Shown: positions 1 through 64,000 of the stretch, in pieces | Layout of the letters: every line of letters begins with the position of its first letter | How positions within the stretch are numbered: position 1 is the stretch's first letter | Origin: Candidatus Binatia bacterium | Lineage (GTDB): Bacteria > Desulfobacterota > Binatia > UBA9968 > CAXXLF01 | DNA length: 64,000 nucleotides | Direction of reading: 5' to 3' | Assembly: GCA_963664015.2 (NCBI GenBank) | Contig: CAXXLF010000001.1 | Location: 960,001-1,024,000 of the forward strand | Translations under genes and position numbers: made by a program | Notes under the pieces: generated by a model | Told to the model about the DNA's origin: nothing | Databases searched by the model: none | Seen by the model: the letters and a program-made list of their open reading frames with translations, nothing else

Positions 1-923
1 TGTGGGTCATCCACCAGGTCCAATGGAGTAGAGACCGGCGCTGCTGGCACGTGGCGTTTTTGCGCCTCGGTAACAATCTCTATCTTGGAGAATCCCTTGG
101 ACCACATTCCCAAACGCTCGACGATCAAATCCTTTTTTGCATCACGCTCCGCCTCATCAACGAGAGAGGCGTCTGCCGATAGTACCGGGTCCTGAACCCA
201 ATCCACGAATTTACCCCACCCATCAGGTGATTGGGGAACGCTAACCATCCAGTAACCATCGGTACAGGGAAAAGCACCGGAAACCGCCGTGATGGCCCCA
301 CGATAACCAACCCGTTCCGTGACCTGCCCCCAACTGGTGTAGTCCACCATGGCCTGTTCGACGAAGGATTCTAAACATTGTCGAATGGAGACTTCGACGA
401 CCTGGCCTTGACCGGTTAGTTGCGAGCAAAACAACGCACCCGCAGCCGCCACCGAAACATAAAGGCCGGTCGCAGCGTAAACCACATGACCTCCCAACAG
501 GACCGGACGTTGGCCCGGGTGACCGGTAAGCGCTAAAAGTCCCGATCGGGCAACGGCACAGAGCTCGGGCTCGTCGTTAATAACCTTGATGAGGACCAGG
601 CGCGGGTTGGCCTCCAATATCTCACTCTCTTCCAATAGCAGGGGCGAGCTGGCAATCAGGGCATCAGCCGTACCTATAAGATCGAGCACGACTCGGCGAG
701 CCGCAGGGGCCTCCAAGTTTAGTTTCAGGCTCTGTTTCCCGGCATTAAAAAATTGGTGGTAGGCGCCCTTTTCCAGATCCGGCTTGTCGCCCAGGTAGGG
801 CCCCAGTCTCCTGAGGGAGTCACCTTGGGAAGACTCGATACGAATCACTTCATTCCCGGTCTCCGCCAAGAGCCGCGCGGCATATACCGCCGGATGGGCG
901 GCCATGTCAATAATGCGAGCCAT
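1..923 (-). CDS. Family III (CaiB/BaiF) CoA-transferase-like subunit, truncated at window edge; probably non-catalytic
   Basis: Not in the ORF track. ATG at 923 follows RBS AAGGAGG, and the frame is open to the window start. It reads MARIIDMAAHPAVYAARLLAETGNEVIRIE...FNAGKQSLKLNL..., typical of the CaiB N-terminus. Confidence 0.85.
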   Translation of the reverse strand, partial: MARIIDMAAHPAVYAARLLAETGNEVIRIESSQGDSLRRLGPYLGDKPDLEKGAYHQFFNAGKQSLKLNLEAPAARRVVLDLIGTADALIASSPLLLEESEILEANPRLVLIKVINDEPELCAVARSGLLALTGHPGQRPVLLGGHVVYAATGLYVSVAAAGALFCSQLTGQGQVVEVSIRQCLESFVEQAMVDYTSWGQVTERVGYRGAITAVSGAFPCTDGYWMVSVPQSPDGWGKFVDWVQDPVLSADASLVDEAERDAKKDLIVERLGMWSKGFSKIEIVTEAQKRHVPAAPVSTPLDLVDDP

Positions 924-993
924 CTTATCTGCACCTCCTTGGTAAGGATTCCGTGTCGATCGCTTGATTCATAGTTGATCTCCGTTCGACCCC

Positions 994-2244
994 TTACACC
1001 AGGCCGCCTTGATCTTCCAATTCCCTAACCTCGACCTCCGTAAGCCCCAACCAATCGTTCAATGCGTCTCGTGTATGCTCACCCAGGACGGGTGCCGGAC
1101 GCAGGCGCGACAATAGACTCGAACTGAAAGAAAAAGGTACTCCCGTGGTGAGAGTCGATCCACCTTGTGGGTCATCCCAAGGGTGAAAGACCTGGGCCCC
1201 GTCGGGCCCCTCCAGGACTTCGTTGATGCGTCGCATTCGCTCCGCAGGGACCCCCGCTTCTTTCAGGCACCTCTGGACTTCCTTTTTGGGCAGCCGGCTG
1301 GTCCACGACTCGATCAGCCTATCGAGTTCATCGTGGGCATCCATCCTTCCCTGCACCGTGGCAAACCGATCATCCCTCGCCCAACCAGGATTGCCGAGAG
1401 CCGAGGCGAAAGCTTGCCACTGTTCGTCGTTCTGGACACTAATGGCACACCACTCGTCGGCGCCCTCACAACGGTAAACACCCTGGGGAGCGGCGACCAT
1501 GGAACGATTACCCAACCGCGGCGCTGTACTTCCATTGACGATGCTGCTTAACAGGAGGGGACCAAACGTGGAGACGCTGCATTCGAACTGACTCAGATCT
1601 ATGTTGGTGCCCTGGCCGCTCTTCGCGCGTTGAGTCAAGGCCTGAAGGATACCGAAACAGGCATGGAGTCCGCCCATGTAGTCATTCCAGGAATTGGCGA
1701 TGGCTGTCGGCGGGTCCTTCTCCTCTCCGGTAACCATCATCAAACCCGTGTAGGCTTGAAGGTTCATATTCATACTGGTCCAGGATTTGCGCGGGCCGCT
1801 GTGTCCAAATCCGGACATACTGACGTAGATCAGCTTGGGATTCAGCGGTTGCAGATCCCCATAACCCAATTGAAGGCGATCCATAACACTGGCGCTAAAA
1901 TTCTCCACTACGATGTCAGCCATGCCCGCAAGTCGTCTGGCCAGGAGACGACCTGCCTCGGTCTTCAGATTTATGGTTATGGACCGCTTGCTCCGATTGG
2001 TGTTCAAAAAAGACGGAGCACGATCCTCACGGGTTCTGGGAGCAGCTCCTGCCGAGGTTTTCCTTGAGCCCAACCGTTCGGGCCTCGTAGCCGACTCGAC
2101 CTTGAGCACATCGGCACCCAGATCCGCCAGCAATCGAGTGCAGAATGGACCGGCAAGGACATGAGTAAAATCTAGTACACGAGTACCCGCTAGCGGCGAT
2201 CCATCTTTTTCGTTCGAGGAAGCACTTTGGCCATGGTGGTTCAT
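994..2244 (-). CDS. Family III (CaiB/BaiF) CoA-transferase
   Basis: Motifs PLAGTRVLDFTHVLAGPFC..LADLGADVLKVE, NRSKRSITINLK, ENFS, catalytic-Asp region SWNDYMGG, and APVLGEH. Confidence 0.93.
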   Translation of the reverse strand: MNHHGQSASSNEKDGSPLAGTRVLDFTHVLAGPFCTRLLADLGADVLKVESATRPERLGSRKTSAGAAPRTREDRAPSFLNTNRSKRSITINLKTEAGRLLARRLAGMADIVVENFSASVMDRLQLGYGDLQPLNPKLIYVSMSGFGHSGPRKSWTSMNMNLQAYTGLMMVTGEEKDPPTAIANSWNDYMGGLHACFGILQALTQRAKSGQGTNIDLSQFECSVSTFGPLLLSSIVNGSTAPRLGNRSMVAAPQGVYRCEGADEWCAISVQNDEQWQAFASALGNPGWARDDRFATVQGRMDAHDELDRLIESWTSRLPKKEVQRCLKEAGVPAERMRRINEVLEGPDGAQVFHPWDDPQGGSTLTTGVPFSFSSSLLSRLRPAPVLGEHTRDALNDWLGLTEVEVRELEDQGGLV

Positions 2245-2280
2245 AACGATAATCTTTTAGAAAGAAAATTCGCTGTGCTT

Positions 2281-3645
2281 TCAATCATTTACAACCTCCA
2301 TGGCCTGCATAATGAGGCGTTGCCAGTGACGGTAAAAAGCTCGCTCGCTGTCTTCGTTCAATCCCCCGTCCACCAGATCCCTTAGCGCTGGAACGGGTCG
2401 GTTTTTTGGGGAATCACCCAAACCCTTGCCGTATTGAAGCATCAACCGCTTCGCTATGGGACCCTGGAGCGAATGAGTGATTCCGGCCCAGTTTTCCATG
2501 TCATCTTGTTCAAACATCCCTCCCATGCCGAAAACACGCAGGTAAGATTCCCGTGAAGCCTGCTTCCACTCTTCCGATGCGTTCTTATCGACAAAATTCC
2601 ATGACCAGATTTCCATTCGATCCGCACCTTTAGGCTGCCACAGCCTCAAGGTCAGAAAAGATATCGCACCCTCCCCGGATTTTCCTCCGCCCCATTCCTC
2701 CGAGGTATGCTGGCCGCTGTTAAGGAAACTCATATTGGGAAAGACATTGCCGACAACGAACAAGAGCGGTTCGAGCATCTTCGACTGCTCTTCTGTGAGG
2801 CGGCTGTGGATTTCCGGGTACAAAGTCTCGGGTAATCCCAGGTTAAATTTGCCCTTAAAACTCGAGAGCGAAGAGGCATGGCCATTGTCGGTAATCAACC
2901 TATGATTGGTGCGTTCCCCTAGCATTTTGTCTTCCAAACCAAGGGCGGACCGAAAGCCATGAGTCGTAGCGAGATGGACGCCATCGCCGGAGAAATTGGC
3001 CGCCCCCAACTTCCAATTAGCATCAACCTCCCACCTCATTGGAGCACCCATGACTTCCATCTCTGCCGTTCTCCCGAACAGGATATCCAGGACCCACTTC
3101 ATCTCCCCCAGATAATCACCCAAGGGCTCGGCCTGAGCATCCCAATTGGCGAATATGAGACCATGATAACTGTCAACTCTGGCGGCCTGGTGAAGCCCCA
3201 GCTTGCTCATGTCCAATTTTCCGTTATAGCCCTCGAAAAAGGGGACCGCAATTAGCTCCCCACTGCTGTTGTAGGTCCAACCGTGGTACGAACAGCGGAA
3301 TTTGGCGGCCATGCCGCTGTCCAAAGGACAAACCCTCATACCCCGGTGACGACAGACATTTAAAAACACCCTGACCTTGCCATCCTGACCACGGCACACG
3401 ATGACCGGATCATCACCCATGAAGCGAGTTACAAAGTTCCCCGCCTGAGGCAACTCGGATTCATGGGCCACGTAAAGCCAGCACCGGGTAAAGATCCGCT
3501 CCATCTCCAAACGGTTGATTTCCGGGTTCGTAAAAACCTGTGAGCTGATCATTCCAGTGTCGACCCTAACGAGATCGCTCAAGAAACGCGCCTCGGCTTG
3601 ATCCATTTTCGATTCAGAAGGTGTGACGTTTTTTTTCATCGACAT
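2281..3645 (-). CDS. Aromatic ring-hydroxylating dioxygenase alpha subunit (Rieske, alpha/beta type), paralog A2
   Basis: Rieske motif CRHRG...CSYHGW; mononuclear Fe motif NFSGDGVHLATTH and EQDD. Start chosen at ATG 3645 after GGTGAGGG. Confidence 0.93.
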   Translation of the reverse strand: MSMKKNVTPSESKMDQAEARFLSDLVRVDTGMISSQVFTNPEINRLEMERIFTRCWLYVAHESELPQAGNFVTRFMGDDPVIVCRGQDGKVRVFLNVCRHRGMRVCPLDSGMAAKFRCSYHGWTYNSSGELIAVPFFEGYNGKLDMSKLGLHQAARVDSYHGLIFANWDAQAEPLGDYLGEMKWVLDILFGRTAEMEVMGAPMRWEVDANWKLGAANFSGDGVHLATTHGFRSALGLEDKMLGERTNHRLITDNGHASSLSSFKGKFNLGLPETLYPEIHSRLTEEQSKMLEPLLFVVGNVFPNMSFLNSGQHTSEEWGGGKSGEGAISFLTLRLWQPKGADRMEIWSWNFVDKNASEEWKQASRESYLRVFGMGGMFEQDDMENWAGITHSLQGPIAKRLMLQYGKGLGDSPKNRPVPALRDLVDGGLNEDSERAFYRHWQRLIMQAMEVVND

Positions 3646-3746
3646 TTTTCCCTCACCAGGCAATCGGTTTTATCAAAAAAAGCAAACCCCATGGGTTCCC
3701 TTTTGCGTCAGCCCCTCATTCACAAAATCACCAGGAACCCAACCCA

Positions 3747-4517
3747 CTATTGGGAGCAGCCGTTACAATAGGACGTGTAGAGGGCGTCGGGCCAGGAAAA
3801 GCCCTGGGGCCCTTGTTGGGTTCCTCCCATGGCCCGATCCACTTGCAACTTCATCCCACCATAGTCCTCTGCCGTGACCAGATTCAATCTATACAGCTTT
3901 GCCAATAACATGGCCCCCTCGGGTCCGTGCTCTTCCAGGTCCGCCACTACATGGAGATCAAAGTACTCGAGCAAGTCGTCCGGAACACCGTACTTGTCAT
4001 GTAAAATTTCTCGGTAGGACTTCATATAATAGCCCACAAAACCTTCAAGCATCCACCGGACAGCCGTCTGAGCCGGGCTCTGAGAACGGTAAAGCAGGCT
4101 CGTATTCAACCGAGCCTCCAACTCGGGGATGGGCTTTGAATAAAAAAGCTCCTCATCCTTCAGACCGAGATAATGTGCAAATTTTAGATACGTCCGACCG
4201 TGGCCACCCGGTCTAGGGTCAGATAACTCGGAGCCGATCTTTGCCGCTACAATGTCGTAGAGGTCCGGGTTCCGGCGCCACAAATCCATGTAACTCACCA
4301 GCGTCCAGGTCACATTGATGTTCGTCGCCTGAATAAAGATGTAATACTGTTTCGCGTACTCCTTTAGAAACTCAATGGAGACTTTTCCCCGGGAAAAATC
4401 ATCGTGAAACAGCCCCCGACCCCGGCCCGTTTTAAACGGATGATCCCTGGTCCTGTCATCAAACCAGATTTGAAAAGACTCAAAGGTGGGGAATACCGTG
4501 CGTTGATCAGCCTCCAT
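3747..4517 (-). CDS. Heme-oxygenase-like diiron (HDO; TenA/PqqC/CADD fold) protein HDO1
   Basis: Ligand pattern SELSDPRPGGH (E..H), WMLE (E), HVVADLEEH (H..D..H), plus an N-terminal HPF motif. Confidence 0.75.
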   Translation of the reverse strand: MEADQRTVFPTFESFQIWFDDRTRDHPFKTGRGRGLFHDDFSRGKVSIEFLKEYAKQYYIFIQATNINVTWTLVSYMDLWRRNPDLYDIVAAKIGSELSDPRPGGHGRTYLKFAHYLGLKDEELFYSKPIPELEARLNTSLLYRSQSPAQTAVRWMLEGFVGYYMKSYREILHDKYGVPDDLLEYFDLHVVADLEEHGPEGAMLLAKLYRLNLVTAEDYGGMKLQVDRAMGGTQQGPQGFSWPDALYTSYCNGCSQ

Positions 4518-4665
4518 CAATTAATGGCCTCGACACAACCGCCAGTGGGAATTTTCTGGTCTATCAAAAATGCAAACATGTGCAAGTATGGGAATTTGGC
4601 ATTTCACTCGGACGTCGCCCTCAACGAACTAGCATCCTGGTTTTGCTGTTAAAGGTTCCCACAAA

Positions 4666-5202
4666 TCAGAAAAAGATGCTCAGATTTCTCGACCCAACGA
4701 CAACCTGGTCCAATAGTATCGTCCTTGATGCCAACCGCCACTGATCCTGGACCCTGCGCATCAGATCCTTCCTCTCACCGGACAATATATCGGCACCCGA
4801 CGAATTGGTACGGTTGCGATAGACAAGAAAGTAGCTCATCACTTCAAGCTCCAGCGGGTTGGGAGTCGAATGCACACGCACATTCGTAATCAGATGGCGG
4901 GTCCTGGAAGGTGGACTCTCGGCCCAGGCAAAGTCCGTACCCAACCGTTTGATTCGCGTCTGGAGTGACGCCAGGTTTTCGGAAAATATTTCTGTCTTTT
5001 CAGTATAGTCTGGTTTCAAGGAGCGGCCGCGGTTTACACGGACCGGCATCCGGTAGTGAATATCCTCCGTCATCATCTCCAACCACTCTGAGAAACGCCC
5101 ATGGTCTAAAAATTCCGCCTCTTGCAGAAGAAATTCCAGGATCTCGGCGTATCGGGGATCGCCTGGACTAACGTTTTTTCCGTTTTCGGCCATTTGAGTC
5201 AT
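4666..5202 (-). CDS. Aromatic ring-hydroxylating dioxygenase beta subunit
   Basis: Motifs EFLLQEAEFLD..W, YRMPVR, AWAESPPSRTRHLITNV, GERKD, and C-terminal NLSIFF. Confidence 0.95.
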   Translation of the reverse strand: MTQMAENGKNVSPGDPRYAEILEFLLQEAEFLDHGRFSEWLEMMTEDIHYRMPVRVNRGRSLKPDYTEKTEIFSENLASLQTRIKRLGTDFAWAESPPSRTRHLITNVRVHSTPNPLELEVMSYFLVYRNRTNSSGADILSGERKDLMRRVQDQWRLASRTILLDQVVVGSRNLSIFF

Positions 5203-6517
5203 GTCCCGTTCGCGTCATGAGTTTTTGCCAATAACTATAAAACGCACGTTCGCTGTCTTCACTTAAGGCTCCATCTCTCACGTCCTTGAGGGACGGAATC
5301 GGACGTCCCTTGTGGGGCCGCCCCAACCCCATCTTGTATTGGAGCCAAAGCCGATTTGCAATGGGGCCCTGTAAGGCATCTGTGATATCGGCCCAGTTCT
5401 CCATGTCGTCCTGCTCGAACATCCCACCCATACCAAAGACGCGCAGGTAAGATTCTCTGGAATCTTCTTTCCATTTCGGTGAAGCATTCTTATCCACTAA
5501 GCACCACGACCACACCTCCATTTTACCCGCACCCTTAGGCTGCCACTGGCGTAGCGTCACGAAAGAGACCAACCCGCTCCCACTCCCCCCCCATTCCTCC
5601 GACGTATGCTGGGCACTGCTTAAAAAGCTCAAATTAGGGAAGATATTGCCTACGATAATGAGGAGAGGTTCCATAACCTTGCATTGCTCATCCGTGAGGT
5701 TGGACCGCATCTCCGCCTGCAGGTCCTCAGGAAGCCCCATGCAGTAGTTCCCCTTGAACCCCGAGAGCGCGGAGGCGTGTCCCCGGTTCGTCGTTAACCT
5801 ATAGCTGACACGTTCGCCTTTCAGCTTGTCCGCCAAACCGAGAGCTCCGCGAAATCCGTGGGTGGTAAAGATATGGGTTCCATCCCCGGCAAAATTGGCC
5901 GCTGCGAGCTTCCAATTAGCATCCGCCTCCCATCGCATCGGAGCACCCACAACTTCCATTCCCTCCGTGCGTCCGAACAACAGGTCCAACACCCACCGGG
6001 CCTCGCCCAGGTAGTCCCCCAACGACTCTGCCTTGGCGTCCCAATTGGCAAAAATGAGCCCGTGAAAGATCTCCAACTGGGGTGTCTCGTAAAGGCCCAA
6101 TAGGTCCTTGTCCAATTGACCTTGATAGCCTTCAAAAAAAGGGACCGAAATCAACTCCCCGTTGTTTCCGTAGGTCCAACCGTGATACGGGCACTTAAAA
6201 TGGGCCGCCTTGCCCATATCCTCGGAACAGACCCTCCTGCCCCGGTGACGGCAGACATTCAAAAATACCCGCACCTTGCCGTCCTGCCCCCGCCACACAA
6301 CCACCGGATCATCCCCCATCGTACGAGTGACAAAATCGCCGGGATTAGGGATCTCAGACTCATGGGCCACGTAGAGCCATGTGCGAGTAAAGATCCGCTC
6401 CATCTCCAAGCGGTTGGTCTCCGGATCGGTAAAAATGCGAGGATTCACGACCCCTTCCTGCGCCCGGAATAAATCCGCATGGGACCCGACTACTTTCTTA
6501 ACCGATTTGTATTTCAT
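5168..6517 (-). CDS. Aromatic ring-hydroxylating dioxygenase alpha subunit, paralog A1
   Basis: Motifs CRHRG...CPYHGW, NFAGDGTHIFTTH and EQDDMENW. Overlaps the beta gene start by 35 nt. Confidence 0.94.
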   Translation of the reverse strand: MKYKSVKKVVGSHADLFRAQEGVVNPRIFTDPETNRLEMERIFTRTWLYVAHESEIPNPGDFVTRTMGDDPVVVWRGQDGKVRVFLNVCRHRGRRVCSEDMGKAAHFKCPYHGWTYGNNGELISVPFFEGYQGQLDKDLLGLYETPQLEIFHGLIFANWDAKAESLGDYLGEARWVLDLLFGRTEGMEVVGAPMRWEADANWKLAAANFAGDGTHIFTTHGFRGALGLADKLKGERVSYRLTTNRGHASALSGFKGNYCMGLPEDLQAEMRSNLTDEQCKVMEPLLIIVGNIFPNLSFLSSAQHTSEEWGGSGSGLVSFVTLRQWQPKGAGKMEVWSWCLVDKNASPKWKEDSRESYLRVFGMGGMFEQDDMENWADITDALQGPIANRLWLQYKMGLGRPHKGRPIPSLKDVRDGALSEDSERAFYSYWQKLMTRTGHDSNGRKRKKR

Positions 6518-6804
6518 CGCAACTCTTACCTGGGAAGGTTTGATAGGCTTTTTTTCTGCCTTCTTTTACCTAGTATCCCCAATACCTGACTCAAAATACG
6601 GTATGATTTTCCAAAAAGACCGGCAAATTCAATCTTTCGGTAAGTCACCGGCGGCATTAGACAATCGACTCACTTTTTTCGGAGTTCTTACTCGTAATCG
6701 TGTCTGATCGCGGCGTGGGGAACACTCCAAGGTTGAGGTCGGCCGAACTTTCGTTCGCACCTGACGCTTAGGACAAACCGGTCGGCTTCCCATCCTCAAA
6801 CCAA

Positions 6805-8226
6805 TTAGAAACGGAACCCGTATTCAGCCCAGCGACGGTTGACCAAATCCAGGTGTTCTTTATTGGGATCAGCGGAGGCGGGAAAATCTTCCTTCTCCAG
6901 GCTATACTCGAACTCGGGCCGAGTTGCGTCGATCCCCATCTTGTCCGAATGCAAGGCCTGGGATGGGGGTGTCGAAGGATCCAGGGCAATACCCCTTCCC
7001 TGACGAAGAATCTCAACGTCGCGCCCTGCCTGAACTCGAGTGGCTTGAGCCCATTCGACCTTCTGAGGATTCCAGGGGTCGACATCGTCATCCACCACAA
7101 TGCAAAGTTTGACCGACAGGGTAGGCATGCCCCAGACCAGGCTGAAGATGTCGCGCACTTGCCCCGGGTAGCTCTTCTTGATGCTCACGACGGCATGAAA
7201 CGTGCCGCAACCGCCTTCCGTCACGCACGCGTCCACGACACCGGGGATCCCGGCTTTCTCCAGGAACTGTTTCAAGCCCATGGATCCGCCCATGGCCCGT
7301 ACCGTCGTACTCTCGTTCGGCGAGCGTCCTTCATAAGTCCCCTGGAACAGAGGCTGCTCACGATGAGTCACCATCTTAACGACAATATAATTTTTGCGTG
7401 ACCGTGAAGTGCCCATGTACCCGGCAAATTCACCGAAGGGACCATCTGACGCACCGTACGCCTTATCGGTGGGCATCTCCCCCTCGATAATGATCTCCGC
7501 CCGAGCCGGGACCAGTAGATCGCTGGTCTTGGCCTTAATGACATCAATGGGTGCCCGTTTGAGGCCACCGGCGACGGAGTAATCCCCCAGCCCCGGCGGG
7601 ACGGCGCTCACGGTGATCAATGCAAGATAAGGATCCAAACCGATGGCAATAGCGATCGGCATGGGTTTCCCCATGGCCTTCCATTTGTTCCAGTGCTGCC
7701 AGAGGTGGCGCCGCGGGGACGAACTGCAGCCGAGAATATTGGGTTCGAAGATGGCGCTTCGATAAGTCCCCATATTGATCCAACCGAACTCGGGGTCCTG
7801 GGTAATGACCGTATGATAGGTCCCCAGCATGTATTTCCCATCCAGGTGATGCCAACGGGGAACCGGGAAAGGGTCCTTGAACAGATCGATATTGTCGATC
7901 ACCACCTCGTGGCAAGGAGCCTCGTGAACTTCCCGCGGCTGAACGGGACAGGCATAGGCTTGGGCCCAACGGTCCCCAATTGCCGAAATATTCGGCTCGA
8001 CCCCAAGGGCCTGCGCGTAGCGTTTACGTGTCCCCAAAACGCCGGTCACCAGAGGGGTTGAGAAGCTGCCCACTCGTTCGAAGATCAAGGCTGGGCCGTT
8101 GCGGTCCGACACCTCACGGCATATGGCCCCAACTTCCCATTCACGGTCGACGGGGACGGTGATGCGATGCAGCTCGCCCTCTTGCTCAAGCGCTGTTGTA
8201 AATTCTCTCAAGTCATTGAAGGCCAT
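6805..8226 (-). CDS. UbiD-family prFMN-dependent (de)carboxylase 1
   Basis: Motifs MAFNDLREF, NMGTYR, AEIIIEG, DGPFGEFAGY, VVDDDVDP and KMGIDAT. Confidence 0.92.
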   Translation of the reverse strand: MAFNDLREFTTALEQEGELHRITVPVDREWEVGAICREVSDRNGPALIFERVGSFSTPLVTGVLGTRKRYAQALGVEPNISAIGDRWAQAYACPVQPREVHEAPCHEVVIDNIDLFKDPFPVPRWHHLDGKYMLGTYHTVITQDPEFGWINMGTYRSAIFEPNILGCSSSPRRHLWQHWNKWKAMGKPMPIAIAIGLDPYLALITVSAVPPGLGDYSVAGGLKRAPIDVIKAKTSDLLVPARAEIIIEGEMPTDKAYGASDGPFGEFAGYMGTSRSRKNYIVVKMVTHREQPLFQGTYEGRSPNESTTVRAMGGSMGLKQFLEKAGIPGVVDACVTEGGCGTFHAVVSIKKSYPGQVRDIFSLVWGMPTLSVKLCIVVDDDVDPWNPQKVEWAQATRVQAGRDVEILRQGRGIALDPSTPPSQALHSDKMGIDATRPEFEYSLEKEDFPASADPNKEHLDLVNRRWAEYGFRF

Positions 8227-8259
8227 TTTTTTGATCTCCTAGGGTCATCATCCCAAGAA

Positions 8260-9396
8260 CTAACCCTGGACGACGCTCCCTGGTAACGCCACAGGGGACA
8301 TCTGGCATGCAACGCCTGCCTCTCCCAGTGCCTCGATGAAATCTCGACGAATTTGAGGATCTTCATTTTCATAATCGATCATCGCGCCCCCTTTCTTGAT
8401 ACTGAGAACCGTAGCCCTCGTGTTGTCACGGCCGCGAAGCCCGATCCGATATTTGGCACCTCCGGTGCGAAAAGCAATGTGGCGGGCGGGTTCCCCTCCG
8501 GTATTGAAGTGTTGATGAAACCAACCATCGCCGGGACTGTAGACGGCTCCGTCACCCCAGTTGATTCGGAGCACTCGATCGCCATAGCCATCCTTGAACG
8601 GAGTGGTCCCAAACTCCTTCGGCCACATTAATACGTATCCCTTGGATCTCAAACCGAGGAGGATCGCGCCCGGCCCGTGATAGTGGGCCTTGTGATACAT
8701 CCCCACCGGCCATTGGGAGATATGCCCGGTTAGAATATTTTCCGAAATTTCGAAGCCCATGATGCTCACTCTTTCACCCTTGGGACGCTCCCGGGGATCC
8801 ACGAAGGCGTTTCTCAAATCTGGAATGAAGTTGGTCTCCCAGACCACATGTTCTCCTGCGGCCCGTTCCACCCGCTCCCCAACCTTGAAGTAATCCGACT
8901 CCCCGTTGTAACGATCCGTAAAGACAAAGCTGTCTCCAAAGACGAACTCCGGATTGTGAAAAAGATCCATAACAATGGGGGCGTTGGTTACTCCAAGGAA
9001 AATGACCGGCTCTTTGCCCACGTTGTACAGGCGATGCCATGCATTTAAAGGCGGGGCAAAGAAGCTGCCTTCGCCCCATTCGAAGCTCTTTTGGGGTTGC
9101 CCTTCCTGCCAGATCTGAGTCGCTCCCTGGCCATTTAGGATATAAATTAGCTCTTCATAGAGGTGTTTCTCAGGATTGAGAGCAGCTCCGGGCGGGATTT
9201 CTCCCACGTACATCCCGGTGAAACCGCTTTCCCTTACCCCATTGAGATAAAGAAAGGCCCCTTTTCCCCCGGTCCGGGCCCACTCCCTACGGTCGACCTT
9301 TCGGACGTCTTCGATACCCCCTTCCGCCTCTACGATGGGTATCCCCTCTCCCTTCATCCACTCCTCGTAGGACGTGGCCTCCGGGACTTTGCTCAT
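8260..9396 (-). CDS. Bicupin protein (gentisate-dioxygenase-like architecture), function unknown
   Basis: Two cupin domains: PEKHLYEELIYILNGQG...NAWH and HKAHYHGPG...WFHQHFN. The start could be 9414 or 9450. Confidence 0.8.
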   Translation of the reverse strand: MSKVPEATSYEEWMKGEGIPIVEAEGGIEDVRKVDRREWARTGGKGAFLYLNGVRESGFTGMYVGEIPPGAALNPEKHLYEELIYILNGQGATQIWQEGQPQKSFEWGEGSFFAPPLNAWHRLYNVGKEPVIFLGVTNAPIVMDLFHNPEFVFGDSFVFTDRYNGESDYFKVGERVERAAGEHVVWETNFIPDLRNAFVDPRERPKGERVSIMGFEISENILTGHISQWPVGMYHKAHYHGPGAILLGLRSKGYVLMWPKEFGTTPFKDGYGDRVLRINWGDGAVYSPGDGWFHQHFNTGGEPARHIAFRTGGAKYRIGLRGRDNTRATVLSIKKGGAMIDYENEDPQIRRDFIEALGEAGVACQMSPVALPGSVVQG

Positions 9397-9474
9397 ACTA
9401 ACTGGCCTCTTCATCAAAAACTCTGTTTCAGCTCTGGACCTCCGAACCAATGATCGTCAAATGGTCACTCCTAC

Positions 9475-11031
9475 TTATCTATTTTTATCTATCCAGGTGT
9501 GACTCAAACCGCCTCCCCACCACCGGAATGCGGCATCGCTGTCCGTTGTGAAGCCCTTGATGTTATCGCGAAAGGCATGGAACTGGGGGCCGAAGCCGAC
9601 ATAAAGGATAATGACGTCATCAACCACTTCCTGAACCATCTGCTTGAGCAATTGCTTTCGCTTACTCTGGTCCATCTCCGTTTCGAGCTTATCAATCAAG
9701 GCGTCCATCGATTTTCTGCAGAATCCGGATGTATTATTGCTCCGCTTCTTGAGGTTGGGGCCACACCTCAGATCGGACCCGTAGGTCAGTGCAGGGTCCG
9801 GGTAGAAGCTACCCCCACCGAGGTGAAAAGAGTACTTGCCCTTACGAAGAAGCGCATGATAGACCCCACGCCCCACCATATTGAGCTTGAGGTTTATCCC
9901 AACTTTTTTGAGCTGTGCCTGCATCATGGCGGCCTCGCCCTCTCGGGCCGCCGACTGCTGGACTAACATCACAATCGGTTCTCCTTTGTAACCGGCCTCT
10001 TTAAGGAGCGCTCTGGCCTTGTCAGGATTGTACTCGGGGGCGGGAACGTTATCTATGTACCACGTATGCCCCTTGGGATACTTTTGATCCGTCGGATCGC
10101 CGAAGCCAAAGAATCCGGCCTGAAGAAGCTGTTTTTTGTTTACCGCGTGGGCAACCGCAAGGCGCATCTTCTTGCTGTCAAAGGGCGGTGCAGCAACGTT
10201 AAACTCCACGCTGCGAAACTCCGCATGAGTGGCCACAGCAAATTGTACCCCCTTGACTTTCCCCTTGGCCACCTGTTCGATCCACTCCAGCGGTGCCCGT
10301 TCAATGATGTCGACGTCACCTGTACGCAGGGCGGTGAAACGAACGGTCGCGTCTCTCACCGGTCGAAGAATCATTTTATCCACAAAAGCCTTCGGCCCCC
10401 AGTAGTCGTCGAAACGCTCAAGGACGAGTCGCTGAGCAGGCTTCCATTCCACGAACCTGAATGGACCAGTTCCCGGCGGGTACTGATCGAGTTTTTCAAT
10501 TCCCTCGGGCAAAGACTCCTTGGGAATGACCGAGAAGGTCTGGATGTTGGTGAGTACAGAGAGAAACCCCGGGCCGGCCTTCTTCAGGTGCATTCTCAAT
10601 GTGTGTTTATCGACGATCTCGGCCCGGTCCAGCAAGGCGAGCCGCGTATACCCATATGCACCGTTCTTTGGATTCAACGTGTAGTCGATAGAGAATTTGA
10701 CGTCGTCCGCCGTCATTTCTCTCCCGTTGTGAAACTTGACCCCTCTGCGAAGCTTGAAGGTGTAGACCTTGCCGTCTTTGGACATCTCCCACGACTCGGC
10801 TAGGTTCGGTTGAACCTTACCCGCTAGGTCTATGCCCAAGAGTGGCTCGAACATGGTCTCGCGGATCCGGCCGTCGGTTGACTTAGTCCCCACCAGGGGA
10901 TTCATGATATCCACGTCTTTCCGGATGGCCATTTTGAGCGTCCCCCCGCGTTTAGGTTCATCCGCGAGACCCGCCTGCACAAACCCGAGGAGAAAAATCC
11001 ATAAGAAACTGACCAGAATATATCGTCTCAT
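9475..11031 (-). CDS. ABC transporter substrate-binding protein, family 5 (peptide/nickel type)
   Basis: Signal peptide; motifs PKRGGTL, PNLAESWE, YTFKLRRGVKFHNG and PPGTGPF. Confidence 0.92.
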   Translation of the reverse strand: MRRYILVSFLWIFLLGFVQAGLADEPKRGGTLKMAIRKDVDIMNPLVGTKSTDGRIRETMFEPLLGIDLAGKVQPNLAESWEMSKDGKVYTFKLRRGVKFHNGREMTADDVKFSIDYTLNPKNGAYGYTRLALLDRAEIVDKHTLRMHLKKAGPGFLSVLTNIQTFSVIPKESLPEGIEKLDQYPPGTGPFRFVEWKPAQRLVLERFDDYWGPKAFVDKMILRPVRDATVRFTALRTGDVDIIERAPLEWIEQVAKGKVKGVQFAVATHAEFRSVEFNVAAPPFDSKKMRLAVAHAVNKKQLLQAGFFGFGDPTDQKYPKGHTWYIDNVPAPEYNPDKARALLKEAGYKGEPIVMLVQQSAAREGEAAMMQAQLKKVGINLKLNMVGRGVYHALLRKGKYSFHLGGGSFYPDPALTYGSDLRCGPNLKKRSNNTSGFCRKSMDALIDKLETEMDQSKRKQLLKQMVQEVVDDVIILYVGFGPQFHAFRDNIKGFTTDSDAAFRWWGGGLSHTWIDKNR

Positions 11032-11128
11032 AGCCTTGCCCCTTTCACTCGGTTAGATTCCAGTTTTAAGATCACCAACCCGATAATCCATTACTCCACA
11101 TCCGCCCCAATGACGGAGCGACAATCGA

Positions 11129-11899
11129 CTACGCAACCTTTTGCTGTTCCTGGTAACTGGCGTAAAGGGCATCCGGCCAAGGCAACATTTGACTTCCCGG
11201 CCGGGCACCTTGAACAGCCCTTTCCACCTGCACCCTCATGCCATCGTAGTCCTCTTCCTTCACCAGTCCGAGTTTGTAGAGTTTGGCCAGCAGCAGTTCG
11301 CCTTCGGGACCGTGTTCCTCTAGATCCGCCACCACATGGATATCCCAATACTCGAGTAGGTCATCGGGAATGTCATACTTCTCATGCAGGATCTCACGCC
11401 AGAACTTCATGCTGTAACCGACAAATCCTTCCAGCATCCACCGAACCGCCGTTAGTGCCGGGCTCTGGGAGCGGTACACCAAGGCCGTATTGAAACGCGC
11501 CTCCAGCTCGGCAATGGGCTTGGAAAAGAAGAGATCCTCGTCTTTCAGTCCCAGATAGTGAGCGAATTTAAGATAGGTCCGTCCATGCCCGCCGGGACGT
11601 GGGTCCGACAGTTCGGAACCGATCTTTGACGCCACAATGTCGTAGAGGTCCGGATTTCTACGCCACAGGTCCAGATAGTTCACAATGGTCCAGGTTACGT
11701 TGGTATTGGTGAGCTGGATAAATATGTAGTACTGTTTCGCGTATTCTTTTAGAAACTCCAGCGGGACTTTCCCCGCACCAAAATCGTCGTAGAATCGCCC
11801 CCGCTGTTTCCCCGTCTTAAATGGATGGTTTTCGGTCTTTACCTCAAACCACGATTTAAACGATTCGTACGTAGGAAAATTCAATTGTTCACCAGCCAT
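11129..11899 (-). CDS. HDO-fold diiron protein HDO2 (close paralog of HDO1)
   Basis: Motifs SELSDPRPGGH, WMLE and HVVADLEEH; long stretches are identical to 3747..4517. Confidence 0.75.
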   Translation of the reverse strand: MAGEQLNFPTYESFKSWFEVKTENHPFKTGKQRGRFYDDFGAGKVPLEFLKEYAKQYYIFIQLTNTNVTWTIVNYLDLWRRNPDLYDIVASKIGSELSDPRPGGHGRTYLKFAHYLGLKDEDLFFSKPIAELEARFNTALVYRSQSPALTAVRWMLEGFVGYSMKFWREILHEKYDIPDDLLEYWDIHVVADLEEHGPEGELLLAKLYKLGLVKEEDYDGMRVQVERAVQGARPGSQMLPWPDALYASYQEQQKVA

Positions 11900-11945
11900 G
11901 GAGGACTCCCTTCCGAATCAGACAAAATGATTCAAAACCCAACGA

Positions 11946-12671
11946 CTACAATCCCTGATACACCCGGATCAGGTACTCTGCATATCGTTTGGCCACGTGT
12001 TGAATGCCAAAGTTGGGTCGCTCCTCGACCAGCCCTCGATCAAAAAGAGATTTGAGCAAGAACCTTCCCGGGCTCCCGTGACTCGTCAGCCAACACGCCT
12101 CCCAGTTCTCAAAATAATCCAAGGCATCCCCCTTGAGACCGAACGGAGGCTTACCGAGGGCTTCCTGAAATAGGGCGCAAAACTTCAAAAGATACTCTTC
12201 ACCGATTAGCTGTGCGGCAAACTCGGCCAATGTCCCTTCCAAGTAAACCGATTTGAGAAAACTTGTCATATGAACCGTGTAGGGTCCCGGGCGCGAGGTG
12301 AGCAGCTGCTCATGGTTCATCCCCAGGGCCCGGCCCAAGAGCAGGAGCCCTTTGACATGGCCACCGGGATACGGATAGTTGAGCGACTTCCCCGCCCGCT
12401 CGGTTACGATTTCTTCTATATCAGGATATCGCCCCAATATATAATGATGCCGCGACCAAAGCAGCGCTCGGTGCATGTCGGTTTCCTGAACGTGGTTGTA
12501 CCAGTTCCCCAGCCAACCCTTGAGCCGGTCCTCGGTCAACCGTCCTGCCCGCAGGTCTTGAAAAAACGGTAGATCGATCCATTGCTCAAACAACGGCTTT
12601 GCCTCTCGCTCCCACCAACTCTCGTAATCCGCATACGACCCCGGGCTCGACTCCGTAATGTTGGCTTCCAT
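11946..12671 (-). CDS. Divergent HDO-fold protein HDO3 lacking several metal ligands
   Basis: Aligns to HDO1/2 through PYPGGH and LFDRGLVEE, but has E->S, H->W and D->W at ligand positions. Start follows GGAGGAGG (alternative start 12689). Confidence 0.65.
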   Translation of the reverse strand: MEANITESSPGSYADYESWWEREAKPLFEQWIDLPFFQDLRAGRLTEDRLKGWLGNWYNHVQETDMHRALLWSRHHYILGRYPDIEEIVTERAGKSLNYPYPGGHVKGLLLLGRALGMNHEQLLTSRPGPYTVHMTSFLKSVYLEGTLAEFAAQLIGEEYLLKFCALFQEALGKPPFGLKGDALDYFENWEACWLTSHGSPGRFLLKSLFDRGLVEERPNFGIQHVAKRYAEYLIRVYQGL

Positions 12672-12699
12672 TAGGTAGGCCTCCTCCATTTATAAAGAC

Positions 12700-13686
12700 T
12701 CAAATTTGATTTTGTGTCGTTTCTTTACACCACTCGACGAATTCCTTCAGTCCCCTGGCCAGATCGTACTGGGGCGCGAACCCGAGACCCTGACCCGCCC
12801 TGGTAATATCCAGCGGGCCCCGAGTGGGCCTCAGCGGGTTATCCTGAGCGCCAGGAAAAAATTCAAACTCGGCTTGGGGAATGGATCTCTGAATCGCCGC
12901 TGCGATCTGCCGATAAGATACCAATTGCCCCGAGCTGATATTGTACACGGCATGTTTTTGATCTCGCTTGGAATAGGCGAGAGAGACGGCGTCAGCGATA
13001 TCCTTAATATAGGTCAGATCGGTCAACGTGTCCGCAGCCTTGATCTCCACAGGATCGCCTTTCATGGCCTTCCCAATCCAAGCGCCCAGAAAAAGCGATT
13101 TTCCTCTCATGTGCCCTACGCGATCCGACGAACAGGCCGGGCCGTATATGGAAAGAGGCCGAAGACTAACACAACTCATCCCATATACCTCTCGATACAT
13201 CTCCACGAGGATCTCACCCATATAATGGCTCGGATGATAGATCGTTCCTCGCCAACGGATAGCTTCGTCTTCTTTGATGGGGGATTGATCTTTGCGAAGA
13301 CCATAGACACCAGCGGTACTGATGTATACGAATCTGGAGACCTGGGCCTTGCGCGCGGCCTCAAGGACATTCAATGTTCCTTGAACGTTCAGCGTAATCG
13401 CCGGGTGCGGCTCTTTTCTCGCCGCCGCCTCATTACCCGCAGCCGCGGTATGAATGACCCCCGCTACTTTAAGCTCTCGAACGCAATCGGCCAAGGCCTC
13501 TGGATCCAGAATATCACCCTTGATAAACCGAACGGATCCGCTACCGCTCGTCGGTTGGAGCAGGGAGAGTTCGGGGGAGCGCACGTCATAACAGAGAACC
13601 GCATGGCCCTTTTCTGCCAGGACTCGACACACGTGGGTGCCCAGAAACCCGGAGCCACCAATAACCAGAACGGGCAATAGAACCAT
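12700..13686 (-). CDS. Extended SDR / NAD-dependent epimerase-dehydratase family protein
   Basis: Motifs GGSGFLG, GDI, HTAA, NVQGTLNVLEAA, ISTAGVYG and LRPLSIYGP; the catalytic motif reads YHPSH. Confidence 0.88.
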   Translation of the reverse strand: MVLLPVLVIGGSGFLGTHVCRVLAEKGHAVLCYDVRSPELSLLQPTSGSGSVRFIKGDILDPEALADCVRELKVAGVIHTAAAGNEAAARKEPHPAITLNVQGTLNVLEAARKAQVSRFVYISTAGVYGLRKDQSPIKEDEAIRWRGTIYHPSHYMGEILVEMYREVYGMSCVSLRPLSIYGPACSSDRVGHMRGKSLFLGAWIGKAMKGDPVEIKAADTLTDLTYIKDIADAVSLAYSKRDQKHAVYNISSGQLVSYRQIAAAIQRSIPQAEFEFFPGAQDNPLRPTRGPLDITRAGQGLGFAPQYDLARGLKEFVEWCKETTQNQI

Positions 13687-13713
13687 AATACCTACTCTGT
13701 CCCTTCAAAAGAG

Positions 13714-14877
13714 CTATCTCCCACTCTTTGCTTTTCGCCCTTTCCAAACTTCCCTAATTATTCGGTTAACCTTGCCCATATCCTTCAAGCCGGGTCCTGC
13801 AAGGATCTGATAATTAACTCCAGTTTGTCTCCGAACGTGGGGCAGTACATGCTCGTCCTTAGGAATGTCAATCCTCAGTGAATTTTTATCCAGATTGACC
13901 TTTTGATAAATAATTTGCCCATCTCGGGACAACAGCCAGTTGATGGCCACCTTTGCCGCGTTGGGATGGGGGGCCTTGTTAAATAAGGCCACGTTACCGC
14001 TGCTAGTGCTGAGAGGGATCCCTTCCTTGAAATTTCTGGAATCAAAGATATTTACGGGGAGCCCTTGTTTCATTCCGTCATAAATTCCCACCCTGTCCGG
14101 AGGGGCGAGAGCAGAAATCGAGAACTTTCCCACGCCTAGCCAGTTCACCAACTGGCGACCATCACGGGTAGCCGTAAGGTCCATTTCGGTGAGAAAACGC
14201 CTTAAGAATTTTTCGCCCAATGCTGGATTGTGGTAGATAAATGCCAGTACGCCACTAACTGCTCCCCCCATAGTGGGGTCCAGACTGATTATCTTGCCTT
14301 TCCATTGGGGGTCGAGAAAATCCCAGTAAGACGTGATCATTTCACGTTTAACTAGTCGGGTATTAAAAGCAAAATAAGACTGCGGGACCCCATTAAAAGC
14401 AAGAATATATTTGCCTTCATCATCGTGGTAGAAATGCTTCCCCCTCCACCATTTTGACTTGTCCACGACCTCGGGCAAGACCAAAGTGGGTTTGATCGGG
14501 TCCAGGTTCCCTCTCTTATAAAAATGCCTATAGGGCGTGCCGGACCCGCTGAGATAGAGATCCGCGAGGAATTTCCCCGCTCTCCGCTCTGCCAATACCC
14601 GTTGCGCAATCTGGCTACCGCGTCCAGAGACCGTGACAACCTTGATTGCAGGAAATTTTTTCTGAAATTCCGCAAAGATCGCTTCATAACTCTCAGAAAC
14701 GTGAAGCACCAAGCGACCTTCTTTTTTGGCGGCCCGAAGGGTATCTTCCCAATCCGCCTTCCAGCGGTCCTGAGCCTCCAGGTTTGACTGCGGGCCCAGG
14801 ACGGATAGGACGGCCATAGAAACTAAAGCAAGGGCCCAGGTTCTGAGCCTTAGCATCAAATTACGCTGTTTAATCAT
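13714..14877 (-). CDS. Extracellular solute-binding protein (type II periplasmic binding fold, AfuA/iron-thiamine-like)
   Basis: Signal peptide; motifs AAKKEGRL, RVLAERRAG..AD and APHPNAAKVAINWLLSRDGQ. ATG 14877 follows GGGAGG. Confidence 0.85.
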   Translation of the reverse strand: MIKQRNLMLRLRTWALALVSMAVLSVLGPQSNLEAQDRWKADWEDTLRAAKKEGRLVLHVSESYEAIFAEFQKKFPAIKVVTVSGRGSQIAQRVLAERRAGKFLADLYLSGSGTPYRHFYKRGNLDPIKPTLVLPEVVDKSKWWRGKHFYHDDEGKYILAFNGVPQSYFAFNTRLVKREMITSYWDFLDPQWKGKIISLDPTMGGAVSGVLAFIYHNPALGEKFLRRFLTEMDLTATRDGRQLVNWLGVGKFSISALAPPDRVGIYDGMKQGLPVNIFDSRNFKEGIPLSTSSGNVALFNKAPHPNAAKVAINWLLSRDGQIIYQKVNLDKNSLRIDIPKDEHVLPHVRRQTGVNYQILAGPGLKDMGKVNRIIREVWKGRKAKSGR

Positions 14878-14921
14878 CAAGTTTCCTCCCATTAACAATT
14901 TGTTTCTCCGTTGGGTTAAAC

Positions 14922-16112
14922 TCACTCGGGACTTGGAACCTGGTGGGAGACTCCGATCTCCCGTCGTTCCTTGGCCGACTCCAGGATCGCCATGCAAACT
15001 TCGAGGGTGGCCTCGCCCCACCGGCCATCGTGGAAGACCGGCCGGTTGTTGACGACCGCCTGGTAGAGCTCCTCTACCTCGGCTTGCCGTCCGATCCTTC
15101 CCTGGGGAATATCCAACTCTTTTATCTCTTCGTCACCATAAACCAACAGCCCATCTGCTGACTGCCGGATATCACCCTTTTCGCACGTCACCACCGTAAA
15201 ACCAAAAAAAGGCTGCCTTCTCACGCTTTTTTCCGACCGATGACTGAATGCTCCTTCCTTCTGCCCCCCGTACCGCATCTGTTCCTTAAGCATTTCTTCT
15301 TTATCAGGATCACTGATGGCTTTACTGGTTTTTCTAACCCTCAGATTGGTGCCTGGATCTCTGGGCTGCCCCCCTTCTCCCACCCACCAATGGAGCTCAG
15401 CCGTGTCGAAGAAACCGTATCCGCTATACACCAGGGTTGCGGGCACTCCGTCCTCGAACTCCAGATAGCAGGTGTAGCTCCCCTCATGGCCGCGAGATGC
15501 ATCCCAAATCCCGGTCATGGCACGAACGCTTCTGACCATGCCACCGCCGATCAGTCTGACCACATCCACATGGTGTGGGCCTTGATTTAAAACCACCCCG
15601 TGACTGGTCGCCAACTCATGCTTCATCCTTGGCCGGTACATAAACTCATTAAAATTCCATGTGTTGATCATGCAGAGCTTACCCAATTCTCCAGTTTTTA
15701 CGATCTCTCGAATCTTGCGAATGGGGGGATCGAAGCTGTGAGTGTGCCCGCACAGGAGTTTGGTACCGTATTTGTCCGCTGCCTCGTTCATCCTCTCGCA
15801 CTGTTCAATTGTGAGCGCCATAGGCTTTTCCACAATGGCATGCTTCCCATTCTTTGCCGCCGTTATGACATGTTCGGCGTGCCATTGGTTGGGCGTCGCC
15901 ACGTAGATAAAATCGACCTTATCGCTCCGGCACATGGCCTCCACGCTATCGAAGGCTTCACCCCCGAATTCCTGGCTAAACTTTTGCAGGGCGTCTTTTC
16001 GAACATCGACGGCCGCCGCAATCTTGATATATGGGATCTGGGCCAATTGAGGCAAAATCTGCGTGCTCGCCACCCCAAGCCCTGCCATCCCCATCCTTAA
16101 AACCTCTGCCAT
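14922..16112 (-). CDS. Gfo/Idh/MocA oxidoreductase, phthalate 4,5-cis-dihydrodiol dehydrogenase (OphB/Pht4)-like
   Basis: Motifs GMAGLG, VATPNQWH, EKPMA, GHTHSFD, YRPR, NQGPHHVD and HDGRWG..TLEVC. Adjacent to a phthalate-type Rieske oxygenase. Confidence 0.85.
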   Translation of the reverse strand: MAEVLRMGMAGLGVASTQILPQLAQIPYIKIAAAVDVRKDALQKFSQEFGGEAFDSVEAMCRSDKVDFIYVATPNQWHAEHVITAAKNGKHAIVEKPMALTIEQCERMNEAADKYGTKLLCGHTHSFDPPIRKIREIVKTGELGKLCMINTWNFNEFMYRPRMKHELATSHGVVLNQGPHHVDVVRLIGGGMVRSVRAMTGIWDASRGHEGSYTCYLEFEDGVPATLVYSGYGFFDTAELHWWVGEGGQPRDPGTNLRVRKTSKAISDPDKEEMLKEQMRYGGQKEGAFSHRSEKSVRRQPFFGFTVVTCEKGDIRQSADGLLVYGDEEIKELDIPQGRIGRQAEVEELYQAVVNNRPVFHDGRWGEATLEVCMAILESAKERREIGVSHQVPSPE

Positions 16113-16145
16113 GACACCTCCCTTTGCAATCTCACCATGCCCCGA

Positions 16146-17456
16146 TCAACTCGATACAGGGCTCAATTTCTCCCTAGCTTCGGCTCCCACCTTTTGAGTG
16201 TAGCTTTTCACATCCGTCGAGGTGGAAACGACCTCCGAAATCACCACCATGTGAGGAAAACGATTCTGGGCAGGATCCCTGACCACGTGAAGCGGATCGC
16301 GACCCTCCTGAACATCTCGAATCGCTTTCAACAGCTGTTTCCTAGCAGCCACGATGGCCTTGTCCGAAGTCACCAGATGCTCCCGCGTACGATTCTGAAT
16401 CGCACCTTGACTCTCCGTGGCAAAGAGGTCATGCCCAGGGAAAAACGGCCCCATGCCCGTGTAGGATTTATTCTTTAACTCTTCCCGATCCTGGAGGTAG
16501 CGGTTACCCGCCGTGCGAACGGGCCGATAATCGGAACCAACCTCCTTGATGTAACGACCATTAAACAACTCTTTGTTCAACGGCGCTTCGCGACTGAAGA
16601 CGATCATAAACTTCCAATGGTTTTCGTCGTCGATGGGCACGTGCCAATTGACGAGATACCCCGCCCCCTGAGTCTCACCGGGGACGGCGCAAAGGCTGGG
16701 CATGATAAAATTTGAAACCCTGAGATAGGCAGTCTCACCGACCGGGCGAAAGGTAAAGATTCGAACACCGAAGTCCTCTAACTCCAGCTCGACCGTGGGA
16801 GCAAGATTATCCCCGCATAGCTGATTGGGTGAGGTTTCACTCCCTGCCACTTTCCTAAATCGCGTGGGCCTGCCACTCCCTGCCAAATTCTCATCGAAAA
16901 ATCGATGCAAGAACGAGAGGTGAACAGGATCGATATTGCCTTCGTTTGCCTGCAGGTAGTTACACTCAGAGTATACCTTGTAGGAAAACCGATTCTCATC
17001 GGGGACATCGAAGATCTCGTAAGTGGGCAGTTGGGGAGGATCTCCCGGGCCCATGTAGGCAAAGATCAGCCCTGCCTTCTCAATGCAGGGATAGGCTTTC
17101 TGCCGGATGCTCTCACGGTTGCGACCGCCTTCGGGCTCCCCCGGCTGGTCCAAGCAGCGCCCTTCCCGGTCATAGAGCCATCCGTGGTAAATGCATCGAA
17201 GCCCCCCGTCCTCAACACGGCCATAACTCAAATCTGCGCCTCGATGAGAGCAGTGAATGTCTAATAGCCCCGGCTTTCCATGATCATCCCGGAAAAGGAC
17301 CAGATCCTCCCCAAAGAACCTGACCGGTTTCGGCGCGCTATTGGCAGGTAATTCTTCGGCCAGTGCGATGGGATGCCAATACCGCCGTAACATCTCCCCT
17401 GCCGGTGTTCCCGGACCCACACGGGTTAACAAATCGTTTTCTTCTTGGGTCATCAT
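16146..17456 (-). CDS. Rieske oxygenase, phthalate 4,5-dioxygenase (OphA2/Pht3)-like alpha-only type
   Basis: Motifs MTQEENDLLTRVGPGTPAGEMLRRYW, CSHRG...CIYHGW, EGNIDPVHLSFLH, D..ATESQG and EHL..SD. Confidence 0.9.
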   Translation of the reverse strand: MMTQEENDLLTRVGPGTPAGEMLRRYWHPIALAEELPANSAPKPVRFFGEDLVLFRDDHGKPGLLDIHCSHRGADLSYGRVEDGGLRCIYHGWLYDREGRCLDQPGEPEGGRNRESIRQKAYPCIEKAGLIFAYMGPGDPPQLPTYEIFDVPDENRFSYKVYSECNYLQANEGNIDPVHLSFLHRFFDENLAGSGRPTRFRKVAGSETSPNQLCGDNLAPTVELELEDFGVRIFTFRPVGETAYLRVSNFIMPSLCAVPGETQGAGYLVNWHVPIDDENHWKFMIVFSREAPLNKELFNGRYIKEVGSDYRPVRTAGNRYLQDREELKNKSYTGMGPFFPGHDLFATESQGAIQNRTREHLVTSDKAIVAARKQLLKAIRDVQEGRDPLHVVRDPAQNRFPHMVVISEVVSTSTDVKSYTQKVGAEAREKLSPVSS

Positions 17457-17539
17457 AGCTTCTTCCTCCGTGATAGGATTTTTCTAAATCGTCGAATCTC
17501 CTCTCCCAATCCTCCCGGTCCAGTGCACGAAAAGACCCT

Positions 17540-18997
17540 TTACAATTTTGGAAATGGGATGATCCCCTGAAACTTGCGGATGGCCTGCTCACGCATCTCC
17601 CGACTGCTCCGGCTCACTTTGGGAAATTTATCACGCCACTCAAACGGCCGGACCGCGTAAAACACCGCCCGGCTGTTGGTGTAATCACCGGACGCTCTCT
17701 GCTCCGGCGACATGCGCGGATCCAAGGGGGTACTCCAGCACTTATCGATAATATCGATGTTCGTTTTGGGATCGACACGGGTCATCATAGCCCACTCGAC
17801 TTCCTTCAGGTTCGTCGGGTCGATATCTTCGTCCACGACCACAACGTAGCGTCCGTTTCGGGCCGCGGCAGAACAGCTAAGAGCAGCCAGACCCGCTTGC
17901 CTGGCGTGCCCGGCATAGCGCTGCTTGATCGCAACCACCACCATGTAAGGGCTGTGGCTGTACACCCCCACGACGTCCTGAATCCCGGCGCTTTCTAACT
18001 GATCCCACAGAACCCCTGAGGATAAGCCGAGGTCCATCTTCATAGCACCGGTCCATTGGGGTGCCTCGTCTTCGAGTATGGGATCGTTTCTATGGTAAAG
18101 AGCCTTGACCTTGATCACCGGTTGGGCTTCACCCGTCCCGATCGTCCCGCCGGAGTAGTATCCAGGCCATTCACCAAAAGGACCTTCATCCCGTGCTTCC
18201 GTTTTCGGGGGAGGGATCTCTCCCTCGATGGCAATCTCCGCACTTGCCGGGATAGGAAGACCCGTGACGGGCCCCCGAATAATATCAAACGGCTTCCCCA
18301 TGAGGCCCCCCACAAGTTCCAGTTCCGAATGGCCCCAGGGGACTTTAGAATGGGCGACCATAAAAGCAAGGGGGTGTACGCTGAAAGCCGCTACGACGGG
18401 GCAGGCCTTGCCCTGTTCCCAATACTTCATACAGATGAGACGCCCATGCTGTCCGGGGCTCATCCACAAACCCAGAAGGTTCCGTTCATGGAGTTGCATC
18501 CGGTAGGTCCCCATGTTGATAAAATCACCCTCCAGCTCGGCATTGATAAGACAATCACCGGTTCCTATATAACGCCCTCCATCATGTTCATGAAAGTGCA
18601 AGGCTGGGAACTTAAAAAGATCCACATCGTTACCCGTGGAGACGTTCTCCATTACCGGTGAGGTGGTCACCTCACGGGGAGGAATCGGGGTAGCAGATTT
18701 CAGTTTACGGGTAGCCAAACGCAGGACCTCAAGCTTGCTCTTATCCGTGGGAAGTCCCAAAGCAAGGGCCACACGTTTGTAAGAACCGAATGGAAGGCTC
18801 AATACCCTATAACCCGGAGGATAACCTTTTATGTTGTTGAACATGAGCATGGGAGGTTGTGGAACCAATTCAGAAGTTGCCTCAATCAGGGCGCCAATTT
18901 CGTTATTCCAATCGGCTCCTTCGATCTCGCGGTAATCGCTAATTTTCTTGGCCGCTTCTATAAACTCCCGTATGTCATTATACTCAATTTGTCCCAT
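17540..18997 (-). CDS. UbiD-family prFMN-dependent (de)carboxylase 2
   Basis: Motifs YNDIREF, DGGRYIGT, NMGTYR, EGPFGEWPGY, VVVDEDIDP and STPLDP. Confidence 0.92.
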   Translation of the reverse strand: MGQIEYNDIREFIEAAKKISDYREIEGADWNNEIGALIEATSELVPQPPMLMFNNIKGYPPGYRVLSLPFGSYKRVALALGLPTDKSKLEVLRLATRKLKSATPIPPREVTTSPVMENVSTGNDVDLFKFPALHFHEHDGGRYIGTGDCLINAELEGDFINMGTYRMQLHERNLLGLWMSPGQHGRLICMKYWEQGKACPVVAAFSVHPLAFMVAHSKVPWGHSELELVGGLMGKPFDIIRGPVTGLPIPASAEIAIEGEIPPPKTEARDEGPFGEWPGYYSGGTIGTGEAQPVIKVKALYHRNDPILEDEAPQWTGAMKMDLGLSSGVLWDQLESAGIQDVVGVYSHSPYMVVVAIKQRYAGHARQAGLAALSCSAAARNGRYVVVVDEDIDPTNLKEVEWAMMTRVDPKTNIDIIDKCWSTPLDPRMSPEQRASGDYTNSRAVFYAVRPFEWRDKFPKVSRSSREMREQAIRKFQGIIPFPKL

Positions 18998-19246
18998 TTT
19001 CTTTCTCCTCTCGATCCTTCGGGTCCCAGTTTCAGTATCTTCCACAGTTGAACCGGCAATACTTTGAGGGAATCAACCTATGGGTATTGCAAGTCTTTTA
19101 TTCGAAAGCGGGTAGGGTGTCAACTTGGAATTGGGGCCATGTCAGGGTAGAATCGCCTACCTGCATTAGACCTTGCCGCGGGAAGTGGTTGTTGGTATGG
19201 CTATAGGCATGCGCCCAAAGTGCATTCGAATCAAAGGAGGAGCCCA

Positions 19247-20206
19247 ATGATAACTGCAAAAAATCTCCACGGATTGATGGCCATGATGCCGGCATTCGCC
19301 ACCGCCGATGCCCATGACATTAACGCCACATCGACCATCGACGTGGAGAACCTCAAGGCGAGTGTGAATCGAATGATCACCGACGGGGGCGATGTGATCG
19401 CAACCACCGGGAGCTTTGGCGAGTTTCACACTTTGCTGTGGGATGAGTTTGAGACCTTGACCCGGGCCACCGTCGAAGCCGTCAAGGGGAGGGTTCCACT
19501 CTTTATCGGTTGCACCAGCCTACACAGCAGAGAGACTATCCGAAAAATGAAGTTCATACGTGACGCAGGCGGCGAAGGGGTCCTTGTTGGCGTCCCCTTT
19601 TACTTTCCTTCGACCGTCGACAACGCGGTGCAGTTTTATCACGACATTGCCGAGCTGTTTCCCGACCTGTCCATCATGGTCTACCACAACCCGACCCTCC
19701 ACAACGTTACCTTACCGGTGGAGGCTTTTAAGAAAATCACCCAGAGCCCCAACGTCGTGGCCATGAAGGATAGCCACCGAACGACCACCGAGTTTATGAA
19801 TCTCATGGAAATCGTCCGCGGTAAGATGAGTATCTTTGTTAATCAGCTCCAATACCATCCTTTTGCTTCCCTTGGCGCCGCCGGATTCTGGTCCATCGAC
19901 TCATGGATGGGTCCCTGGCCCCTGCTCCGCCTGCGCGACGCCATCAGGGTCAACGACCTGGAAACGGCGAAACAGATCATCTTCGAGCTCGCTCCCGGTG
20001 GCGCACCACCACCGGACCTGAGGTGGCGCGAGACAGCCGCCAAGATCGCCATTCAACATGCCGGCTACTGCAATCCTGGACCGCTCCGCCCACCCTTTGT
20101 CAATATACCGGATAACGTAAAGGAGAACGTAAAAAAGCGTGCCCAATACTGGAAGGGCCTCTGTGAAAAGTACGGGCCAAAAGCAAAGGCACGAGTAACC
20201 GCTTGA
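19247..20206 (+). CDS. DapA/NAL-family hydratase-aldolase, NahE/PhdJ-like
   Basis: Motifs TAKNLHGLMAMMPAFAT.DA.D...T.TID, TTGSFGE, YHNP, Schiff-base MKDS and GP.RPPF. RBS AAGGAGG. Confidence 0.85.
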   Translation: MITAKNLHGLMAMMPAFATADAHDINATSTIDVENLKASVNRMITDGGDVIATTGSFGEFHTLLWDEFETLTRATVEAVKGRVPLFIGCTSLHSRETIRKMKFIRDAGGEGVLVGVPFYFPSTVDNAVQFYHDIAELFPDLSIMVYHNPTLHNVTLPVEAFKKITQSPNVVAMKDSHRTTTEFMNLMEIVRGKMSIFVNQLQYHPFASLGAAGFWSIDSWMGPWPLLRLRDAIRVNDLETAKQIIFELAPGGAPPPDLRWRETAAKIAIQHAGYCNPGPLRPPFVNIPDNVKENVKKRAQYWKGLCEKYGPKAKARVTA

Positions 20207-20260
20207 GGCCATCATTGGAATTCTACCAATTGAGGCTGAACCATAATAAGGCCTCCAATC

Positions 20261-20782
20261 ATGGAAAGAGAACGAGTTAGAGAAAAAGAACCGGTACAGA
20301 AAGACCAGGGGAAACACTACGAAGCGACCTTGCGACTCAACGCCGAGGCCCGGGACCGCGCCAAGTCTGGCAAGATCGTGATCAAGGCTAATGAGCGTCC
20401 CTGGTACCAGTGCAGGCAAGGATTGATCCGCCAGTATCTCTCATGGCATGACATGGAAGACACCGCAGCAACCGATTGGTCGTGCTTCGTCCACGACGTC
20501 AAGCAGCACTCGGGAAGACACCGGCACCAGGGTGGATATAATCTATTCGTTCTCGAAGGTAAGGGATCAACGGAAGTGGATGGTCAGATCTTCGATTGGG
20601 AGACATGGGATTTGATTCTCCTCCCGGTAAAACCCGGCGGCTGTGTCCACAAGCACTACAATAAATTCGCCGGGAAGTCAGCCCAGTGGATGGCATTCAA
20701 ATACAACACCTTTTCTCGCGTCCTGGGCAGCATGTTCGAGCAGGTGGAAAATTCGCCCAACTGGAAGGGCACGGACAAATAG
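20261..20782 (+). CDS. Monocupin C1 (MERERVREKEP family)
   Basis: Cupin motifs SGRHRHQGG..FVLEG.G and VHKH. Confidence 0.88.
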   Translation: MERERVREKEPVQKDQGKHYEATLRLNAEARDRAKSGKIVIKANERPWYQCRQGLIRQYLSWHDMEDTAATDWSCFVHDVKQHSGRHRHQGGYNLFVLEGKGSTEVDGQIFDWETWDLILLPVKPGGCVHKHYNKFAGKSAQWMAFKYNTFSRVLGSMFEQVENSPNWKGTDK

Positions 20783-20840
20783 GATTCGGCTGATTCTAAA
20801 CCCGCCGAGACATCGGCGGTAACATCACGGAGATAGACAA

Positions 20841-21362
20841 ATGGAAAGAGAAAGAGTAAGAGAAAAAGAACCGGCTCAAAAAGACCAGGGAGAGCACTAC
20901 GAAGCGACCTTGAGGCTCAACGCCGAGGCCCGTGACCGCGCCAAGAAGGGCAAGATCGTCATCAGGGCCAAGGATCGACCGTGGGAACAGGGACGCCAGG
21001 GCCTATCCAAAACCTATCTCTTCTGGCATGGAGTCGACGACACGGCGGCCACTGACTGGACCTGTTTTATTCACGACGTCAAGACCCATTCGGGGAAGCA
21101 CCGCCACCAGGGAGGGATCCAGTTATTTGTCCTTGAGGGCGAAGGTGGCACGGAAGTGGATAATGGGACCGTGGAGTGGCAGAAATGGGATCTAATTATC
21201 CTACCCGTCAAACCCAAGGGCTGTGTGCATAAGCACTACAATAAAGTTCCGGGAACACCGGCCAAGTGGATGGCCTTTCGCTACAATCCCTTTGCCAAGG
21301 TCCTGGGAAACATGTTCGAGCAGGTCGAAGATTCTCCTGACTTCAAGGGTGGACAAAAATAG
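20841..21362 (+). CDS. Monocupin C2 (MERERVREKEP family)
   Basis: Motifs SGKHRHQGG and VHKH; tandem paralog of C1. Confidence 0.88.
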   Translation: MERERVREKEPAQKDQGEHYEATLRLNAEARDRAKKGKIVIRAKDRPWEQGRQGLSKTYLFWHGVDDTAATDWTCFIHDVKTHSGKHRHQGGIQLFVLEGEGGTEVDNGTVEWQKWDLIILPVKPKGCVHKHYNKVPGTPAKWMAFRYNPFAKVLGNMFEQVEDSPDFKGGQK

Positions 21363-21435
21363 GCCTCGGCTTGATTCGGACTCGTGAGGCTGTCGATAGG
21401 CTGAGGCATTAGAGATAGAATAGAGGGGAAAAATT

Positions 21436-21969
21436 ATGGAGAGAGAGAGAGTAAGGGAGAAAGAACCCGTACAAAAAGATCAAGGGGAGCACTACGAAGC
21501 CACCTTGAGGCTCAACGCCGAGGCCCGGGACCGCGCCAAGTCTGGCAAAATCGTTATCAAGGCCAAGGAACGGCCGTGGCACCAAGGCCGCCAGGGATAC
21601 ACAAGGACTTATCTCTCCTGGCACGGAATGGATGATACGGCGGCAACGGACTGGACCTGCTTTATCCACGACGTCAAGGTCCATTCAGGGAAACACCGTC
21701 ACCAGGGGGGCATCCAGTTGTTTGTCCTCGAAGGGGACGGCTATACGGAGGTGGAGGGACAGAAGGTAGACTGGGAAAAATGGGATCTAATTATTCTGCC
21801 CGTCAAGCCCGACGGCTGCGTGCACAAGCACTACAACAAAGTTCCGGGAACCCCGGCAAGGTGGATGGCCTTCAGATACAACCCTTTCTCAAATGTACTT
21901 GGTAATATGTTCAATCAGGTGGAGGATTCGCCCGACTTCAAGGACGAGAAAAAGGCCTCACTTAGCTAA
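21436..21969 (+). CDS. Monocupin C3 (MERERVREKEP family)
   Basis: Motifs SGKHRHQGG and VHKH; tandem paralog of C1/C2. Confidence 0.88.
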   Translation: MERERVREKEPVQKDQGEHYEATLRLNAEARDRAKSGKIVIKAKERPWHQGRQGYTRTYLSWHGMDDTAATDWTCFIHDVKVHSGKHRHQGGIQLFVLEGDGYTEVEGQKVDWEKWDLIILPVKPDGCVHKHYNKVPGTPARWMAFRYNPFSNVLGNMFNQVEDSPDFKDEKKASLS

Positions 21970-21975
21970 ACCTGG

Positions 21976-22722
21976 CTAGACCTCCTTCGGCCACAGAACT
22001 TTGATCATCGCTTTCGTCGTCGACTTGATCGTCTTTCGCGGCCTCACCTGGTGTTTGTACAAAAGGAACGGCCAGGCTCGGTACGGGTTTTCGTCCTTGC
22101 CTTTGACTTGCGTAGCGTATTCCTCGGTCATGGGCTTGATCGTCGTAGAACTTGCCAGCAGCAGTTGATCCGCACAGGACCTTTCCAGCTGGATCGCGGA
22201 GACGCAGGTACCTTCTATGCTACGCGCCGTGACCACAATGCCGTGTCCCCGCAACAAAACCACCGAGTGCTGGCCCAGGCAGTCCGCCATTCTCTGAGCG
22301 AGGCCGTCGTTGTTGATGCCATTGCTATTGGGAAAGATCGGCACTCCGCCTTCAAAGGCCCGTGCCTCTCTGTGAAACGGAATAAGGCCGCCATCCAACA
22401 ACCCGACCATGATCGCATAACGGGCGTGACAGTGAAGGACACTCACCACGTCCGGTCTGTTTCTATAAATGGTGCTATGAATGGTGGTTTCCAGCGGGAT
22501 GGGTTCGGAGCCGGCGATCCGGTTTCCCGACAGATCCACCGTGCAGATGTCTTTGAAGTCGGCGAGGATTCCAGCGTACCTGGGGTTAATCAAGAAGGAA
22601 TCGGTACCCGGGATTCGGACGCTCAAATGGCCCGATCCGGTGAGAACCCCCTCTCCGGTCAACACTTTGATCCCATCGAGGAGACGGTTCTTAAGGTTTT
22701 TTACCTCGGTCAGTTTGGCCAT
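21976..22722 (-). CDS. Class II aldolase/adducin family protein (possible decarboxylase)
   Basis: Motifs GHLSVR, PLETTIH, metal ligands HCH and LLRGHG. Confidence 0.88.
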   Translation of the reverse strand: MAKLTEVKNLKNRLLDGIKVLTGEGVLTGSGHLSVRIPGTDSFLINPRYAGILADFKDICTVDLSGNRIAGSEPIPLETTIHSTIYRNRPDVVSVLHCHARYAIMVGLLDGGLIPFHREARAFEGGVPIFPNSNGINNDGLAQRMADCLGQHSVVLLRGHGIVVTARSIEGTCVSAIQLERSCADQLLLASSTTIKPMTEEYATQVKGKDENPYRAWPFLLYKHQVRPRKTIKSTTKAMIKVLWPKEV

Positions 22723-22787
22723 GACCTGAGCCCCCTTTCGCGGAACGTGATTTCATCCCATTAAAAACGCAGGCTTTCCCTTTTGGA

Positions 22788-24947
22788 TCAACCTGCCGAC
22801 GCCTCTTTATTTTGCCCCTGGTAAAACTCCCGGGCAATTTCCAAGTCAACCAGAGCCTTTAGAAAATGGCTGGCCTCGAGCACCTCGGCCCCTTTGTAAC
22901 CGGAATCCTTCAGGGCATTGAGTTGAGCATCATTGCACAGGGAATCGAGCTCAGCGCCTGAAAATCCATCGGTCTTTTGCGCCACCTCAGCGACAACCTT
23001 CTTCCGGGTGGCATCGTCCTTGAAGGGAGTCTTCTTGAGTTTGGACTCCATGATGGCCTTGCGATCGGCCAAGTCGGGTAGAGGCACATAAATATGTATT
23101 CCAAACCGCCCGGGCCGAAGGATAGCGGGATCCAGAAGATCCAACCGATTGGTTGCCGCAACAACAATAATGCGGCCAAAGCTCTCAATGGAGTCCATTT
23201 CCATCAAAATCTGATTGACCACGCGCTCCGCCGCCTTGGTGTCGCTGTCACCGCGACGGTTGGGGGCAATGGCATCGATTTGATCGAAGAAGATTACAGC
23301 CGGGGCGACCTGCCTGGCCACTTGAAAGGCGTGGCGAACACTCTCTTCGGATTCGCCCAGCCATTTGCTGAAGACCTCGGGACCCCGAATATAGAGGAAG
23401 TTCGCTCCCGACTCCCGGGCGATGGCCTTGGCTAGAAGGGTCTTTCCCGTCCCCGGGGGGCCGTAGAGGAGGATTCCACTGGGCGGCCGGATTCCCATGG
23501 CACGGAAGGGTTCGGGGTTGGTCAGCGGCTTTTCCACCAGGTCGCGAAGTTTTTCCTTAACGCTTTCCATCCCGCCGATATCATCCCACCCAACGTCCGG
23601 AATACTTGTGATGGTTTCTCGCATGGCGGAGGGACGGATAAGACCCGTCGCCTTCATAAAGTCATCACCGGTAACCACCAAATCGTCAAGACTTACCTTG
23701 AACCGAGCGGGCGAGAGGCGACGATCCCCCATGATTCTTCTCAGGCAGTTAAGACCAGCCTCACGGCACAGCTCCATCAGGTCCGCCCCAACAAAGCCGT
23801 GGGTAATTCGTGCCACCTCCCTCAATGTCTCAAAAATTCCTTCCGCGAGGGGCATGCCCCGACTATGGATCTGTAATATTTCCAATCTCCCTTCAGTATC
23901 GGGAGGTCCCATGAAGATCTCCCTATCGAATCGGCCAGGACGCCGTATGGCCTTATCCAGAGTTTCCACCCTATTAGTGGTCCCCAGCACCATGACTCCC
24001 TCTACTTTGTTAAGCCCATCCATCAGCTCCAACAGCTGGCCAACCATCCGGGTATCCGAATGGGAACCGCTCTCGCCCCGGATAGGCGCGATGGCGTCCA
24101 CCTCGTCAATAAAAATGATCGAGGGGAGATGATGGGACGCCTCCTCAAAGATCTTACGCAAGTTAGCTTCCGTCTCACCATATACCGAACTCACGATATC
24201 GGGACCATTGATATAAAGAAATTTTGCATTGATCTCATTGGCAATGGCTCGCGCCGTGTGACTCTTCCCGCTTCCCGGAGGTCCGTACAGGATAATCCCC
24301 CGAGGCGGATTAATACCAAGGTGACGAAAAACATCCGGAAAGAGCAAGGGAAGTTCCACCAGCTCTCGAATAAGACCGATTTCCTTTTGGAGTCCTCCAA
24401 CGTCTTCAAAGGTGACCTGATCCGAGACCACGCCCCATGATGAGAAGACATAATCCAGGTCAAGTTTTGTTTCTGCTGTCATCAAGCCCGCTTCCGGCTC
24501 GATTTCGGTGACCTTGAATGCGGTCCCCTGAGTCTGCCCCGGTAATGTCGCGTAGAGGACCTGGCCGTCGCTAACGAGCAAACCCTTGGAGGCAAAATTC
24601 TTGATCAGATAGGCATCGACCCCTTTGACGTCCGAGATGTTGACGAAGGGCGCCAAGGTGACCTTGCTTACCGTCTTCATCTGGATCGGAACGACCGAAA
24701 CCCAGTCGCCCAGAAGGCTCTTGGTTGAATGCCTGAGGTACTGGTCCATGCGGATGAGCTTCCTTCCCTTATCCCCCTCCTGCGGTTTGGCCACTCGCGC
24801 CAGAACACTTCGGCCGCTGTTAGTCTCGACCTCAATGGCATCGTCCACCTTGATGCCGTCTTTCTCCATCACCTCCGGATCGATCAAAACCCGCCCCTGT
24901 GCACTATAGACAGCGGGACACTCTTCTACTTGCAAAAATACTGCCAT
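22788..24947 (-). CDS. Cdc48/VCP-family double AAA+ ATPase with N domain
   Basis: N domain (IRMD..LR). D1 has GPPGSGKS, IFIDEVD and RRPGRFDRE. D2 has GPPGTGKT, KWLGESE, IFFDQID and LRPGRF. Also THGFVGADL..LCREA. Confidence 0.93.
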   Translation of the reverse strand: MAVFLQVEECPAVYSAQGRVLIDPEVMEKDGIKVDDAIEVETNSGRSVLARVAKPQEGDKGRKLIRMDQYLRHSTKSLLGDWVSVVPIQMKTVSKVTLAPFVNISDVKGVDAYLIKNFASKGLLVSDGQVLYATLPGQTQGTAFKVTEIEPEAGLMTAETKLDLDYVFSSWGVVSDQVTFEDVGGLQKEIGLIRELVELPLLFPDVFRHLGINPPRGIILYGPPGSGKSHTARAIANEINAKFLYINGPDIVSSVYGETEANLRKIFEEASHHLPSIIFIDEVDAIAPIRGESGSHSDTRMVGQLLELMDGLNKVEGVMVLGTTNRVETLDKAIRRPGRFDREIFMGPPDTEGRLEILQIHSRGMPLAEGIFETLREVARITHGFVGADLMELCREAGLNCLRRIMGDRRLSPARFKVSLDDLVVTGDDFMKATGLIRPSAMRETITSIPDVGWDDIGGMESVKEKLRDLVEKPLTNPEPFRAMGIRPPSGILLYGPPGTGKTLLAKAIARESGANFLYIRGPEVFSKWLGESEESVRHAFQVARQVAPAVIFFDQIDAIAPNRRGDSDTKAAERVVNQILMEMDSIESFGRIIVVAATNRLDLLDPAILRPGRFGIHIYVPLPDLADRKAIMESKLKKTPFKDDATRKKVVAEVAQKTDGFSGAELDSLCNDAQLNALKDSGYKGAEVLEASHFLKALVDLEIAREFYQGQNKEASAG

Positions 24948-25055
24948 GAAAACTCCTCCCTAACCTTTCAAAATAATCATCTTTTAAAAACACTTCAGGT
25001 ACGCCCATGCGCGCACGATCTCACACCAACCTCCTGCCACCATCGGCCGGATTCA

Positions 25056-26615
25056 TCAACGGAATACCAGCGAGCGAACGACCACCGGGACCTCCGTATC
25101 ATGACCGACCTCTCCCACTTCGATGAAGTCCATGTCATGGGAGTGGAAGCCGCTGAGTCCGACGATTGGGGTATGGGCCGAATCTTCAGAGGCCATCTTT
25201 TTTGCAATGGCACAGGCTGCCGCTGTCTCCCCCACCAGGACCAAGGGTAAATCCCGATTCCACGGCACAAGCGTAGCGGCCAGTCCGGCCGCGATCGCAT
25301 CATAGGACGACTCCTCATCGGCATAATCCAAGGACAGGGCAAAAGGCTGATCCGAACCGGTCAGAGAATCGAACCGGGACAGGGCCTCCTCAACGTCCCT
25401 TTGAGCCTGGGCCGAATCGCTCAGTCCCTGCGGGAATTTGGGAGCCACCACCATGAGATTTTTGAAGACATGCAAGTGGCCATGAGAACAAAAGATGGAG
25501 TCGAGAGGCAAATGGACCGAATAAGTCGCCACGCCGACGGGCGTAGCACGTAACCGGCTGACCGGCGTCAATACCCCCATCTTTACCCCGAGCCTCGGAG
25601 CACGCTTCCGGATCGTGGTGCCCCAATCAAAACCCACATCCGCCCCCGGTTCGGTTTCATATCCATAGACGTATTCAGCCACCCCACCAGAGAACTGCAG
25701 ATAATCGATATTTTCCAACGATGGCGGAGGTGACGGAAAAACAATCTTCCCCTCTTCCGAGACCCCCTCCCCTTCCAGGTAGTCTAGCAGCGTCTCGCCC
25801 AGGAATCGGCCGACCGCCTGCTTATGGGACCGAGTAACCGGTTGACCTATCTGCAGATTCAAACCCAATTGAGAGACAATTCTCTGCCCCGTCTCATCCA
25901 GATGGCTTAGCATTCCCTGTTCGTCGATGCCAAGCACTTTGGCCCCTACCGAAGTTGAATAAAAGCTTTCGAAAGAACCATTGGCAATCCAGGCAAATCG
26001 GGCCCCTTCCGCGCCCAGGTCCACATTGAGGACTCGCTTCTTCTCGTTGCCTGATTTATCGACGGCCCCCGCCCCAAAGGCGGCCAGCATCCCCTGGATT
26101 TTTGACTTTTCTGTTATGAATAGAAAGCGAGCTACCTCCCGGCCAAAGACCTCCTCGATGACAGGACGGCTCTTGGAATCGGCAGCTTTCCCGCTCACAA
26201 CCACCACACCGGTTTGGATCAGATCGGCAATCAAGCGTGCCTCATCGTAGCAACGGTGAAGGAAGGCCTTCAGCTGCTCTCCATCAAGCACCCCATCCGC
26301 ACGATAGGGGGTTGGCAGCACAGGTGACTCGTAAAAGACCTCTTTCGTCTTGACCACCGACCTGCTGGTCAGGTTGTGCCCCCCCTTCCGTAACACGAGC
26401 CGGCTCAATTGGAGATGGGTCGTTGCGGATCCGATGTGGAACCCTCCACTGGTCACATTGGCCAGATCCGCTTTCCCGTGGAGAAATTCCTCGCCGAGAA
26501 CAATGTCCAATGCCTCCGAGAATTCGTCCTCGTCCCAGTGCCCATCATGAAGATCCCATATGGGGAACGGCAACTGGACGATGGGCCTTCCAATTTGGAG
26601 GTTATTCAAAATCAT
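25056..26615 (-). CDS. EutA-like ASKHA (actin-like) fold protein with degenerate ATP motifs
   Basis: Segments IGSATTHLQLSRL, YESPVLPTPY, IQTGVVVVSG, LAAFGAGA, VLNVDLG, FSGGVAEYVY, LRAT..G, DFIEVG and VPVVVRSLVF match the EutA layout. Confidence 0.8.
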   Translation of the reverse strand: MILNNLQIGRPIVQLPFPIWDLHDGHWDEDEFSEALDIVLGEEFLHGKADLANVTSGGFHIGSATTHLQLSRLVLRKGGHNLTSRSVVKTKEVFYESPVLPTPYRADGVLDGEQLKAFLHRCYDEARLIADLIQTGVVVVSGKAADSKSRPVIEEVFGREVARFLFITEKSKIQGMLAAFGAGAVDKSGNEKKRVLNVDLGAEGARFAWIANGSFESFYSTSVGAKVLGIDEQGMLSHLDETGQRIVSQLGLNLQIGQPVTRSHKQAVGRFLGETLLDYLEGEGVSEEGKIVFPSPPPSLENIDYLQFSGGVAEYVYGYETEPGADVGFDWGTTIRKRAPRLGVKMGVLTPVSRLRATPVGVATYSVHLPLDSIFCSHGHLHVFKNLMVVAPKFPQGLSDSAQAQRDVEEALSRFDSLTGSDQPFALSLDYADEESSYDAIAAGLAATLVPWNRDLPLVLVGETAAACAIAKKMASEDSAHTPIVGLSGFHSHDMDFIEVGEVGHDTEVPVVVRSLVFR

Positions 26616-26876
26616 CTCTGCCTTCTCACTGGCGGGCTTGATACGAATCTAGCCCCATGTGCATTTCCCCACCCTCAACCTTAATTCCATCGAGCACCAG
26701 CAGCATGGGAATCCTTGGGCCACAATTTTTTGTCATTGGATCGGGGACAGGACGAAAACGGGAAGCGGCAATGCCACAAGACCCCAGAAGCGCTGGCAAA
26801 GCATAGGGTGCCAGCACTATCGGGCGATCAAGCAGCCGCACGCTTCCCGCTCGGAAACGGCTGAAGGTGATAAACC

Positions 26877-27362
26877 CTAACCGGCCTGATACTCGGGACA
26901 AGCCTCGAGCTGCTCGAAACCGGACCCCATGTCCACTCCGAAGATGTCGAAAAAATTGGGCATGGCAGCCACAAGCATTACAGGCTTTTCCGGGTTCGAA
27001 TTATAATGCTGGTATTCCAGCCCATCCGGTAGAAATGGCAATGCCACCACATCCCCGGCTTCCCAGTCATGTTTCACGCCGTCGACGATGGTGTACCCTT
27101 CCCCTTCCAGAATGTGGTGAACGATTCCGCCCTGCACTTTCTGCTTGCCACTGCGGCTACCCGGAGGGATCTCCTGCATGAAAAACAGATGAGCAGGACT
27201 GGCGATATCCTCGATATCCGGATGGAGGTACCACTTGATCTTGCCATGCTTATTGACTTCCCACTTGAGATCACTAAATCTAATCAGCGACCGTGCACCT
27301 TCCATCTTTTTGCGCCACGCATCCCGCTTTTCGAGTAACTTCTCGAGTAAATCTTTTGCCAT
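26877..27362 (-). CDS. Monocupin C6, related to C1-C5 but lacking metal-binding histidines
   Basis: SGKQKVQGG replaces SGKHRHQGG and EYQH replaces VHKH. It shares ILEGEG and the FEQ.E..P tail. Confidence 0.82.
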   Translation of the reverse strand: MAKDLLEKLLEKRDAWRKKMEGARSLIRFSDLKWEVNKHGKIKWYLHPDIEDIASPAHLFFMQEIPPGSRSGKQKVQGGIVHHILEGEGYTIVDGVKHDWEAGDVVALPFLPDGLEYQHYNSNPEKPVMLVAAMPNFFDIFGVDMGSGFEQLEACPEYQAG

Positions 27363-27402
27363 CAGAGAACCTCCATGTTTATTCCTTTTTTGTTTTTAAA
27401 GC

Positions 27403-27930
27403 TTACGCAGACTTTTTCTCTTCCTTGAAATCCGGCGAGTCTTCCACCTGTTCAAACATATTGCCCAGGACCTTGGAAAAAGGATTGTACCTGAAGGCCA
27501 TCCACTTGGCCGGCGTTCCCGGAACTTTATTGTAGTGCTTGTGGACGCAGCCTTTGGGTTTAACCGGCAAGATGATGAGATCCCATTTTTGCCAATCTAC
27601 CGTACTACCATCCACCTCGGTAGCCCCGTCACCTTCAAGAACAAACAGCTGAATTCCACCCTGATGCTTGTGTTTGCCCGAGTGCTGTTTGACGTCGTGA
27701 ATAAAGCAGCTCCAATCGGTTATTGCCGTGTCACTGATGCCGTGCCAGGAAAGATAGGTCCGAATAAGTCCTTGCCGGCCCTGATGCCAGGGGCGCTCCT
27801 TGGCCTTGATCACGATCTTGCCTGTCTTGGCTTTTTCCCGTGCCTCCGCGTTGAGCCTCAAGGTGGCTTCGTAATGTTCCCCCTGGTCTTTCTGTACGGG
27901 TTCTTTTTCTCTAACCCTTTCTCTCTCCAT
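27403..27930 (-). CDS. Monocupin C4 (MERERVREKEP family)
   Basis: Motifs SGKHKHQGG and VHKH. First gene of the C4-C6-EutA-Cdc48-aldolase run. Confidence 0.88.
   Translation of the reverse strand: MERERVREKEPVQKDQGEHYEATLRLNAEAREKAKTGKIVIKAKERPWHQGRQGLIRTYLSWHGISDTAITDWSCFIHDVKQHSGKHKHQGGIQLFVLEGDGATEVDGSTVDWQKWDLIILPVKPKGCVHKHYNKVPGTPAKWMAFRYNPFSKVLGNMFEQVEDSPDFKEEKKSA
27794..27930 (-). repeat. 137-bp near-identical direct repeat, copy 1 (5' end of cupin C4)
   Basis: Matches 40252..40388 at 133 of 137 positions by manual comparison. Confidence 0.9.
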
Positions 27931-28039
27931 GTAAATTCTCCTTTCCTAGTCCAATCCTGTCTTGCCTTCCCGGCCATTCCGACCAGCACTAAGTAGCCGG
28001 ATATAGCTTTCGAATTTTCTGAAAATTAATTAGATTAAT

Positions 28040-28069
28040 CGCATAACATACTGGTGAGTGAACCGTCAA
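28040..28069 (-). promoter_or_regulatory. Candidate sigma70 promoter of the C4 operon
   Basis: TTGAC-N16-TGTTAT on the minus strand, with the same spacing upstream of C5 (40472..40501). An ATTAAT-N3-ATTAAT element lies next to it at 28025..28039. Confidence 0.35.
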
Positions 28070-28092
28070 GCACCGCCCCCCTCGGGGGTTGT

Positions 28093-29514
28093 TTAACCCC
28101 ATGGCTCGATGGGAATTCGATCCCACTGCTCCCGACTCAAGAGTTTCAGGGGGTCGATTTTCTCTAGCACATCAGACGGTATTGAAAGGCGCTCCGCAAA
28201 GGCCGAGCCCAACGGCTTCGTGCAGTCGAAACCGACCTTGGTCGTGGTCGTTCCATCCAGAGAGCTCGGGTCCAGCACGCCTCCGGTCAGTCCAGGTAAC
28301 ACAATAAGTCCGCGATCGGCCTGGAAACGCATCGCCATGGCCAGTAAAATCTCTTTCTCATCGAAGATGTCCACGTCCTCGTCAAATACGAAGACGTGCT
28401 TGTGGCCGAAGGAAGCCGACAGGGCCGCCACGGCGGCAACCTTTCCCTGCCCCTCTACGGTCTTACGGATCTGAACGTAAACATGCATGCATCCTCCACC
28501 CGACATGGGAAGGTGCACCGCACGAGCCCCGGGCACCACGCTTCGCACCGCCCTTAGAACTTCGCCTTCCTTGTTGAGACTGCTGATCCAATGGGTGTGA
28601 CCCACCATGACATTGTCCCAATAGGCATGGCGACGACGGGTGATAGCGGTCACCTTGAACGTCGGGTTCCATCGCTGCGGCCCCACGTAGCGGGTAAATT
28701 CGCCAAAGGGACCCTCCGGCCTACGGTGCCCCTTGGGGACGAATCCTTCGATGACAACTTCCGCATCGGCCGGGACCAGGAAGTCGTCCCCCAGGGTCTC
28801 GGAAGGAACGAGACGAACCGGCGACCCAAGGGTCCCCCCTGCCGCCTCGTAATGACTCTCATCGGGTCCTACATGGCTAGCGGCACCCAGCAAGACCAGC
28901 GGGTGGTGCCCCACCCAGTAAGCTGCCGGCATATCTTCGCCCGCCGCTTCGTATTCCCGGAGATTATGGGCATTGTGGGAGTTCCGCCCCAAAAATACCC
29001 GAATTTCATTTTGGTTGAATAACCATCCCCGATGCATCGCCGAGTTGTCCAGCCGGGACTCCAAGTTATGGGTGAGAAACAACCCTTCGGTAATGTACCG
29101 TCCGGGATCCATGCGGTGGTGGAGGGGCGCAGGGAACCGGCGGACATCCACATCAGATCCCTTTTCCACCACCTCTTTAACCGGCGCCTCGTTACGGGCA
29201 ACCACCACCGGCTTGCGTCTTTCCTGTACCCGCTCATAGCAGGCCACTCCCGCCTGCTGGACATCCGCTCCCAGGGCGCGAGCCAGGCGAATGCGGCTGG
29301 CCATAAGAAAAGTGACCAGCGGCATCTCCATCCGTTGCCCGTCCACTATAACGTTATGGCAAACGAGCACAGGGAAACGCTTTGCCTTTTCAAACTTGGT
29401 GGCCAATGCGGTAATCTCCCAGGCCGCATTCAGGGGCTCCTCGATATGCACCACCTCATCGGGGTAGTCCTTCTCGTATTGGTCCAAATAGGAATGCAAG
29501 TCATACTGACTCAT
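28093..29514 (-). CDS. UbiD-family prFMN-dependent (de)carboxylase 3
   Basis: Motifs DLHSYL, DPGRYIT, NSAMHR, ADAEVVIEG, EGPFGEFTRY, VFDEDVDIFD and KVGFDCT. Confidence 0.92.
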   Translation of the reverse strand: MSQYDLHSYLDQYEKDYPDEVVHIEEPLNAAWEITALATKFEKAKRFPVLVCHNVIVDGQRMEMPLVTFLMASRIRLARALGADVQQAGVACYERVQERRKPVVVARNEAPVKEVVEKGSDVDVRRFPAPLHHRMDPGRYITEGLFLTHNLESRLDNSAMHRGWLFNQNEIRVFLGRNSHNAHNLREYEAAGEDMPAAYWVGHHPLVLLGAASHVGPDESHYEAAGGTLGSPVRLVPSETLGDDFLVPADAEVVIEGFVPKGHRRPEGPFGEFTRYVGPQRWNPTFKVTAITRRRHAYWDNVMVGHTHWISSLNKEGEVLRAVRSVVPGARAVHLPMSGGGCMHVYVQIRKTVEGQGKVAAVAALSASFGHKHVFVFDEDVDIFDEKEILLAMAMRFQADRGLIVLPGLTGGVLDPSSLDGTTTTKVGFDCTKPLGSAFAERLSIPSDVLEKIDPLKLLSREQWDRIPIEPWG

Positions 29515-29630
29515 AGCTAGACTCCCTAAAAAGCCACTCAACCTCTATTATAGTGGGCTTTGGTTGATAACCGACACGACTCCACCTGTTATATCCCCAG
29601 CATTTCCAATGATTCAATGAATGACTGGGT

Positions 29631-30809
29631 TCAACGTGAATCGGGTTGAGAGGCGAGTACCACGTTTTGATCCGCCAACCCTATCGGCGTCACCCACTGT
29701 TTGAGCGGAAGTCCCGCCCCATAGGCCCCGAGCTCACGCTCCCAAATCTTTCGTATGAAGACCAGCCCGATATCGTTCGGAACCAGTCGTTCATTGGTGC
29801 GATCGGGGATGGCGCCCTGACCAACCAGAGTTACGTAATCCTCCACCCAGAAAGAGTAGTATGTTGGTGTTTCCCGATCCATGTCCTCGATACGAGCCTT
29901 CCCCGCAAGCACGGCCTCAGCTATATCGTTCGGCGATTGGCTCATAGTGGCCCGAGCCTGTTGCCGGCGTTCCTGATACCGACCGGCCGCCTCTCCCGTC
30001 AGCGGGATCCAGTCTACGATGAAGGTCACGTTGCTTTCGTCGTCGATGGGAACATGCATCAAATAGCGATCCACAAACAAGTTCTTCACGTCTTCCAGGG
30101 AACCTTCCACCCGAGCTCGAGAACGCGACTGGATAACATTCGGCATATGAAAATGGATGTATTGCACCGGTGCTCCAGGGACATTGGACCCCATTCTGCA
30201 CCCGTACTCGGTCTCCTCCGCAGACACCTTGCGCGGGACGAGACGGTCCGTTTGCCCCGCCCGCGATAAGGACTCACGATGGACGAAGGGCACGTGAGCC
30301 GGATCGTTTTCAATCCGGTTAAAGTAGTTGCACGGCCAGATCTCCGGGGTCCCCGCCTCCAAGATACCTGGCCTCTCCATATCTGGGTACCGTCGTAACG
30401 GCGGAGGCTCCCCTTCACCTAGGTAGGCAAAGATAAGCCCCAGATATTCCTGCGTGGGGTAGCTGCGGATCTTCACTTTGGGCCCATTGGATTCCTCTTC
30501 CCCAGGTTGCTCGACACATTGTCCAGAACCGTCGTACTTCCAGCCATGGTAACGGCACCGGACGCAATCCCCCTCCACCCAACCGGTGGCTAGTTGAGTC
30601 CCCCGATGGGCGCAACGAAAGGCCACCACATAGGGCGTCCCGGTCTCGCCCCTGTAAAGAGTGAACCACTCGCTCATGATTTGAATTGGGACTATCTTCC
30701 CTGACGGTAAATCCTGAGCTCGATAGACCGGTTGCCAGAACCTCCGCAGGTAACTGCCAGCCATCGTGCCAGGGCCGGTTCGTGCAAAATCAATAGACGC
30801 ATCACTCAT
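29631..30809 (-). CDS. Rieske oxygenase, alpha-only (phthalate/vanillate clade), paralog R1
   Basis: Motifs TGPGT.AG.YLRRFW, CAHRG...CRYHGW, ENDPAHVPFVH and EDY...GQG. Confidence 0.9.
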   Translation of the reverse strand: MSDASIDFARTGPGTMAGSYLRRFWQPVYRAQDLPSGKIVPIQIMSEWFTLYRGETGTPYVVAFRCAHRGTQLATGWVEGDCVRCRYHGWKYDGSGQCVEQPGEEESNGPKVKIRSYPTQEYLGLIFAYLGEGEPPPLRRYPDMERPGILEAGTPEIWPCNYFNRIENDPAHVPFVHRESLSRAGQTDRLVPRKVSAEETEYGCRMGSNVPGAPVQYIHFHMPNVIQSRSRARVEGSLEDVKNLFVDRYLMHVPIDDESNVTFIVDWIPLTGEAAGRYQERRQQARATMSQSPNDIAEAVLAGKARIEDMDRETPTYYSFWVEDYVTLVGQGAIPDRTNERLVPNDIGLVFIRKIWERELGAYGAGLPLKQWVTPIGLADQNVVLASQPDSR

Positions 30810-30857
30810 GACCTTGACTCCTGCAGCCTGAAAACCGACATTGGAAAAGATCCGTAA

Positions 30858-31898
30858 TCAGCCCAAAATCTCCCCAACTTTATAAAATCTCTTGGCGTTA
30901 CCACCCAGGAGCGCGGCCTTGTGCTCTGCCTTGATATCTTTGCGCTCCAAGATTTCGTCGATTTCACCCATGGCGTTGTCAACGGCGATCTCGTGGGGAA
31001 AGTCCGAGGCGAACATAAACGGTTCGGGACCTACCCTCTCGATGGAATAGGCTAGGGCCGTTTCATTACCTTCACATCCAACGAAGATCTTTCCGCAACG
31101 GAAATAATCGGCCGGGGCACGTCCGAGATTTAGGCTCCCATATTCGACCTCCCGCGCCAGCCGGTCAATGACCAAGGGGATCCAGCTGGTCCCGCCTTCC
31201 ATGAAGCCGACCCTCAGATTGGGGAAGCGATCGAACACGCCGTCGGCGATCATTCCCGTCGTCGCTATGGCCAGGGGGAAAGGCATGCCGAGGGCCCGGG
31301 TCGGTGGAAAGACCGTAAAGGTGTTGAATCCCAGGTCGATGTAACTTCCACCGTGAACCGCCATGACACAGTCCAGTTTCTCCGCCTCCTCATAGATCGG
31401 CCAAAACTCTTTGGCACTGATATGCTTTTTGAGACCGTTAGACGGGATCATGGCGCCAACCATCCCCAGTTCCTTGACCGACCGTCTCAACTCTACCACG
31501 GCAGCAGAGGGATCCTGCATGGGAATCAATGCCACCGCCTTAAAGCGGGGGCTGAACTTCAGGTATTTCTCATACATCCAATTGTTATACGCCTTGGCAA
31601 AGACTATCGCCCAGTCCGGATAGACAACATGGCCATAGGCCAAACCCAGTGTCGGAAATAAGACGGAACATTCGGTCTCTGTCTTATCGAGAAACTCAAG
31701 CCAACGTTCTGGCCCGACGCTGGGATCAAATGTCCCCGGTTGGCGCGGCCGAGCATTCGGAGTATGGAACTCGTCCAGACTAGGCAGCATGAGCCGTGAC
31801 GAGATGTACCGATCGTTAAACGGGGCTTCAATGAACTCGTTAAGCTCTTGCTCGTTTTCCATCACGTGCCCATCGGCATCAATATATCCTTTTCCCAT
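30858..31898 (-). CDS. Amidohydrolase-2 family protein (ACMSD/LigW/LigY-like decarboxylase or hydrolase)
   Basis: Motifs IDADGH, AYNNW, PIYEEAEKLD..VH, FDRFPNL..EGG, FASDFPH and LGGNA. Confidence 0.88.
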   Translation of the reverse strand: MGKGYIDADGHVMENEQELNEFIEAPFNDRYISSRLMLPSLDEFHTPNARPRQPGTFDPSVGPERWLEFLDKTETECSVLFPTLGLAYGHVVYPDWAIVFAKAYNNWMYEKYLKFSPRFKAVALIPMQDPSAAVVELRRSVKELGMVGAMIPSNGLKKHISAKEFWPIYEEAEKLDCVMAVHGGSYIDLGFNTFTVFPPTRALGMPFPLAIATTGMIADGVFDRFPNLRVGFMEGGTSWIPLVIDRLAREVEYGSLNLGRAPADYFRCGKIFVGCEGNETALAYSIERVGPEPFMFASDFPHEIAVDNAMGEIDEILERKDIKAEHKAALLGGNAKRFYKVGEILG

Positions 31899-31946
31899 AT
31901 GCGTTCCCCCCTTTTGTACTATTTGGAATTGACAGTTTCGTTATGA

Positions 31947-32690
31947 CTACAGAAAATGGCCCCCACCATCCACCAACAGGAGTTGTCCCGTCATAAAGTC
32001 ACTATCCGATGACGAGAGAAACAGCACCGTTCCGGCAAGATCCGACTCGACTTGTGTACGCTTGAAGCACCGCTGCTCATTGGTCTTTTGCACCTGTTGG
32101 GCGCCTACGTGGCGCCCTTCCGTCACCACAAACCCGGGGGCAACCGTATTGACACAGATCCCGTAGTCTCCCAACTCCCGCGCCATGGCCCGAGTCATGG
32201 CAATAACCGCCCCTTTAGAAGAAACGTAATGAATGTAATTGGGATTACCATTGAGAGCTACTCCTGAAGCGATGTTAATTATTTTGCCTTTGGGTTGCTG
32301 CTTCATGTAAGGGAAGACGGACTTCGCACACAGCCAGACTCCTCGCACATTGACTGCCATGGCCTTGTCGAATTCATCCACCGCCATCTCCCAAAAGGGA
32401 CTCTTCTTGACGTTCATGAAATAGGCCGCGTTGTTCACCAGGATATCCACTCTACCGAATCGTTTAATGGTGGCTTCCACCATCGCCTTGACACTCGATT
32501 CATCGGAAACATCGCACTCCACACTCATGGCCTCCCCACCCGCAGCCTGGACGGCCTCTACAGCGGCAGTTGCATTCACGACGTCGGGCAGGCACACTTT
32601 CGCCCCCTCTTTAGCCAGAGTCAGCGCATAGACCTTCCCTATCTTGCCTCCCCCACCGGTAATAATGGCGACCTTGTCTTGCAAACGCAT
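31947..32690 (-). CDS. Classical short-chain dehydrogenase/reductase
   Basis: Motifs TGGGGKIG, NNA, catalytic YVSSK and VDGG. Confidence 0.92.
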   Translation of the reverse strand: MRLQDKVAIITGGGGKIGKVYALTLAKEGAKVCLPDVVNATAAVEAVQAAGGEAMSVECDVSDESSVKAMVEATIKRFGRVDILVNNAAYFMNVKKSPFWEMAVDEFDKAMAVNVRGVWLCAKSVFPYMKQQPKGKIINIASGVALNGNPNYIHYVSSKGAVIAMTRAMARELGDYGICVNTVAPGFVVTEGRHVGAQQVQKTNEQRCFKRTQVESDLAGTVLFLSSSDSDFMTGQLLLVDGGGHFL

Positions 32691-32755
32691 TGTACACTCC
32701 TTTCCTTGGAACCTATCGAATGTTTCGACTCCGGTATTTACGCTGGGACACCCAC

Positions 32756-34024
32756 TTAGTCCAACTTTCTAAGGGCTGGTACTCTTAGGGCAATGGCTGT
32801 AGTCATCGCAATGATAACCACCCCAACGATTGACAGGGTGGCTGACATGCCGATTATCACGGCCATGATACCCACCGCCGGGCCATTGAAGATCTGTAAA
32901 CCAAAGACCGACATGCTGTAAAGTCCCATCATGCGCCCTCGGACCGATTCGGGGGCTACGATGAGCAATAGCGTATTGATGGACGCCTGATGGATCACAA
33001 AGGCGGCACCGTACGCGACCAGAATAAGGGACGCGATTTCCACGGGAACGTACCAGGAGACACTGGCAAAAACGATAATAAAGAACGCATAAGCTAATGT
33101 AAAGCCGAGAACCACTCCCCCCTTGTGTGTCACCTGCCGCATGAATGAAAAGCCCAGTGCACCTAAAATCGCCCCAACTCCACCGGCGGCCAACAAAAAA
33201 CTATAACCCTGAGCCCCCAAGCCAAACGCCCTTTCCGCAAAAAAGGGAAGCATGGATTGGAAGCTGCTCCCGATGAGAATCGTGGGCGTAGCAGCTAAAC
33301 TGAGCAGACCCAAAGAGACGGGATTGGACCTTACATAACGAAACCCCTCCTTGAGGCTACGCCATGCCGACGGGGACTCTCCCTTAATCTCACGGGGATT
33401 TTCAACAATGCGCATCGTGGTCAGGGTCACGATAAGCGGCAAGAAGAGGACTCCAATAAGGAGGTAGGCCCACCCAACACCGCTACTGACAAGAGCCCAC
33501 CCGGCCAGGGGGGGGCCGATGACCATCAGGGAGTGGCGCGCTGAGGAGCTCAAACTGATGGCATTGAGCAACGCCTCCTTACCCACCATATTATGGACCA
33601 GCACCATGCGGCTTGGCTGACTCATACCCCCGCCGATGCCATGCAACACCAGCAAGCCCAAGACCATCCACAGCTGGATGGTTCCCGCAAGAACAAGCAA
33701 CCCCATAATGACGGCGGATGAAAGATAAAAAAACTCCGACGCGCGGACGAGCTTCCGATTGTTGACTCGATCGGCCCACACCCCGGCATGCAGACACAGA
33801 ATACTGAAGGGAAGCCAGTGACAGAAGTTGGCGATACCAAGCCAAAGGGGCGATTTGGTCATTTCCCAAACCAGCCAGTTTCGAACAACGGCTTCGGAAA
33901 TATCACCTAGCGCGGAGCTGACCGTCGCCAGCCAATAGAGACGGAAGGTCCGATTGTGAAGCGCCGCAAACCTTAGCATGGGTTCCGATTTTACGGCGAC
34001 CGTATGAGATACCGTTGTTGCCAT
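32756..34024 (-). CDS. MFS transporter (EntS/DUF894-like)
   Basis: About 12 hydrophobic segments; motifs FRLYW, GVWADR and RGRMMG. Confidence 0.88.
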   Translation of the reverse strand: MATTVSHTVAVKSEPMLRFAALHNRTFRLYWLATVSSALGDISEAVVRNWLVWEMTKSPLWLGIANFCHWLPFSILCLHAGVWADRVNNRKLVRASEFFYLSSAVIMGLLVLAGTIQLWMVLGLLVLHGIGGGMSQPSRMVLVHNMVGKEALLNAISLSSSARHSLMVIGPPLAGWALVSSGVGWAYLLIGVLFLPLIVTLTTMRIVENPREIKGESPSAWRSLKEGFRYVRSNPVSLGLLSLAATPTILIGSSFQSMLPFFAERAFGLGAQGYSFLLAAGGVGAILGALGFSFMRQVTHKGGVVLGFTLAYAFFIIVFASVSWYVPVEIASLILVAYGAAFVIHQASINTLLLIVAPESVRGRMMGLYSMSVFGLQIFNGPAVGIMAVIIGMSATLSIVGVVIIAMTTAIALRVPALRKLD

Positions 34025-34249
34025 TTAAATTCTCTTAACTTGACTGAAGAAAGGCAATGAACGAAGCACCCGCTGAACTTATATCCCTCGAAGAGCCAAA
34101 GTCAAACATGGAGTCCGTTAAGGGGGTTATAGGTCGAAACAGAAGCTAGGCACTTCGTTCTACCGAGACTGAAACACAATTTACCAAAGATCGCGGAGGC
34201 TATTCTTTTGACACCGCGTATCCTTTTTATATATCCTCTGAGTTCCTCC

Positions 34250-35545
34250 ATGGAAACACAACTTCGAGACTCTAATCCGGATTCTCCCGCCGAACCGCGC
34301 ACCTGGTTCTATGGCTGGATCGTCATTGCTGTTTGCACGGCGGTCATATTTGTTGTCACGGGGACCAGAAGCTCCTTCGGAGCCTTCTTTAAAGCGATGC
34401 AATCGGACCTGGACTGGGACCGGGGAACCACCGCTGGGGCCGCCGCCATCAGCACTGCCGCTTGGGCCTTATCCCTACCCGTCATAGGACGGCTGGTCGA
34501 CCGCTACGGTGCCAAGTTGGTTATGACCACGAGCCTCGTGCTTATGATCGGTTCTGTCGTTCCCATGTTCTGGGTTGATTCCCTTTGGGCACTCTACCTA
34601 TTTTATGGTGTGTTGCCGGGGATCGCCTCATCGGGAGCGAGCATGATACCGGCGGCGCATCTAATTGGCCGATGGTTTCACAAGCGCGCAGGAATCGCTT
34701 CGGGCATTGCTTCCTCTGCGGTCCCCCTCGGATGGGCTATTTTCGCCCCCCTTGCGGCAATGCTGGTCCCACTCTTGGGATGGCGACTGTCCTATATCGC
34801 ACTTAGTGTCTGTCTACTGGTTGTATTACCATGTGTAATCTTCTTCCTACGGAATGCGCCCCGTCCCGGCGAAGTTCCGGGTTCGGAAGGTTTGCCCACT
34901 TCGCGGAATGCGCCGCCCCAAGCAGGCTCGCCGTCTAATCGTCCAGCGACTTTGACGCTTCGGGCCGCTCTACGCACGCCTCTCTATCGTCTTTTACTCT
35001 TGAGCCAGATCAGCTGCGGCCTACTGGATCACTCCGTCGGGGTCCACTTCATTGCCTTTGTATCTGACAATGGCCAGACCGAGATCTTCGCCGCGCTGCT
35101 GATGGGAGCGACCAACCTAATCGCCGTTGGCGGCAGCCTGCTGGGCGGATGGTTGTGCGATCGCTTTAGCCGCAAGTCCGCCCTCTGTGTCATGCATGGA
35201 TTCAGGGTGATGGGATTTCCCATGCTGATCCTCTTTGGATTGACGGGCAGCGTCGTCTGGCTGTACCTGTTCACCACTCTTTATGGTGTAACGGTCATCA
35301 TGGGCTTTCCGCCCACCAGCCTGCTTATCGTGAAGATGTACGGACACCGTTCCGTGGGATCCTTGTACGGGAGCCTCCAGGTCATGCATCATCTAGGTAT
35401 GGCGGCAGGAGCCTATTTTGCCGGTGCCGTATTTGATCGGTTTGGGAGTTACTATCCCGTCTTCGCCGTGGCCACGGTCATTGCGGCCGTTGCTACGTTG
35501 GGGATGTTTCAAATCGACGAGGAACGCCGACCTTACACCGAGTAG
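34250..35545 (+). CDS. MFS transporter (OFA/MCT-like)
   Basis: Motifs FYGW, GRLVDRYGAK, GWLCDRF and FDRFGSY; multiple TM segments. Confidence 0.88.
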   Translation: METQLRDSNPDSPAEPRTWFYGWIVIAVCTAVIFVVTGTRSSFGAFFKAMQSDLDWDRGTTAGAAAISTAAWALSLPVIGRLVDRYGAKLVMTTSLVLMIGSVVPMFWVDSLWALYLFYGVLPGIASSGASMIPAAHLIGRWFHKRAGIASGIASSAVPLGWAIFAPLAAMLVPLLGWRLSYIALSVCLLVVLPCVIFFLRNAPRPGEVPGSEGLPTSRNAPPQAGSPSNRPATLTLRAALRTPLYRLLLLSQISCGLLDHSVGVHFIAFVSDNGQTEIFAALLMGATNLIAVGGSLLGGWLCDRFSRKSALCVMHGFRVMGFPMLILFGLTGSVVWLYLFTTLYGVTVIMGFPPTSLLIVKMYGHRSVGSLYGSLQVMHHLGMAAGAYFAGAVFDRFGSYYPVFAVATVIAAVATLGMFQIDEERRPYTE

Positions 35546-35608
35546 CCGATCTTGGGCACCCTCGAAGCGAGCCGGCGTATTTTATGGACTGGGTGTAAAA
35601 CGAACCCG

Positions 35609-36448
35609 CTATTTCCCTGGCCCAAGGACTCTGTTCAGGAGCTGCTGGGCAAGGGCAAGCCCAGGCATAGAGGTTCCCAACTCGTGGCCTAGTTCGATGG
35701 CTGGCACGACCCCCTTATAGAAGAGTTCCATCTGATGGGGACCCGCGGCCTTTTGTTCTTTCACAAAACGCAACCAGTTGTCGGCGATGGCGCTCTGACC
35801 GGTGCTCACCCGCACCAGTTCCTGGAACGTCTCCAGGCGGATGCCCCCCTTCTCCGCCAATTGCATCCCTTCACAGGCCGACATCATATTGATCAGCACC
35901 ATGGTTTGCTGTGCCAATTTCGTAATCGAGCCAGTTCCAAGATCGCCCATGTGAAGGATGTGGCGGCCCGAGGCCGCAAGGACAGGTTGGCATTTGTCAA
36001 AAGACGACTTATCCCCGCCGACCATAAAGCAGAGACTCTGGGCGCGGGCCCCACGATTGCCGCCACTCATCTGAGCATCCACCACATCCACCCCCTTGGC
36101 CCTTGCTAGCGGGGCTATTTTTTTGGGTGTATTGGGGTGAATGGTACTGTGAATGGCGATCACACTTCCCCGATTGGCCCCGGCCAGTACGCCGTTATCT
36201 TCCCCGAGGACGACTTCTTCGACCTGAGCATCATCGACGACTGCGATCTCAACCACCTCCGCATACTGACCGATCTCGCGGGGAGAACGGGCAATGGCCG
36301 CGCCCAACTCCGCCATCTCTTTTAAAGGTCCCTCCCTCACGTCGTAAACCATCAAATCAAATCCGGCCTTGATCACATTGGTAGCCATCGCCTTACCCAT
36401 GTTACCCAGACCGATAAAGCCAACTTTTTTTACCAACGTTTTCTCCAC
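35609..36448 (-). CDS. Beta-hydroxyacid dehydrogenase family (3-hydroxyisobutyrate dehydrogenase-like) 1
   Basis: Motifs GFIGLGNMG, HST, DAQMSGG, FMVGG and GTG..TKLAQQ. Confidence 0.9.
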   Translation of the reverse strand: MEKTLVKKVGFIGLGNMGKAMATNVIKAGFDLMVYDVREGPLKEMAELGAAIARSPREIGQYAEVVEIAVVDDAQVEEVVLGEDNGVLAGANRGSVIAIHSTIHPNTPKKIAPLARAKGVDVVDAQMSGGNRGARAQSLCFMVGGDKSSFDKCQPVLAASGRHILHMGDLGTGSITKLAQQTMVLINMMSACEGMQLAEKGGIRLETFQELVRVSTGQSAIADNWLRFVKEQKAAGPHQMELFYKGVVPAIELGHELGTSMPGLALAQQLLNRVLGPGK

Positions 36449-36484
36449 CGCCTCCCATTCATAGGGTTCATTACTGTATTCATA

Positions 36485-37672
36485 CTAGGAGGCCTTGGGG
36501 GCTGCTAGCTTACTCATCTCCGCTAGCCTCGCTGAAGTTCTCCATTGTTTCAGTGGCCGACCATCGGCGAGCGCCTTGAGTTCCCGTTGCCAGATTTTTC
36601 TTAACAAAAATACCCCGACATCCATGCGGCCCAAGTGCTCATCAGGACGCTCCTGCTTTTGTCCCTGCCCCACTTGAACGACATAGTCCTCAATCCAAAA
36701 GAGCTTATAAGTGGACAGGTTTTTATCAACATCCGCCAGAGTCATTTTGCCTGCAAGGATATCCTCAGCAACCTGGTTGAGCGGTGCTGTGGGTGCCTCC
36801 TCAGCCGTTCGCCGCCGCTTTCGGTAAGCCTCCCCCGCTTCGCCTGTGAGTGGCACCCTATCAACTACAAAACTCATACAGTTGCCATCATCGACGGGCA
36901 CGCGCCAGAAGAGACGATCCACCCATAGCTTGGCTGCGTCTTCCAAGGTCCCCTCAACCCTGGCCTGGGACCGGCTCTGGTTGGTGATGGGCATGTGAAA
37001 GTGAAGGTAAAAAGGATCTCGCCCCGCCACGCGATTGGCGGTGCGGACACCGTAGTCGGTCTCTTCCGAGGTTAGGGAGCGGACCGCTAGCTGCCGTTCC
37101 ATACCCTGCACACGCCGAATCGACTCGCGATGAGTAAATGCCACATGACCGGCATCGCACGCGTTATCGATTCGGTTGAAATAGTTACACGGCCAATACT
37201 CGGGAGCGCCCGCATCCAGGATCCCCGGCTCTTCGAAATCGGGATGCCTTCGCAGGGGGGGCGCATTCCCCTCGCCGATATAAACGAAAATCAGGCCCAG
37301 ATATTCACAGGTCGGGTAGGTTCGGACCTTGACCTGGCCAGCAGTGGAGTCATCCCCCCCGGGTTGCTCGACACACTGCCCCGATTCGTCATATCTCCAA
37401 CCGTGGTAGCGGCAACGGATGGAATTTCCTTCCACCCACCCTGCTGAAAGTTGGGTACCTCGATGGGGACAGTTGAAATCCACCAGATGGAGCTCCCCAG
37501 TCTCGCCACGGTAGAGTGTAAACTTTTCACTCATGATCTGGACCGGGACCGCCCGCTTGACCGTCAGATCTTTGGCCCGGTATATGGGATGCCAGAACGT
37601 TCTAAGATACCGACCGGCCAGTGTTCCAGGGCCCGTATGAATAAAATCCTCATAGTCCGGTAATGCTGCCAT
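36485..37672 (-). CDS. Rieske oxygenase, alpha-only, paralog R2
   Basis: Motifs CPHRG...CRYHGW, DNACDAGHVAFTH and EDYVVQVGQG. Confidence 0.9.
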   Translation of the reverse strand: MAALPDYEDFIHTGPGTLAGRYLRTFWHPIYRAKDLTVKRAVPVQIMSEKFTLYRGETGELHLVDFNCPHRGTQLSAGWVEGNSIRCRYHGWRYDESGQCVEQPGGDDSTAGQVKVRTYPTCEYLGLIFVYIGEGNAPPLRRHPDFEEPGILDAGAPEYWPCNYFNRIDNACDAGHVAFTHRESIRRVQGMERQLAVRSLTSEETDYGVRTANRVAGRDPFYLHFHMPITNQSRSQARVEGTLEDAAKLWVDRLFWRVPVDDGNCMSFVVDRVPLTGEAGEAYRKRRRTAEEAPTAPLNQVAEDILAGKMTLADVDKNLSTYKLFWIEDYVVQVGQGQKQERPDEHLGRMDVGVFLLRKIWQRELKALADGRPLKQWRTSARLAEMSKLAAPKAS

Positions 37673-37769
37673 GGTTATGCCTCCTCGTTTCTTTTGCCAG
37701 CAACAATTTGCCGGTGCCTTCAGTGGCGTGCAAACACCCTTTGCCCATTCACGACAAGGGCTGCCAAGC

Positions 37770-38606
37770 TTACTTCTGCGGCACGCCGAGAATCTGGGTT
37801 AGCAGCTGCTGGGTTAAAGCCAGACCCGGGAGCGAGATGCCCAATTCATGACCCAATTCAATTGCGGGCTTGAGCCCTTTATAAAAAGCCATTAAACGAT
37901 CCTGCGCGTCTACAGGGTCCAAGGTGCCGATATGTCTATAGACGTCCCAGTTACTGGCCACATGGCTCCGACCGCTGCTGGCGTGAACAACTGCTTGCAG
38001 GACCTTGGGATCGAGACCTGCTTTCTCCCCCAGTGTCATCCCCTCATAGGTTGCAAGGCGGTTCATCATGACGATGGTCTGCTGAGCCGCTTTCGCCACG
38101 ACCCCCATCCCTAAAGAACCAACGTAGATGATCTCCTGCCCCGACGTGGCAAACACCGGCCTACAAAGTTCGAAATGTTCCTTTTCTCCTCCCACCATGT
38201 AGCAGAGGGTCTTGGCCCGTGCTCCCCGCTCGCCGCCACTGACCGCAGCATCCACTACATGCACGCCCTTTTTCCCGGCCAGCTCGGCGACTTTTTTAAC
38301 TGTTTTGGGATGAATGGTGCTGTGAATAGCGATGATGGTCCCGGGACTCGCCCCCTCGAGGATCCCCGCCTTTCCTGCAACCACCGTTTCCACTTGGGCA
38401 TCGTCAACTACGGACAACTCAATCAGTTGGGCATGCTTCCCGACCTCCATGGGGGACCCGGCCCGTTTGGCTCCCAATGCGGCGAGTTCCTTCATTGGAT
38501 CTTCCCTGAGGTCGAAAATCATGAGATCCAAACCCGCCTTAAGAACGTTGGCCGCAATGGGCTTGCCCATGTTACCGATACCGATATAACCGGTTTTAGT
38601 GATCAT
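37770..38606 (-). CDS. Beta-hydroxyacid dehydrogenase family 2
   Basis: Motifs GYIGIGNMG, DAAVSGG, YMVGG and AKAAQQ. Confidence 0.9.
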   Translation of the reverse strand: MITKTGYIGIGNMGKPIAANVLKAGLDLMIFDLREDPMKELAALGAKRAGSPMEVGKHAQLIELSVVDDAQVETVVAGKAGILEGASPGTIIAIHSTIHPKTVKKVAELAGKKGVHVVDAAVSGGERGARAKTLCYMVGGEKEHFELCRPVFATSGQEIIYVGSLGMGVVAKAAQQTIVMMNRLATYEGMTLGEKAGLDPKVLQAVVHASSGRSHVASNWDVYRHIGTLDPVDAQDRLMAFYKGLKPAIELGHELGISLPGLALTQQLLTQILGVPQK

Positions 38607-38664
38607 CCTTTGTTTCCCTATCTCTAGCTAAATGAAAAAGCTTTCCCGAATTGCGCGAGCCCTG

Positions 38665-39822
38665 TCAAACCTGACCCGAATCCCCCAGCTTCTCCGGAAC
38701 CTTCCACTGTTTGAGCGGTTTTCCTTCCGCGAGGGCCTGTAACTCCCTTCCCCAGAGTTTTCTCAGCAAGAACACGCCAACGTCCATACGGCCGATCTTG
38801 TCTTGATTACGGTCGGGGATTTCGCCCTGCCCTACCTGTACGATATAGTCCTCCAAGCTGGTCAGGTTTTTGAGATTGGCCTGCTCTCTGACTTCGCTCA
38901 TACGTATCTTACCGGCCAGGATCTCCTCGCCCAGATCGGTGTGCGAATCCGTCGTCGCCATGTTGGCCCGGCGGCGGCGTTCCTGGTACTTGACGGCCAC
39001 CTCCCCGCTCAAATGGGCAAAATCGATGGGAAAGCTTACGCAGTGTTCGTCATCGACTGGTACTCGGATGAGCAGACGGTCCAGGTAGTCGTTGGAGAAT
39101 CCACTCTCCGGGTCTCTAATCGCCAAATAGGTCCTGAAGTGATTGGTGTTGGGCATATGGAAGTGAAGCGTGGCAACGGGTTTCCCTCCCTGAAAAACAT
39201 TGGTTCTGATCCCGTATTGGGTTTCTTCAGCAGATAACACAGGAGTCTCCAGGGATTGTCCGACCGCTTCCCTTGACTCACGGTGAGCAAATCTCACATG
39301 GCCGACGTCACAAGCGTTGTCTATGCGGTTGAAGTAGTTGCAGGGCCAATATTCCGGGGTATAGACTTCGAGGATGCCATCCCCTTCGAGCTCAGGATAG
39401 CGCCGAAGCGGAGGGGGATCGCCCTCACCGAAATAAGCGAATATCAGTCCTAAATATTCCTGTACCGGCCAGCTTTTAATTTTGACCTTGGCCGCGGAGC
39501 CTTCCTCCTCACCGGGTTGTTCCACGCACTGTCCCGATCCCTCGTATCTCCACCCATGGTAGCGACAGCGAATACTTTCCCCCTCGACCCAACCGGTCGA
39601 AAGCTGGGTTCCCCGATGGGCGCACCGGAAAGCCACCAGATGGGGCACGCCGTTCTCCCCTCTGTAGAGAGTAAATCTTTCGCTCATGAGTTGTATCGGC
39701 ACCATCTTTCCAGACGACAAATCCTCTGCGCGATAGACGGGCTGCCAGAACATCCTCAGGTAGCGTCCACCCAGTGTACCCGGCCCCGTATGGACGAAAT
39801 CGATCCCGTTGTAAGTCATCAT
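38665..39822 (-). CDS. Rieske oxygenase, alpha-only, paralog R3
   Basis: Motifs CAHRG...CRYHGW, DNACDVGHVRFAH and EDYIVQVGQG. Confidence 0.9.
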   Translation of the reverse strand: MMTYNGIDFVHTGPGTLGGRYLRMFWQPVYRAEDLSSGKMVPIQLMSERFTLYRGENGVPHLVAFRCAHRGTQLSTGWVEGESIRCRYHGWRYEGSGQCVEQPGEEEGSAAKVKIKSWPVQEYLGLIFAYFGEGDPPPLRRYPELEGDGILEVYTPEYWPCNYFNRIDNACDVGHVRFAHRESREAVGQSLETPVLSAEETQYGIRTNVFQGGKPVATLHFHMPNTNHFRTYLAIRDPESGFSNDYLDRLLIRVPVDDEHCVSFPIDFAHLSGEVAVKYQERRRRANMATTDSHTDLGEEILAGKIRMSEVREQANLKNLTSLEDYIVQVGQGEIPDRNQDKIGRMDVGVFLLRKLWGRELQALAEGKPLKQWKVPEKLGDSGQV

Positions 39823-39839
39823 TTATCTGAAGTTCCCTT

Positions 39840-40388
39840 TCAGCCTCCCAATCCCAACGTCGCCGAAACCTTATTTCTGTCTTCCCAGTCGCTGGAGTCC
39901 TCCACATGATCGAACATATTTCCCAAGACGTTGGAAAAAGGGGCGTAGCGAAAGGCCATCCAACGGCATGGCGCGCCCTGGTTCTTACTGTAATGCTGGT
40001 GTTCGCAGCCGTTGGGCTTGACCGGCAAGACAATCAGATCCCATTTTTTCCAGTCTACCTTCGTTCCATCCACCACCGTGGAGCCCTCGCCTTCCAGGAT
40101 AAATAACTGGATTCCACCCTGATGGCGGTGCTTCCCAGAGTGCACCCGGAGGTCTTTAATGAAAACTGTCCAGTCCGTTGCCGCCGTATCCCCTCTTCCG
40201 TGCCAGGAAAGGAACTGCTTCGAGCACCCCATCCTTGTTTGCTGCATGGGACGCTCCTTGGCCTTGATCACGATCTTGCCTGTCTTGGCGCGTTCCCGTG
40301 CCTCCGCGTTGAGCCTCAAGGTGTCTTCGTAATGTTCCCCCTGGTCTTTCTGTACGGGTTCTTTTTCTCTAACCCTTTCTCTCTCCAT
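39840..40388 (-). CDS. Monocupin C5 (MERERVREKEP family)
   Basis: Motifs SGKHRHQGG and EHQH. Heads the Rieske/beta-HAD run. Confidence 0.88.
   Translation of the reverse strand: MERERVREKEPVQKDQGEHYEDTLRLNAEARERAKTGKIVIKAKERPMQQTRMGCSKQFLSWHGRGDTAATDWTVFIKDLRVHSGKHRHQGGIQLFILEGEGSTVVDGTKVDWKKWDLIVLPVKPNGCEHQHYSKNQGAPCRWMAFRYAPFSNVLGNMFDHVEDSSDWEDRNKVSATLGLGG
40252..40388 (-). repeat. 137-bp near-identical direct repeat, copy 2 (5' end of cupin C5)
   Basis: 133/137 identical to 27794..27930. Confidence 0.9.
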
Positions 40389-40612
40389 AGCTCTTTCTCC
40401 TCTAGCCGCTTGTTATCGCTTGGCATCAGTTAAACAGGACCCCGTGCCCGAGTACAAAGGGCAACGTGTTCCGGATAACACGCGCGGCCTGACCGAGTCA
40501 AGGTAACCCGTGGACTTGGTAGCCGACATCAGGGGATTCTTGACATAGCATGCCAAGTCTGCTGTATTCAGGTTTCTTTCCCATACCGACTTCGAGAAAG
40601 GATTACGATTCC

Positions 40613-41407
40613 ATGGAAGATTTTGTCGCCCTCAGAAAACGGGCAAGTGAGATGTACGAGAAAAACACGTCACCCAGGCACTCCCCGTACTTTCCGCCTG
40701 CTCCGACCACGTTTCTCTCCCCGGAAGAGTTTCTGGCCCAGTTGGCTGAAGCGGTCTTTGTCAATTCTCCCAAAGTCCAGCACCCCTTTGTGGTCAAGCT
40801 GGTCAAAGGGGAGTGGAGCCTCAAACAGATTCAGGAATGGGCCAAGGAAGGGTACCACGACAAGGTCCAGACCATCCGCAACGATGCCATGATTGTCGCC
40901 ACGGCCCCGACCCTGGAAGAAATGAAGAAACAGGCAAGCGTCCTAGCCTGTGAGGTCGGAATCGAGAGCGGCGGCGAGCCCAGTCACCCGGAACTCTGGC
41001 TCCAATTCGGTGAGGCCATGGGGCTCACGAAACAAGAAATCATGAATTCCAAGCCCACGGCAATCACCGAGATCGTACTAACAGCGGAGCATGCCCGTTC
41101 CATGATGCAAAAGATCGGCGGTCTGCCGGCCAACCTGCGCTTGGGTGAACGGGTCACCTCCATCGTCTACTCAATCTGGGCGGAGGCCCTGAGGAAGAAT
41201 TACAACGTGTCCAAGGAAGGGGTCTCTTTCTTTACCTCCCATGAAGAGGCCGACGAAGACCACAGCGACATCGGCAAGCAGATCGTGCTCTCCCGTGCAA
41301 CGACTCGGGAGGCGCAATTGGAGATGTGGCACCATCAGGAGCGCTCCGGTGCCCGGCAATGGGTCAGCTACGACGGCTACTACCAAGCCGCCACGCGGGT
41401 CCAGTAG
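40613..41407 (+). CDS. HDO-fold diiron protein HDO4 (CADD/PqqC-like)
   Basis: Motifs HPFV, ACEVG...SHPELWLQFGEAMGL, LGE and FFTSHEEADEDH. Confidence 0.8.
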   Translation: MEDFVALRKRASEMYEKNTSPRHSPYFPPAPTTFLSPEEFLAQLAEAVFVNSPKVQHPFVVKLVKGEWSLKQIQEWAKEGYHDKVQTIRNDAMIVATAPTLEEMKKQASVLACEVGIESGGEPSHPELWLQFGEAMGLTKQEIMNSKPTAITEIVLTAEHARSMMQKIGGLPANLRLGERVTSIVYSIWAEALRKNYNVSKEGVSFFTSHEEADEDHSDIGKQIVLSRATTREAQLEMWHHQERSGARQWVSYDGYYQAATRVQ

Positions 41408-41430
41408 AATTCTGAACCCTACAAACCGCC

Positions 41431-42273
41431 CTAGGAAGCAGTTCGCCAAGAATAACACGGTTGCCAATGGAGCATTCGTTTTGCCTTCTCGTTGGATACG
41501 CCGGACCGGGTCCCCGTTAAGTCTTTTGCCATAGGGCCCAGATCGGGCATTAAGCGCGGCAAGAGATCACACAAGGGCTCACTGCTAACGCTATCGTCTG
41601 CAACGATGTAAAAGACCTCATGGTTCAACCCAGGCACCTCCACCGCCTGTCGGTATGCGGTGGCGAGATCCCGGACATCGATATAGGCGAAGACATCAAA
41701 CCTCTGGGGTTTCCGCCCCCCTTGGGTCCGTAGCCGATCGCTTTCCTCCGGGATCATGACCCACGCAGGGCGCAGGGCAATTGTCTCCATGCCGCATTTT
41801 AAAGTATAACCGCGGGCCACCGCCTCCCCACAGAGCTTGGAGAGTCCATAGGGATCCTGCGGTGAGACCGGGTGTTCTTCATCAATGGGTAGATACTCAG
41901 GCCGCAACTCTCGCGTTCGGTAGGTCCAACCGACTATGGCGCCACTGCTCGTCGAGACTACACGTCTGATGCCCAGGCAGGCCGCCGCCTCATGGACATT
42001 ATAGGTACCCACCGTATTAGTACGGAATAGAACGTGATTAGGTGCCTCCCGGTAAGGCATGGCGAAGGCCGCCAAATGCACGACCGCGTCGGCGCCGAGC
42101 AAAACACTCATGACGTCGCCGAAGTCTTCGATATCGCCTCTCACCCATTGACAACCCTCGGCGGGTGGCGGCGGGACCCGATCAAAGACAGTAACTTGGT
42201 GCGAAGCCCCTAACAGTTCCCGGACAACGTATTGCCCTATCTTCCCCGATCCTCCAGTAACAACAACCTTCAA
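41431..42273 (-). CDS. Extended SDR / NAD-dependent epimerase-dehydratase family protein
   Basis: Motifs TGGSGKIG, VHLAA, YLPIDEEHP..P.DPYGLSK and IDVRD. Confidence 0.9.
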   Translation of the reverse strand: MKVVVTGGSGKIGQYVVRELLGASHQVTVFDRVPPPPAEGCQWVRGDIEDFGDVMSVLLGADAVVHLAAFAMPYREAPNHVLFRTNTVGTYNVHEAAACLGIRRVVSTSSGAIVGWTYRTRELRPEYLPIDEEHPVSPQDPYGLSKLCGEAVARGYTLKCGMETIALRPAWVMIPEESDRLRTQGGRKPQRFDVFAYIDVRDLATAYRQAVEVPGLNHEVFYIVADDSVSSEPLCDLLPRLMPDLGPMAKDLTGTRSGVSNEKAKRMLHWQPCYSWRTAS

Positions 42274-42486
42274 AGTGTTCCCTCCCTGAACTCATGCAAC
42301 GGGCGAAGCCGGCGGTTGCCGTAGCCCGACGGCACATAAAATGTACAAACGCTATATCCCTATTGTCCATTACAGTCAAACTAACCTAGTCCGCGCCTTA
42401 TCCGAGGATATCGATACACCAACCGGAGGTTGACACCACATAGTTTTATTGCCATGTATTCAAGGAATCTTCGGGAGCGATATATT

Positions 42487-43356
42487 ATGTTAAAGCCATT
42501 TCGGCTTCTCGAACCCGACACGGTCGCCGAGGCAGCGGCCGAGCTGGTTGGGGAAGAAACAAAAATATATGCGGGGGGAGCCGAGCTTCTCTTGCTGCTC
42601 CGCCACGGGCTCTTGGACGCAGCAACTCTGGTCAACATCAAACGGATCGCCAGTCTCAACGAGGTCAGTTGGGACGGTAGCAACCTCCGCATCGGGTCCA
42701 CGGTGACGCATCACAGGCTGGAGACGCATCCCCTGGTCCGAGAGCACCTCCCGATGCTGGCCCAGGCCGAGTCCCACATTGGAAACATTCGCGTCAGAAC
42801 CCAGGGAACTCTGGGGGGCAACCTCTGTTTCGCCGACCCCCACGCCGATCCGGCGACGGCGCTGCTGGTTCATGAAGCTACGGTAACCGTCGCGGGGAAA
42901 GAGACAAACCGCCAATTGGGCATGAAAGAGTTCCTAGTTGGTATGTACGAGACGGCCCTTCAACCGGACGAGCTACTCACCCAGGTCCAGGTCCCTCCCT
43001 TACCGGCGGGCTGGGGGCACGCCTATTTGAGAATCGAGCGCTTCTACCGGCCAACGGTCAATGTCGCCGCAGCGGTCCGATTGAGTGATGGAAAACTCGA
43101 TGGTGTTCGACTGGCCGTAGGATGTGTCGGTCCTAAGGCTCAACGGTTACAGGAATTGGAAGCCAAGATCTCCGGATTGCCGTTAGAAGAAGCCGAACGG
43201 GTGGTTACCGAATCCAAGCCCTATATCACCGACGAACTCCATCCGGTGGATGATCTCCTCGGATCGGCCGACTACAAGATTCACGTCACCAGCGTGCTGC
43301 TGAAAAAGGCCTTGGGCCAATCGCTCCGCAACGGAGGGGAAGCCAAACATGGATGA
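42487..43356 (+). CDS. Molybdenum hydroxylase FAD-binding medium subunit (CoxM/CutM-like)
   Basis: Motifs AGGAELL, IGNIRVRTQGTLGGNLC.ADP.AD and DD..GSADYK. Confidence 0.9.
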   Translation: MLKPFRLLEPDTVAEAAAELVGEETKIYAGGAELLLLLRHGLLDAATLVNIKRIASLNEVSWDGSNLRIGSTVTHHRLETHPLVREHLPMLAQAESHIGNIRVRTQGTLGGNLCFADPHADPATALLVHEATVTVAGKETNRQLGMKEFLVGMYETALQPDELLTQVQVPPLPAGWGHAYLRIERFYRPTVNVAAAVRLSDGKLDGVRLAVGCVGPKAQRLQELEAKISGLPLEEAERVVTESKPYITDELHPVDDLLGSADYKIHVTSVLLKKALGQSLRNGGEAKHG

Positions 43357-43855
43357 AAAGCCTGAAGAGCTGAAGACTCTGCAATCGATCGAGATTTCCC
43401 TGACGGTTAATGAGAAGACGTGGAGTGGAGAGGTCCCCGTAGAAGAAGTCCTGTTAGACTTTTTAAGATACCGAGTAGGGCTGACCGGCACCAAGCGTTC
43501 GTGTGAATCCCAGGTGTGCGGCGCCTGCACCGTTCTCGTTGGCAATCAACCAATCAGCTCCTGTAGTTACCTAGCCTTTGAGGCCAATAACCGATTGGTG
43601 ACAACGGTAGAGGGGTTAGCAGTAGGAGAACAGTTGGATCCTCTTCAGTCAGCCTTTATTCGCAATGTGGGGACCCAGTGCGGGTACTGCACCCCTGGAC
43701 AATTGATGGCCGCCAAGGGCCTCTTGCTGCACAACCCGACTCCCACCTACGAACAGATCGCCGAATGGATGAAGGGAAACATTTGTCGCTGCGGCTGCTA
43801 CCCGGCCATCGCTCAATCCATCCTCGAAGCTGTCGAGGAGCGCCAGAAGCCCTAG
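43349..43855 (+). CDS. Molybdenum hydroxylase [2Fe-2S] small subunit (CoxS/CutS-like)
   Basis: Motifs GLTGTKRSC...CGACTV...SC, QCGYCTPG and GNICRCG.Y. Confidence 0.93.
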   Translation: MDEKPEELKTLQSIEISLTVNEKTWSGEVPVEEVLLDFLRYRVGLTGTKRSCESQVCGACTVLVGNQPISSCSYLAFEANNRLVTTVEGLAVGEQLDPLQSAFIRNVGTQCGYCTPGQLMAAKGLLLHNPTPTYEQIAEWMKGNICRCGCYPAIAQSILEAVEERQKP

Positions 43856-43857
43856 AC

Positions 43858-45300
43858 CTAAGGCTTGTCGGCTGCTCCCAATATATGGAACAGGTGCCGG
43901 GCAAAGTCCGTGTTGTCCTGGTAGCCGCGGAAGCGATGAGCCCCCACTCCTAGAGCTCCGACAAAGACAGGCTGATGGGTATGCCCTCTTCCCACCCAGA
44001 ATGCCTGCGTGTTGTGTCCCACCATCGCCCCCAGTGCAGCAGCGCGCCAGTTGGAATAGAAAGTTGGTCCCAACGGCTTGTTTTGGATCAGCATCTGTTT
44101 GAGCTCCGGTGGCAAATGGAAGCCAGGATAATAGTCTGCCATAAGCCTGTCCACATCGTTGGCGGTTGGATGTTGGCCCAGGATCTTTAACGCCTTGCTG
44201 ATCGAGATTCGAATAGACCGGATTCTTTCCAGACTCCATGTAGATGGGAAGATCCGGTTTTCCCGGCCCCGTAATCCCAGCGCCTTGGCAGCACCCGTAA
44301 AAGCAAATCCTCCGGTCTCGTGGTCCGACGTAACTAGAACGAGGGTTTCCGTCGGATGCCTTTGATAGAAATCGTAAGCCAGCGCAACCGAATGATCGAA
44401 GACACGGAACTCATGGATCACGGATGCTACATCCGACAGGTGAGCGGCGCTATCGATATTTTCGTTCTCGACAAACATAACAAACCCGTCCTTCTTCTGC
44501 TGCAGAAGGCGGAGCGCCTCGCGGGTCATGTCCAGGACCGACGGTTCCCGATCCTTCGGCCGGTCCAGCTCGAAGCTCATATCCTTCATGCCGAACAGGC
44601 CCAACACCTTGGGCCCCTGAACCCCTTCGACTCCCCTCCGATCGGATACGTAGGCGTAACCTTTATCCTTGAATTCGGCGATGACATCCCTGTTGTCTTT
44701 CCTCTCACTCCCCTCGCGTGAGGAAGGCAAAAAGCCACTTCTCCCCCCACCCATCAAGAGATCCGGTTCCAGCCGTAGATAGGCGTCGATGATTTCTGCG
44801 GTGAGCGCCCTCTTGGGCACATGGGCACTAAATGCCGCGGGGCTGGCATCATAGACGGTTGAGTTCGTTATCAGCGCCAGCCTCATACCCTTCTTTTTGG
44901 CAAGCTCCATGACCGACAGGGGATGACTACCATCAGCGCAGATTCCGACAACCCCAATGTTTGCCTTACAGCCATTGGCCAAGGCCGTCGCAGAAGCCCC
45001 TGAGTCCGTGGTGAGAGATTCTACCGAGTGGGTTGTCATCAAACCGAGGGTTCCCTGGCTGAAGATGCGGTCCACGATACTGAAATCCTCTTGATGCATC
45101 CGCCGGTTGTACAGTCTCGCGGCTTCTAGGTGGTTTACCCCGGCACCGTCAGCTAAAAAGATAAAAATGTATTTAGGTTTCTGGGACAAGGGAGCTTCCA
45201 TGGCCTCCCCCCGGATCGGTATAACGAGCAAGACCGCAGCAACTAGAATGATCACTTCTAGCGCCCGCAGTCGTCCTTTCGAAGTGTCTTTTCTCATCAT
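43858..45300 (-). CDS. Alkaline phosphatase (PhoA family), exported
   Basis: Signal peptide; motifs ADGAG, TDSGASATA (catalytic Ser), ID.AAH, TSDHETGG and HT. Confidence 0.9.
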   Translation of the reverse strand: MMRKDTSKGRLRALEVIILVAAVLLVIPIRGEAMEAPLSQKPKYIFIFLADGAGVNHLEAARLYNRRMHQEDFSIVDRIFSQGTLGLMTTHSVESLTTDSGASATALANGCKANIGVVGICADGSHPLSVMELAKKKGMRLALITNSTVYDASPAAFSAHVPKRALTAEIIDAYLRLEPDLLMGGGRSGFLPSSREGSERKDNRDVIAEFKDKGYAYVSDRRGVEGVQGPKVLGLFGMKDMSFELDRPKDREPSVLDMTREALRLLQQKKDGFVMFVENENIDSAAHLSDVASVIHEFRVFDHSVALAYDFYQRHPTETLVLVTSDHETGGFAFTGAAKALGLRGRENRIFPSTWSLERIRSIRISISKALKILGQHPTANDVDRLMADYYPGFHLPPELKQMLIQNKPLGPTFYSNWRAAALGAMVGHNTQAFWVGRGHTHQPVFVGALGVGAHRFRGYQDNTDFARHLFHILGAADKP

Positions 45301-45377
45301 CCCCTCAAAGGCTCAAGCACGAAATGTAAGGGTTGGACTGAATCCCAGCGAAGGCGGCGCAAAATCGGTGGTGTCAT

Positions 45378-46073
45378 TTAGAAGAGGTACCCGTGCCGCC
45401 TGGCTTCCAACCAGAACGATAGCAGCAAATAGTAGACGGGGAAGACCAACGAGACAAGATTAAGCGACATAAACGTTTCCGGCAGGCTATAGATGATGAC
45501 TAAGATGCTGATCCCCCAAAGCCCCCCCAAGCCCAGGGTCAGTCCACGAAGGGAAAGGTTACGGCTGGGATAGAGGTACCGGATCGGGATAAAGACCAAC
45601 AGGGAAAAAATGATAATCACGGTAGTGTTGAACCAGACCGGGCTCCCGAGAACGTATAGATAGAACACTACAACATTCCAATACGAAGGGAACCCCAGGA
45701 AAAAATGATCTGCGGTCTTGGCATCCGTTTGGCAGAATCCATAGGCACTGGCAACTAGAGGGAGAGCGACCAAACCCATAGCGGCCTCCTGCGGCAGCAG
45801 TTGGGCCCAGAACATGAAAACACACGGAACCAACACATAGTTCAAATAATCAACGATGTCATCCAGCCGGGCCCCATCGAAACACGGGAGCAACTCTTTC
45901 ACACGGAACTTACGAGCCAAGGTTCCATCGGTAGCATCGATCAGAACCGCAACCGACATGAGGGAGAGGGATTCCTTAAATTGGGCGTGAACGATAAAGA
46001 AGATTGCGGCAAAGGCAAGGATGGCCCCGATGGCACTATAGAGATGCACCAACCAGGCCAGTAATAACTTCAA
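45378..46073 (-). CDS. pcs: CDP-alcohol phosphatidyltransferase, phosphatidylcholine synthase-like
   Basis: Motifs AWLVHLYSAIG, DATDGTLAR, DGARLDDIVDYLNYV and FLGFPSYWN. Confidence 0.72.
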   Translation of the reverse strand: MKLLLAWLVHLYSAIGAILAFAAIFFIVHAQFKESLSLMSVAVLIDATDGTLARKFRVKELLPCFDGARLDDIVDYLNYVLVPCVFMFWAQLLPQEAAMGLVALPLVASAYGFCQTDAKTADHFFLGFPSYWNVVVFYLYVLGSPVWFNTTVIIIFSLLVFIPIRYLYPSRNLSLRGLTLGLGGLWGISILVIIYSLPETFMSLNLVSLVFPVYYLLLSFWLEARRHGYLF

Positions 46074-46088
46074 AACAAGCTCGCAGCT

Positions 46089-46694
46089 TTAAGTCGCTGA
46101 CTCCGCAAAGCTCGGCCTGGCTCTAAGCCGCGCCAACCAAGCGATCATATTTTTGAATTTGGCGTCGATAGAGATCTCCAAACGCCCGATGAGGTCCGCG
46201 TTCGGCATAAAGGCGATGTCCGCCAGGCTGAAGCTACCGGCCAAATATTCCCGACCTTCCAGCTCTTTTTCAATACAATCAAAACAGACGACAATTTTTT
46301 TCTTGGCGTTATCGATGAGGGCCGTATCTCTTTCGCCCTCGACCTTGAATACAATTTGGTGAATAATCTCCATAAAGGGAGGATGGAAGTGGCTATCCCT
46401 ATAATCCTCCATCATGCGCGCCCGCGCCCGGCCTTCCGAATCTTCAGGCATAAGGGGAGGATGAGGATACTCGTCCTCTAGGTACTCGTTTATGATGGTC
46501 GAATCGTAGATAATGAACCCATCGTCATCCAATGCGGGCACCTGACCAAAGGGGTTAAGACTTAAAAAATCTGCATTTTTCTGTTCGTTTTTCATGAGAT
46601 CGACGTTAACCCGCTCGAACTCCAAGCCTTTTTCAATCAGGACAATCCTTACCTTTCGGGAGTTGGTGGAAGTGGGAAAGGTATAAAGCTTCAT
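46089..46694 (-). CDS. Glutathione S-transferase family protein
   Basis: Motifs MKLY, NPFGQVPAL, DSTIINEYLE and YLAG.FSLADIA. Confidence 0.92.
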   Translation of the reverse strand: MKLYTFPTSTNSRKVRIVLIEKGLEFERVNVDLMKNEQKNADFLSLNPFGQVPALDDDGFIIYDSTIINEYLEDEYPHPPLMPEDSEGRARARMMEDYRDSHFHPPFMEIIHQIVFKVEGERDTALIDNAKKKIVVCFDCIEKELEGREYLAGSFSLADIAFMPNADLIGRLEISIDAKFKNMIAWLARLRARPSFAESAT

Positions 46695-46884
46695 CAATGC
46701 TCTCCTCCGCGGCCGTCACTTAGAACGCTATACCGTCTTGTCTATAAAAACAGAATACCACAAAATGACCGCCCCCTGCATCATGATTTTTCATTTATTT
46801 CAGGCTTAATTGTCCGCCTTTCAGCAATTTGCTACATTATCCAGAGTACGGAATTTTAGGGATAATTGACGAAGGGAGTCTAAA

Positions 46885-47118
46885 ATGGCCCAGCCAGTGG
46901 TGGTATTTACCCAACCCGGTTGAGGTCCCTGCCAGAGAGAGAAGGAGTTTCTTTCTCAAAAGGGTATCCCCTTCGTGGATAAGAACGTACGGGACGACCA
47001 ACAGGCCCTGAAAGAGCTTTTGAACCTGGGTTATTGCAGTACTCCTGTAACCCTGATCGATGGGGAAGCCCTAGTCGGGTTCGATCCGGTCAAGCTGGAA
47101 GGGATGTTGGGCGAATGA
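46885..47118 (+). CDS. Glutaredoxin/NrdH-like protein with in-frame UGA (probable selenocysteine, UGPC motif)
   Basis: RBS GAAGGGAG. Reads MAQPVVVFTQPG*GPCQREKEFLSQKGIPF...STPVTLIDGEALVGFDPVKLEGMLGE. TGA at 46921..46923 sits at the first Cys of CxxC. Confidence 0.88.
46924..46964 (+). promoter_or_regulatory. Candidate bacterial SECIS element
   Basis: Stem GAGAAGGA/TCTTTCTC (46939..46957) with a G-containing apical loop about 23 nt after the UGA. Lower stem CCCT/AGGG. Confidence 0.55.
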
Positions 47119-47133
47119 AGTCCCGCCCCTGAT

Positions 47134-47835
47134 TCACTTGATCTGGGACTTCCATCCTGAGGAGCTAAGCATCTTCCCCGTCACCCCCTTGGATTCATCG
47201 CCGGCCAGGAATACGAAGGCATCAGTGACGGAGTCGGGAGGACTTCCCGTAAAGCCGGTGAGTTTTGTCGCCACGTAGCCCGGATCCACCGAATTGACGC
47301 GAATCTTGTGGGACCGGACCTCCGCAGCCAAGGTCTGGGTCAAGCCTTCGATCCCCCATTTGGACACCGCATAGGCAGAGAAATTGGCATAGGCCCCTCG
47401 TCCAATGGTTGAAGATACATTAACGATGGAACCGTTCCGCTGACGCATCATAATAGGGAGAATCGCCCGGGTCACAAGAAAGGCTCCCCGTAGATTCACA
47501 GCTAGAGTATAGTCCCATTTCTTCACTTCCATCTCAGCAAGAGGAACAGGACGGGTCATAACCCCGGCATTGTTGACGAGGACATCGATCCGGCCGAAGC
47601 GCTCTTCGATCTTAGCAACCAAGCGGGCGACAGATTCCTCCACAGAGACGTCACAGACAATTCCGAGACAATCCCGTTCCAGATTATAGATCTCACTGGC
47701 CGTCTGTTCGACCTCGGAACCGGTTCGAGCGCATACGGCAAGCCTCATACCCTGCCGCGCATACGCCATAGCCACAGCCTTACCGATACCCCTCCCGGCA
47801 CCTGTTATCAGCGCTACCTTTCCCTCAAGTTTCAT
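47134..47835 (-). CDS. Classical short-chain dehydrogenase/reductase
   Basis: Motifs TGAGRGIG, NNAG and YAVSK. Confidence 0.92.
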   Translation of the reverse strand: MKLEGKVALITGAGRGIGKAVAMAYARQGMRLAVCARTGSEVEQTASEIYNLERDCLGIVCDVSVEESVARLVAKIEERFGRIDVLVNNAGVMTRPVPLAEMEVKKWDYTLAVNLRGAFLVTRAILPIMMRQRNGSIVNVSSTIGRGAYANFSAYAVSKWGIEGLTQTLAAEVRSHKIRVNSVDPGYVATKLTGFTGSPPDSVTDAFVFLAGDESKGVTGKMLSSSGWKSQIK

Positions 47836-47910
47836 ACAGGACTCCACCTAATCAAATCTAATTTTCTCAAATATACAGCGTGACGGTCAGGCTGCCAACT
47901 AGTTTGGATA

Positions 47911-48020
47911 GGAAGCCTCCACGGGCTAACGCCCGTGGACTCCTTCCATTCTTCAGCGGAATCCGCGGTCGCACCCTTCTTGCTACTCCGCCGAAGCGGC
48001 TGCTTCAGCTGCAAAGGCGG
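47911..48020. repeat. REP-like / IS200-IS605-end-like palindromic element
   Basis: Perfect hairpin TCCACGGGC-TAAC-GCCCGTGGA (47918..47939) followed by further GC-rich palindromes. No transposase nearby. Confidence 0.45.
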
Positions 48021-48101
48021 AAAAAGCACTTAACAACAACTCCCGCGTAAGCGAACATCAGGCGAATATTCATCATGATAATCGAAAAAAGTTGACGCCC
48101 C

Positions 48102-49153
48102 GTGAACAAGACTCCGCTTCGTAACCGTGGCGCCAGCAAAAATCCGCCCAATCGGTTCGAGAGACTGTGGGTCGATCAATGTCCGGATGGGAACGAGCTA
48201 GTAAACCCCCTTACGCAATACCTCAAAGACCCCTCCCGTACGATCATCAGTACCAACGACAGCCCCGACGTCGGCTTCACCACCAGTATTATCCCTAACG
48301 GGGCTGCGAGCATGGTTGCGCCTATTGCTACGCCTGGCCCAGTCACGAATATTTGAATTTTTCTGCTGGTCTAGATTTTGAATCCAAAATTCTTATCAGG
48401 GAGAAGGCCCCCGAACTTCTGCGGCAGGTCCTGATTTCACCCCGGTGGACCCCACAGGTCCTCGCCATGTGCGGCGTCACAGACCCCTATCAACCCGTGG
48501 AGCGAAGCCTTGGCCTCACGCGGAGATGCCTGGAGGTTCTGGCCGAGTTTAATAACCCGGTAGCAATCGTCACCAAGAGCGTTCTGGTTACAAGGGACGT
48601 GGACATTTTAAGCGAGCTCGCCAGCCACAATGCCGCGGCCGTCTTCCTATCGATTACCACCCTGGATACTAACCTGGCCCGCCGATTGGAACCCCGGGCC
48701 TCCCAGCCTTTGCTCCATCTCAGGGCCATCGAGTCTTTGCGCCGTACCGGGGTACCTTCCGGTGTCATGGTTGCCCCAGTGATTCCCGGCCTGACTGACC
48801 ACGAGATCCCCGCGATCATCAGCGCTGCGGCACATGCTGGGGCTGAATCCGCGGGCACCGTGGTCTTGCGGTTACCTCATGGAGTCAAAGATTTGTTTGA
48901 GCAATGGCTGACACAGCACTTTCCCGATAAGAAGGCTAAAGTGATGAACCGGATCTGGGCAATTCGAAACGGTAAACTGAACGATTCGAGGTTCCGTAGC
49001 CGTATGAAGGGTGAAGGGATCTTTGCCAATCAGATAGCCTCTCTCTTTTCCAGTGCTTGCCGAAAAGCAGGGATTCACCACCGCCTCCCTGAACTCTCAA
49101 TAGCCTCATTCCGGCGCCCCACCGAGGGTCAGCTCACCCTGCTCGACGATTGA
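48102..49153 (+). pseudogene. PA0069/Rv2578c-family (SplB-like) radical SAM protein, frameshifted
   Basis: The N part (RGA..NP.NRF, NDSPDVGF..SI) and the C part (RGCEHGCAYCYA, GLDFE, GVTDPYQP) are in different frames. The break lies near 48290..48300, with an in-frame TAA before the CxxxCxxC motif. Confidence 0.85.
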
Positions 49154-49381
49154 GAATTTGGGACTCGGTACAGCAGCCCCCCACTCCTTTAAACTAATTC
49201 CCCTCCATTCCCTAATAGCCAGGATTCTACACTGAATCCATTTTTCCTCGATATTATGTTCCCCTTATTTGGACCTTGATTTTCCTTTTTTTCCATCACG
49301 TTTGCTCATAAGAAGCCGCACGGGAGGTTTCTGTTAGCTAGAAACACCCTATTTTATAGTGGGTTAGCGGCCTGCCCGGAG

Positions 49382-49398
49382 TTGGCATATTCCTAGCT
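49382..49398 (+). promoter_or_regulatory. Candidate sigma54 (-24/-12) promoter
   Basis: TTGGCATATTCCTAGCT has GG-N10-GC spacing, about 60 nt upstream of the mlaC-like gene. Confidence 0.35.
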
Positions 49399-49459
49399 TG
49401 ATTAAAGATCCGGGATCAATTCTCGCAGATTATTCTACCGGAAACCAAGACAAGAAGGG

Positions 49460-50119
49460 ATGATGAGGTCAAAGTTTAGAACTCTGATCACTTACACGCT
49501 TTGCGTCAGTTTCCTCCTATTTCAGGTGCCCGGCGCTCGCAGTGAGAGCGAGGGTCCCCTGACTGGACAAATACGTACCACCGTCGAGAAGGTGCTCGGA
49601 ATTCTCGAAAATTCGACACCAAACAATCCTTCCACCAGTGCAAAAAGCGATCTTGAAAAAAAGCAGATGCAGCAGGCCGAGATGGCCTACCGTAGCCAAC
49701 TCCGTAAAGCGATCTTTCCCCAGTTCGACTTTCCTGAAATGGCAAAGCGATCCTTGGGTCTCAACTGGCGTCCACGGACTCCTGGGGAACAGGAAGAGTT
49801 TGTCGAGATATTTACCGGTCTTCTAGAAGACTTTTTTAGCGATAACCTCAAGTCCTTTAAAGACGAAAAGTTTGTTTACATGGACGAGAGTCAAAAGGGC
49901 AAATACGCCAAAGTCGATACCATGATTGTGACCAAAGAAGGAGAAGAGATCAGCCTCAAGTACATGCTTCACCAAGTGGACGAAGACTGGAAGGTGTACG
50001 ATATGGTGATCGAGAATGTCAGTCTAGTAAAAACTTACCGCTCTCAGTTTAACAGAATTATTGCCAATGCATACTACCAAGAGCTCGCACGAAGAATTAA
50101 TAAAGTAGGTGAAAAGTAA
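49460..50119 (+). CDS. MlaC/Ttg2D-family phospholipid-binding periplasmic protein
   Basis: Signal peptide; motifs FDFPEMAKRSLG.NW and WKVYD..IENVSLV.TYRSQF. Confidence 0.88.
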   Translation: MMRSKFRTLITYTLCVSFLLFQVPGARSESEGPLTGQIRTTVEKVLGILENSTPNNPSTSAKSDLEKKQMQQAEMAYRSQLRKAIFPQFDFPEMAKRSLGLNWRPRTPGEQEEFVEIFTGLLEDFFSDNLKSFKDEKFVYMDESQKGKYAKVDTMIVTKEGEEISLKYMLHQVDEDWKVYDMVIENVSLVKTYRSQFNRIIANAYYQELARRINKVGEK

Positions 50120-50154
50120 CCGCCGGGCCGGCTCTCTGGCGACCAGCAGCACTC

Positions 50155-50529
50155 TTAACGACTCATTAACTTTAAAAGTATCAATGTCTTCTGAACGGCC
50201 TCCTTGGCCTCCTCTGCAGCCTTTTTAGCTTCCGCCGCCGCCACGGCAGCCTCTTCTGCAGCGGCCTGGGCCCTCATGGCAGCGGAGTCAGGATCACTCG
50301 ACGTAGCACCTACCTTTTCAGCGGCCTTATTGGCCCTCGCTGCAGCAGCTTGCATCCGTGCCAGCGTTTTTTCCATTCGTTTTACTGCTTTTTCTGCCCT
50401 TGCCGCCGCACGTTTAGCTTTACTGGCCTCTTTTTGAACGGCAACAGTAGTCGGAGGAACCGTTGTTAAAGGTGCACAGCCCCCTGCATATAGGGATACC
50501 AATATCGCACCAAAGGCTAATTGAAACAA
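50155..50529 (-). CDS. Alanine-rich coiled-coil lipoprotein (alanine-zipper type)
   Basis: Hydrophobic segment and lipobox AGGC, followed by Ala/Lys/Glu heptads. Start uncertain. Confidence 0.6.
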   Translation of the reverse strand: MFQLAFGAILVSLYAGGCAPLTTVPPTTVAVQKEASKAKRAAARAEKAVKRMEKTLARMQAAAARANKAAEKVGATSSDPDSAAMRAQAAAEEAAVAAAEAKKAAEEAKEAVQKTLILLKLMSR

Positions 50530-50748
50530 CGTCCCCTTTGGTTCTAGCCCATGGGGTTTCCTCCTTCATGACAGTTGAAAACCTGCTCCCTGAAATACCT
50601 AAATGCTCGTTATCGATCCGCAGAGAACTCGTGCATTCACGAAAAACTAAACGCAATAATCCTGCCAAGGACTGGTGCCCCCCCCCCCGACGTCGATGGA
50701 CAAGGGGCCAGTGGCACGAAACTCCCAGAACCGGGGCCTGGACGGCTA

Positions 50749-51540
50749 TCACTCTGGAGCGAAACGATTGAGTGTCATTGAAGCGGATGGGGCTTGAGCA
50801 ACGGTCTGCTCATACTTGACTTCAACGAGGAATAAGCCCTGCGGGGGTGCTGTGGGACCGGCGAGGGTTCGGTCTCCCAACTTTAGAAGTGCAGCAAATT
50901 CGGACGGCGTCCGTTCGCCCCAACCGACCTCCATGAGCGTCCCAACGATGTTGCGCACCATATGTCTCAGGTAGGCATTGGCCTCAATCCGGTAAACAAG
51001 TAGATCGCCATCACGAGTTAAGGTGCTGGAATGGACTCGACGGATAGGATGTGCCGCATCACAGCCGGAAGCCTGGAAGGAGGAAAAGTCATGCTCACCC
51101 TCGAGGGCGGCCATGGCCTCTTCCATGGCAGTGAGATCCAACGGGCGATGGACATGGCAGGTGAACCGACGGAGCAGCGCGGAAGCCCATCGCCCATTCC
51201 AAATACGGTACTCATACAATCGGCTTCGCGCGTCCCTGCGCGCATCAAATGAGTCCGCGGCCGATTCGAGTTCCTTGACAGCTATATCAGGGGGCGTCAA
51301 AGCGTTAAGCCCTCGCTGGAGTTTCCTAAGATCCACTGGGCGAGGACAGTGAAGGTGTGCCACCTGACCTGCCGCGTGGACCCCTGCATCGGTTCGACCG
51401 GAGGCATGAAGCCGAACCTTTTCACGCAGGATCTCACAGAGAGCCCCCTCCAATACTTCCTGGACAGTCCGCCCATTGGGCTGAATTTGCCAACCATGAT
51501 AGTCAGTCCCGTCGTACTCAATGATAAGCTTGAGGTTCAT
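50749..51540 (-). CDS. truA: tRNA pseudouridine(38-40) synthase
   Basis: Motifs YDGT.YHGWQ.Q, SGRTDAGVHA, GEHDFSSF, LRHMVR and PTAPPQGL.L. Confidence 0.97.
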   Translation of the reverse strand: MNLKLIIEYDGTDYHGWQIQPNGRTVQEVLEGALCEILREKVRLHASGRTDAGVHAAGQVAHLHCPRPVDLRKLQRGLNALTPPDIAVKELESAADSFDARRDARSRLYEYRIWNGRWASALLRRFTCHVHRPLDLTAMEEAMAALEGEHDFSSFQASGCDAAHPIRRVHSSTLTRDGDLLVYRIEANAYLRHMVRNIVGTLMEVGWGERTPSEFAALLKLGDRTLAGPTAPPQGLFLVEVKYEQTVAQAPSASMTLNRFAPE

Positions 51541-51553
51541 TGGAAAGCCCGAA

Positions 51554-51616
51554 TTTCAGAAGTCAGGAATCAGCAAAGCCGGACCGGACTCCGGCTACTG
51601 GCAACTGAACTACTGA
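51554..51616. repeat. Intergenic heptamer-periodic array (nnTCAGn units with inverted CTGA units)
   Basis: Units tttcaga agtcagg aatcagc ... caactga, ctactga. Similar arrays at 56892..56970, 58219..58243 and 61874..61988. Confidence 0.45.
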
Positions 51617-51623
51617 ATGCTCC

Positions 51624-52646
51624 TTAGAGGTAATCCCGTATCAGGATTTCGGCAATTTGAACGGCGTTAAGAGCAGCGCCTTTGCGCAGATTGTCGGCGA
51701 CGACCCAGAGATTCAGCCCATTGGATACAGAATCATCCTCCCGAATTCTCCCGACGAGAGTTGCATCAGTGCCCACGCAATTAATGGCCATGGGGTAGAC
51801 GTTCGCCTCCGGATCGTCACACAGAAGGATACCGGGAGCGGTGCGGAGGATAGTTTTGACGTCCTGAACCGTCAGTTTTTTTTCAGTCTCGATATTAACC
51901 GATTCCGAATGACCACAGAAGACCGGAACGCGAACCGTCGTGGCGGTCATGCCCATGGAAGGCTCTCCCAGGATTTTGCGCGTCTCGTTGATCATTTTAT
52001 CCTCTTCTTTCGTGTAGCCGCTTTCAAGAAAGGTATCGATATGAGGAATGCAGTTAAAGGCGATCTGGTATGGAAATTTTACCGGCTTGACGTCTGTACC
52101 ATTGAAAAGTGAGATCGACTGTTGGCTCAATTCCTCCATGGCCTGCCTCCCTGCGCCGGAAACCGCCTGATAAGTAGAAACCACCACTCGTTTAATCCGT
52201 GCAGCGTCATGGATAGGCTTGAGCACCACCACCATTTGAATGGTAGAGCAGTTGGGGTTGGCAATAATTCCCCGTTCAGGATACTGACCAATATCTCCCG
52301 CATTGACCTCAGGGACCACTAGAGGAACTTCCGGTTCCATCCGAAAATGGGAGGTGTTGTCGACAGCCACGGCACCGCTTTCTACGGCGATAGGCGCAAA
52401 CCGGGCACTGACCGTTCCGCCAGCGGAAAAGAGCGCGATATCCACGTCCTGGAACGAATCCTCCTTGAGCTCCTCAACTCGGATCCTCTTGCCGGCGAAT
52501 TCCAACACTTGACCGGCCGACCTTGAGGACGCCAGAAGACGCAGCTCCTTGACAGGGAAGAGCCTTTCTTGCAAGATCTCGCGCATCTGCTCGCCCACCG
52601 CCCCCGTGGCTCCAACCACAGCAACTCTGTATTTATCTCTCTTCAT
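51624..52646 (-). CDS. asd: Aspartate-semialdehyde dehydrogenase
   Basis: Motifs VGATGAVG, NPNCSTIQ, STYQAVSGAG and DNLRKGAA. Confidence 0.97.
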   Translation of the reverse strand: MKRDKYRVAVVGATGAVGEQMREILQERLFPVKELRLLASSRSAGQVLEFAGKRIRVEELKEDSFQDVDIALFSAGGTVSARFAPIAVESGAVAVDNTSHFRMEPEVPLVVPEVNAGDIGQYPERGIIANPNCSTIQMVVVLKPIHDAARIKRVVVSTYQAVSGAGRQAMEELSQQSISLFNGTDVKPVKFPYQIAFNCIPHIDTFLESGYTKEEDKMINETRKILGEPSMGMTATTVRVPVFCGHSESVNIETEKKLTVQDVKTILRTAPGILLCDDPEANVYPMAINCVGTDATLVGRIREDDSVSNGLNLWVVADNLRKGAALNAVQIAEILIRDYL

Positions 52647-52687
52647 GCCTTATCACCCCGGCTCGCAATCAGTTTGGTCTTCTCAGT

Positions 52688-53770
52688 TTAGCTTTTTATT
52701 TTCTCCCTCACCCTCTCGCCCATTTCCACACAGCCGATCAAGCGTCCTCCTTCTTGTTGGATATCCGCCGTCCGAAACCCTTCATCCAGGACCTCTTCCA
52801 CAGCCTTTTCGATCCGGTCTGCCGCCTTTTCTTGACCGAACGAGTGGCGAAGCATAAGGGCAACGGTCAAAATGGTAGCGAGGGGATTGGCCATGTCCCG
52901 GCCTGCGATATCCGGGGCACTGCCGTGAACGGGCTCGTACATGCCCACTTTACCCCCAAGACTCGCCGATGGAAGCATTCCGATAGAACCTGTCAACATC
53001 GCCGCCTCATCGCTGAGAATGTCACCGAACAAATTGGTGGTCACAATGACATCGAATTGCTTCGGACTCCGAATCAGCTGCATCGCACAGTTGTCGACCA
53101 GCAAATGGTCGAGCTGAATGTCCCGAAAGCTCTCTTCCCCGTGGACTCGAGTCACGACCTTGCGCCAAAGCTCAGTCACCTCGAGTACATTGGCCTTATC
53201 CACCGAGGTTACCTGTTTCCTCCGCCTCTGTGCCGCCTCAAAGGCAACCCGCGCGATGCGCTCTATCTCGGGGGTCGTATAAACCATCGTATTGACACCA
53301 CGCTCCGACCCATCGGACACTGTGGTCACCCCCTTGGGCTCGCCGAAATAAATACCACCGGTCAATTCTCGCACCACGACGAGATCCGTACCCTCTACGA
53401 CCTCACGTTTAAGCGTCGATGCGGAACTCAATGCAGCAAACAGCTTGACCGGACGCAGGTTGGCAAAGAGTCCCAACTCACGGCGCAAGGCCAGCAGGGC
53501 TCGCTCGGGGCGGACTGAATACTCCAATCCCTCCCATTTGGGTCCACCCATCGCCCCCAAAAGGACCGCTTGGCTCTGCTGGGTCAACTGTAGCACCGAA
53601 TCCGTCAGCGGCTGTCCAGTAGCATCGATGGACGCCCCACCGACCAATCCCTCTTCATATTCCACGTAAAATCCGTAAAGGGACGCCACCTGACTCAGGA
53701 CTTCGGTGCCCTGCTTGACCACCTCCGGGCCGATTCCATCACCGGGAAGAACCGCAATCTTATAGTTCAT
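52688..53770 (-). CDS. leuB: 3-isopropylmalate dehydrogenase
   Basis: Motifs LPGDGIGPEV, RELTGGIYFG, NLFGDILSD and EPVHGSAPDIAG. Confidence 0.97.
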   Translation of the reverse strand: MNYKIAVLPGDGIGPEVVKQGTEVLSQVASLYGFYVEYEEGLVGGASIDATGQPLTDSVLQLTQQSQAVLLGAMGGPKWEGLEYSVRPERALLALRRELGLFANLRPVKLFAALSSASTLKREVVEGTDLVVVRELTGGIYFGEPKGVTTVSDGSERGVNTMVYTTPEIERIARVAFEAAQRRRKQVTSVDKANVLEVTELWRKVVTRVHGEESFRDIQLDHLLVDNCAMQLIRSPKQFDVIVTTNLFGDILSDEAAMLTGSIGMLPSASLGGKVGMYEPVHGSAPDIAGRDMANPLATILTVALMLRHSFGQEKAADRIEKAVEEVLDEGFRTADIQQEGGRLIGCVEMGERVREKIKS

Positions 53771-55335
53771 GGACCCTGCCTTTCAACCAACTGGCGGTAG
53801 TGTTTTCGATACTCCAAACGATTCAGCGCGTTGATGTAGGCCAAGGCGCTGGCCATAATAATGTCGGTGTGCGACCCGGTTCCCGTAATACGTAGGGTTC
53901 CGTCCTCAATCAGGCAGGAGACCTCCCCTTGAGCGTCGGTGCCTCCTGTAATGGCCTTGACCGAATAACGCACCAACCTTGCCTGGGAACCGGTGATCTT
54001 CGCAATAGTTTTGTAGCAAGCATCCACGACCCCGTCGCCGGTCCCATGATCGGAGGATTCTTGATCATCAACTCGTATCTTGACCGTTGCCGACGGTATG
54101 GCATTAGAGCTGGAATTGACATTGAGATAGAGCAGCTCAAAGCGATCCGGCTGACCGGGCAGCCGGAGGATCTCCTCCGCGACAATGGCTTCAATATCTT
54201 CGTCAAAAACTTCCTTCTTTTTATCCGCTAGCTCCTTAAATCGAAGGAAGGCCCGGTTCATATCCTCGTCGTTGAGGTTGAAACCCAAGTCCTTCAGGCG
54301 TTCGCTAAAGGCGTGCCGTCCCGAATGCTTCCCCATAACCAGACGGTTACCGCCGAGCCCAACGCTCTCAGGTGTCATAATTTCGTAGGTCTGCTTTTGT
54401 TTGAGCATCCCATCCTGATGGATTCCGGCTTCGTGGGCGAAGGCATTCTCCCCTACGATGGGTTTATTGATGGGAATGGTAATTCCCGTGACCTGGGACA
54501 ATAGGCGCGAAGTCGGATAGATCTGCTCGGTGACCACATGGGTATCGACACCGAACAACGTTTTCCTTGTTTTGAGCGCCATGACAACCTCTTCCAGTGA
54601 AGTATTACCGGCGCGTTCACCAATCCCGTTGATTGTGCATTCAACCTGCCTAGCGCCATTTGCCACGGCCGCCAAAGAGTTAGCCACGGCAAGTCCCAGA
54701 TCGTTGTGGCAATGGGCACTCCAGGTGACTTGCCCCCCCCCCTCAGTGTGCTCTACCAGGTACCCCACCAGAGAACCGAATTCGGAAGGAATAGCATACC
54801 CGGTGGTGTCAGGTATATTGAGTGTCCTGGCACCGGCTTTGATCACCTCTCGGAAGATCTGGACCAGAAACTCGCGCTCGCTCCGGGAGGCATCTTCGGC
54901 AGAAAACTCGATATAGTCGATATGCTTCTTGGCATAAGCAACGGACCAGGCCGCAGCCTCCAAAACCTCATTACGAGACATCCTGAGTTTATGCTTTAGG
55001 TGAATGTCGGAAGTCGCAATAAAGATGTGAATTCCGGGATTTTTAGCCTTCTCCACGGCCTTGAGCGCCCTGTCGATGTCACGCTCTTGCGCCCGTGCCA
55101 AGCTAAGCACAATCGGACGTTCGATCTCCTTGCATATTCGATCGACGGAATTGAAATCACCCTCCGATGAGGCGGCAAACCCCGCCTCGATAACATCGAC
55201 TCCTAGCTTGTCCAATTGGCGAGCCAGCATGAGTTTTTCCTCGGGGTTCATACTCGCCCCGGGAGACTGTTCCCCATCCCTAAGTGTCGTATCGAAGATT
55301 CTTACAATATTGTCCTGATCTACGCTGTCAGTCAT
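53767..55335 (-). CDS. leuA: 2-isopropylmalate synthase
   Basis: Motifs IFDTTLRDGEQSPG, HCHNDLG, GIGERAGN and HEAGIHQDG; C-terminal regulatory domain. Confidence 0.96.
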   Translation of the reverse strand: MTDSVDQDNIVRIFDTTLRDGEQSPGASMNPEEKLMLARQLDKLGVDVIEAGFAASSEGDFNSVDRICKEIERPIVLSLARAQERDIDRALKAVEKAKNPGIHIFIATSDIHLKHKLRMSRNEVLEAAAWSVAYAKKHIDYIEFSAEDASRSEREFLVQIFREVIKAGARTLNIPDTTGYAIPSEFGSLVGYLVEHTEGGGQVTWSAHCHNDLGLAVANSLAAVANGARQVECTINGIGERAGNTSLEEVVMALKTRKTLFGVDTHVVTEQIYPTSRLLSQVTGITIPINKPIVGENAFAHEAGIHQDGMLKQKQTYEIMTPESVGLGGNRLVMGKHSGRHAFSERLKDLGFNLNDEDMNRAFLRFKELADKKKEVFDEDIEAIVAEEILRLPGQPDRFELLYLNVNSSSNAIPSATVKIRVDDQESSDHGTGDGVVDACYKTIAKITGSQARLVRYSVKAITGGTDAQGEVSCLIEDGTLRITGTGSHTDIIMASALAYINALNRLEYRKHYRQLVERQGP

Positions 55336-55347
55336 GTCCTGTCCTCC

Positions 55348-55384
55348 AAAAACAAAAACTCCCGCGGCGGGGCCGGCGGGAGTT
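55348..55384 (-). terminator. Intrinsic terminator-like hairpin between pssA and leuA
   Basis: AACTCCCGC/GCGGGAGTT stem followed on the minus strand by TTTGTTTTT, directly before the leuA RBS. Confidence 0.65.
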
Positions 55385-55410
55385 ACGAAATGCGGTTGCA
55401 GAGAGGGAAG

Positions 55411-56262
55411 TTACAACGAATCTGCGAAATCCCCTCTGTTCTCCCTCCGCCGATGGTAAATCGTGAAGAGCCATAAGAGCGGTCCAGACAGGGTATACAA
55501 TAAGAATGTGCTAAATAGCATGATCTGCGGCTCCGCAATAACCAATTTAATGAGTAATATTACAGAAAGCAATATCCAGATGGGATGCCGCTTTTTAAGA
55601 TCGAGCTGCTTCAGGCTGATATACTGAAAATTGCTAACCATCAACCCGGCAAGGCCGTATATGGCCAAGAGCAGAATAAACCTCTTGCTCGGATCCCCCG
55701 CACCACCGAAAAAGTGATACATCAACACAATGGACACAATCATTTCTGCCGCTGCAGGGATGGGTAACCCAACGAAGTGGGTTTTCTCTGCGGTACGGGC
55801 TTGGACATTGAAGCGGGCGAGCCGGAGTGCACCACAAATCACGTATAGCCCTGAGGCCAGCCAGCCCCAGGTACCCCAGGGCAAGAGCGCCCAGTAATAG
55901 ACCAAGATGCCTGGCGCCACGCCAAAAGAGACAGTGTCAGCCAGGGAGTCAAATTCGATGCCGAACTGGCTGGTAGTATGTGTCAAACGGGCCACGGCAC
56001 CATCCAAACCGTCCAAGATATTGGCCAGAATGATAAAGACAGCGGCCTGTACGTATTCTCCATTAAAGGTGGAGATAATCGAGAAGTAGCCACAAAAGGC
56101 ATTGCCCGACGTAAACAGGCTTGGGATCAGGTAGATGCCTTTTTTGAGCTGAGCGGTCCGCTCTCGCCGCTTCAAGGGATTACGACTTACCGCCTTTCGG
56201 GGTAGAATACGGACCCTTCTTCCCGACGAACTATTGTCGTGGGATTCACTGCTTGCGCTCAT
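55411..56262 (-). CDS. pssA: CDP-diacylglycerol--serine O-phosphatidyltransferase
   Basis: Motifs PSLFT.GN, DGLDGAVAR, FG.EFDSLAD.VSFGVAP and ALRLARFN. Confidence 0.95.
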   Translation of the reverse strand: MSASSESHDNSSSGRRVRILPRKAVSRNPLKRRERTAQLKKGIYLIPSLFTSGNAFCGYFSIISTFNGEYVQAAVFIILANILDGLDGAVARLTHTTSQFGIEFDSLADTVSFGVAPGILVYYWALLPWGTWGWLASGLYVICGALRLARFNVQARTAEKTHFVGLPIPAAAEMIVSIVLMYHFFGGAGDPSKRFILLLAIYGLAGLMVSNFQYISLKQLDLKKRHPIWILLSVILLIKLVIAEPQIMLFSTFLLYTLSGPLLWLFTIYHRRRENRGDFADSL

Positions 56263-56891
56263 GATAGCTTTCCTATGACCGTAAGGCCTCCCTTGACCTT
56301 CTGCCCCTCGGTAACAGCCACGCTAGAGCCCCCGGGCAAGAAGAGATCGACTCGGGACCCAAACATTATTATCCCTAATCTCTGCCCTTTTGCCAACTCC
56401 TGACCTTCCTTCACATAGCAGATAATGCGCCGGGCCAAAAGGCCTGCGATCTGTACGACTTCCACATCCCCACCCCCACGATTCGTCATACGCACAGCAT
56501 TTTGCTCATTTACCTGAGAAGCCTCTTGCCTGAAAGCCGCGAGGAATTTGCCCCGCTGATAGCGTATGGTCCCAACGCGCCCTTGGATCGGCGCCCGGTT
56601 CACATGGACATTAAAAACAGACAAAAAGATGCTAATTCGAATTTGGTCCGGTTCCGTGCTCCCTTCGGGGCTCGACTCCTTCTTGATTCCAACCACTTTT
56701 CCATCGGCCGGGGCCAGAATCACCCCCTCCTCGGTTGGTCCATTTCGCTCCGGATCCCGGAAGAAATATATAAAGGCCAAGGCAAAGAATACGCAGATCG
56801 TCGGAACCCATACCCATCCCACACCGAAAGTAATAAGGGCGCCAAGCGAGGCAGCGAGTATCCAGGGGTAACCTTCTCGGGCAATCTTCAA
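56259..56891 (-). CDS. psd: Phosphatidylserine decarboxylase proenzyme
   Basis: Motifs FFRDPER, APADGKV, HVNRAP, QIAGLLARRI and cleavage motif FGSRVD. Confidence 0.95.
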   Translation of the reverse strand: MKIAREGYPWILAASLGALITFGVGWVWVPTICVFFALAFIYFFRDPERNGPTEEGVILAPADGKVVGIKKESSPEGSTEPDQIRISIFLSVFNVHVNRAPIQGRVGTIRYQRGKFLAAFRQEASQVNEQNAVRMTNRGGGDVEVVQIAGLLARRIICYVKEGQELAKGQRLGIIMFGSRVDLFLPGGSSVAVTEGQKVKGGLTVIGKLS

Positions 56892-56995
56892 TCTAAGTTC
56901 TGAGCTTTTAGCCGTCAGATATCAGCCAGCAGAAGTGACACCGAGTCTATTCCTTCTAGTTGACCGTTGATCTCACTAAAAGCTTTACGCTCCCT

Positions 56996-58012
56996 TCAAT
57001 TTTTGCTCTTGTCCACCAGCCGATTTTGACCAAGCCAGGGCATCATGGCCCTAAGCCGCTCTCCCACCTTTTCAACGGGGTGGGCTGCCCCCTGCTTCCT
57101 CAGCTCGGTAAAACGTGGCATGCCGGAGCGATATTCGGCAACCCATTCCTCTGCAAACTTTCCCGATTGAATGTCCTTGAGTATAACCTGCATCACCTGC
57201 CGGACTTCGGGGCCTATCACCTTGGTGCCACGGGTAAGATCTCCGTATTCAGCCGTGTTGCTGATGGAATAGCGCATATTGGTCAAACCACCTTCGTAAA
57301 TCAGGTCGACAATCAATTTGACCTCATGAAGGCATTCAAAATAGGCCATCTCCGGTGGATAGCCCGCATCGACCAGAGTCTCATATCCGGCCAGAATCAA
57401 TGCGGAAAGACCGCCGCATAATACGGATTGTTCACCGAAGAGGTCGGTTTCGGTTTCATCCTTAAACGTGGTCTCCAAAATAGCTGCACGACCGGCTCCG
57501 ATGGCACTCCCGTAAGCCATACCCACTTGCCTGGTATCTCCAGAGGGGTCCTGAAAAATGGCAAGCAACGAAGGGACTCCTCTTCCCTTTTCGAATTCAC
57601 TCCGTACCAGGTGCCCCGGCCCCTTGGGAGCCACCATGAATACGTTGACCCCTTCGGGGGGAACGATTTTTTTGAAGTGAATATTAAACCCATGGGCAAA
57701 GGCCAAATAATTTCCTTTTTGCAAGCCCGGTTTGATTTCTGTTTCATAAACCATTCCCTGGACCTCATCGGGTAAAAGGACCATTACCACATCTCCGGCC
57801 TTAACGGCATCCAGTGGCTCCATGACCTTGAAACCCGACGTCTTGGCCTTGGGGACAGAAGAACTATCGGCGCGCAACCCCACAATGACTTTCATCCCCG
57901 AGTCCCGAAGGTTATTCGCGTGGGCATGCCCTTGGCTGCCGTAGCCCAGAATAGAAATCTGCTTGTCTTTTAAAAAACTAAAGTCAGCATCCGGATCGTA
58001 ATAGACCTGCAT
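56996..58012 (-). CDS. ilvC: Ketol-acid reductoisomerase
   Basis: Motifs [19 protein letters not shown] and [15 protein letters not shown]. Confidence 0.98.
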
Positions 58013-58328
58013 TTCCGGTCCTCCCTCTCGACAATTATTTGTAAGGATATCTGCCCACTACCTTGCCTGTCAACCATGTCTCATTCATTCGTGTTTCTAA
58101 ACGATGTCTTTCTCCATGAAGCGCCCCACCGAACCCATGGGTTCTATTCAATCAATGACCGTTGGCCCCAATTCTCCCGTACCGGATTCCGGCTTCGGGG
58201 GCCTGGGTTGAGTGTACTCTAGCAATGGCTATTAGCTATTAGATGATGCGCGGTGACGGGTCTCATGCCGGGAAACCACACGGTGGGTACCCTTTTAACC
58301 AGCCGTTTAAGACACGCTCGCTGACAGA

Positions 58329-58865
58329 TCAAAGGCCGTTTTCGGAGCGTGCCTTGGCTGCCTGAAGCTCCTGATGAGATACGACACGTGCAGCTTCCCG
58401 GGAAATAGCGATTCGTCCTGTGCGCACGAGTTCCTTAATCCCCAAAGGCTTGAGCAAATTGATCATGGCCTTGATCTTACTCGTATCGCCCGTGATTTCG
58501 ATCGTATAGGTACTGGGAGTGGAGTCTACAATTTTGGCTCTGAATATCTCACAGACTCGAATGGCTTCATCCCGATGTTCGAGTTTCGCGTTAATTTTGA
58601 TTAGAGTCGTCTCTCTCTCTACATAATCGGTTTCGGTCAAATCCACCACCTTCAAGACCTCAATGACCTTGTTCAGCTGTTTGATGATCTGCTCGATAAT
58701 CTGATCATCCCCAGCAGTTACGATAGTGATCATTGAGGTCGCCGGATCTAAAGTCGGCGCCACCGAGAGACTCTCAATGTTATACCCCCTGGCGCTGAAA
58801 AGTCCCGCAACACGTGCCAGCACACCAAATTTGTTCTCCACAAGTGTTGAAATGATATGTTCCAT
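58329..58865 (-). CDS. ilvN: Acetolactate synthase small (regulatory) subunit
   Basis: Motifs VENKFGVLARVAGLFSARGYNIESL and ELVRTG. Confidence 0.97.
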   Translation of the reverse strand: MEHIISTLVENKFGVLARVAGLFSARGYNIESLSVAPTLDPATSMITIVTAGDDQIIEQIIKQLNKVIEVLKVVDLTETDYVERETTLIKINAKLEHRDEAIRVCEIFRAKIVDSTPSTYTIEITGDTSKIKAMINLLKPLGIKELVRTGRIAISREAARVVSHQELQAAKARSENGL

Positions 58866-58877
58866 GAGCGACTAGAG

Positions 58878-60668
58878 CTAAGCCGGAAGGATGCCCTCTT
58901 CATCTTCATCGGGCTTTTCGACCTTCTTCTTATGACCGGTTCCGCCCCGGGCTTTTTTCATCTCAGGCGGATCCTCCAACAACATTTCATCGTGCGCGTG
59001 ACCGGAAGGAATCATGGGGTAGCAACCCTCGGAAGGGTCTACGGTAAAATCCATCAGGACGGGCCCTTTGTGTTTCACCCCTTCACGAATGACCGCTTCA
59101 ACTTGTGAAGGCTTCTCAGCACGCAGGCCAAGGATACCGTAGGCTTCGGCCAACTTGGTAAAATCCGGGACGTTGCCCAGTTGACTTGAGGCGTACCGAC
59201 CTTCATAAAACAGGTCCTGCCATTGCCTGACCATCCCGTGACACTGATTGTTGAGCAGCACTATTTTGACCGGAAGCTTGTAAATGACCGCGGTGGCCAG
59301 TTCTTGCAGATTCATTTGGAAGCTTCCCTCACTGGTAATGCAAACGACCAGTTTTTCAGGAAAGGCCTTCTGAGCGCCAAGGGCAGCGGGGAAACCGAAT
59401 CCCATGGTACCGAGCCCCCCCGATGTCAAAAACCTCCGTGGCTTCGCCCCTCGAAAATACTGAGCAGCCCACATCTGGTGCTGGCCCACGTCCGTTGCAA
59501 TAATGCCTTCATTTTTGGTTAGCTCATAAAGCTTTTCGATAACGAACTGGGGTTTGGTGAGATTGTCGTCTTGGTTATACTTGAAAGGATATGCTTGTTT
59601 CCACTCATCAATTTGTTTGAGCCAACCCCCTCTGAGCTGCTTGATTGCCTTTGGATTGCCATCCATCGAACGGAGCATGACGTTCAACTGACGAAGCACC
59701 GCTTTGACGTCTCCAACAATGGGGATATGAGCATGGATGGTCTTCTGGATGGAAGTCGGATCGATATCGATATGAACGATACGGGCTCTGGGAGAAAATC
59801 CGGAAACATTGCCGGTCACTCGATCATCAAAGCGCGCCCCTACGGCGATGATCAAATCCGCGTCATGCATTGCCTTGTTGGCCCAAAATCCCCCGTGCAT
59901 TCCCAGCATTCCCATGGAAAGAGGATGGGTGCCCGGGAACACGCCGAGCCCCATTAACGTCAGGTTAACCGGGATCTGAGTCAGTTCAGCCAACTCCAGC
60001 AGCTCGGAGGAGGCATCGGATAAAACAGCCCCCCCTCCAACGTAGAGTACCGGCTGCTTCGCCTTTAAAATGGCTTCGGCGGCCTGCTTGATCTGGTACT
60101 TGTTCCCTTCGAAGGCGGGGCTGTAACCCGGCAGGTTAACCTTATCCGGATTCTTGAATTCGGTCGTATTCGTGCTCACATCCTTGGGAATATCGACCAG
60201 CACCGGTCCTGGCCTTCCCGTTGTCGCGATATGGAAAGCCTCCTTGATAATCGAAGCCAGATCAGCCACATCCTTAACCAGGATGTTGTGCTTGGTACAG
60301 GGTCGACTGATTCCTGCGTTGTCCGCTTCTTGAAAGGCATCGTTACCAATCATGCTGGTGGAGACCTGACCGGTAAAAGCCACCAGAGGAACCGAGTCCA
60401 TATAGGCATCGGCCAGGCCCGTCACGATATTGGTCATCCCGGGCCCGGAAGTCACCAATGCCACACCCGGTTTGCCCGTCGCCTTGGCATACCCCTCAGC
60501 CATATGGGCAGCGCCTTGCTCATGTCGCGTCAATACGACTTCAACGTCCTTTTGCTGATGCAAGACGTCAAAGATATGAAGCACCACACCACCGGGGATT
60601 CCAAACACAACACGAACCCCCTCACGTTTGAGCATCTCGACAAATATCTCGGAACCGTTTTTCTTCAT
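58878..60668 (-). CDS. ilvB: Acetolactate synthase large subunit
   Basis: Motifs RHEQGAAHMAEGYA, TSGPG, GRPGPVL, DVGQHQMW and SGGLGTMGFG. Confidence 0.97.
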   Translation of the reverse strand: MKKNGSEIFVEMLKREGVRVVFGIPGGVVLHIFDVLHQQKDVEVVLTRHEQGAAHMAEGYAKATGKPGVALVTSGPGMTNIVTGLADAYMDSVPLVAFTGQVSTSMIGNDAFQEADNAGISRPCTKHNILVKDVADLASIIKEAFHIATTGRPGPVLVDIPKDVSTNTTEFKNPDKVNLPGYSPAFEGNKYQIKQAAEAILKAKQPVLYVGGGAVLSDASSELLELAELTQIPVNLTLMGLGVFPGTHPLSMGMLGMHGGFWANKAMHDADLIIAVGARFDDRVTGNVSGFSPRARIVHIDIDPTSIQKTIHAHIPIVGDVKAVLRQLNVMLRSMDGNPKAIKQLRGGWLKQIDEWKQAYPFKYNQDDNLTKPQFVIEKLYELTKNEGIIATDVGQHQMWAAQYFRGAKPRRFLTSGGLGTMGFGFPAALGAQKAFPEKLVVCITSEGSFQMNLQELATAVIYKLPVKIVLLNNQCHGMVRQWQDLFYEGRYASSQLGNVPDFTKLAEAYGILGLRAEKPSQVEAVIREGVKHKGPVLMDFTVDPSEGCYPMIPSGHAHDEMLLEDPPEMKKARGGTGHKKKVEKPDEDEEGILPA

Positions 60669-60690
60669 TGGCTACCCCGGCTGATCAATG

Positions 60691-60906
60691 CTACTGGTAT
60701 TTCTTCAAGAGTTCCATGATCTTATCTTTTCCTGTGAGCTTGAGTTTTTGGATCTTTTTCTTCTCAACCTCTTCCTCAGCGGTCAAATACCGATTCTGAA
60801 ATAAGAGCAACTTATCTTCCAGATCTAGGTGTTCTTCATAATACCGTTTGAGTTCGGGGTCCTTATCCAAAAGAGAAACAAGAATTTTTTGATCAACCTG
60901 CTCCAT
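60691..60906 (-). CDS. DUF465/YdcH-family small protein
   Basis: Pattern YEEH..LE, YLT.EEE.E.K..QK.KL..KD; usual position upstream of ilvB. Confidence 0.8.
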   Translation of the reverse strand: MEQVDQKILVSLLDKDPELKRYYEEHLDLEDKLLLFQNRYLTAEEEVEKKKIQKLKLTGKDKIMELLKKYQ

Positions 60907-61124
60907 GGAAGACCTCCTTTTTGTATTATTACCTAGAACCAGAAAATTTATCTCACGCTATCGGTTTTGTCAACGGAACCTTCCTTCCTCTAAAAAGCCG
61001 GGAAATCGTAGAATTACTCCTATTGTTCAACGCCTTACCGCATGTACCTGGGGCGCGATTCAACCGCACTACTATTGGAAATAAGGCGGGGTACGTCTAA
61101 TAGGGTCGACACCCCTCCTTATCC

Positions 61125-61865
61125 CTATCTGGGTCTCTTCATGAATTCTGCTTCCGAGGGTCTCAAGTAAACCGGGGCCAAGAGGTCGGGAGAGTCGAAT
61201 TCCCCTTTTTCGACTCGCTCCACTGCCAGCCATGCTACTGCGAAGGCGATCGATGGATAGTCTTCTCCGTAGGTCAGCACCCCTTGATCCCCCCAGTGAT
61301 CTCGGATCAGGGATTCATATACCGCGCTGCCGTCACCGATGAAAAGACAATTGCCAGAACCCGATTGTCTGCTTCGTTCAAGAATCGAATTCGGCGAGCA
61401 AACAAGGTCCTCGACGAGGCGAACAAACCCCTCGTCCTCACTTCTCCGAAACAGTGCGGTATAAACCTCTTTTTTACGAGCATCCAGCATGGGGCAAATT
61501 AAGCCATTCCAGTTGCTCACCCGGGACGCAATAGCCAACAACGTGGGGATACCAACAAGCGGGACGTTCCACCCATATGCGAGCCCCTTGACCGTGCTTA
61601 GGCCTATGCGAAGTCCCGTAAATGAGCCCGGCCCGATGGAAACGGCTAAGGCCCCGATCTGCTGCCAGGAGCAATGGGTATTTTTGAAAAGGGACTCTAC
61701 CAAAGGCAGGAGGGTCTCTGCATGATTGGTTCTACGAGCAGGAAAAGACAACCCTGAGGCCGGCTTATCGCCAGCGCCGCGGACTTCCTCTTGAATCAAC
61801 CTTCCATTTTCGATGAGTGCACCGCTGGCCGTACCAGTCGATGTATCAAGCCCAAGGATAATCAT
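61125..61865 (-). CDS. tsaB: tRNA threonylcarbamoyladenosine biosynthesis protein
   Basis: Motifs LGLDTST, HAETL, GPGSFTGLRIG, DARKKEVY and P.YLR. Confidence 0.95.
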   Translation of the reverse strand: MIILGLDTSTGTASGALIENGRLIQEEVRGAGDKPASGLSFPARRTNHAETLLPLVESLFKNTHCSWQQIGALAVSIGPGSFTGLRIGLSTVKGLAYGWNVPLVGIPTLLAIASRVSNWNGLICPMLDARKKEVYTALFRRSEDEGFVRLVEDLVCSPNSILERSRQSGSGNCLFIGDGSAVYESLIRDHWGDQGVLTYGEDYPSIAFAVAWLAVERVEKGEFDSPDLLAPVYLRPSEAEFMKRPR

Positions 61866-61873
61866 GAAAAAGC

Positions 61874-61988
61874 CATCAGCAATTAGCGGTCAGCAATCAG
61901 GGAAGCTTGAATTAACAGCTGCAGGCTGTCACCCGTAAGCCGAATGAAACAATTAGCTGAACGCCAATGGTTGACAGCCGAGAACTAG
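61874..61988. repeat. Intergenic heptamer-periodic inverted array
   Basis: Units catcagc aattagc ggtcagc aatcagg ... tagctga acgccaa tggttga cagccga. Confidence 0.5.
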
Positions 61989-63055
61989 CCTTCAAAAAAC
62001 CTAGCGATGTCATTATAAAATGCGTAGATCATAACGAGGATCAGAACAAATACCCCGACCTGTTGGGCTCTTTCCCGGTATTTAAGTTCTACCGGCCGAC
62101 CACGCATCCACTCCAATACGAAGAAGAGAACATGTCCACCGTCCAGGATCGGGATAGGCAAGAGGTTCAACACCCCCAGGTTCACACTCAGAATGGCAAC
62201 GAAAAACAGAAAATTCCAGACACCTTGACGAGCCTGCTCTCCGGCCAGCTGGGCGATGAGGAGAGGCCCTCCCAGGTTTTTGGGTGAGATGTCTCCGCTA
62301 ACCATTTTATAAAGAGCTACCAGGGTCAGGACCGAGTACTCCCCTGTCCGATAAAAGGCCTGCCCGATAGCGGTCAAGGGATTACTCTTTTCCACTGAAA
62401 CGGTGCTACCGATCCCGATGACCCAATACGTTGTGTTCTCACCGAAAACGGTCTTGCCTTCCTTCTCGACGGGCTGAACCTTGACCTGCATCTCACGACC
62501 GTCCCTTTCGACACGGAGAACCAGAGGTTGACCCTGGCTATTCTTGATATTCGCTGAAAGCTCTTCCCAACTACCAATATGCTCAGATTCGATAACCAGA
62601 ATCCGATCGCCCTTTTGCAACCCCGCTTGAGCGGCGGGAGAGTTCGGTTCGACCGCACCGATCTGATTGATCAGCACAGGGGTCCCAAAAAACATGAAGA
62701 TTGAAGCGAAGACAACGATAGCCAGGATAAAATTAAATATCGGTCCCGCCGCGACGATGGCAATGCGCTTGCCCAAACTTTTATTCGAAAAGGATTTTTC
62801 CAGATCGCCCGACTGAACCTCCTGGTCGGGATCCTCCCCAACCATCTTGACGTACCCTCCCAGAGGAAAGGCGCTCACGACGTACTCGGTTTCGCCCACC
62901 TTTTTGGAAATGATCTTGGGTCCGAAACCAATGGAAAACGTCACCACCCCCACACCGGACTTCTTCGCGACTATGAAGTGACCAAATTCGTGGAAGGCGA
63001 TGAGTATCCCCAAAGCTACCAAAGCCGAAACCACTGCCCAGATGATCGTTACCAT
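61985..63055 (-). CDS. rseP: RIP metalloprotease RseP
   Basis: Motifs HEFGH, FSIGFGP, PLGGYVKM, a PDZ domain and NLLPIPILDGGH. Confidence 0.97.
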   Translation of the reverse strand: MVTIIWAVVSALVALGILIAFHEFGHFIVAKKSGVGVVTFSIGFGPKIISKKVGETEYVVSAFPLGGYVKMVGEDPDQEVQSGDLEKSFSNKSLGKRIAIVAAGPIFNFILAIVVFASIFMFFGTPVLINQIGAVEPNSPAAQAGLQKGDRILVIESEHIGSWEELSANIKNSQGQPLVLRVERDGREMQVKVQPVEKEGKTVFGENTTYWVIGIGSTVSVEKSNPLTAIGQAFYRTGEYSVLTLVALYKMVSGDISPKNLGGPLLIAQLAGEQARQGVWNFLFFVAILSVNLGVLNLLPIPILDGGHVLFFVLEWMRGRPVELKYRERAQQVGVFVLILVMIYAFYNDIARFFEG

Positions 63056-64000
63056 ACTGCAATCTCCTTGGATCTGCTCGCTACATGGGACGCCGCATAC
63101 TCCCGGGCCCAGCGGTCTACCTCCAGGATTTCGGAAATGTCCTGAGGTTGGGTTGCAGCATGGGCCTCTGTAGTCCTTTGTATAATTTTATGTATATCAC
63201 GGAATCCGATACGATTTTGCAGGAAGGCCCCAACAGCGACTTCATTGGCCGCATTGAGGACCGCGGGCATAGTGCCTCCCACCGCCAGCGCGTCATAGGC
63301 CAGTCTTAAAGCGGGATAGCGCTCGGGCTCCACCGGCAAAAAGTTTAACCCGCCCATTTGCCTAAGATCCAGCGTAGGAAGGTTCATCTTAAGGCGATAA
63401 GGACAGGAAAGGGCATAGGCAATGGGAATCTGCATATCGGGTATCCCCAATTGAGCAATTATTGTGCCATCCTGGTAACGAACCATGGAATGGACAATGC
63501 TTTCCGGATGGACCACAACTTCGACTTTCTCTAGCTCCATATCGAACAGCCAGCGCGCCTCAATGACCTCAAGACCTTTATTCATCATCGTTGCCGAATC
63601 GATCGTAATCTTAGGACCCATTTTCCAGTTGGGATGCTTGAGCGCCTGCTCCACGGTGACCTGGTCCAACTTTTTCAAATCTGTACGCAGGAAGGGTCCA
63701 CCGGAAGCCGTCAGGATGATTTGATCCGCTTCTTCCTTACGATTGCCCTGGAGGCACTGAAAAACGGCACTGTGCTCGCTATCCACAGGTACAAGTCGGG
63801 AGCCATTTTTCTTGGCCTCACGAAGGAACAGTTCCCCGGCCATGACCAGGGCCTCCTTATTGGCCAGGGCAACCTCCTTACCGGCCTGGACCGCAGCCAG
63901 CGTAGGGCCTAGTCCAGCTCCACCAACGATGGCAGCTACCACGACATCGACTCCGGACCCCGTCGCGACAGACCTGGCACCCGCCTCACCCCACAGAACC
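63049..64000 (-). CDS. dxr: 1-deoxy-D-xylulose 5-phosphate reductoisomerase (5' part outside window)
   Basis: Motifs ALANKEALV, PVDSEHSA, LTASGGPF, HPNW.MG.KITIDSATM and NAANEVAV. Confidence 0.97.
   Translation of the reverse strand, partial: VLWGEAGARSVATGSGVDVVVAAIVGGAGLGPTLAAVQAGKEVALANKEALVMAGELFLREAKKNGSRLVPVDSEHSAVFQCLQGNRKEEADQIILTASGGPFLRTDLKKLDQVTVEQALKHPNWKMGPKITIDSATMMNKGLEVIEARWLFDMELEKVEVVVHPESIVHSMVRYQDGTIIAQLGIPDMQIPIAYALSCPYRLKMNLPTLDLRQMGGLNFLPVEPERYPALRLAYDALAVGGTMPAVLNAANEVAVGAFLQNRIGFRDIHKIIQRTTEAHAATQPQDISEILEVDRWAREYAASHVASRSKEIAVW

Follow-up and report, generated by a model that had tools for sequence, protein, structure and literature searches.

The 43,855-nt region analysed here (positions 1–43855 of the window, by which we mean the whole 64,000-nt stretch of DNA) is, on balance, best explained as a vertically inherited, gene-dense catabolic region in which four partner genes are conserved pseudo-enzyme paralogs, most likely forming heteromers with the adjacent catalytic paralog, an explanation that we favour with moderate confidence when all four families are taken together. 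The most interesting case is a candidate split ring-cleaving dioxygenase with one inactive gene per approximately ten active ones. All four partners lack the catalytic residues in question and are under strong purifying selection (dN/dS 0.045–0.14, not near 1 as expected of decaying genes), and their spacing from a catalytic copy ranges from a 35 nt overlap to a 70 nt gap, as the first-pass annotation had it in placing each partner directly beside such a copy. Pairwise heteromers are likely, with the partners presumably binding their catalytic paralogs physically, and the surplus catalytic paralogs (nine cupins, two HDOs) might either borrow the single partner or act alone.

The host is an uncultured marine Binatia bacterium, and the region carries conserved genes for aromatic breakdown: Rieske oxygenases, UbiD decarboxylases, cupin ring-cleavage dioxygenases, heme-oxygenase-like dimetal oxidases (HDOs), CoA-transferases and transporters. 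Genes were called as longest ORFs, 40 of which were taken as genes in 1–43855; coding sequence occupies 93% of the region and the largest gap is 287 bp. The earlier statement that transcription factors and mobility genes are missing agrees with our searches, as no transcription factor was found in the region, none of its 40 ORFs matches HTH, transposase or integrase Pfam families at E ≤ 1e-5, and there are no Rfam or tRNA matches. The term ‘island’ is nonetheless misleading: the region is syntenic with the sister genus, where leu, asd and truA genes flank it too, and this synteny, together with the housekeeping neighbours, argues against a mobile island. Its left boundary is simply the window edge, with a further cupin paralog 6 kb upstream. 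The earlier gene tally had also omitted three UbiD paralogs, four alpha-only Rieske oxygenases and a bicupin of another family. The cupins and the genes surrounding C6, the ligand-less cupin, are as follows.

8260–9450, reverse strand: bicupin of another family (Cupin_2)
20261–20782, forward strand: 3-His monocupin, in tandem, no adjacent partner
20841–21362, forward strand: 3-His monocupin, in tandem, no adjacent partner
21436–21969, forward strand: 3-His monocupin, in tandem, no adjacent partner
22788–24947, reverse strand: CDC48-like double-AAA ATPase, downstream in the gene string of C6, synteny conserved
25056–26615, reverse strand: EutA-like ATPase, downstream in the gene string of C6, synteny conserved
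26877–27362, reverse strand: C6, ligand-less monocupin, candidate non-catalytic subunit in a split bicupin dioxygenase
27403–27930, reverse strand: 3-His monocupin, directly upstream of C6
28093–29541, reverse strand: UbiD-family decarboxylase, upstream in the conserved gene string of C6
29631–30809, reverse strand: alpha-only Rieske oxygenase, upstream in the conserved gene string of C6
39840–40388, reverse strand: fifth 3-His monocupin, upstream of a Rieske oxygenase, no adjacent partner

The motifs bear out the five His-liganded cupins and single ligand-less cupin originally described. All five catalytic monocupins (~175 aa, pairwise 66–87% identical) carry HxH (motif 1) and PxGxxHxxxN (motif 2), whereas C6 is 31–36% identical to them and has Q, V and Y in place of the three His. 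The bicupin at 8260–9450, as read from its sequence, has an N domain without His ligands and a C domain with HxH..H.

C6 is one member of a large family of monocupins that lack the metal site and have not been described before, a finding that is new and well supported: standalone C6-type proteins form 191 clusters, and the His triad is present in none of 120 listed proteins and none of 76 ORFs in metagenome loci, as against 59 of 63 catalytic-type metagenome ORFs (the remaining four are shortened by contig ends). Among 80 metagenome C6 loci, seven are fused, 42 have an adjacent same-strand catalytic-type gene and 19 have too short a flank to judge adjacency; the other 12 comprise four with a divergent catalytic-type gene, five with one within ~3.3 kb (two of these with an intervening CDC48-like gene), one overlapping ORF call and two from which the catalytic-type gene is absent. 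Of 24 long metagenome loci, 7 have a CDC48-like gene beside the C6/catalytic-type genes. In a sister family, each of the five standalone catalytic-type genes has a C6-type gene 62–224 bp away. The catalytic-type and C6-type genes occur in either order, as do the two halves in fusions, and this genome itself encodes two bicupins that pair a liganded, catalytic-like half with a C6-like one, each in the opposite order to the other, the C6-like half being 49% identical to C6 with two of three His kept in one, and 42% identical and ligand-less in the other. Because a 3-His monocupin nearly always adjoins the C6-type protein or is fused to it, whichever comes first, we interpret the cupin at 27403 and C6 as a putative split gentisate/salicylate-1,2-dioxygenase (GDO/SDO)-like bicupin, in which the Fe(II) site would sit in the 3-His monocupin and C6 would match the second, metal-free barrel, which the classical enzymes carry as a fusion.

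Structural comparisons are consistent with this assignment. The C6 profile matches best the C-terminal barrel found in three gentisate dioxygenases (3bu7, 2d40 and 3nst), the predicted C6 model (pLDDT 87.8) has 3bu7 and 2d40 as its top Foldseek matches, and the catalytic-type protein matches GDO and SDO, albeit remotely (E 3e-9 to 1e-5). The C6 family has an invariant His where SDO binds the substrate carboxylate (role as given in the available text of PMC10306065), and for this reason C6 may bind a ligand rather than being purely structural. C6 is 89% identical in the relatives G002 and G004, within a conserved nine-gene string, with dN/dS 0.045; its dN is the lowest among 28 genes between this genome (G000) and G002, which belong to different genera, although not in the closer comparison of G002 with G004. 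Contigs from four of four seawater metatranscriptome runs cover C6 and its neighbour gene, one of them bridging the two, with DNA carry-over possible throughout.

It is tempting, if somewhat less probable than even, to suppose that the one C6 serves as a shared non-catalytic subunit, pairing in trans with many of the 9–10 catalytic monocupins or with all of them, an arrangement that would yield a family of ring-cleavage enzymes of varied specificities on one scaffold. The genome holds ten intact catalytic monocupins and one broken copy to one C6, and across three genomes from two genera of this Binatia family the proposed excess of catalytic copies is maintained, at 10:1, 10:1 and 9:1. No searched genome has a standalone catalytic-type monocupin without a C6-type gene (the sole copy in G001 is cut by a contig end), and operons with two to three catalytic-type genes and one C6 occur in an unrelated metagenome lineage (L031, L032, L035). 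Exchange of the neighbouring cupin points the same way: the C6-adjacent cupin belongs to a different orthogroup here than in G002 and G004, whose C6-adjacent cupins are instead orthologs of the cupin at 20261 (support 100/99). The low dN of C6 between genera, and the variation among catalytic paralogs at residues flanking the metal ligands, likewise favour a shared subunit. However, most cupin loci elsewhere are 1:1, two loci each hold two complete pairs, and the orphan catalytic cupins are scattered over both contigs in other operons. Moreover, 5-nitrosalicylate 1,2-dioxygenase (PDB 8ch4) is, in the available text of PMC10306065, an active homotetramer with no partner subunit, although it is remote from these proteins (E 0.25 for the catalytic type, 0.88 for C6).

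The HDOs offer a second case in which catalytic copies outnumber a partner.

3747–4520, reverse strand: HDO1, heme-oxygenase-like dimetal oxidase with the full 3His/3carboxylate set
11129–11899, reverse strand: HDO2, full ligand set, directly downstream of HDO3
11946–12689, reverse strand: HDO3, ligand-poor heme-oxygenase-like paralog with S, H, E, W, W, H at the ligand positions
40550–41407, forward strand: HDO4, canonical CADD/PqqC-like HDO (TIGR04305, E 6.1e-20)

HDO3 lacks the metal site and would act together with dimetal oxidases of the HDO1/2 type, its likely role being that of a pseudo-dimer partner. HDO1 and HDO2 carry the full E/H/E/H/D/H set, six among the 11 invariant columns of the alignment; the ligand sets given earlier for these two and for HDO3 stand, but the two are 75% identical rather than near-identical, and HDO4, whose sequence reads E-x6-H and HxxxDxxH, had been overlooked. 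HDO2 orthologs in G002 and G004 are 87–88% identical. The 17 full-length homologs of HDO3 that were aligned are all ligand-poor, with the alpha2 Glu alone consistently kept, and HDO3 is constrained (dN/dS 0.083) while evolving faster than HDO2 (dN 0.183 versus 0.086). Its best Pfam match is TENA/THI-4, a family that includes metal-free enzymes. Of 31 genomes, four have HDO3, and precisely these four have HDO1/2-type genes, counts that overstate independence because the compared genomes are kin, and in these four it is single-copy and always directly upstream of an HDO1/2-type gene. This genome has three HDO1/2-type genes to one HDO3, and the excess of catalytic copies is maintained between genera, at 3:1, 3:1, 5:1 and 2:1. 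The HDO1/2 family is rare: of 1.84 billion representatives, 49 match at E ≤ 1e-3. Natural ~510-aa proteins in which a complete HDO domain is joined to a ligand-poor one occur in at least five clusters, and one of these fusions is predicted as a compact two-domain fold (pTM 0.87) whose best solved matches are CtCADD, about one domain long (TM 0.86–0.87, target length). In the fusions the complete domain precedes the poor one, opposite to the arrangement of the genes here, and they serve as analogy rather than orthologs because they are only 24–29% identical to HDO3. The 3His/3carboxylate motif was defined in a 2026 review (PMC13108848), in the available text of which neither ‘heterodimer’ nor ‘homodimer’ occurs.

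For both cupins and HDOs, a coupling that is physical or functional thus has independent evidence in fusions, near-universal adjacency and perfect phyletic co-occurrence. Adjacency and fusion are also compatible with two sequential enzymes instead of subunits. An unlikely alternative is that C6 and/or HDO3 are not subunits but metal-free proteins in their own right, which would either convert pathway intermediates (as an isomerase or tautomerase of the ring-cleavage product might) or bind substrate or an effector, as a carrier would, with adjacency and fusion reflecting consecutive steps. The 32 invariant columns among 40 aligned C6-type proteins, many of them polar (R13, D14, R17, E35, N37, H47, H119, N121), seem more than a passive scaffold needs and include the His matching the substrate-binding His of SDO, and HDO3 is TenA-like with 72 invariant, Trp-rich columns. 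Yet C6 maps specifically to the second barrel of GDO, a non-functional remnant in the description available in PMC10306065, the catalytic-type and C6-type halves are fused in both orders, and the model of the fused double HDO is a single compact body. We retain the heteromer reading for these two families, and turn to the remaining two.

3–923, reverse strand: Asp-less family-III CoA-transferase subunit, BbsE-like (Pfam CoA_transf_3), Tyr at the catalytic Asp column
994–2244, reverse strand: catalytic family-III CoA-transferase subunit, BbsF-like (Pfam E 3.8e-106), Asp retained
2281–3663, reverse strand: extra Rieske alpha with no beta of its own, Rieske and Ring_hydroxyl_A domains, ligand motifs intact
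4666–5202, reverse strand: Rieske beta (Ring_hydroxyl_B, E 9.9e-42)
5168–6517, reverse strand: Rieske alpha, overlapping the beta gene

The pairing of one catalytic with one Asp-less CoA-transferase (D versus Y at the catalytic column) was correctly recognized, and the two appear to be an ordinary BbsEF-type heteromer, not a shared-partner case; in such a two-subunit family-III enzyme the catalytic Asp is kept by one subunit alone. The Asp-less gene continues 202 nt past the window edge (full length 374 aa) and has dN/dS 0.088. Two Rieske alphas and one beta (dN/dS 0.143) are likewise present in the window as described, the alphas being 68.5% identical with intact Rieske and Fe motifs in both. 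The second alpha is a duplicate in this genome and not in two relatives, G002 and G004, which have one alpha only at this locus and hence no 2:1 ratio, so that the set would be an ordinary alpha–beta oxygenase plus a genome-specific extra alpha. That all four families follow one combinatorial design of shared structural and exchangeable catalytic subunits, as first proposed, is consequently very improbable: an inactive paralog does lie beside an active one in each, and pseudo-enzyme subunits occur elsewhere in aromatic pathways (for example BbsCD, from a title cited in PMC10818641, available in part), but the CoA-transferases form three adjacent D/Y pairs genome-wide, each 1:1, the five Rieske alphas and four betas include three other pairs at 1:1, and the beta differs in fold from alpha (Pfam) rather than being its ligand-less paralog.

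Pairs of a catalytic and a homologous inactive chain have precedents. Protocatechuate 3,4-dioxygenase alpha/beta and 2-aminophenol 1,6-dioxygenase AmnAB each combine a catalytic subunit with a homologous subunit without iron ligands, in other folds and with strict 1:1 stoichiometry. The CoA-transferases resemble benzylsuccinate CoA-transferase BbsEF (PDB 9fn0) in their adjacent paralogous family-III genes, reciprocal best matches (994–2244 to 9fn0_B, E 2.7e-67; 3–923 to 9fn0_A, E 4.1e-27) and Asp/Tyr split, 9fn0_A likewise having Tyr at the Asp column; they differ in that three pairs occur in this genome, and in an aerobic oxygenase context rather than an anaerobic bbs operon. HDO1, HDO2 and HDO4 share the 3His/3carboxylate motif with CtCADD, PqqC and other HDOs; in contrast to CtCADD and PqqC, HDO3 is missing most ligands and the HDO1/2 family lies within a catabolic gene string. 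What the cupins have in common with GDO/SDO bicupins (3bu7, 2d40, 2phd/3nst) is the fold itself and a 3-His Fe site built from HxH in motif 1 and one further His in motif 2. In those enzymes the second barrel, without metal ligands, packs on the catalytic barrel (PMC10306065, available text), whereas here the two barrels are separate genes, a single partner gene stands against 9–10 catalytic genes, and the alignment places no SDO substrate-binding Arg in the catalytic-type protein. With 5-nitrosalicylate 1,2-dioxygenase they share a ~180-residue single barrel, class III ring cleavage, three His and a long N-terminal arm. Finally, hydroquinone 1,2-dioxygenases have a 2-His-1-Glu site, versus 3-His here, and none of their chains is among the PDB matches of either cupin profile at E ≤ 1; they are, however, heterotetramers of two different cupin-containing subunits, just one with a functional metal site (both points from the available text of PMC10306065), and this two-subunit architecture is the one that we propose for the catalytic monocupin and C6.

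In the region spanning positions 1–43855, the coding sequence of 40 non-overlapping long ORFs (our own calls, assigned from Pfam and NCBIfam) covers 93% of bases, with a largest gap of 287 bp. These ORFs include two family-III CoA-transferases, two Rieske alpha subunits with one beta, four alpha-only Rieske oxygenases, three UbiD decarboxylases, four heme-oxygenase-like (HDO) proteins, and six small cupins and a bicupin, together with dehydrogenases, amidohydrolase_2, DHDPS-like and class II aldolase genes, a CDC48-like double-AAA ATPase and a EutA-like ATPase, two MFS transporters, two solute-binding proteins, and homologs of CoxM and CoxS; housekeeping genes (ilv, leu, asd, truA, dxr, rseP) occupy 50–64 kb of the window. 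On the left, the finding stops only because the window does: the first gene runs 202 nt past the window start and another cupin paralog lies ~6 kb upstream of it. The source genome (G000) is 3.5 Mb in two contigs, and the region is collinear, in inverted orientation, with that of G002, a relative from another genus of the same family, including the flanking leuA/leuB/asd/truA side. Because gene order and this housekeeping flank are common to both genomes, GC is even across the region (0.51–0.57), Pfam yielded no transposase or integrase (nor any HTH family) among the 40 ORFs, and Rfam and tRNA scans of the region gave no matches, we reject a mobile island.

Two side observations concern gene calls and cofactor supply. 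For the SBP_bac_1 gene, the longest-ORF call runs 100 nt into the upstream GFO/IDH/MocA gene (13714–15021 and 14922–16112, −) and its Pfam match begins at residue 110, so the true start probably lies further downstream. The UbiD-family paralogs (6805–8226, 17540–19045 and 28093–29541, −) are 27–31% identical, and none of the 60 ORFs scanned in the window matches the UbiX-type flavin prenyltransferase family.

The genes on which the remaining argument turns are the following:

3–923, CoA-transferase lacking the catalytic Asp
2281–3663, extra Rieske alpha subunit
3747–4520 (−), HDO1, full ligand set
4666–5202, Rieske beta subunit
11129–11899 (−), HDO2, full ligand set
11946–12689, HDO3, ligand-poor
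20261, 20841, 21436, 27403 and 39840, five 3-His monocupins, of which 27403 adjoins C6
22788–26615 (−), CDC48-like double-AAA and EutA-like ATPases
26877–27362 (−), C6, ligand-less monocupin
40550–41407, HDO4, CADD/PqqC-like

The first-pass annotation had noticed four non-catalytic ‘partner’ genes beside catalytic ones (C6, HDO3, the Asp-less CoA-transferase and the Rieske beta), and all four are real. It also named decaying pseudogenes, with dN/dS near 1, as an alternative. As dS between G000 and G002 is saturated or undefined for most genes, we used G002 against a second relative, G004, where dS is unsaturated (0.1–0.9). The resulting dN/dS values are 0.045 for C6, 0.083 for HDO3, 0.088 for the Asp-less CoA-transferase and 0.143 for the Rieske beta, against 0.3–3 in several spurious antisense ORFs of the same run (others fall inside the genes' range), which removes the pseudogene reading. 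The observation was thus largely right, but its interpretation as one design, with a common partner serving several catalytic copies in each of four families, is only partly so: the inactive or partner genes exist, but the CoA-transferases are 1:1 and the Rieske ratio of 2:1 is not conserved.

Specifically, the adjacent CoA-transferase paralogs (Pfam CoA_transf_3) align with the catalytic Asp in one and Tyr in the other, the same D/Y pattern as in benzylsuccinate CoA-transferase BbsEF (9fn0), where chain A has Tyr at the position of the chain B Asp. The best solved relative of the catalytic subunit is 9fn0 chain B (E 2.7e-67), and that of the Asp-less subunit is chain A (E 4.1e-27). Three adjacent D/Y pairs occur in the G000 genome, and this is the known BbsEF arrangement with no 1:N ratio; as to succinyl-CoA:benzylsuccinate specificity, all NCBIfam equivalog scores lie far under their cut-offs. 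Similarly, the Rieske genes are of the alpha-beta type (an alpha with CxH...CxxH and the Fe motif, plus a Ring_hydroxyl_B beta), and the locus in G002 and G004 has only one alpha, in the order alpha-beta-HDO1-CoA-transferase; no counterpart of the extra alpha was found at it. Three other alpha-beta pairs in G000 are each 1:1. The extra alpha is an ordinary duplicate, which could possibly use the beta subunit in common, and is not a conserved design.

The HDO proteins of the window match Pfam Haem_oxygenas_2 or TENA. HDO1, HDO2 and six further G000 paralogs have E-x8-H, E and H-x3-D-x3-H motifs in common, and HDO1 and HDO2 carry a full 3His/3carboxylate set (E96, H105, E157, H188, D192 and H196 in HDO2 numbering), the six positions being among the 11 invariant columns of an alignment of HDO1/2-type sequences; HDO4 has the canonical ligands. 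HDO3 lacks this set, with S, H, E, W, W and H at these positions. Across HDO3 and its 17 full-length homologs (63–88% identical) the six positions hold, in order, Ser, His/Gln, Glu, Trp, Trp/Leu/Phe and His/Tyr, and Glu is the sole ligand residue kept in all 17. HDO3 occurs in four of 31 genomes (G000, G002, G004 and a third relative, G011), exactly those with HDO1/2-type genes (3, 3, 5 and 2 copies, respectively), and is always a single-copy gene with an HDO1/2-type gene directly downstream. Members of the HDO1/2 family are few, 49 representatives at E<=1e-3 in a search of 1.84 billion. PDB sequence searches with HDO2 and HDO3 returned nothing better than E 0.1, and HDO1 likewise has no PDB sequence match above that level.

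Outside the window, five tandem proteins of ~510 aa (P0141, P0142, P0145, P0187, P0189) have all six ligands in the N half and lack most in the C half. As a proxy for the HDO2–HDO3 pair we modelled P0141, a distant fused relative; the model, from an alignment of only seven sequences, is one compact two-domain body (pLDDT 84.9, pTM 0.87), and among solved structures it is matched best by CtCADD chains, each roughly the length of one domain (TM 0.86–0.87 on the target's length). By analogy with these fusions, HDO3 and HDO2 may form a pseudo-heterodimer, a proposal for and against which we see about equal weight; together with the fusions, the pair suggests such an arrangement for some heme-oxygenase-like dimetal enzymes. 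The ligand-poor partner and the tandem fusions appear to be new: the portion of a review searched (PMC13108848) makes no mention of pseudo-heterodimer HDOs, and we found no description of an HDO heterodimer, a ligand-poor HDO partner or tandem HDO fusions in the literature searched. HDO1 and HDO2 also sit in Rieske/UbiD/bicupin catabolic strings, which is unusual for HDOs; the examples in that part of the review come mostly from natural-product or cofactor (pABA) synthesis (PMC13108848), and the gene context places these HDOs in catabolism rather than natural-product synthesis.

Among the cupins, the three His metal ligands (HxH in motif 1, H in motif 2) are present in all five window catalytic copies and in all 10 intact 3-His monocupins of the G000 genome, which has one C6; C6 has Q, V and Y at these positions. 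An eleventh catalytic copy is broken (G000:C1:627375–627892, outside the window, three pieces with in-frame TGA stops), and further small cupins with complete His ligands, a more distant subfamily that includes an adjacent pair with both members liganded, lie at G000:C2:1804601–1805725 and C1:268289–268804. The C6 model (pLDDT 87.8) has a cupin beta-barrel fold, with gentisate 1,2-dioxygenases (GDO) 3bu7 and 2d40 as top Foldseek matches, and the best profile match of C6 is to the second barrel of such enzymes (3bu7 275–363, 2d40 252–328, 3nst 267–330). The catalytic protein matches GDO and salicylate 1,2-dioxygenase (SDO) by sequence, and Cupin_2 weakly. PMC10306065 describes the second barrel of GDO and SDO as a remnant without metal, and hydroquinone dioxygenases as heterotetramers built from two cupin subunits of which only one has a functional metal site; the monocupin 5-nitrosalicylate dioxygenase is there a homotetramer. 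Together these matches and architectures lead us to read 27403 and C6 as what would be a split GDO-like bicupin. The barrel fold of C6 and the ligands of the catalytic copies are those of class III (cupin) ring-cleaving dioxygenases, while it is gene context (Rieske, UbiD, amidohydrolase_2, aldolase) that suggests a catalytic role in O2-dependent ring cleavage of a hydroxy-aromatic acid.

Fusions of the two types occur in nature. Two G000 bicupins outside the window join a liganded half resembling the catalytic copies to a C6-like half in opposite orders: at C2:629428–630501 the C6-like half is C-terminal, 49% identical to C6 and has Q-x-H and H at the ligand positions, while at C1:268883–269929 it is N-terminal, 42% identical and ligand-less. 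A bicupin of another family within the window (8260–9450, −, 396 aa), read by eye, lacks His ligands in the N barrel and has them in the C barrel; its homologs occur in eight of 24 long metagenome loci carrying C6 or catalytic genes. Standalone C6 homologs form 191 clusters at E<=1e-10, from sources whose labels include Chloroflexi, Hyphomicrobiales and Binatia and in which they are named ‘gentisate 1,2-dioxygenase’ or ‘hypothetical’; the His triad is found in none of the 120 C6-type clusters among the matches listed, and 40 of the listed sequences have 32 invariant columns in common. A phylum survey (no match in 150 other genomes at E<=1e-33) shows that C6 is patchy and holds no information on ratios.

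Searching metagenomes with the C6 profile gave 80 loci. In seven C6 is fused to a catalytic cupin and in 42 a same-strand catalytic gene adjoins it (17 with the catalytic gene first, 20 with C6 first, two with two catalytic genes, one with three and two with two full pairs); 19 have flanks too short to judge. The other 12 comprise four with a divergent catalytic gene, five with one within ~3.3 kb, one overlapping ORF call and two with none (within ~590 bp, on one side). Two C6 subtypes follow gene order. All His ligands are present in 59 of 63 catalytic-type ORFs, the other four being cut by contig ends, and in none of 76 C6-type ORFs. Standalone catalytic cupins outside the window's own family, among the 30 nearest genomes, lie in every case (5/5) 62–224 bp from a C6-type gene.

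Whether a single C6 is common to many catalytic paralogs, serving them in trans as first proposed for the cupins, is a separate matter, and we hold it to be somewhat doubtful. In its favour, the ratio of catalytic copies to C6 is 10:1, 10:1 and 9:1 in G000, G002 and G004, operons elsewhere combine two or three catalytic genes with one C6 (metagenome loci L031, L032 and L035), and among 28 genes compared between G000 and G002 the lowest dN is that of C6, although several genes have a lower dN than C6 between G002 and G004. The catalytic neighbour of C6 also differs in orthogroup between genera: in a maximum-likelihood tree (IQ-TREE, 31 rows, two of them bicupin halves serving as outgroups) window cupin 20261 falls with those cupins of G002 and G004 that adjoin C6 (support 100/99), while 27403, the neighbour of C6 in the window, groups with 20841 (86/81), so that the neighbour has changed orthogroup. 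Against it, 1:1 is the rule elsewhere, the orphan catalytic copies are dispersed across both contigs, and the homotetrameric precedent (PMC10306065) is a monocupin.

The ATPase genes come after C6, in a gene order that G002 and G004 keep. Of the 24 long metagenome loci, seven contain a CDC48-like gene (L061, L064, L069, L073, L086, L088, L089), directly downstream of C6 in five of these, and three contain EutA-like genes. The two ATPases may use ATP to assemble or reactivate the dioxygenase or the UbiD enzyme; no description of a EutA/AAA+ reactivase of UbiD was found in the literature searched. In seawater metatranscriptomes (four runs, four studies), contigs cover both C6 and 27403, an error-free one running across the pair, and 20841 and 21436 are also hit; contigs of this sort are no proof of transcription and give no ranking of expression, and uncovered stretches are uninformative.

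The fullest form of the model, which we think unlikely to hold in all its parts, would make the C6 family the obligate second barrel of split GDO-like enzymes, with one C6 serving 9–10 catalytic cupins in trans in one Binatia family, the downstream ATPases perhaps loading or exchanging it, and the same logic perhaps extending to HDO3 with HDO1/2. It is usual to annotate and express a cupin ring-cleavage dioxygenase as one gene; if the 3-His monocupins of this clade do need a separate metal-free barrel, a catalytic gene expressed alone would fail or mislead, and C6-type genes under their present names would need re-annotation. The conserved 10:1 ratio would then offer a rare example in nature of a single pseudo-enzyme scaffold serving a paralog family, and the shared scaffold a cheap widening of substrate range in degraders of complex aromatic matter.

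Heteromers of a catalytic subunit and an inactive paralog are an established kind, to which BbsEF, hydroquinone dioxygenase, protocatechuate 3,4-dioxygenase and AmnAB belong. BbsCD is a further precedent, cited by title in the reference list of PMC10818641. New here are what seems to be a large family of separately encoded second barrels, devoid of a metal site, for GDO-like monocupins, and the conserved ~10:1 ratio in one Binatia family; the literature searched held no description of either, nor of a split or heteromeric gentisate-type cupin enzyme, and on aromatics in Binatota it yielded survey papers. No hydroquinone dioxygenase chain was among PDB matches at E<=1 for the catalytic cupin or the C6 profile. 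The hydroquinone 1,2-dioxygenase type joins two different cupin subunits, one of them with a metal site, in a heteromer; the window's gene pair and residue pattern fit this plan, and their products may assemble likewise. The two differ at the metal, which hydroquinone 1,2-dioxygenase binds with a 2-His-1-Glu site whereas the window's catalytic cupins have three His.

Follow-up and report, generated by a model that had tools for sequence, protein, structure and literature searches.

A glutamine-type Cdc48 ATPase genetically tied to cupin genes in uncultured Binatia: a possible dedicated machine for cupin enzymes

A number of metalloenzymes are served by hexameric AAA+ motors encoded beside them, including the activases Rca, CbbX, CbbQO, NorQ/NorD, and CoxD, which are thought to remodel their metalloenzyme rather than degrade it. 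The Rca, CbbX, CbbQO, NorQ, and CoxD motors are single-ring ATPases of the MoxR or Rca clades. Among the double-ring Cdc48/p97/VAT unfoldases, the best-known role of the archaeal and actinobacterial homologues is unfolding for degradation, and Cdc48-type proteins carry a proteasome-docking motif, hydrophobic-Tyr-X, at the C-terminus. NSF, which disassembles complexes, has an active D1 ring and an inactive D2 ring. EutA is the ATP-dependent reactivase of the B12 enzyme ethanolamine ammonia-lyase, and the gentisate and salicylate 1,2-dioxygenases are cupin enzymes with HxH...H barrel ligands, of which the salicylate-dioxygenase type has a second barrel without metal ligands. The locus described here, from an uncultured marine bacterium of the Binatia, encodes relatives of several of these proteins side by side, with a motor adjoining a metalloenzyme as in the AAA+ activases; this motor, Cdc48Q, differs from them in being double-ringed, in having an N-domain, and in its proposed cupin client. 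No description of a cupin-Cdc48 system was found in a literature search.

The locus lies in a window of 64,000 nucleotides (contig CAXXLF010000001.1, positions 960,001 to 1,024,000) and consists of five open reading frames arranged head to tail on the minus strand between positions 21976 and 27930, as the preliminary description had stated. These genes and their surroundings are as follows.

27403..27930, minus strand: cupinA, 175 amino acids
26877..27362, minus strand: cupinB, 161 amino acids
26616..26876, minus strand: spacer of 261 nucleotides between cupinB and the EutA-like gene
25056..26615, minus strand: pseudo-EutA, 519 amino acids
22788..24947, minus strand: Cdc48Q, 719 amino acids
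21976..22722, minus strand: class II aldolase/adducin-family protein, 248 amino acids
20261-20782, 20841-21362, and 21436-21969, plus strand: three tandem cupinA paralogues, convergent with the operon
19220-20206: DHDPS-family gene preceding the three tandem cupinA paralogues
28093..34024, minus strand: upstream catabolic genes for a UbiD-family decarboxylase, a Rieske oxygenase, an amidohydrolase_2 protein, an SDR protein, and an MFS transporter
39840..40388, minus strand: a further cupinA paralogue, 72% identical, heading a row of Rieske and dehydrogenase genes

The dN/dS ratios across all five genes are 0.02 to 0.12, with dS saturated, which argues that none of the genes is decaying and indicates at the sequence level that purifying selection acts on all of them. 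The three motif losses reported previously, in cupinB, the EutA-like protein, and Cdc48 D2, are all real and are conserved in alignments of homologues. The length of the spacer is maintained among relatives in DNA alignments, and immediately 3' of the cupinB stop codon, at about 26840-26861, there is a conserved stem-loop; the inner stem is present in all five sequences of the RNAalifold consensus, with one compensatory pair, and an Rfam search gave no family match. The single candidate promoter proposed earlier was not recovered, as a consensus scan of the minus strand from 21500 to 28400 found no sigma-70-like site. Because the upstream catabolic genes run in the same direction as the five, the transcription unit may be longer.

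Both cupin proteins scored slightly below the 27.2-bit cut-off of the Pfam Cupin_2 family (cupinA, 24.1 bits, E 2.9e-5; cupinB, 26.4 bits). cupinA is a monocupin with an intact HxH...H (three-His) metal site, ligands that it shares with the gentisate/salicylate 1,2-dioxygenases and with the monocupin 5-nitrosalicylate dioxygenase (8ch4). Its matches among PDB sequences were gentisate 1,2-dioxygenases (3bu7, E 3e-9; 3nst and 2phd, approximately 1e-5), although this likeness is weak, with TIGR02272 scoring 20 bits where its cut-off is 442. The predicted structure comprises a cupin barrel and a helix at residues 15-35, with low confidence for residues 1-13, and its Foldseek matches were cupins that included GDO, SDO, and 8ch4. 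cupinA is the probable catalytic subunit of a gentisate/salicylate-dioxygenase-like enzyme, and the aromatic-catabolic gene context is likewise common to this locus and to those dioxygenases. In cupinB, QKV and EYQH stand at the positions of HKH and VHKH in cupinA, and the HxH pair is absent from all five aligned cupinB-type sequences. By alignment, cupinB is the equivalent of the noncatalytic C-terminal domain of bicupins. It shares 43% identity with the C-terminal half of a fused bicupin that precedes a related Cdc48 in another genus (L074:6885-7994), the N-terminal half of which is cupinA-like, including the MERE..VRE.EP start. Judged from these alignments, cupinA and cupinB are a split gentisate-dioxygenase (GDO)-like bicupin, with the two barrels on separate polypeptides, unlike those of the gentisate/salicylate 1,2-dioxygenases; the protein previously called a pseudo-cupin has indeed lost its His ligands but is better read as the noncatalytic half of this enzyme. 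cupinB is 84 to 91% identical in four related loci (L014, L015, L022, and L023). The nine other cupinA paralogues of the genome belong to different gene rows, none of which has a cupinB, EutA-like, or Cdc48 gene. A shared N-terminal arm had been suggested as the handle for a machine, but across the ten genomic paralogues the mean pairwise identity is 0.62 for the arm (residues 1-35) versus 0.68 for the barrel; the arm is thus conserved no better than the barrel, which lends the handle proposal no support.

Cdc48Q is a type II AAA+ protein in which Pfam identified CDC48_N (E 5e-12) and two AAA modules with lids, as in Cdc48/p97/VAT, but it scored 729.5 against TIGR01243, under the cut-off of 802.65. 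The D1 ring is intact, with Walker A and Walker B (IDEVD), arginine fingers, and sensor residues all retained, and the aromatic pore-loop residues are kept in both D1 (VYG) and D2 (KWLG). D2 has an intact Walker A, but its Walker B reads FFDQID. The glutamine is kept in five of five full-length Cdc48Q orthologues and replaces glutamate throughout the clade, and D2 also has PGRFG in place of PGRFD. From these motifs, D1 can probably hydrolyze ATP, and D2 can probably bind ATP but not hydrolyze it. Cdc48Q ends in ...EASAG and lacks the hydrophobic-Tyr-X C-terminus, and its gene adjoins cupin enzyme genes rather than proteasome or ubiquitin-like genes, unlike Cdc48/p97/VAT.

The pairing of this motor with cupins is a property of its clade. 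Two other Binatia genomes and one metagenome contig (L014, L015, and L023) retain all five genes in the same order, contrary to the lack of conservation that would have refuted the earlier proposal, and in a fourth relative (L022) the contig ends after the first four genes; the upstream catabolic block is syntenic in L014 and L023, and in L015 the five genes stay together beside different upstream neighbors. Of 123 genomes from the order, 15 proved to carry the Gln-type Cdc48, among them the unpublished G472, and the clade was found almost exclusively within this one order of one uncultured class. Cupin genes directly adjoin it at 15/15 loci from the 14 published genomes and on 4/4 metagenome contigs, whereas homologues with the DE-type Walker B had a cupin match at 0/30 loci. 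In a phylogenetic tree the 17 Gln-type and 30 DE-type sequences separate with support of 100/100, and the Gln-type group comprises three deep subclades, each of them cupin-linked, with internal branches of 0.85 to 1.59 changes per site. Five architectures were seen.

Architecture 1: split cupinA and cupinB with pseudo-EutA
Architecture 2: cupinA with pseudo-EutA (L024 and L025; only cupinA seen)
Architecture 3: fused A-B bicupin abutting the start of Cdc48 (L074)
Architecture 4: three to six tandem bicupins, the proximal one of a conserved type with a His-less N-domain (7/7 loci)
Architecture 5: convergent split pair (L087)

As the members are kin, the loci are not independent, and the true number of observations is five architectures in three deep subclades. 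Within that scope, the gene neighborhoods surveyed show a genetic tie between the Gln-type Cdc48 clade and cupin genes, and another between pseudo-EutA and the same Cdc48. Cupins of this family do not generally require the motor, since many genomes of the order that lack a Gln-type Cdc48 have cupinA-like genes at about 40% identity; in genus g260, for example, the cupin was found in 9 of 12 genomes and the motor in none.

Pseudo-EutA matches Pfam EutA (PF06277) over its full length (193.6 bits, residues 53-518) but falls far under the cut-offs of the NCBIfam EutA equivalogs and is 23% identical to Escherichia coli EutA (b2451). The FSGGVAE adenosine-region motif and, in the predicted model, the ASKHA fold are common to both; Foldseek matched ASKHA proteins with TM scores of 0.25 to 0.46, and the model has a pLDDT of 74.9, with a segment below 50 and unreliable at residues 1-98, where the altered phosphate-1 loop lies. 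In phosphate-1 the D of "DIG" is replaced by H, and in phosphate-2 GAEGA replaces GGGT. Both motifs are lost in 17 of 17 members of the subfamily but retained in E. coli EutA and in the six other EutA-family genes of the genome. The subfamily also has new invariant histidines (H23, H26, H60, H380, H382, H491, and H493) and, compared with EutA, a conserved additional N-terminal segment, HEGHW...GEEFLYGK. Pseudo-EutA is accompanied by a cupin and a Cdc48-type ATPase, unlike EutA; EutB was not found in the 97% complete genome, which extends the earlier remark on the lack of EutBC as far as EutB is concerned.

Four of the six canonical EutA-like genes lie directly 3' of a bicupin and have no B12 enzyme nearby, some of the six have His-rich ends, and the bicupin-EutA pairing also occurs on contigs of Acetobacteraceae (L017) and Hyphomicrobiales (L019). 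The loops are intact in the four pairs of this genome, whereas pseudo-EutA is nucleotide-loop-dead and always followed by the Cdc48-type ATPase: Cdc48Q is the next gene at all seven loci with downstream DNA (the window, L014, L015, L022, L023, L024, and L025), down to 53% EutA identity. Pseudo-EutA may have descended from ATP-hydrolyzing EutA-like partners of other bicupins in the same genome, but its nearest canonical relatives (L065-L073, 34 to 35% identity) have no cupin within 1.5 kb, which counts against descent from a cupin-linked EutA. The subfamily is confined to one subclade, and in sister lineages Cdc48 pairs with a bicupin without any EutA-like gene. The EutA-like gene thus keeps its proposed tie to Cdc48Q but, being found in two of five architectures, is not a member of the conserved core. 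The class II aldolase-family gene is more restricted still, following Cdc48Q in one of five architectures (the window, L014, L015, and L023). Its product (Aldolase_II PF00596, 111.4 bits; top NCBIfam rows PRK06208 and 3,4-dihydroxyphthalate decarboxylase, both under their cut-offs) is probably a catabolic-pathway decarboxylase or aldolase, a simpler reading than the machine component first envisaged.

We consider the chances about even that the locus encodes a machine dedicated to remodeling or activating cupin enzymes, the aldolase being an enzyme of the pathway. The linkage of the Gln-type clade supports the earlier proposal of a machine devoted to the cupin family, while its exact activity, be it assembly, metal loading, repair, or exchange, is conjectural. 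The locus would comprise a split gentisate-dioxygenase-type enzyme and two dedicated accessory proteins. By analogy to Rubisco activases, NorQ/NorD-type metal-insertion ATPases, and the B12-enzyme reactivase EutA, Cdc48Q could be a specialized hexameric "activase" that partly opens or disassembles the cupin oligomer so that the metal centre can be loaded or exchanged or an inactive state relieved. Pseudo-EutA could act as an adaptor or metal carrier without an energy supply of its own, drawing on the ATP power of Cdc48Q, and the aldolase-family protein, together with the UbiD, Rieske, amidohydrolase, SDR, and MFS proteins, may form an aromatic-acid catabolic pathway feeding the cupin.

An alternative function, in which Cdc48Q with pseudo-EutA dismantles cupin hetero-oligomers and mixes paralogues with one noncatalytic partner, seems unlikely, although it would suit the NSF-like design of an active D1 and inactive D2. 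A cupin polypeptide with one His-less domain adjoins the motor in four of five architectures, stand-alone cupinB is single copy in the genome (G000), and cupin paralogues are multiplied wherever the motor is present: 9 to 10 cupinA copies at ≥61% identity in G000, G402, and G404 (elsewhere 1 to 5, distant) or three to six tandem bicupins. However, the remaining cupinA paralogues are encoded in separate operons and could simply be homo-oligomeric isoenzymes, and in the fifth architecture (L024 and L025) cupinA stands ahead of pseudo-EutA without cupinB. We are similarly doubtful of a quality control role, in which Cdc48Q would unfold damaged or surplus cupin subunits for a protease encoded elsewhere and pseudo-EutA would mark the clients. 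It would accord with the best-known task of Cdc48 homologues and with the pore-loop aromatics of both rings in the window protein, and the genome does contain one proteasome-family match, an HslV-sized frame of 193 amino acids on the same contig at a distance of about 205 kb. Among the scanned neighbors of related loci, however, the only protease-family match was Peptidase_M50B-like, about 2 kb downstream in L015 alone, and the predicted loss of D2 hydrolysis across the clade, together with the loss of the D1 pore-loop aromatic in the tandem-bicupin subclade (SSVHGGTE), fits poorly with processive unfolding.

It is quite improbable that the client is instead the prFMN-dependent UbiD decarboxylase or the aldolase-family protein, with the cupins as mere pathway neighbors. 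The UbiD gene is just upstream of the set in the window, L014, and L023 and, in L076, directly follows the Gln-type Cdc48, and the aldolase gene always follows Cdc48Q at window-type loci, but neither was found beside the motor in L074, L075, L087, or L089, about 4.8 kb of other genes intervene between UbiD and the set in L015, and the sole constant neighbors are cupins. Chance or historical linkage without a functional tie is highly improbable and disfavored, for although the loci all belong to related, uncultured bacteria of a single order, and synteny among kin can be maintained without function, the linkage has outlasted fusion or fission, changes of orientation, tandem amplification, and the insertion or absence of the EutA-like gene across three deeply branching subclades, with cupins missing from all 30 DE-type loci. 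The cupin-motor pairing that recurs in related genomes points to a helper machine, so far undescribed, that serves a metabolic enzyme.

Five open reading frames lie head to tail on the minus strand of the window between positions 21976 and 27930, and each of the five assignments is backed by both Pfam and NCBIfam. Three further cupin genes converge on them.

27930-27403, minus strand: cupinA, a three-His monocupin of 175 aa
27362-26877, minus strand: cupinB, a cupin without the His ligands, 161 aa
26615-25056, minus strand: pseudo-EutA, an EutA-family protein with degenerate ASKHA phosphate loops, 519 aa
24947-22788, minus strand: Cdc48Q, a Cdc48-type AAA+ protein with Gln at the D2 Walker B motif, 719 aa
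22722-21976, minus strand: class II aldolase-family protein, 248 aa
20261-21969, convergent with the operon: three tandem cupinA paralogues

The preliminary description had noticed motif losses in three of these co-oriented, full-length genes; the losses are real and conserved, and dN/dS is 0.02 to 0.12 for all five genes, with dS saturated. The single promoter that it had placed ahead of them was not recovered, the scan having found no minus-strand sigma-70-like site. The operon is surrounded by an aromatic-catabolism island that encodes three UbiD-family decarboxylases, several Rieske oxygenases, amidohydrolase_2 proteins, SDRs, and MFS and ABC transport, and the far end of the window carries housekeeping genes. 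The genome (G000), of which the window is C1:960001-1024000, is 3.5 Mb in size and 97% complete. The Rieske and UbiD genes of the island are interspersed with four genes of the haem-oxygenase-like/TENA-PQQC family (3747-4520, 11129-11899, 11946-12689, and 40550-41407), and a 396-aa bicupin at 8260-9450 adjoins a UbiD gene and a gene for a solute-binding protein and has neither EutA-like nor AAA+ neighbors.

The 261-nt spacer between cupinB and the EutA-like gene contains a stem-loop (GTTTYC/GRAAAGC; minus strand, 26840-26861) directly 3' of the cupinB stop codon, which five of five relatives share; one of its pairs is compensatory. A T-run and an Rfam match are both lacking, and the stem-loop might set the expression ratio of enzyme to helper. 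An Rfam scan of 21000-29000 gave a single match, inside the Cdc48 gene on the opposite strand, which was dismissed at 20.9 bits against a cutoff of 58.7. Metatranscriptome contigs from four runs in four studies include cupinA and cupinB in every run, and in two runs they also reach the EutA-like, Cdc48, and aldolase genes, though just in scattered pieces; such contigs cannot rank genes, and RNA libraries can contain DNA, so this merely hints that RNA libraries contain the locus and is not proof of cotranscription.

Judged by sequence comparison, cupinA and cupinB are a split bicupin of the gentisate dioxygenase type. The HKH and VHKH motifs of cupinA align to HRH and WHEH of a gentisate 1,2-dioxygenase structure (PDB 3bu7), giving a three-His metal site in the cupin barrel. 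CupinB has QKV and EYQH at those ligand positions, and the HxH pair is absent from all five cupinB-type sequences aligned. Whereas the gentisate 1,2-dioxygenase bicupin (TIGR02272) is one chain, the two barrels of the window are encoded by separate genes, which score 20.1 and 21.6 bits against that family's cutoff of 442.1. A fused form is found in another family of the same order (locus L074, genome G291), where the gene of a 369-aa bicupin runs right up to the start codon of a related Cdc48 gene. The N-terminal half of this bicupin is cupinA-like, with a MERELERVREREP start and HxH...H ligands, and the C-terminal half resembles cupinB (43% identity) and has no HxH pair. The cupin without ligands is therefore the noncatalytic barrel of such an enzyme rather than an oddity in its own right. 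G000 itself also has a fused A-B paralogue, at C2:629434-630498. By family likeness, the cupins are predicted to cleave the ring of gentisate or a related hydroxy-aromatic acid. The shared N-terminal arm, previously proposed as a handle, is not specially conserved: mean pairwise identity over 45 pairs is 0.62 for the arm and 0.68 for the barrel, and synonymous and nonsynonymous differences are both many. At C1:627375-627892, G000 also has a decayed copy of the expanded family, seen as cupinA-paralogue fragments containing in-frame stops.

Cdc48Q has the domain order of Cdc48/p97/VAT (TIGR01243), with an N-terminal double-psi barrel domain (PF02359, residues 5 to 88, E = 5.4e-12) followed by two AAA modules (PF00004 matched twice, E = 9e-87), but scores 729.5 bits, below the curated cutoff of 802.65. 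D1 is intact (GPPGSGKS and IDEVD). In D2 the Walker A motif is intact and the Walker B motif reads FFDQID, as it does in five of five full orthologues. Cdc48/p97/VAT proteins have the catalytic Walker B Glu in both rings, whereas members of the Cdc48Q clade have Gln in D2 (17 of 17 in the tree described below). D1 is thus predicted to hydrolyze ATP, and D2 to bind ATP but to lack the catalytic Glu. All Gln-type proteins retain the Trp of the D2 pore loop. Relative to loci L014, L015, and L023, the Cdc48 gene (22788-24947) has a dS of 0.85 to 1.2, and its four operon neighbors have values above 1.9 or saturated; codon constraint and a more recent exchange of the Cdc48 gene are both possibilities.

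The main finding is that Gln-type Cdc48 genes are coupled to cupin genes. Among 401 genomes sampled from the phylum, 48 had a Cdc48-like match, and among the best 30 loci, 27 encode the ordinary DE in D2 together with a KFYGESE-type D1 pore loop; Gln was found only in the window, L034 (G291), and L035 (G270). Within the order, 15 of 123 genomes carry a Gln-type Cdc48, one of which (G472) is unpublished and was left out of the locus counts. In the neighborhood survey for which the preliminary description had called, cupin genes lie directly beside Cdc48 in 15 of 15 Gln-type loci, read in the 14 published genomes, versus 0 of 30 DE-type loci (eight cupin queries, E = 1e-3; flanks of 1.5 kb at 27 loci and longer at 3). 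The architectures are as follows.

Cupin-Cdc48 gene architectures
T1: cupinA, cupinB, pseudo-EutA, Cdc48Q, aldolase; G000, G402, G404
T2: cupinA, pseudo-EutA, Cdc48Q; metagenome contigs L024, L025
T3: fused A-B bicupin, then Cdc48 with EQ at the D2 Walker B; L074, L093, L094, L100
T4: three to six tandem bicupins, then Cdc48 with DQ; L075, L088, L089, L096-L099
T5: split cupinA and cupinB, convergent with Cdc48; L087

The L074 pair of T3, with no EutA-like protein, is the smallest form of the system. The Cdc48-proximal bicupin of T4 loci belongs to a separate, conserved type (71 to 76% identity between genomes) whose N-terminal barrel lacks the HxH pair in seven of seven loci, and the unpublished L095 resembles this architecture. 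The D1 pore-loop aromatic residue is kept in T1, T3, and T5 and lost in T4. The largest array seen is that of G438 (L089:1196-8434), with six tandem bicupin genes before the Cdc48. A maximum-likelihood tree of 47 sequences, from which L094, the unpublished L095, and the partial L022 and L024 were left out, splits 17 Gln-type from 30 DE-type proteins with 100/100 support, and the Gln-type proteins fall into three deep subclades with internal branches of 0.85 to 1.59. Since the Gln-type loci are kin, they are fairly counted as five architectures, spread over three deep subclades. The linkage has nevertheless outlasted fusion or fission, reorientation, amplification, and the EutA-like gene being gained or lost, and the system is so far confined to one uncultured order.

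The five genes do occur together elsewhere, whereas the lack of such a conserved set would have counted against the preliminary description: their order is identical in two Binatia genomes (L014 and L015, from G402 and G404) and a metagenome contig (L023), and L022 has the first four genes and then ends. In L015 the five remain together although the upstream neighbors differ. In T2, found in a metagenome scan with the EutA-like protein as the query, cupinB and the aldolase are missing and the EutA-like protein is only 53% identical to that of the window. Pseudo-EutA is followed by Cdc48 in all seven loci with downstream DNA (L026 was too short for comparison). By these comparisons the conserved core is cupin plus Gln-type Cdc48, pseudo-EutA is a lineage-specific third part, and the aldolase is pathway context. 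The cupin-dedicated machine originally proposed is partly supported, in a sharper form: the coupling of cupin and Gln-type Cdc48 stands, and pseudo-EutA and the aldolase fall outside the core.

Pseudo-EutA shares full-length profile similarity with the EutA reactivase (PF06277, 193.6 bits, residues 53 to 518), with a best score of 138.1 bits against the EutA equivalogs (NF007992, cutoff 598). Unlike EutA, its subfamily has lost the ASKHA nucleotide-binding loops (DxG and GGGT): phosphate-1 reads HIG for DIG and phosphate-2 reads GAEGA for GGGT in 17 of 17 members, whereas E. coli EutA, one EutA from gut Clostridia, and the six G000 paralogues retain both motifs. H23, H26, H60, H380, H382, H491, and H493 are invariant across the 17. 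A solved structure with a sequence match was not found; the predicted model supports an ASKHA fold (Foldseek matches to PilM, Ppx/GppA, MreB, and DnaK; TM 0.25 to 0.46), with residues 1 to 98 unreliable (pLDDT below 50). The EutA client, ethanolamine ammonia-lyase EutBC, is absent by a PF06751 (EutB) search of the 97% complete G000, in which the E. coli control matched, extending to the genome what had been noted for the window.

EutA-family genes occur in 61 of 61 close genomes, the pseudo-EutA type only in G000, G402, and G404. A scan of the genome collection with a single EutA-like protein gave no match; an alignment-based scan found relatives. Of the seven family members in G000, six are canonical, some with His-rich ends, and four of these directly follow a 364- to 402-aa bicupin of a different cupin subfamily, with gaps from overlap to 228 nt (bicupin/EutA-like: L009:8698-9885/6995-8470, L010:8576-9679/6995-8506, L011:5732-6940/6953-8425, and L013:5871-6965/6938-8509); the other two (L008 and L012) have no cupin neighbor. 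An Acetobacteraceae contig (L017) has a bicupin (1133-2299) and then an EutA-like gene (2380-3789), the bicupin being 68% identical to that of L009, an unusually high value between phyla that points to transfer of the two genes together. A cupin likewise precedes an EutA-like gene in L019, a Hyphomicrobiales contig.

Gln-type Cdc48 is thus coupled genetically to cupins, and pseudo-EutA to that Cdc48, and the likeliest mechanism that we infer is one in which both serve the cupins. The Cdc48Q motor would remodel the cupin oligomer so that the metal center is loaded, exchanged, or freed, which would make it an activase comparable to Rubisco activases, NorQD, or EutA, all of them activases or reactivases of enzymes. 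The likeness to enzyme-dedicated AAA+ activases is known here at the level of gene linkage, and ATP-dependent reactivation is predicted. In T1 and T2, pseudo-EutA would have given up its own ATP site to act as an adaptor or metal carrier. A complex prediction for pseudo-EutA with the Cdc48Q N-domain (residues 1 to 185) scored 0.01 against a mark of 0.32, without controls, and weighs neither for nor against their contact. The joint reading, which is of low probability, is that a double-ring Cdc48-class motor with D2 permanently ATP locked would be a dedicated cupin activase; that in the window's lineage an EutA-type reactivase, having lost its ATP site and gained a set of invariant histidines, would be its metal-carrying adaptor; and that the two would drive metal loading or exchange in ring-cleaving cupin dioxygenases, maybe with isoenzyme subunits swapped on one noncatalytic cupin scaffold. 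Against a general requirement for the motor, 37 of the order's 123 genomes (2 unpublished included) have cupinA-like genes, and many of the 37 lack a Gln-type Cdc48.

Subunit exchange among the many cupin paralogues is a doubtful alternative. CupinA copies of at least 61% identity number 10 in G000, 10 in G402, and 9 in G404, and strong expansion is seen only in these three T1 genomes. Degradation, in which Cdc48Q would unfold cupins for a protease, is unlikely. Cdc48Q differs from Cdc48/p97/VAT in having no protease link by C-terminal motif or gene neighborhood: its C-terminus (...QNKEASAG) does not have the proteasome-docking motif, no protease gene lies near the operon in the window, and the sole proteasome-family match in G000 (PF00227) lies on the same contig at a distance of about 205 kb.

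Another client, UbiD or the aldolase, was considered and set aside as highly improbable: a UbiD gene follows the Cdc48 gene in another family of the phylum (L076, from G270, whose contig begins inside Cdc48), and the aldolase ends the T1 operon, but it is cupins that adjoin every Gln-type locus counted. The aldolase-family protein matches PF00596 (111.4 bits, residues 28 to 186), falls below the cutoff of every NCBIfam equivalog, and contains LHCHARY and LRGHGIV, which may supply the ligands of a three-His zinc site. Class II aldolase-family genes also lie near EutA-like and cupin genes in proteobacterial contigs (L016/L029 at about 9042-9902, L019:1417-2184, and L021 at about 943-1245); the family may therefore belong to the same kind of pathway.

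The full-text literature searched, with subscription journals largely outside it, yielded no description of cupin with EutA, bacterial Cdc48 with cupin, or bicupin/reactivase pairings, nothing on an AAA+ activase with a ring-cleavage dioxygenase, and nothing on these pairings in chaperone-assisted gentisate dioxygenase reactivation; its matches for EutA, cupin, and dioxygenase concern the ectoine "eutA" instead. Helper ATPases devoted to one enzyme are few (Rubisco activases, B12-enzyme reactivases, and NorQD) and instructive on the upkeep of fragile catalytic centers. The cupin with Gln-type Cdc48 would be a new variation on this theme of an enzyme plus its dedicated remodeler.

If the activase reading is true, a Cdc48-type motor for a cupin oxygenase would extend the helper-ATPase principle to the classical double-ring AAA family, bacterial Cdc48 homologues would gain a concrete, testable client, and bicupins would be an enzyme class that repeatedly recruits protein-remodeling ATPases, both EutA-like and Cdc48-like. 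The Walker B Glu-to-Gln change is the classic laboratory "trap" mutation, and its presence in D2 of the Gln-type clade amounts to a natural experiment; the seemingly ATPase-dead EutA relative, always adjoining another ATPase, would exemplify an ATPase function that has been outsourced. The bacteria concerned are marine, abundant, and uncultured (seawater habitat labels of small-share runs were excluded as evidence) and carry these genes within islands for aromatic-acid catabolism; the helper may be needed for active expression of the oxygenase.

Follow-up and report, generated by a model that had tools for sequence, protein, structure and literature searches.

The ATPase encoded on the minus strand of the window (the whole stretch of 64,000 nucleotides that was analysed) belongs to an old, monophyletic clade of Cdc48-like proteins, here called the Q-type clade, which spans multiple phyla, has lost the catalytic Glu of its second AAA module (D2), mostly to Gln, and has as its constant neighbour a cupin/bicupin gene rather than a whole pathway. 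What is demonstrated here is the Gln substitution, the fact that the clade as a whole conserves it, the motif pattern around it and the gene linkage, the last of which suggests a dedicated helper for cupin enzymes. We see about an even chance that the protein is a D1-driven, protease-independent remodeller serving the neighbouring cupin enzymes, a reading in which we infer the loss of D2 hydrolysis, the use of D1 as motor and the cupins as clients. The gene and its parts are located as follows.

22788..24947, minus strand: Cdc48/VAT-like type II AAA ATPase of the Q-type clade, 719 aa, with an ATG start and an intact full-length open reading frame
24420..24947, minus strand: N domain of the double-psi barrel type, approximately residues 1-176 (PF02359, CDC48_N)
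23613..24419, minus strand: D1 AAA module, approximately residues 177-445, with K228, D281, E282, N325, R336 and R339 all present
22848..23612, minus strand: D2 AAA module, approximately residues 446-700, with Gln556 in place of the catalytic Glu and GRFD changed to GRFG (G616)
23280..23282, minus strand: codon CAA (TTG on the plus strand) of Gln556, at the catalytic-Glu position of the D2 Walker B motif

Pfam analysis of the ATPase identified CDC48_N at residues 5-88 (46.2 bits against a cut-off of 35.1), followed by two stretches of the AAA family PF00004 (9e-87) and two of AAA_lid_3 (PF17862), while the beta-clam N subdomain CDC48_2 is absent from the best 25 of the 41 Pfam families matched. 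The closest solved structure is that of VAT (5g4g, E-value of 3e-192), with p97 and Cdc48 near 1e-160. The motifs of D1 comprise the Walker A sequence GPPGSGKS at residue 222, the Walker B sequence IFIDEVD at 278 (which contains E282) and RFDR at 339. Their D2 counterparts are GPPGTGKT at 496, the pore loop KWLGE at 528, IFFDQID at 552 (with Q556) and RFGI at 614, and the pore loops of both modules are aromatic. The first-pass annotation had read the contrast between IFIDEVD and IFFDQID, the position of the CAA codon and the intact D2 Walker A and pore-loop motifs in the same manner, and these readings match the positions given here.

The Gln556 substitution is genuine, being neither an error nor a private mutation. 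The codon is spanned by two contigs (X6, 555 nt, and X7, 369 nt) that come from two seawater metagenome runs of separate studies, one contig per run, and no difference is listed there; where read support for CAA had been called for, the codon is thus backed by two independent sources at the level of assembled contigs. Conservation of Gln among homologs, which was likewise to be verified, was confirmed: of the 120 best homologs, 118 carry D-Q in the D2 Walker B motif, and the two that differ are 1000 and 1081 aa long. A mistake in sequencing or assembly, or a pseudogene in decay, can be given practically no credence as the origin of Gln556, considering that the frame is unbroken over its full length, that so many homologs carry the same residue, that both independent contigs concur at this codon, and that the D2 sequence is conserved across Q-type proteins.

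The phylogenetic position of the substitution was determined from a tree of 129 Cdc48-family representatives in which the diagnostic columns had been masked. All 28 tips carrying Gln fall into a single clade of 31 (support 0.95), which is placed among the prokaryotic Cdc48-like proteins, and the remaining three members have D, P and, in the third case, a residue given as H or 'EQ' at position 556. Glu is therefore found at this position in 0/31 clade members against 94/98 proteins outside, where Gln never occurs; in our assignment every protein without a D2 Glu belongs to the 31-member clade, the same 94 of 98 others being E-type. The exchange is not confined to this gene; it defines an old multi-phylum clade. 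The group is widespread among bacteria and has so far gone undescribed, and the full-text literature, subscription journals aside, yielded no report of a bacterial Cdc48 that is linked to cupins or has Gln in D2.

Within the clade D1 is canonical, with K228, D281, E282, N325, R336 and R339 each present in 31/31 members. This complete retention bears on the proposal that the protein is an ATP-bound holdase which binds clients without translocating them, a proposal that derives some appeal from the resemblance of an E-to-Q ring to the engineered substrate-trap state, Walker B mutants being used as hydrolysis-inactive forms in PMC7226402. The invariance of all D1 catalytic residues is difficult to account for unless ATP is turned over, and we consider a holdase highly unlikely.

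In D2, the P-loop K502, the arginine R614 and the pore-loop W529 are each found in 31/31 clade members and the Walker B D555 in 30/31, but conservation is relaxed at sensor-1 N600 (25/31, against 94/98 outside the clade) and at R611 (27/31, against 95/98). It had been noted earlier that the RFDR sequence of D1-type motifs appears as RFGI in D2; this change was indeed seen, its clade-specific part being the exchange of Asp for Gly at residue 616 (Gly in 29/31 clade members, Asp in 86/98 proteins outside), but the arginine finger is not lost with it, since both arginines of the RPGR motif, R611 and R614, are retained in the ATPase. Taken together, the retained P-loop Lys, Walker B Asp, R614 and Trp, the relaxed sensor-1 and R611 positions and the GRFG sequence indicate that D2 probably binds ATP without hydrolysing it. 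Mean pairwise identity among 116 Q-type proteins amounts to 0.73 for D1, 0.64 for D2 and 0.41 for the N domain, the latter being the least conserved folded part, while the C-termini are unconserved (0.12). D2 is thus under constraint despite its missing Glu.

In engineered AAA proteins, Gln at the Walker B Glu position reduces ATP hydrolysis, though not necessarily to zero. D2 could be alive, either as a slow ATP-hydrolysing timer or by use of another catalytic base, with both rings translocating. One candidate base would be the clade-typical His618, which may act in trans on the adjacent site, lies four residues past the arginine finger, accompanies G616 and is present in 23/31 clade members against 8/98 proteins outside; the D2 identity value and the invariance of the pore-loop Trp and R614 point in the same direction. 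Set against this are the replacement of H618 by R, I, Q or L in the other 8/31 members, the acceptance of Pro, Asp and His at position 556 in single clade members, and the relaxation of N600 and R611, which is what loss of catalysis predicts, so that a catalytically active D2 is, in our judgement, decidedly unlikely.

A canonical D1 combined with a D2 that lacks the catalytic Glu makes a polarity with D1 active and D2 inactive, as in NSF, the most economical interpretation. The first-pass annotation had proposed such an NSF-like, D1-driven protein, and this holds with regard to the canonical D1 and the missing D2 Glu; it does not extend to a purely structural D2 of the NSF type, as the pore-loop Trp of D2 is invariant and the D1 pore-loop aromatic is not (Tyr in 17/31 clade members). 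A simple division of labour, in which D1 pulls and D2 is a scaffold, predicts the reverse distribution.

The genes that surround the ATPase in the window are the following.

21976..22722, minus strand: class II aldolase/decarboxylase-like gene (PF00596), directly downstream of the ATPase gene with a gap of 65 nt
25056..26615, minus strand: EutA-like gene (ASKHA, reactivase family; PF06277, 8.1e-57), between the cupin genes and the ATPase gene
26877..27362, minus strand: type A monocupin of 161 aa that lacks the HxH metal motif (weak Cupin_2 match, alignments)
27403..27930, minus strand: type B monocupin of 175 aa in which the HxH motif is joined by a further His (H87, H89, H130; alignments)
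20261..20782, 20841..21362 and 21436..21969, plus strand: three type B monocupin paralogs in tandem, in convergent orientation to the ATPase operon

The three plus-strand paralogs are 76-87% identical to the type B copy at 27403..27930, and the one at 20261..20782, the only paralog covered by the scan at that threshold, has weak Cupin_2 and Cupin_7 matches. The aldolase-like gene gave weak matches to 3,4-dihydroxyphthalate decarboxylase and to an aldolase II subfamily, both below cut-off, and is kept at the position downstream of the ATPase only in two genomes (G002 and G004). The EutA-like gene obtained 138 bits against the NCBIfam EutA cut-off of 598, its nearest Atlas clusters all being of the EutA family. 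In the window's family this gene of an enzyme-reactivase family is located between the cupin genes and the ATPase gene, a placement that was counted towards the cupins being clients. It was also considered as a clade-wide partner and dropped, its presence beside the ATPase being confined to three genomes of the window's own family (G000, G002 and G004). A promoter and terminator scan of positions 19000..35000 gave counts not above those in shuffled sequences, and for this reason no operon boundaries were drawn from it.

What is new here is the gene context, namely the cupin linkage of Q-type loci. Genes for gentisate-dioxygenase-like cupins or bicupins, on the same strand and at no more than 2.2 kb from the ATPase gene, were found in 14/14 assessable Q-type loci, and in nine of these 14 the cupin gene is directly upstream of the ATPase gene with a gap of 19-141 nt. 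Loci were assessable if they included enough upstream sequence, four (L100, L129, L138 and L175) being too short to score; the Q-type loci originate from at least six genomes of the window's order, one alphaproteobacterial MAG and six metagenome contigs, and the count covers the clade without its deep branches (P0130, P0131, P0133, P0134, P0164, P0170, P0190, P0196, P0203, P0262, P0266 and P0269). Adjacency was scored with 14 verified cupin queries, under which several matches to downstream cupins in L097, L098, L099 and L130 vanished while the adjacency result stayed the same.

Control loci were obtained by a full-length-alignment search of genome contigs with the generic patterns RRPGRFDRE and GPPGTGK, which retrieved one Q-type locus among 79. 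No cupin gene was present near the ATPase gene in the 78 loci that are not Q-type (77 E-type and one ending before the motif), a set almost entirely made up of archaeal and sphingomonad E-type Cdc48, nor in 70 E-type metagenome loci, which makes 148 well-flanked control loci in all. In a plasmid collection all 51 matching records were below 60% identity, and the best of them (H1) is E-type with no cupin within 10 kb.

The cupin family is much expanded, with 25 matches in the window's genome, for which the chance of cupin adjacency was estimated at roughly 5 kb in 140 kb; chance adjacency through many cupin copies is insufficient to account for 14/14. The family occurs in 21/41 related genomes, in 15 of which no Q-type ATPase, complete or partial, was found, which means that most cupins work without the ATPase. 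The linkage is thus one-way, in that the ATPase implies a cupin while a cupin does not imply the ATPase.

Other neighbours of Q-type loci are variable and include UbiD, Rieske, MmgE/PrpD, TctC, Amidohydro_2 and acyl-CoA dehydrogenase genes. UbiD genes are present in five Q-type loci, and no family other than the cupins is common to more than 5/18. A reductive-dehalogenase-like gene downstream of the ATPase gene, which ORF clustering had presented as a feature of four loci, was rejected after a direct search found it in L097 only. The placement in a catabolic operon, previously regarded as unusual, turned out to be the rule for the clade.

Regarding the nature of the cupins, 193 of 220 candidates proved to be homologs of the type A protein at E<=1e-5, and their source labels read only cupin or gentisate-dioxygenase-like. 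The best sequence and fold matches of the neighbouring cupins are 3bu7, 8ch4 and 2phd. The top Foldseek matches of the type B model are gentisate, 5-nitrosalicylate and salicylate 1,2-dioxygenases (TM 0.34-0.43), which offer weak support given that the model itself is only moderately confident (mean pLDDT of 64.3, with residues 1-16 below 50). The type B three-His site and the resemblance to ring-cleaving dioxygenases were also counted in favour of the cupins as clients. The gentisate dioxygenase profile TIGR02272 scored 20-43 bits against the neighbouring cupins, far under its cut-off of 442, so that these proteins are to be regarded as distant relatives and not as demonstrated gentisate dioxygenases. 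They share with gentisate, salicylate and 5-nitrosalicylate 1,2-dioxygenases the Cupin_2 domains and, in type B, the His triad, and differ from gentisate-type dioxygenases in that part of them exist as separate A and B monocupins.

The variability of the other neighbours makes a client other than the cupins possible. The cupins may recruit or gate the ATPase as its cofactors or as ligand sensors, the real substrates being other proteins, either catabolic enzymes (UbiD or Rieske oxygenases, for instance) or damaged proteins at large. The type A cupin, devoid of HxH as expected for a non-catalytic subunit, would fit such a role, as would the recurrence of UbiD, and N-domain cofactors are described as normal for Cdc48-family ATPases in PMC7226402. 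The full His triad in type B cupins and in both halves of many linked bicupins, together with the low recurrence of every non-cupin family, argues against it, and we regard this arrangement as unlikely. A complex prediction for the type A and type B cupins with the N domain of the ATPase (residues 1-180) scored 0.01 against a mark of 0.32 and carries no weight either way.

In the preferred reading, that of a D1-driven remodeller of cupin enzymes, the ATPase would be a hexameric double ring of the Cdc48/VAT type. D2 would bind ATP through its P-loop, its Walker B Asp and one arginine finger, with little or no hydrolysis, and would line the pore with its invariant Trp, thereby forming a ring permanently loaded with ATP that keeps the hexamer assembled and its hold on the polypeptide firm, while power strokes would come from the fully canonical D1 ring. 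The machine would operate without a protease, and its clients would be the adjacent gentisate-dioxygenase-like cupin and bicupin proteins, remodelled for assembly, activation or metal-centre repair within variable catabolic gene islands, a role that may be likened to that of Rubisco activases for Rubisco. A more specific version, a 'cupin activase', is a tentative and on balance improbable elaboration: here the ATP-locked D2 would act as a clamp while D1 pulls on a conserved disordered tail of ring-cleaving cupin dioxygenases, such as the N-terminal tail MERERVREKEP of type B, so that the barrel is opened and a metal that was lost or oxidised is exchanged or reduced again.

Operation without a 20S proteasome is in line with what had been proposed before. 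The C-terminus of the ATPase (...QNKEASAG) has no HbYX (hydrophobic-Tyr-X) ending, no 20S proteasome was found in the 97%-complete genome of the window, and its sole PF00227 match is HslV, which adjoins HslU; with HslV as the only proteasome-family gene and no HbYX tail, coupling to a 20S proteasome is unlikely.

To our knowledge, little has been established about the role of bacterial Cdc48 homologs beyond the Actinobacteria, in organisms that have neither proteasome nor ubiquitin, and the clade provides a concrete handle on their function. It represents a natural experiment in which a textbook hydrolysis-dead substitution has been fixed in one ring while the remainder of that ring was kept, and it supplies a constant and testable candidate partner in the cupin/bicupin proteins encoded beside it. 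Should this partnership be real, it would define a new class of enzyme-specific AAA+ helper and bear on the upkeep of labile metal-dependent ring-cleavage enzymes in degraders of complex aromatic matter. For AAA+ mechanism, the question raised is how a motor functions with one ring permanently ATP-loaded yet substrate-holding. The 'cupin activase', if true, would be the first case of a Cdc48-family motor engaged in enzyme repair and a productive use of a natural, built-in Walker B 'trap' ring.

Among known systems, the ATPase resembles VAT/archaeal Cdc48 and p97/Cdc48 in its double-psi-barrel N domain and its two classic AAA modules with AAA_lid_3. It differs from them in the replaced D2 Glu, the change of GRFD to GRFG, the absence of HbYX and the linkage to cupins, and also in its score against the CDC48 family model TIGR01243, which at 729.5 bits over the whole protein does not reach the cut-off of 802.65. 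The Rubisco activases Rca and CbbX are dedicated AAA+ enzyme activases, and SpoVK is presented in PMC10659427 as an AAA+ helper for MurG. The proposed logic shared with these proteins would be that a classic-clade AAA+ motor is encoded alongside one particular metabolic enzyme and works on it in a non-proteolytic manner; they are single-ring ATPases, unlike the double-ring protein described here, and the relation is one of analogy, not membership.

With NSF, the D2 motifs of which are described as degenerate in PMC5070193, the apparent likeness lies in polarity, a canonical D1 being combined with a D2 that is predicted from its motifs to be non-catalytic. The ATPase is not an NSF orthologue (521.8 bits for the NSF chain 9ox9 against 643.9 for VAT, with p97 likewise scoring above NSF), and its D2 holds an invariant pore-loop Trp and most motifs, NSF's own pore loop lying outside this comparison. 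The actinobacterial Cdc48-like double-ring ATPase Cpa (Msm0858/Rv0435c) also has one degenerate ring; as portrayed in PMC6017811, its D2 motifs are strictly conserved, its degenerate D1 has neither the sensor Asn nor the arginine finger, and it interacts with the actinobacterial proteasome. By comparison with that portrayal, the ring polarity of the present protein is the opposite, and the proteasome interaction of Cpa does not hold for it.

The ATPase, a Cdc48/VAT-like protein with an N domain and two AAA rings (D1 and D2), is encoded by a stop-free frame of 719 residues with an ATG start (22788..24947, minus strand), in which Pfam recognises CDC48_N at residues 5-88 and a pair each of AAA and AAA_lid_3 domains. 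The protein's score of 729.5 bits against the NCBIfam CDC48 model is below the cut-off of 802.65. Among solved structures archaeal VAT is nearest (5g4g, E 3e-192), and Cdc48/p97 of plants, human and yeast come next (E ~1e-160). A scripted motif search located the following elements, in which all motif details listed by the first-pass annotation are present.

D1 Walker A: GPPGSGKS (222)
D1 pore loop: SVYGE (254)
D1 Walker B: IFIDEVD (278, E282)
D1 sensor-1: N325
D1 Arg-finger region: RRPGRFDRE (R336, R339)
D2 Walker A: GPPGTGKT (496)
D2 pore loop: KWLGE (528)
D2 Walker B: IFFDQID (552), Gln556 encoded by CAA (23280..23282)
D2 sensor-1: N600
D2 Arg-finger region: LRPGRFGIH (R611, R614, G616, H618)
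C-terminus: ...QNKEASAG

The first-pass annotation had named conservation of this Gln among homologs as a check on the substitution, and D2 indeed reads Asp-Gln in 118 of the 120 best matches aligned from among 5.8 billion proteins, D1 reading Asp-Glu in all 120. The two Asp-Glu exceptions in D2 are proteins of 1000 and 1081 residues, one of them named Nanopusillus CDC48. The Gln-bearing (Q-type) proteins of this set all derive from metagenome-assembled genomes (MAGs) or unnamed sources, the source names being Chloroflexota, Dehalococcoidia, Nitrospiraceae, Tectomicrobia, NC10, Acidobacteriota, and Alpha- and Betaproteobacteria. The codon is spanned by one contig each from two seawater metagenome runs of different studies (X6 and X7), with no difference listed. 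The substitution is almost certainly natural and clade-wide; a sequencing or assembly artefact as the origin of Gln556 was excluded. The X6 and X7 contigs carry pieces 98-99% identical to the ATPase gene, and because several metagenome runs of different studies, from seawater, sediment and hydrothermal vents, contain near-identical gene sequence, the organism or its close kin appear to be marine.

Generic searches for relatives of the ATPase yield proteins that retain the Glu (E-type), as the following surveys illustrate.

Residue at D2 Walker B position 556 in four surveys
genome_contigs scan: 79 loci; 1 Gln (L070, a Beijerinckiaceae MAG), 77 Glu, 1 ending before the motif
Phylum survey (401 genomes, 34 matching at E<=1e-150; counts exclude G403, G076, G286 and G309 matches): 30 loci; 3 Gln (window, G005, G310), 27 Glu
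Metagenome scan (query, a 46-residue D2 fragment): 80 loci; 9 Gln, 70 Glu, 1 no match
50%-identity representative library: best 150 clusters; 13 Asp-Gln, 1 Asp-His, 123 Glu, 13 unscored for want of alignment at the motif (P0146 and 12 multi-AAA proteins, ~1200-1700 residues long)

A tree of 129 proteins was built from 690 columns (FastTree, LG+gamma, midpoint rooting), with columns 556, 616 and 618 left out to avoid circularity. A single clade of 31 (support 0.95) contains all 28 Gln-bearing tips, its remaining three members having Asp, Pro, or Glu-Gln replacing Asp-Gln. Since the D2 catalytic Glu is found in 0 of 31 members versus 94 of 98 proteins outside, its loss is ancient and clade-defining. 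Both types coexist in genomes G004 and G005; in the window's genome the Q-type gene was found and an E-type Cdc48-like paralog was not. Canonical E-type genes also occur in same-order relatives (L009, L010, L013 and L014, of G003, G001, G004 and G005, respectively), with frames of 761-763 residues, or 597 for L014; their proteins are 48-49% identical to the ATPase, and as the match begins only near residue 160-177, their N domain differs.

Within the clade, D1 residues K228, D281, E282, N325, R336 and R339 are each present in 31/31 members, as are P-loop K502, R614 and pore-loop W529 of D2, and D2 Walker B D555 is kept in 30. As to the reported change of RFDR to RFGI, the change is there, but the RPGR finger motif keeps both arginines; what is clade-specific near the D2 finger is Asp616 to Gly (Gly in 29/31; outside, Asp in 86/98). 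In the metagenome set Gln always accompanies G616, and Glu accompanies Asp or Glu at 616. Residues 616 and 618 map to about 23094..23102 (minus strand), and across the proteins examined co-variation at 616 is strict, with Gly, rarely Ser, in Q-type and Asp or Glu in E-type. Mean pairwise identity among 116 Q-type proteins is 0.73 for D1, 0.64 for the D2 ATPase core, 0.41 for the N domain and 0.12 for the C-tail. The simplest reading of these alignments is that D2 would be a ring under constraint that binds nucleotide and touches substrate, while selection no longer acts fully on its catalytic apparatus. A rival, in which D2 would still hydrolyse ATP, either slowly or with His618 acting in trans, may draw on the strong conservation of D2, with W529 and R614 invariant, and on H618 itself (23/31 in the clade, 8/98 outside), and has to be set against the Pro, Asp or His at 556 in single members and the less strictly kept sensor-1 N600 (25/31 versus 94/98 outside) and R611 (27/31 versus 95/98); a D2 that is catalytically silent, or nearly so, is judged the probable state. 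The relaxed D2 apparatus supports the earlier proposal of D1 as motor, but its NSF-like form, with a purely structural D2, fits poorly with the clade's invariant D2 pore loop and with the weak conservation of the D1 pore-loop aromatic (Tyr in 17/31).

The ATPase sits within a long minus-strand series of catabolic genes, arranged as follows.

Minus strand, most upstream of the ATPase: MFS transporter, SDR and Amidohydro_2 genes
Minus strand, next downstream: Rieske oxygenase and UbiD genes
27403..27930 and 26877..27362, minus strand: two small cupins
25056..26615, minus strand: EutA-like gene, between cupins and ATPase
21976..22722, minus strand: class II aldolase/decarboxylase-like gene, downstream of the ATPase
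20261..21969, plus strand: three small cupins, convergent with the ATPase run

Two Rieske oxygenase and UbiD-family decarboxylase pairs (16146..19045 and 28093..30809, minus strand; one Rieske LigXa-like), accompanied by Amidohydro_2, SDR, DHDPS-like and MFS genes, look like a gene island that would decarboxylate, demethylate and ring-cleave substituted aromatic acids. The gene order is common to the window, G002 and G004 (ATPases 88% identical). At distant Q-type loci (ATPase ~50% identical) cupin genes are the sole common neighbour, mostly as bicupins of 370-390 residues that stand immediately upstream, singly or in tandem arrays of up to six; UbiD, MmgE/PrpD, TctC, Amidohydro_2, acyl-CoA dehydrogenase, hydantoinase and TauD genes vary.

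Linkage was scored with 14 verified cupin queries, at loci with at least ~1.5 kb upstream (the Q-type loci L100, L129, L138 and L175, with <=480 nt, fall outside the count). A same-strand cupin gene lies within 2.2 kb of the ATPase in 14/14 scorable Q-type loci: directly upstream in nine (alignment gaps 19-141 nt), 1.9-2.1 kb upstream, beyond the EutA-like gene, in the three of the window's family, 1.0 kb downstream in L070, and on both sides (61 and 115 nt) in L193. No cupin-family match was found at the 78 non-Q genome_contigs loci (77 E-type, one ending before the motif), at 70 E-type metagenome loci, or at 28 further E-type loci (27 with 1.5-kb flanks only). A contig-end fragment, L011 (G013:C125:1-2499), encodes the N and D1 portion of an ATPase 42% identical to the window's, with a cupin just upstream, and is probably a further Q-type locus ending before D2. 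In G005 a reductive-dehalogenase-like gene (L097, 7626..8936, minus strand; TIGR02486, 148.5 bits, cut-off 160) overlaps the ATPase stop; a direct search did not find it in other Q-type loci.

Alignments divide the cupins near the ATPase into types A and B, one of each matching the two halves of certain bicupins, e.g. that of L096; in other linked bicupins each half carries the His motifs. The single type A copy (26877..27362) is without HxH; type B, with four copies across the window, has HxH and a third His (H87, H89, H130) and a conserved N-terminal ERxRxRExEP stretch, residues 1-16 being disordered in the model (pLDDT <50). The tandem type B trio (20261..21969, plus strand) is 76-87% identical to the 27403..27930 copy, all four starting MERERVREKEP, a pattern that points to a recent local amplification. 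Nearest among known families are the gentisate, 5-aminosalicylate, salicylate and 5-nitrosalicylate 1,2-dioxygenases, and because scores are far under curated cut-offs, "ring-cleaving dioxygenase-like" is a lead and not an assignment. A further family match lies ~15 kb from the ATPase (39882..40352, minus strand; G000:C1:999882-1000352; E 1.3e-25). The window's genome has 25 matches, on both contigs, and G002, G004 and G005 have 22-27. The family is present in 21 of 41 related genomes, and since 15 of these 21 yielded no Q-type ATPase, either complete or truncated, the linkage is one-directional: every scorable Q-type ATPase sits by cupins, and most cupins are without the ATPase. This is as expected of an accessory helper, and adjacency weighs less in cupin-rich genomes.

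The preferred reading is that the ATPase is a protease-independent remodeller driven by D1, with an ATP-loaded, non-hydrolysing D2 ring, whose likeliest clients would be the adjacent cupin enzymes, to be assembled, activated or repaired. The absence of proteasome coupling put forward by the first-pass annotation is supported: an HbYX tail is absent, C-termini are unconserved across the clade, the genome, 97% complete, yields HslV, adjoining HslU, as its sole proteasome-family match, and no peptidase gene recurs among Q-type loci. A holdase, the other role then envisaged, is a less likely rival and has to accommodate the invariant D1 catalytic residues. That the cupins are functional partners of some kind is favoured by a modest margin; a rival reading makes them adaptors or sensors, and clients rather than cofactors is a tentative choice, a little short of even. 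The EutA-like neighbour, of a reactivase family, fits a theme of repair or activation, weakly, as it is lineage-specific to the window's family.

Cdc48/VAT-type AAA proteins as a kind are already known; a full-text literature search covering few subscription journals returned nothing on D2 Gln in a bacterial Cdc48 clade or on cupin linkage, and a fixed D2 Walker B loss combined with a coupled GRFG change and a constant cupin neighbour has, as far as we have seen, not been described. To our knowledge, Cpa of actinobacteria is the one bacterial Cdc48-like protein that has been studied. Cpa has a strict D2 and a degenerate D1, a polarity opposite to that of the present clade, in which D1 is intact and D2 altered (PMC6017811).
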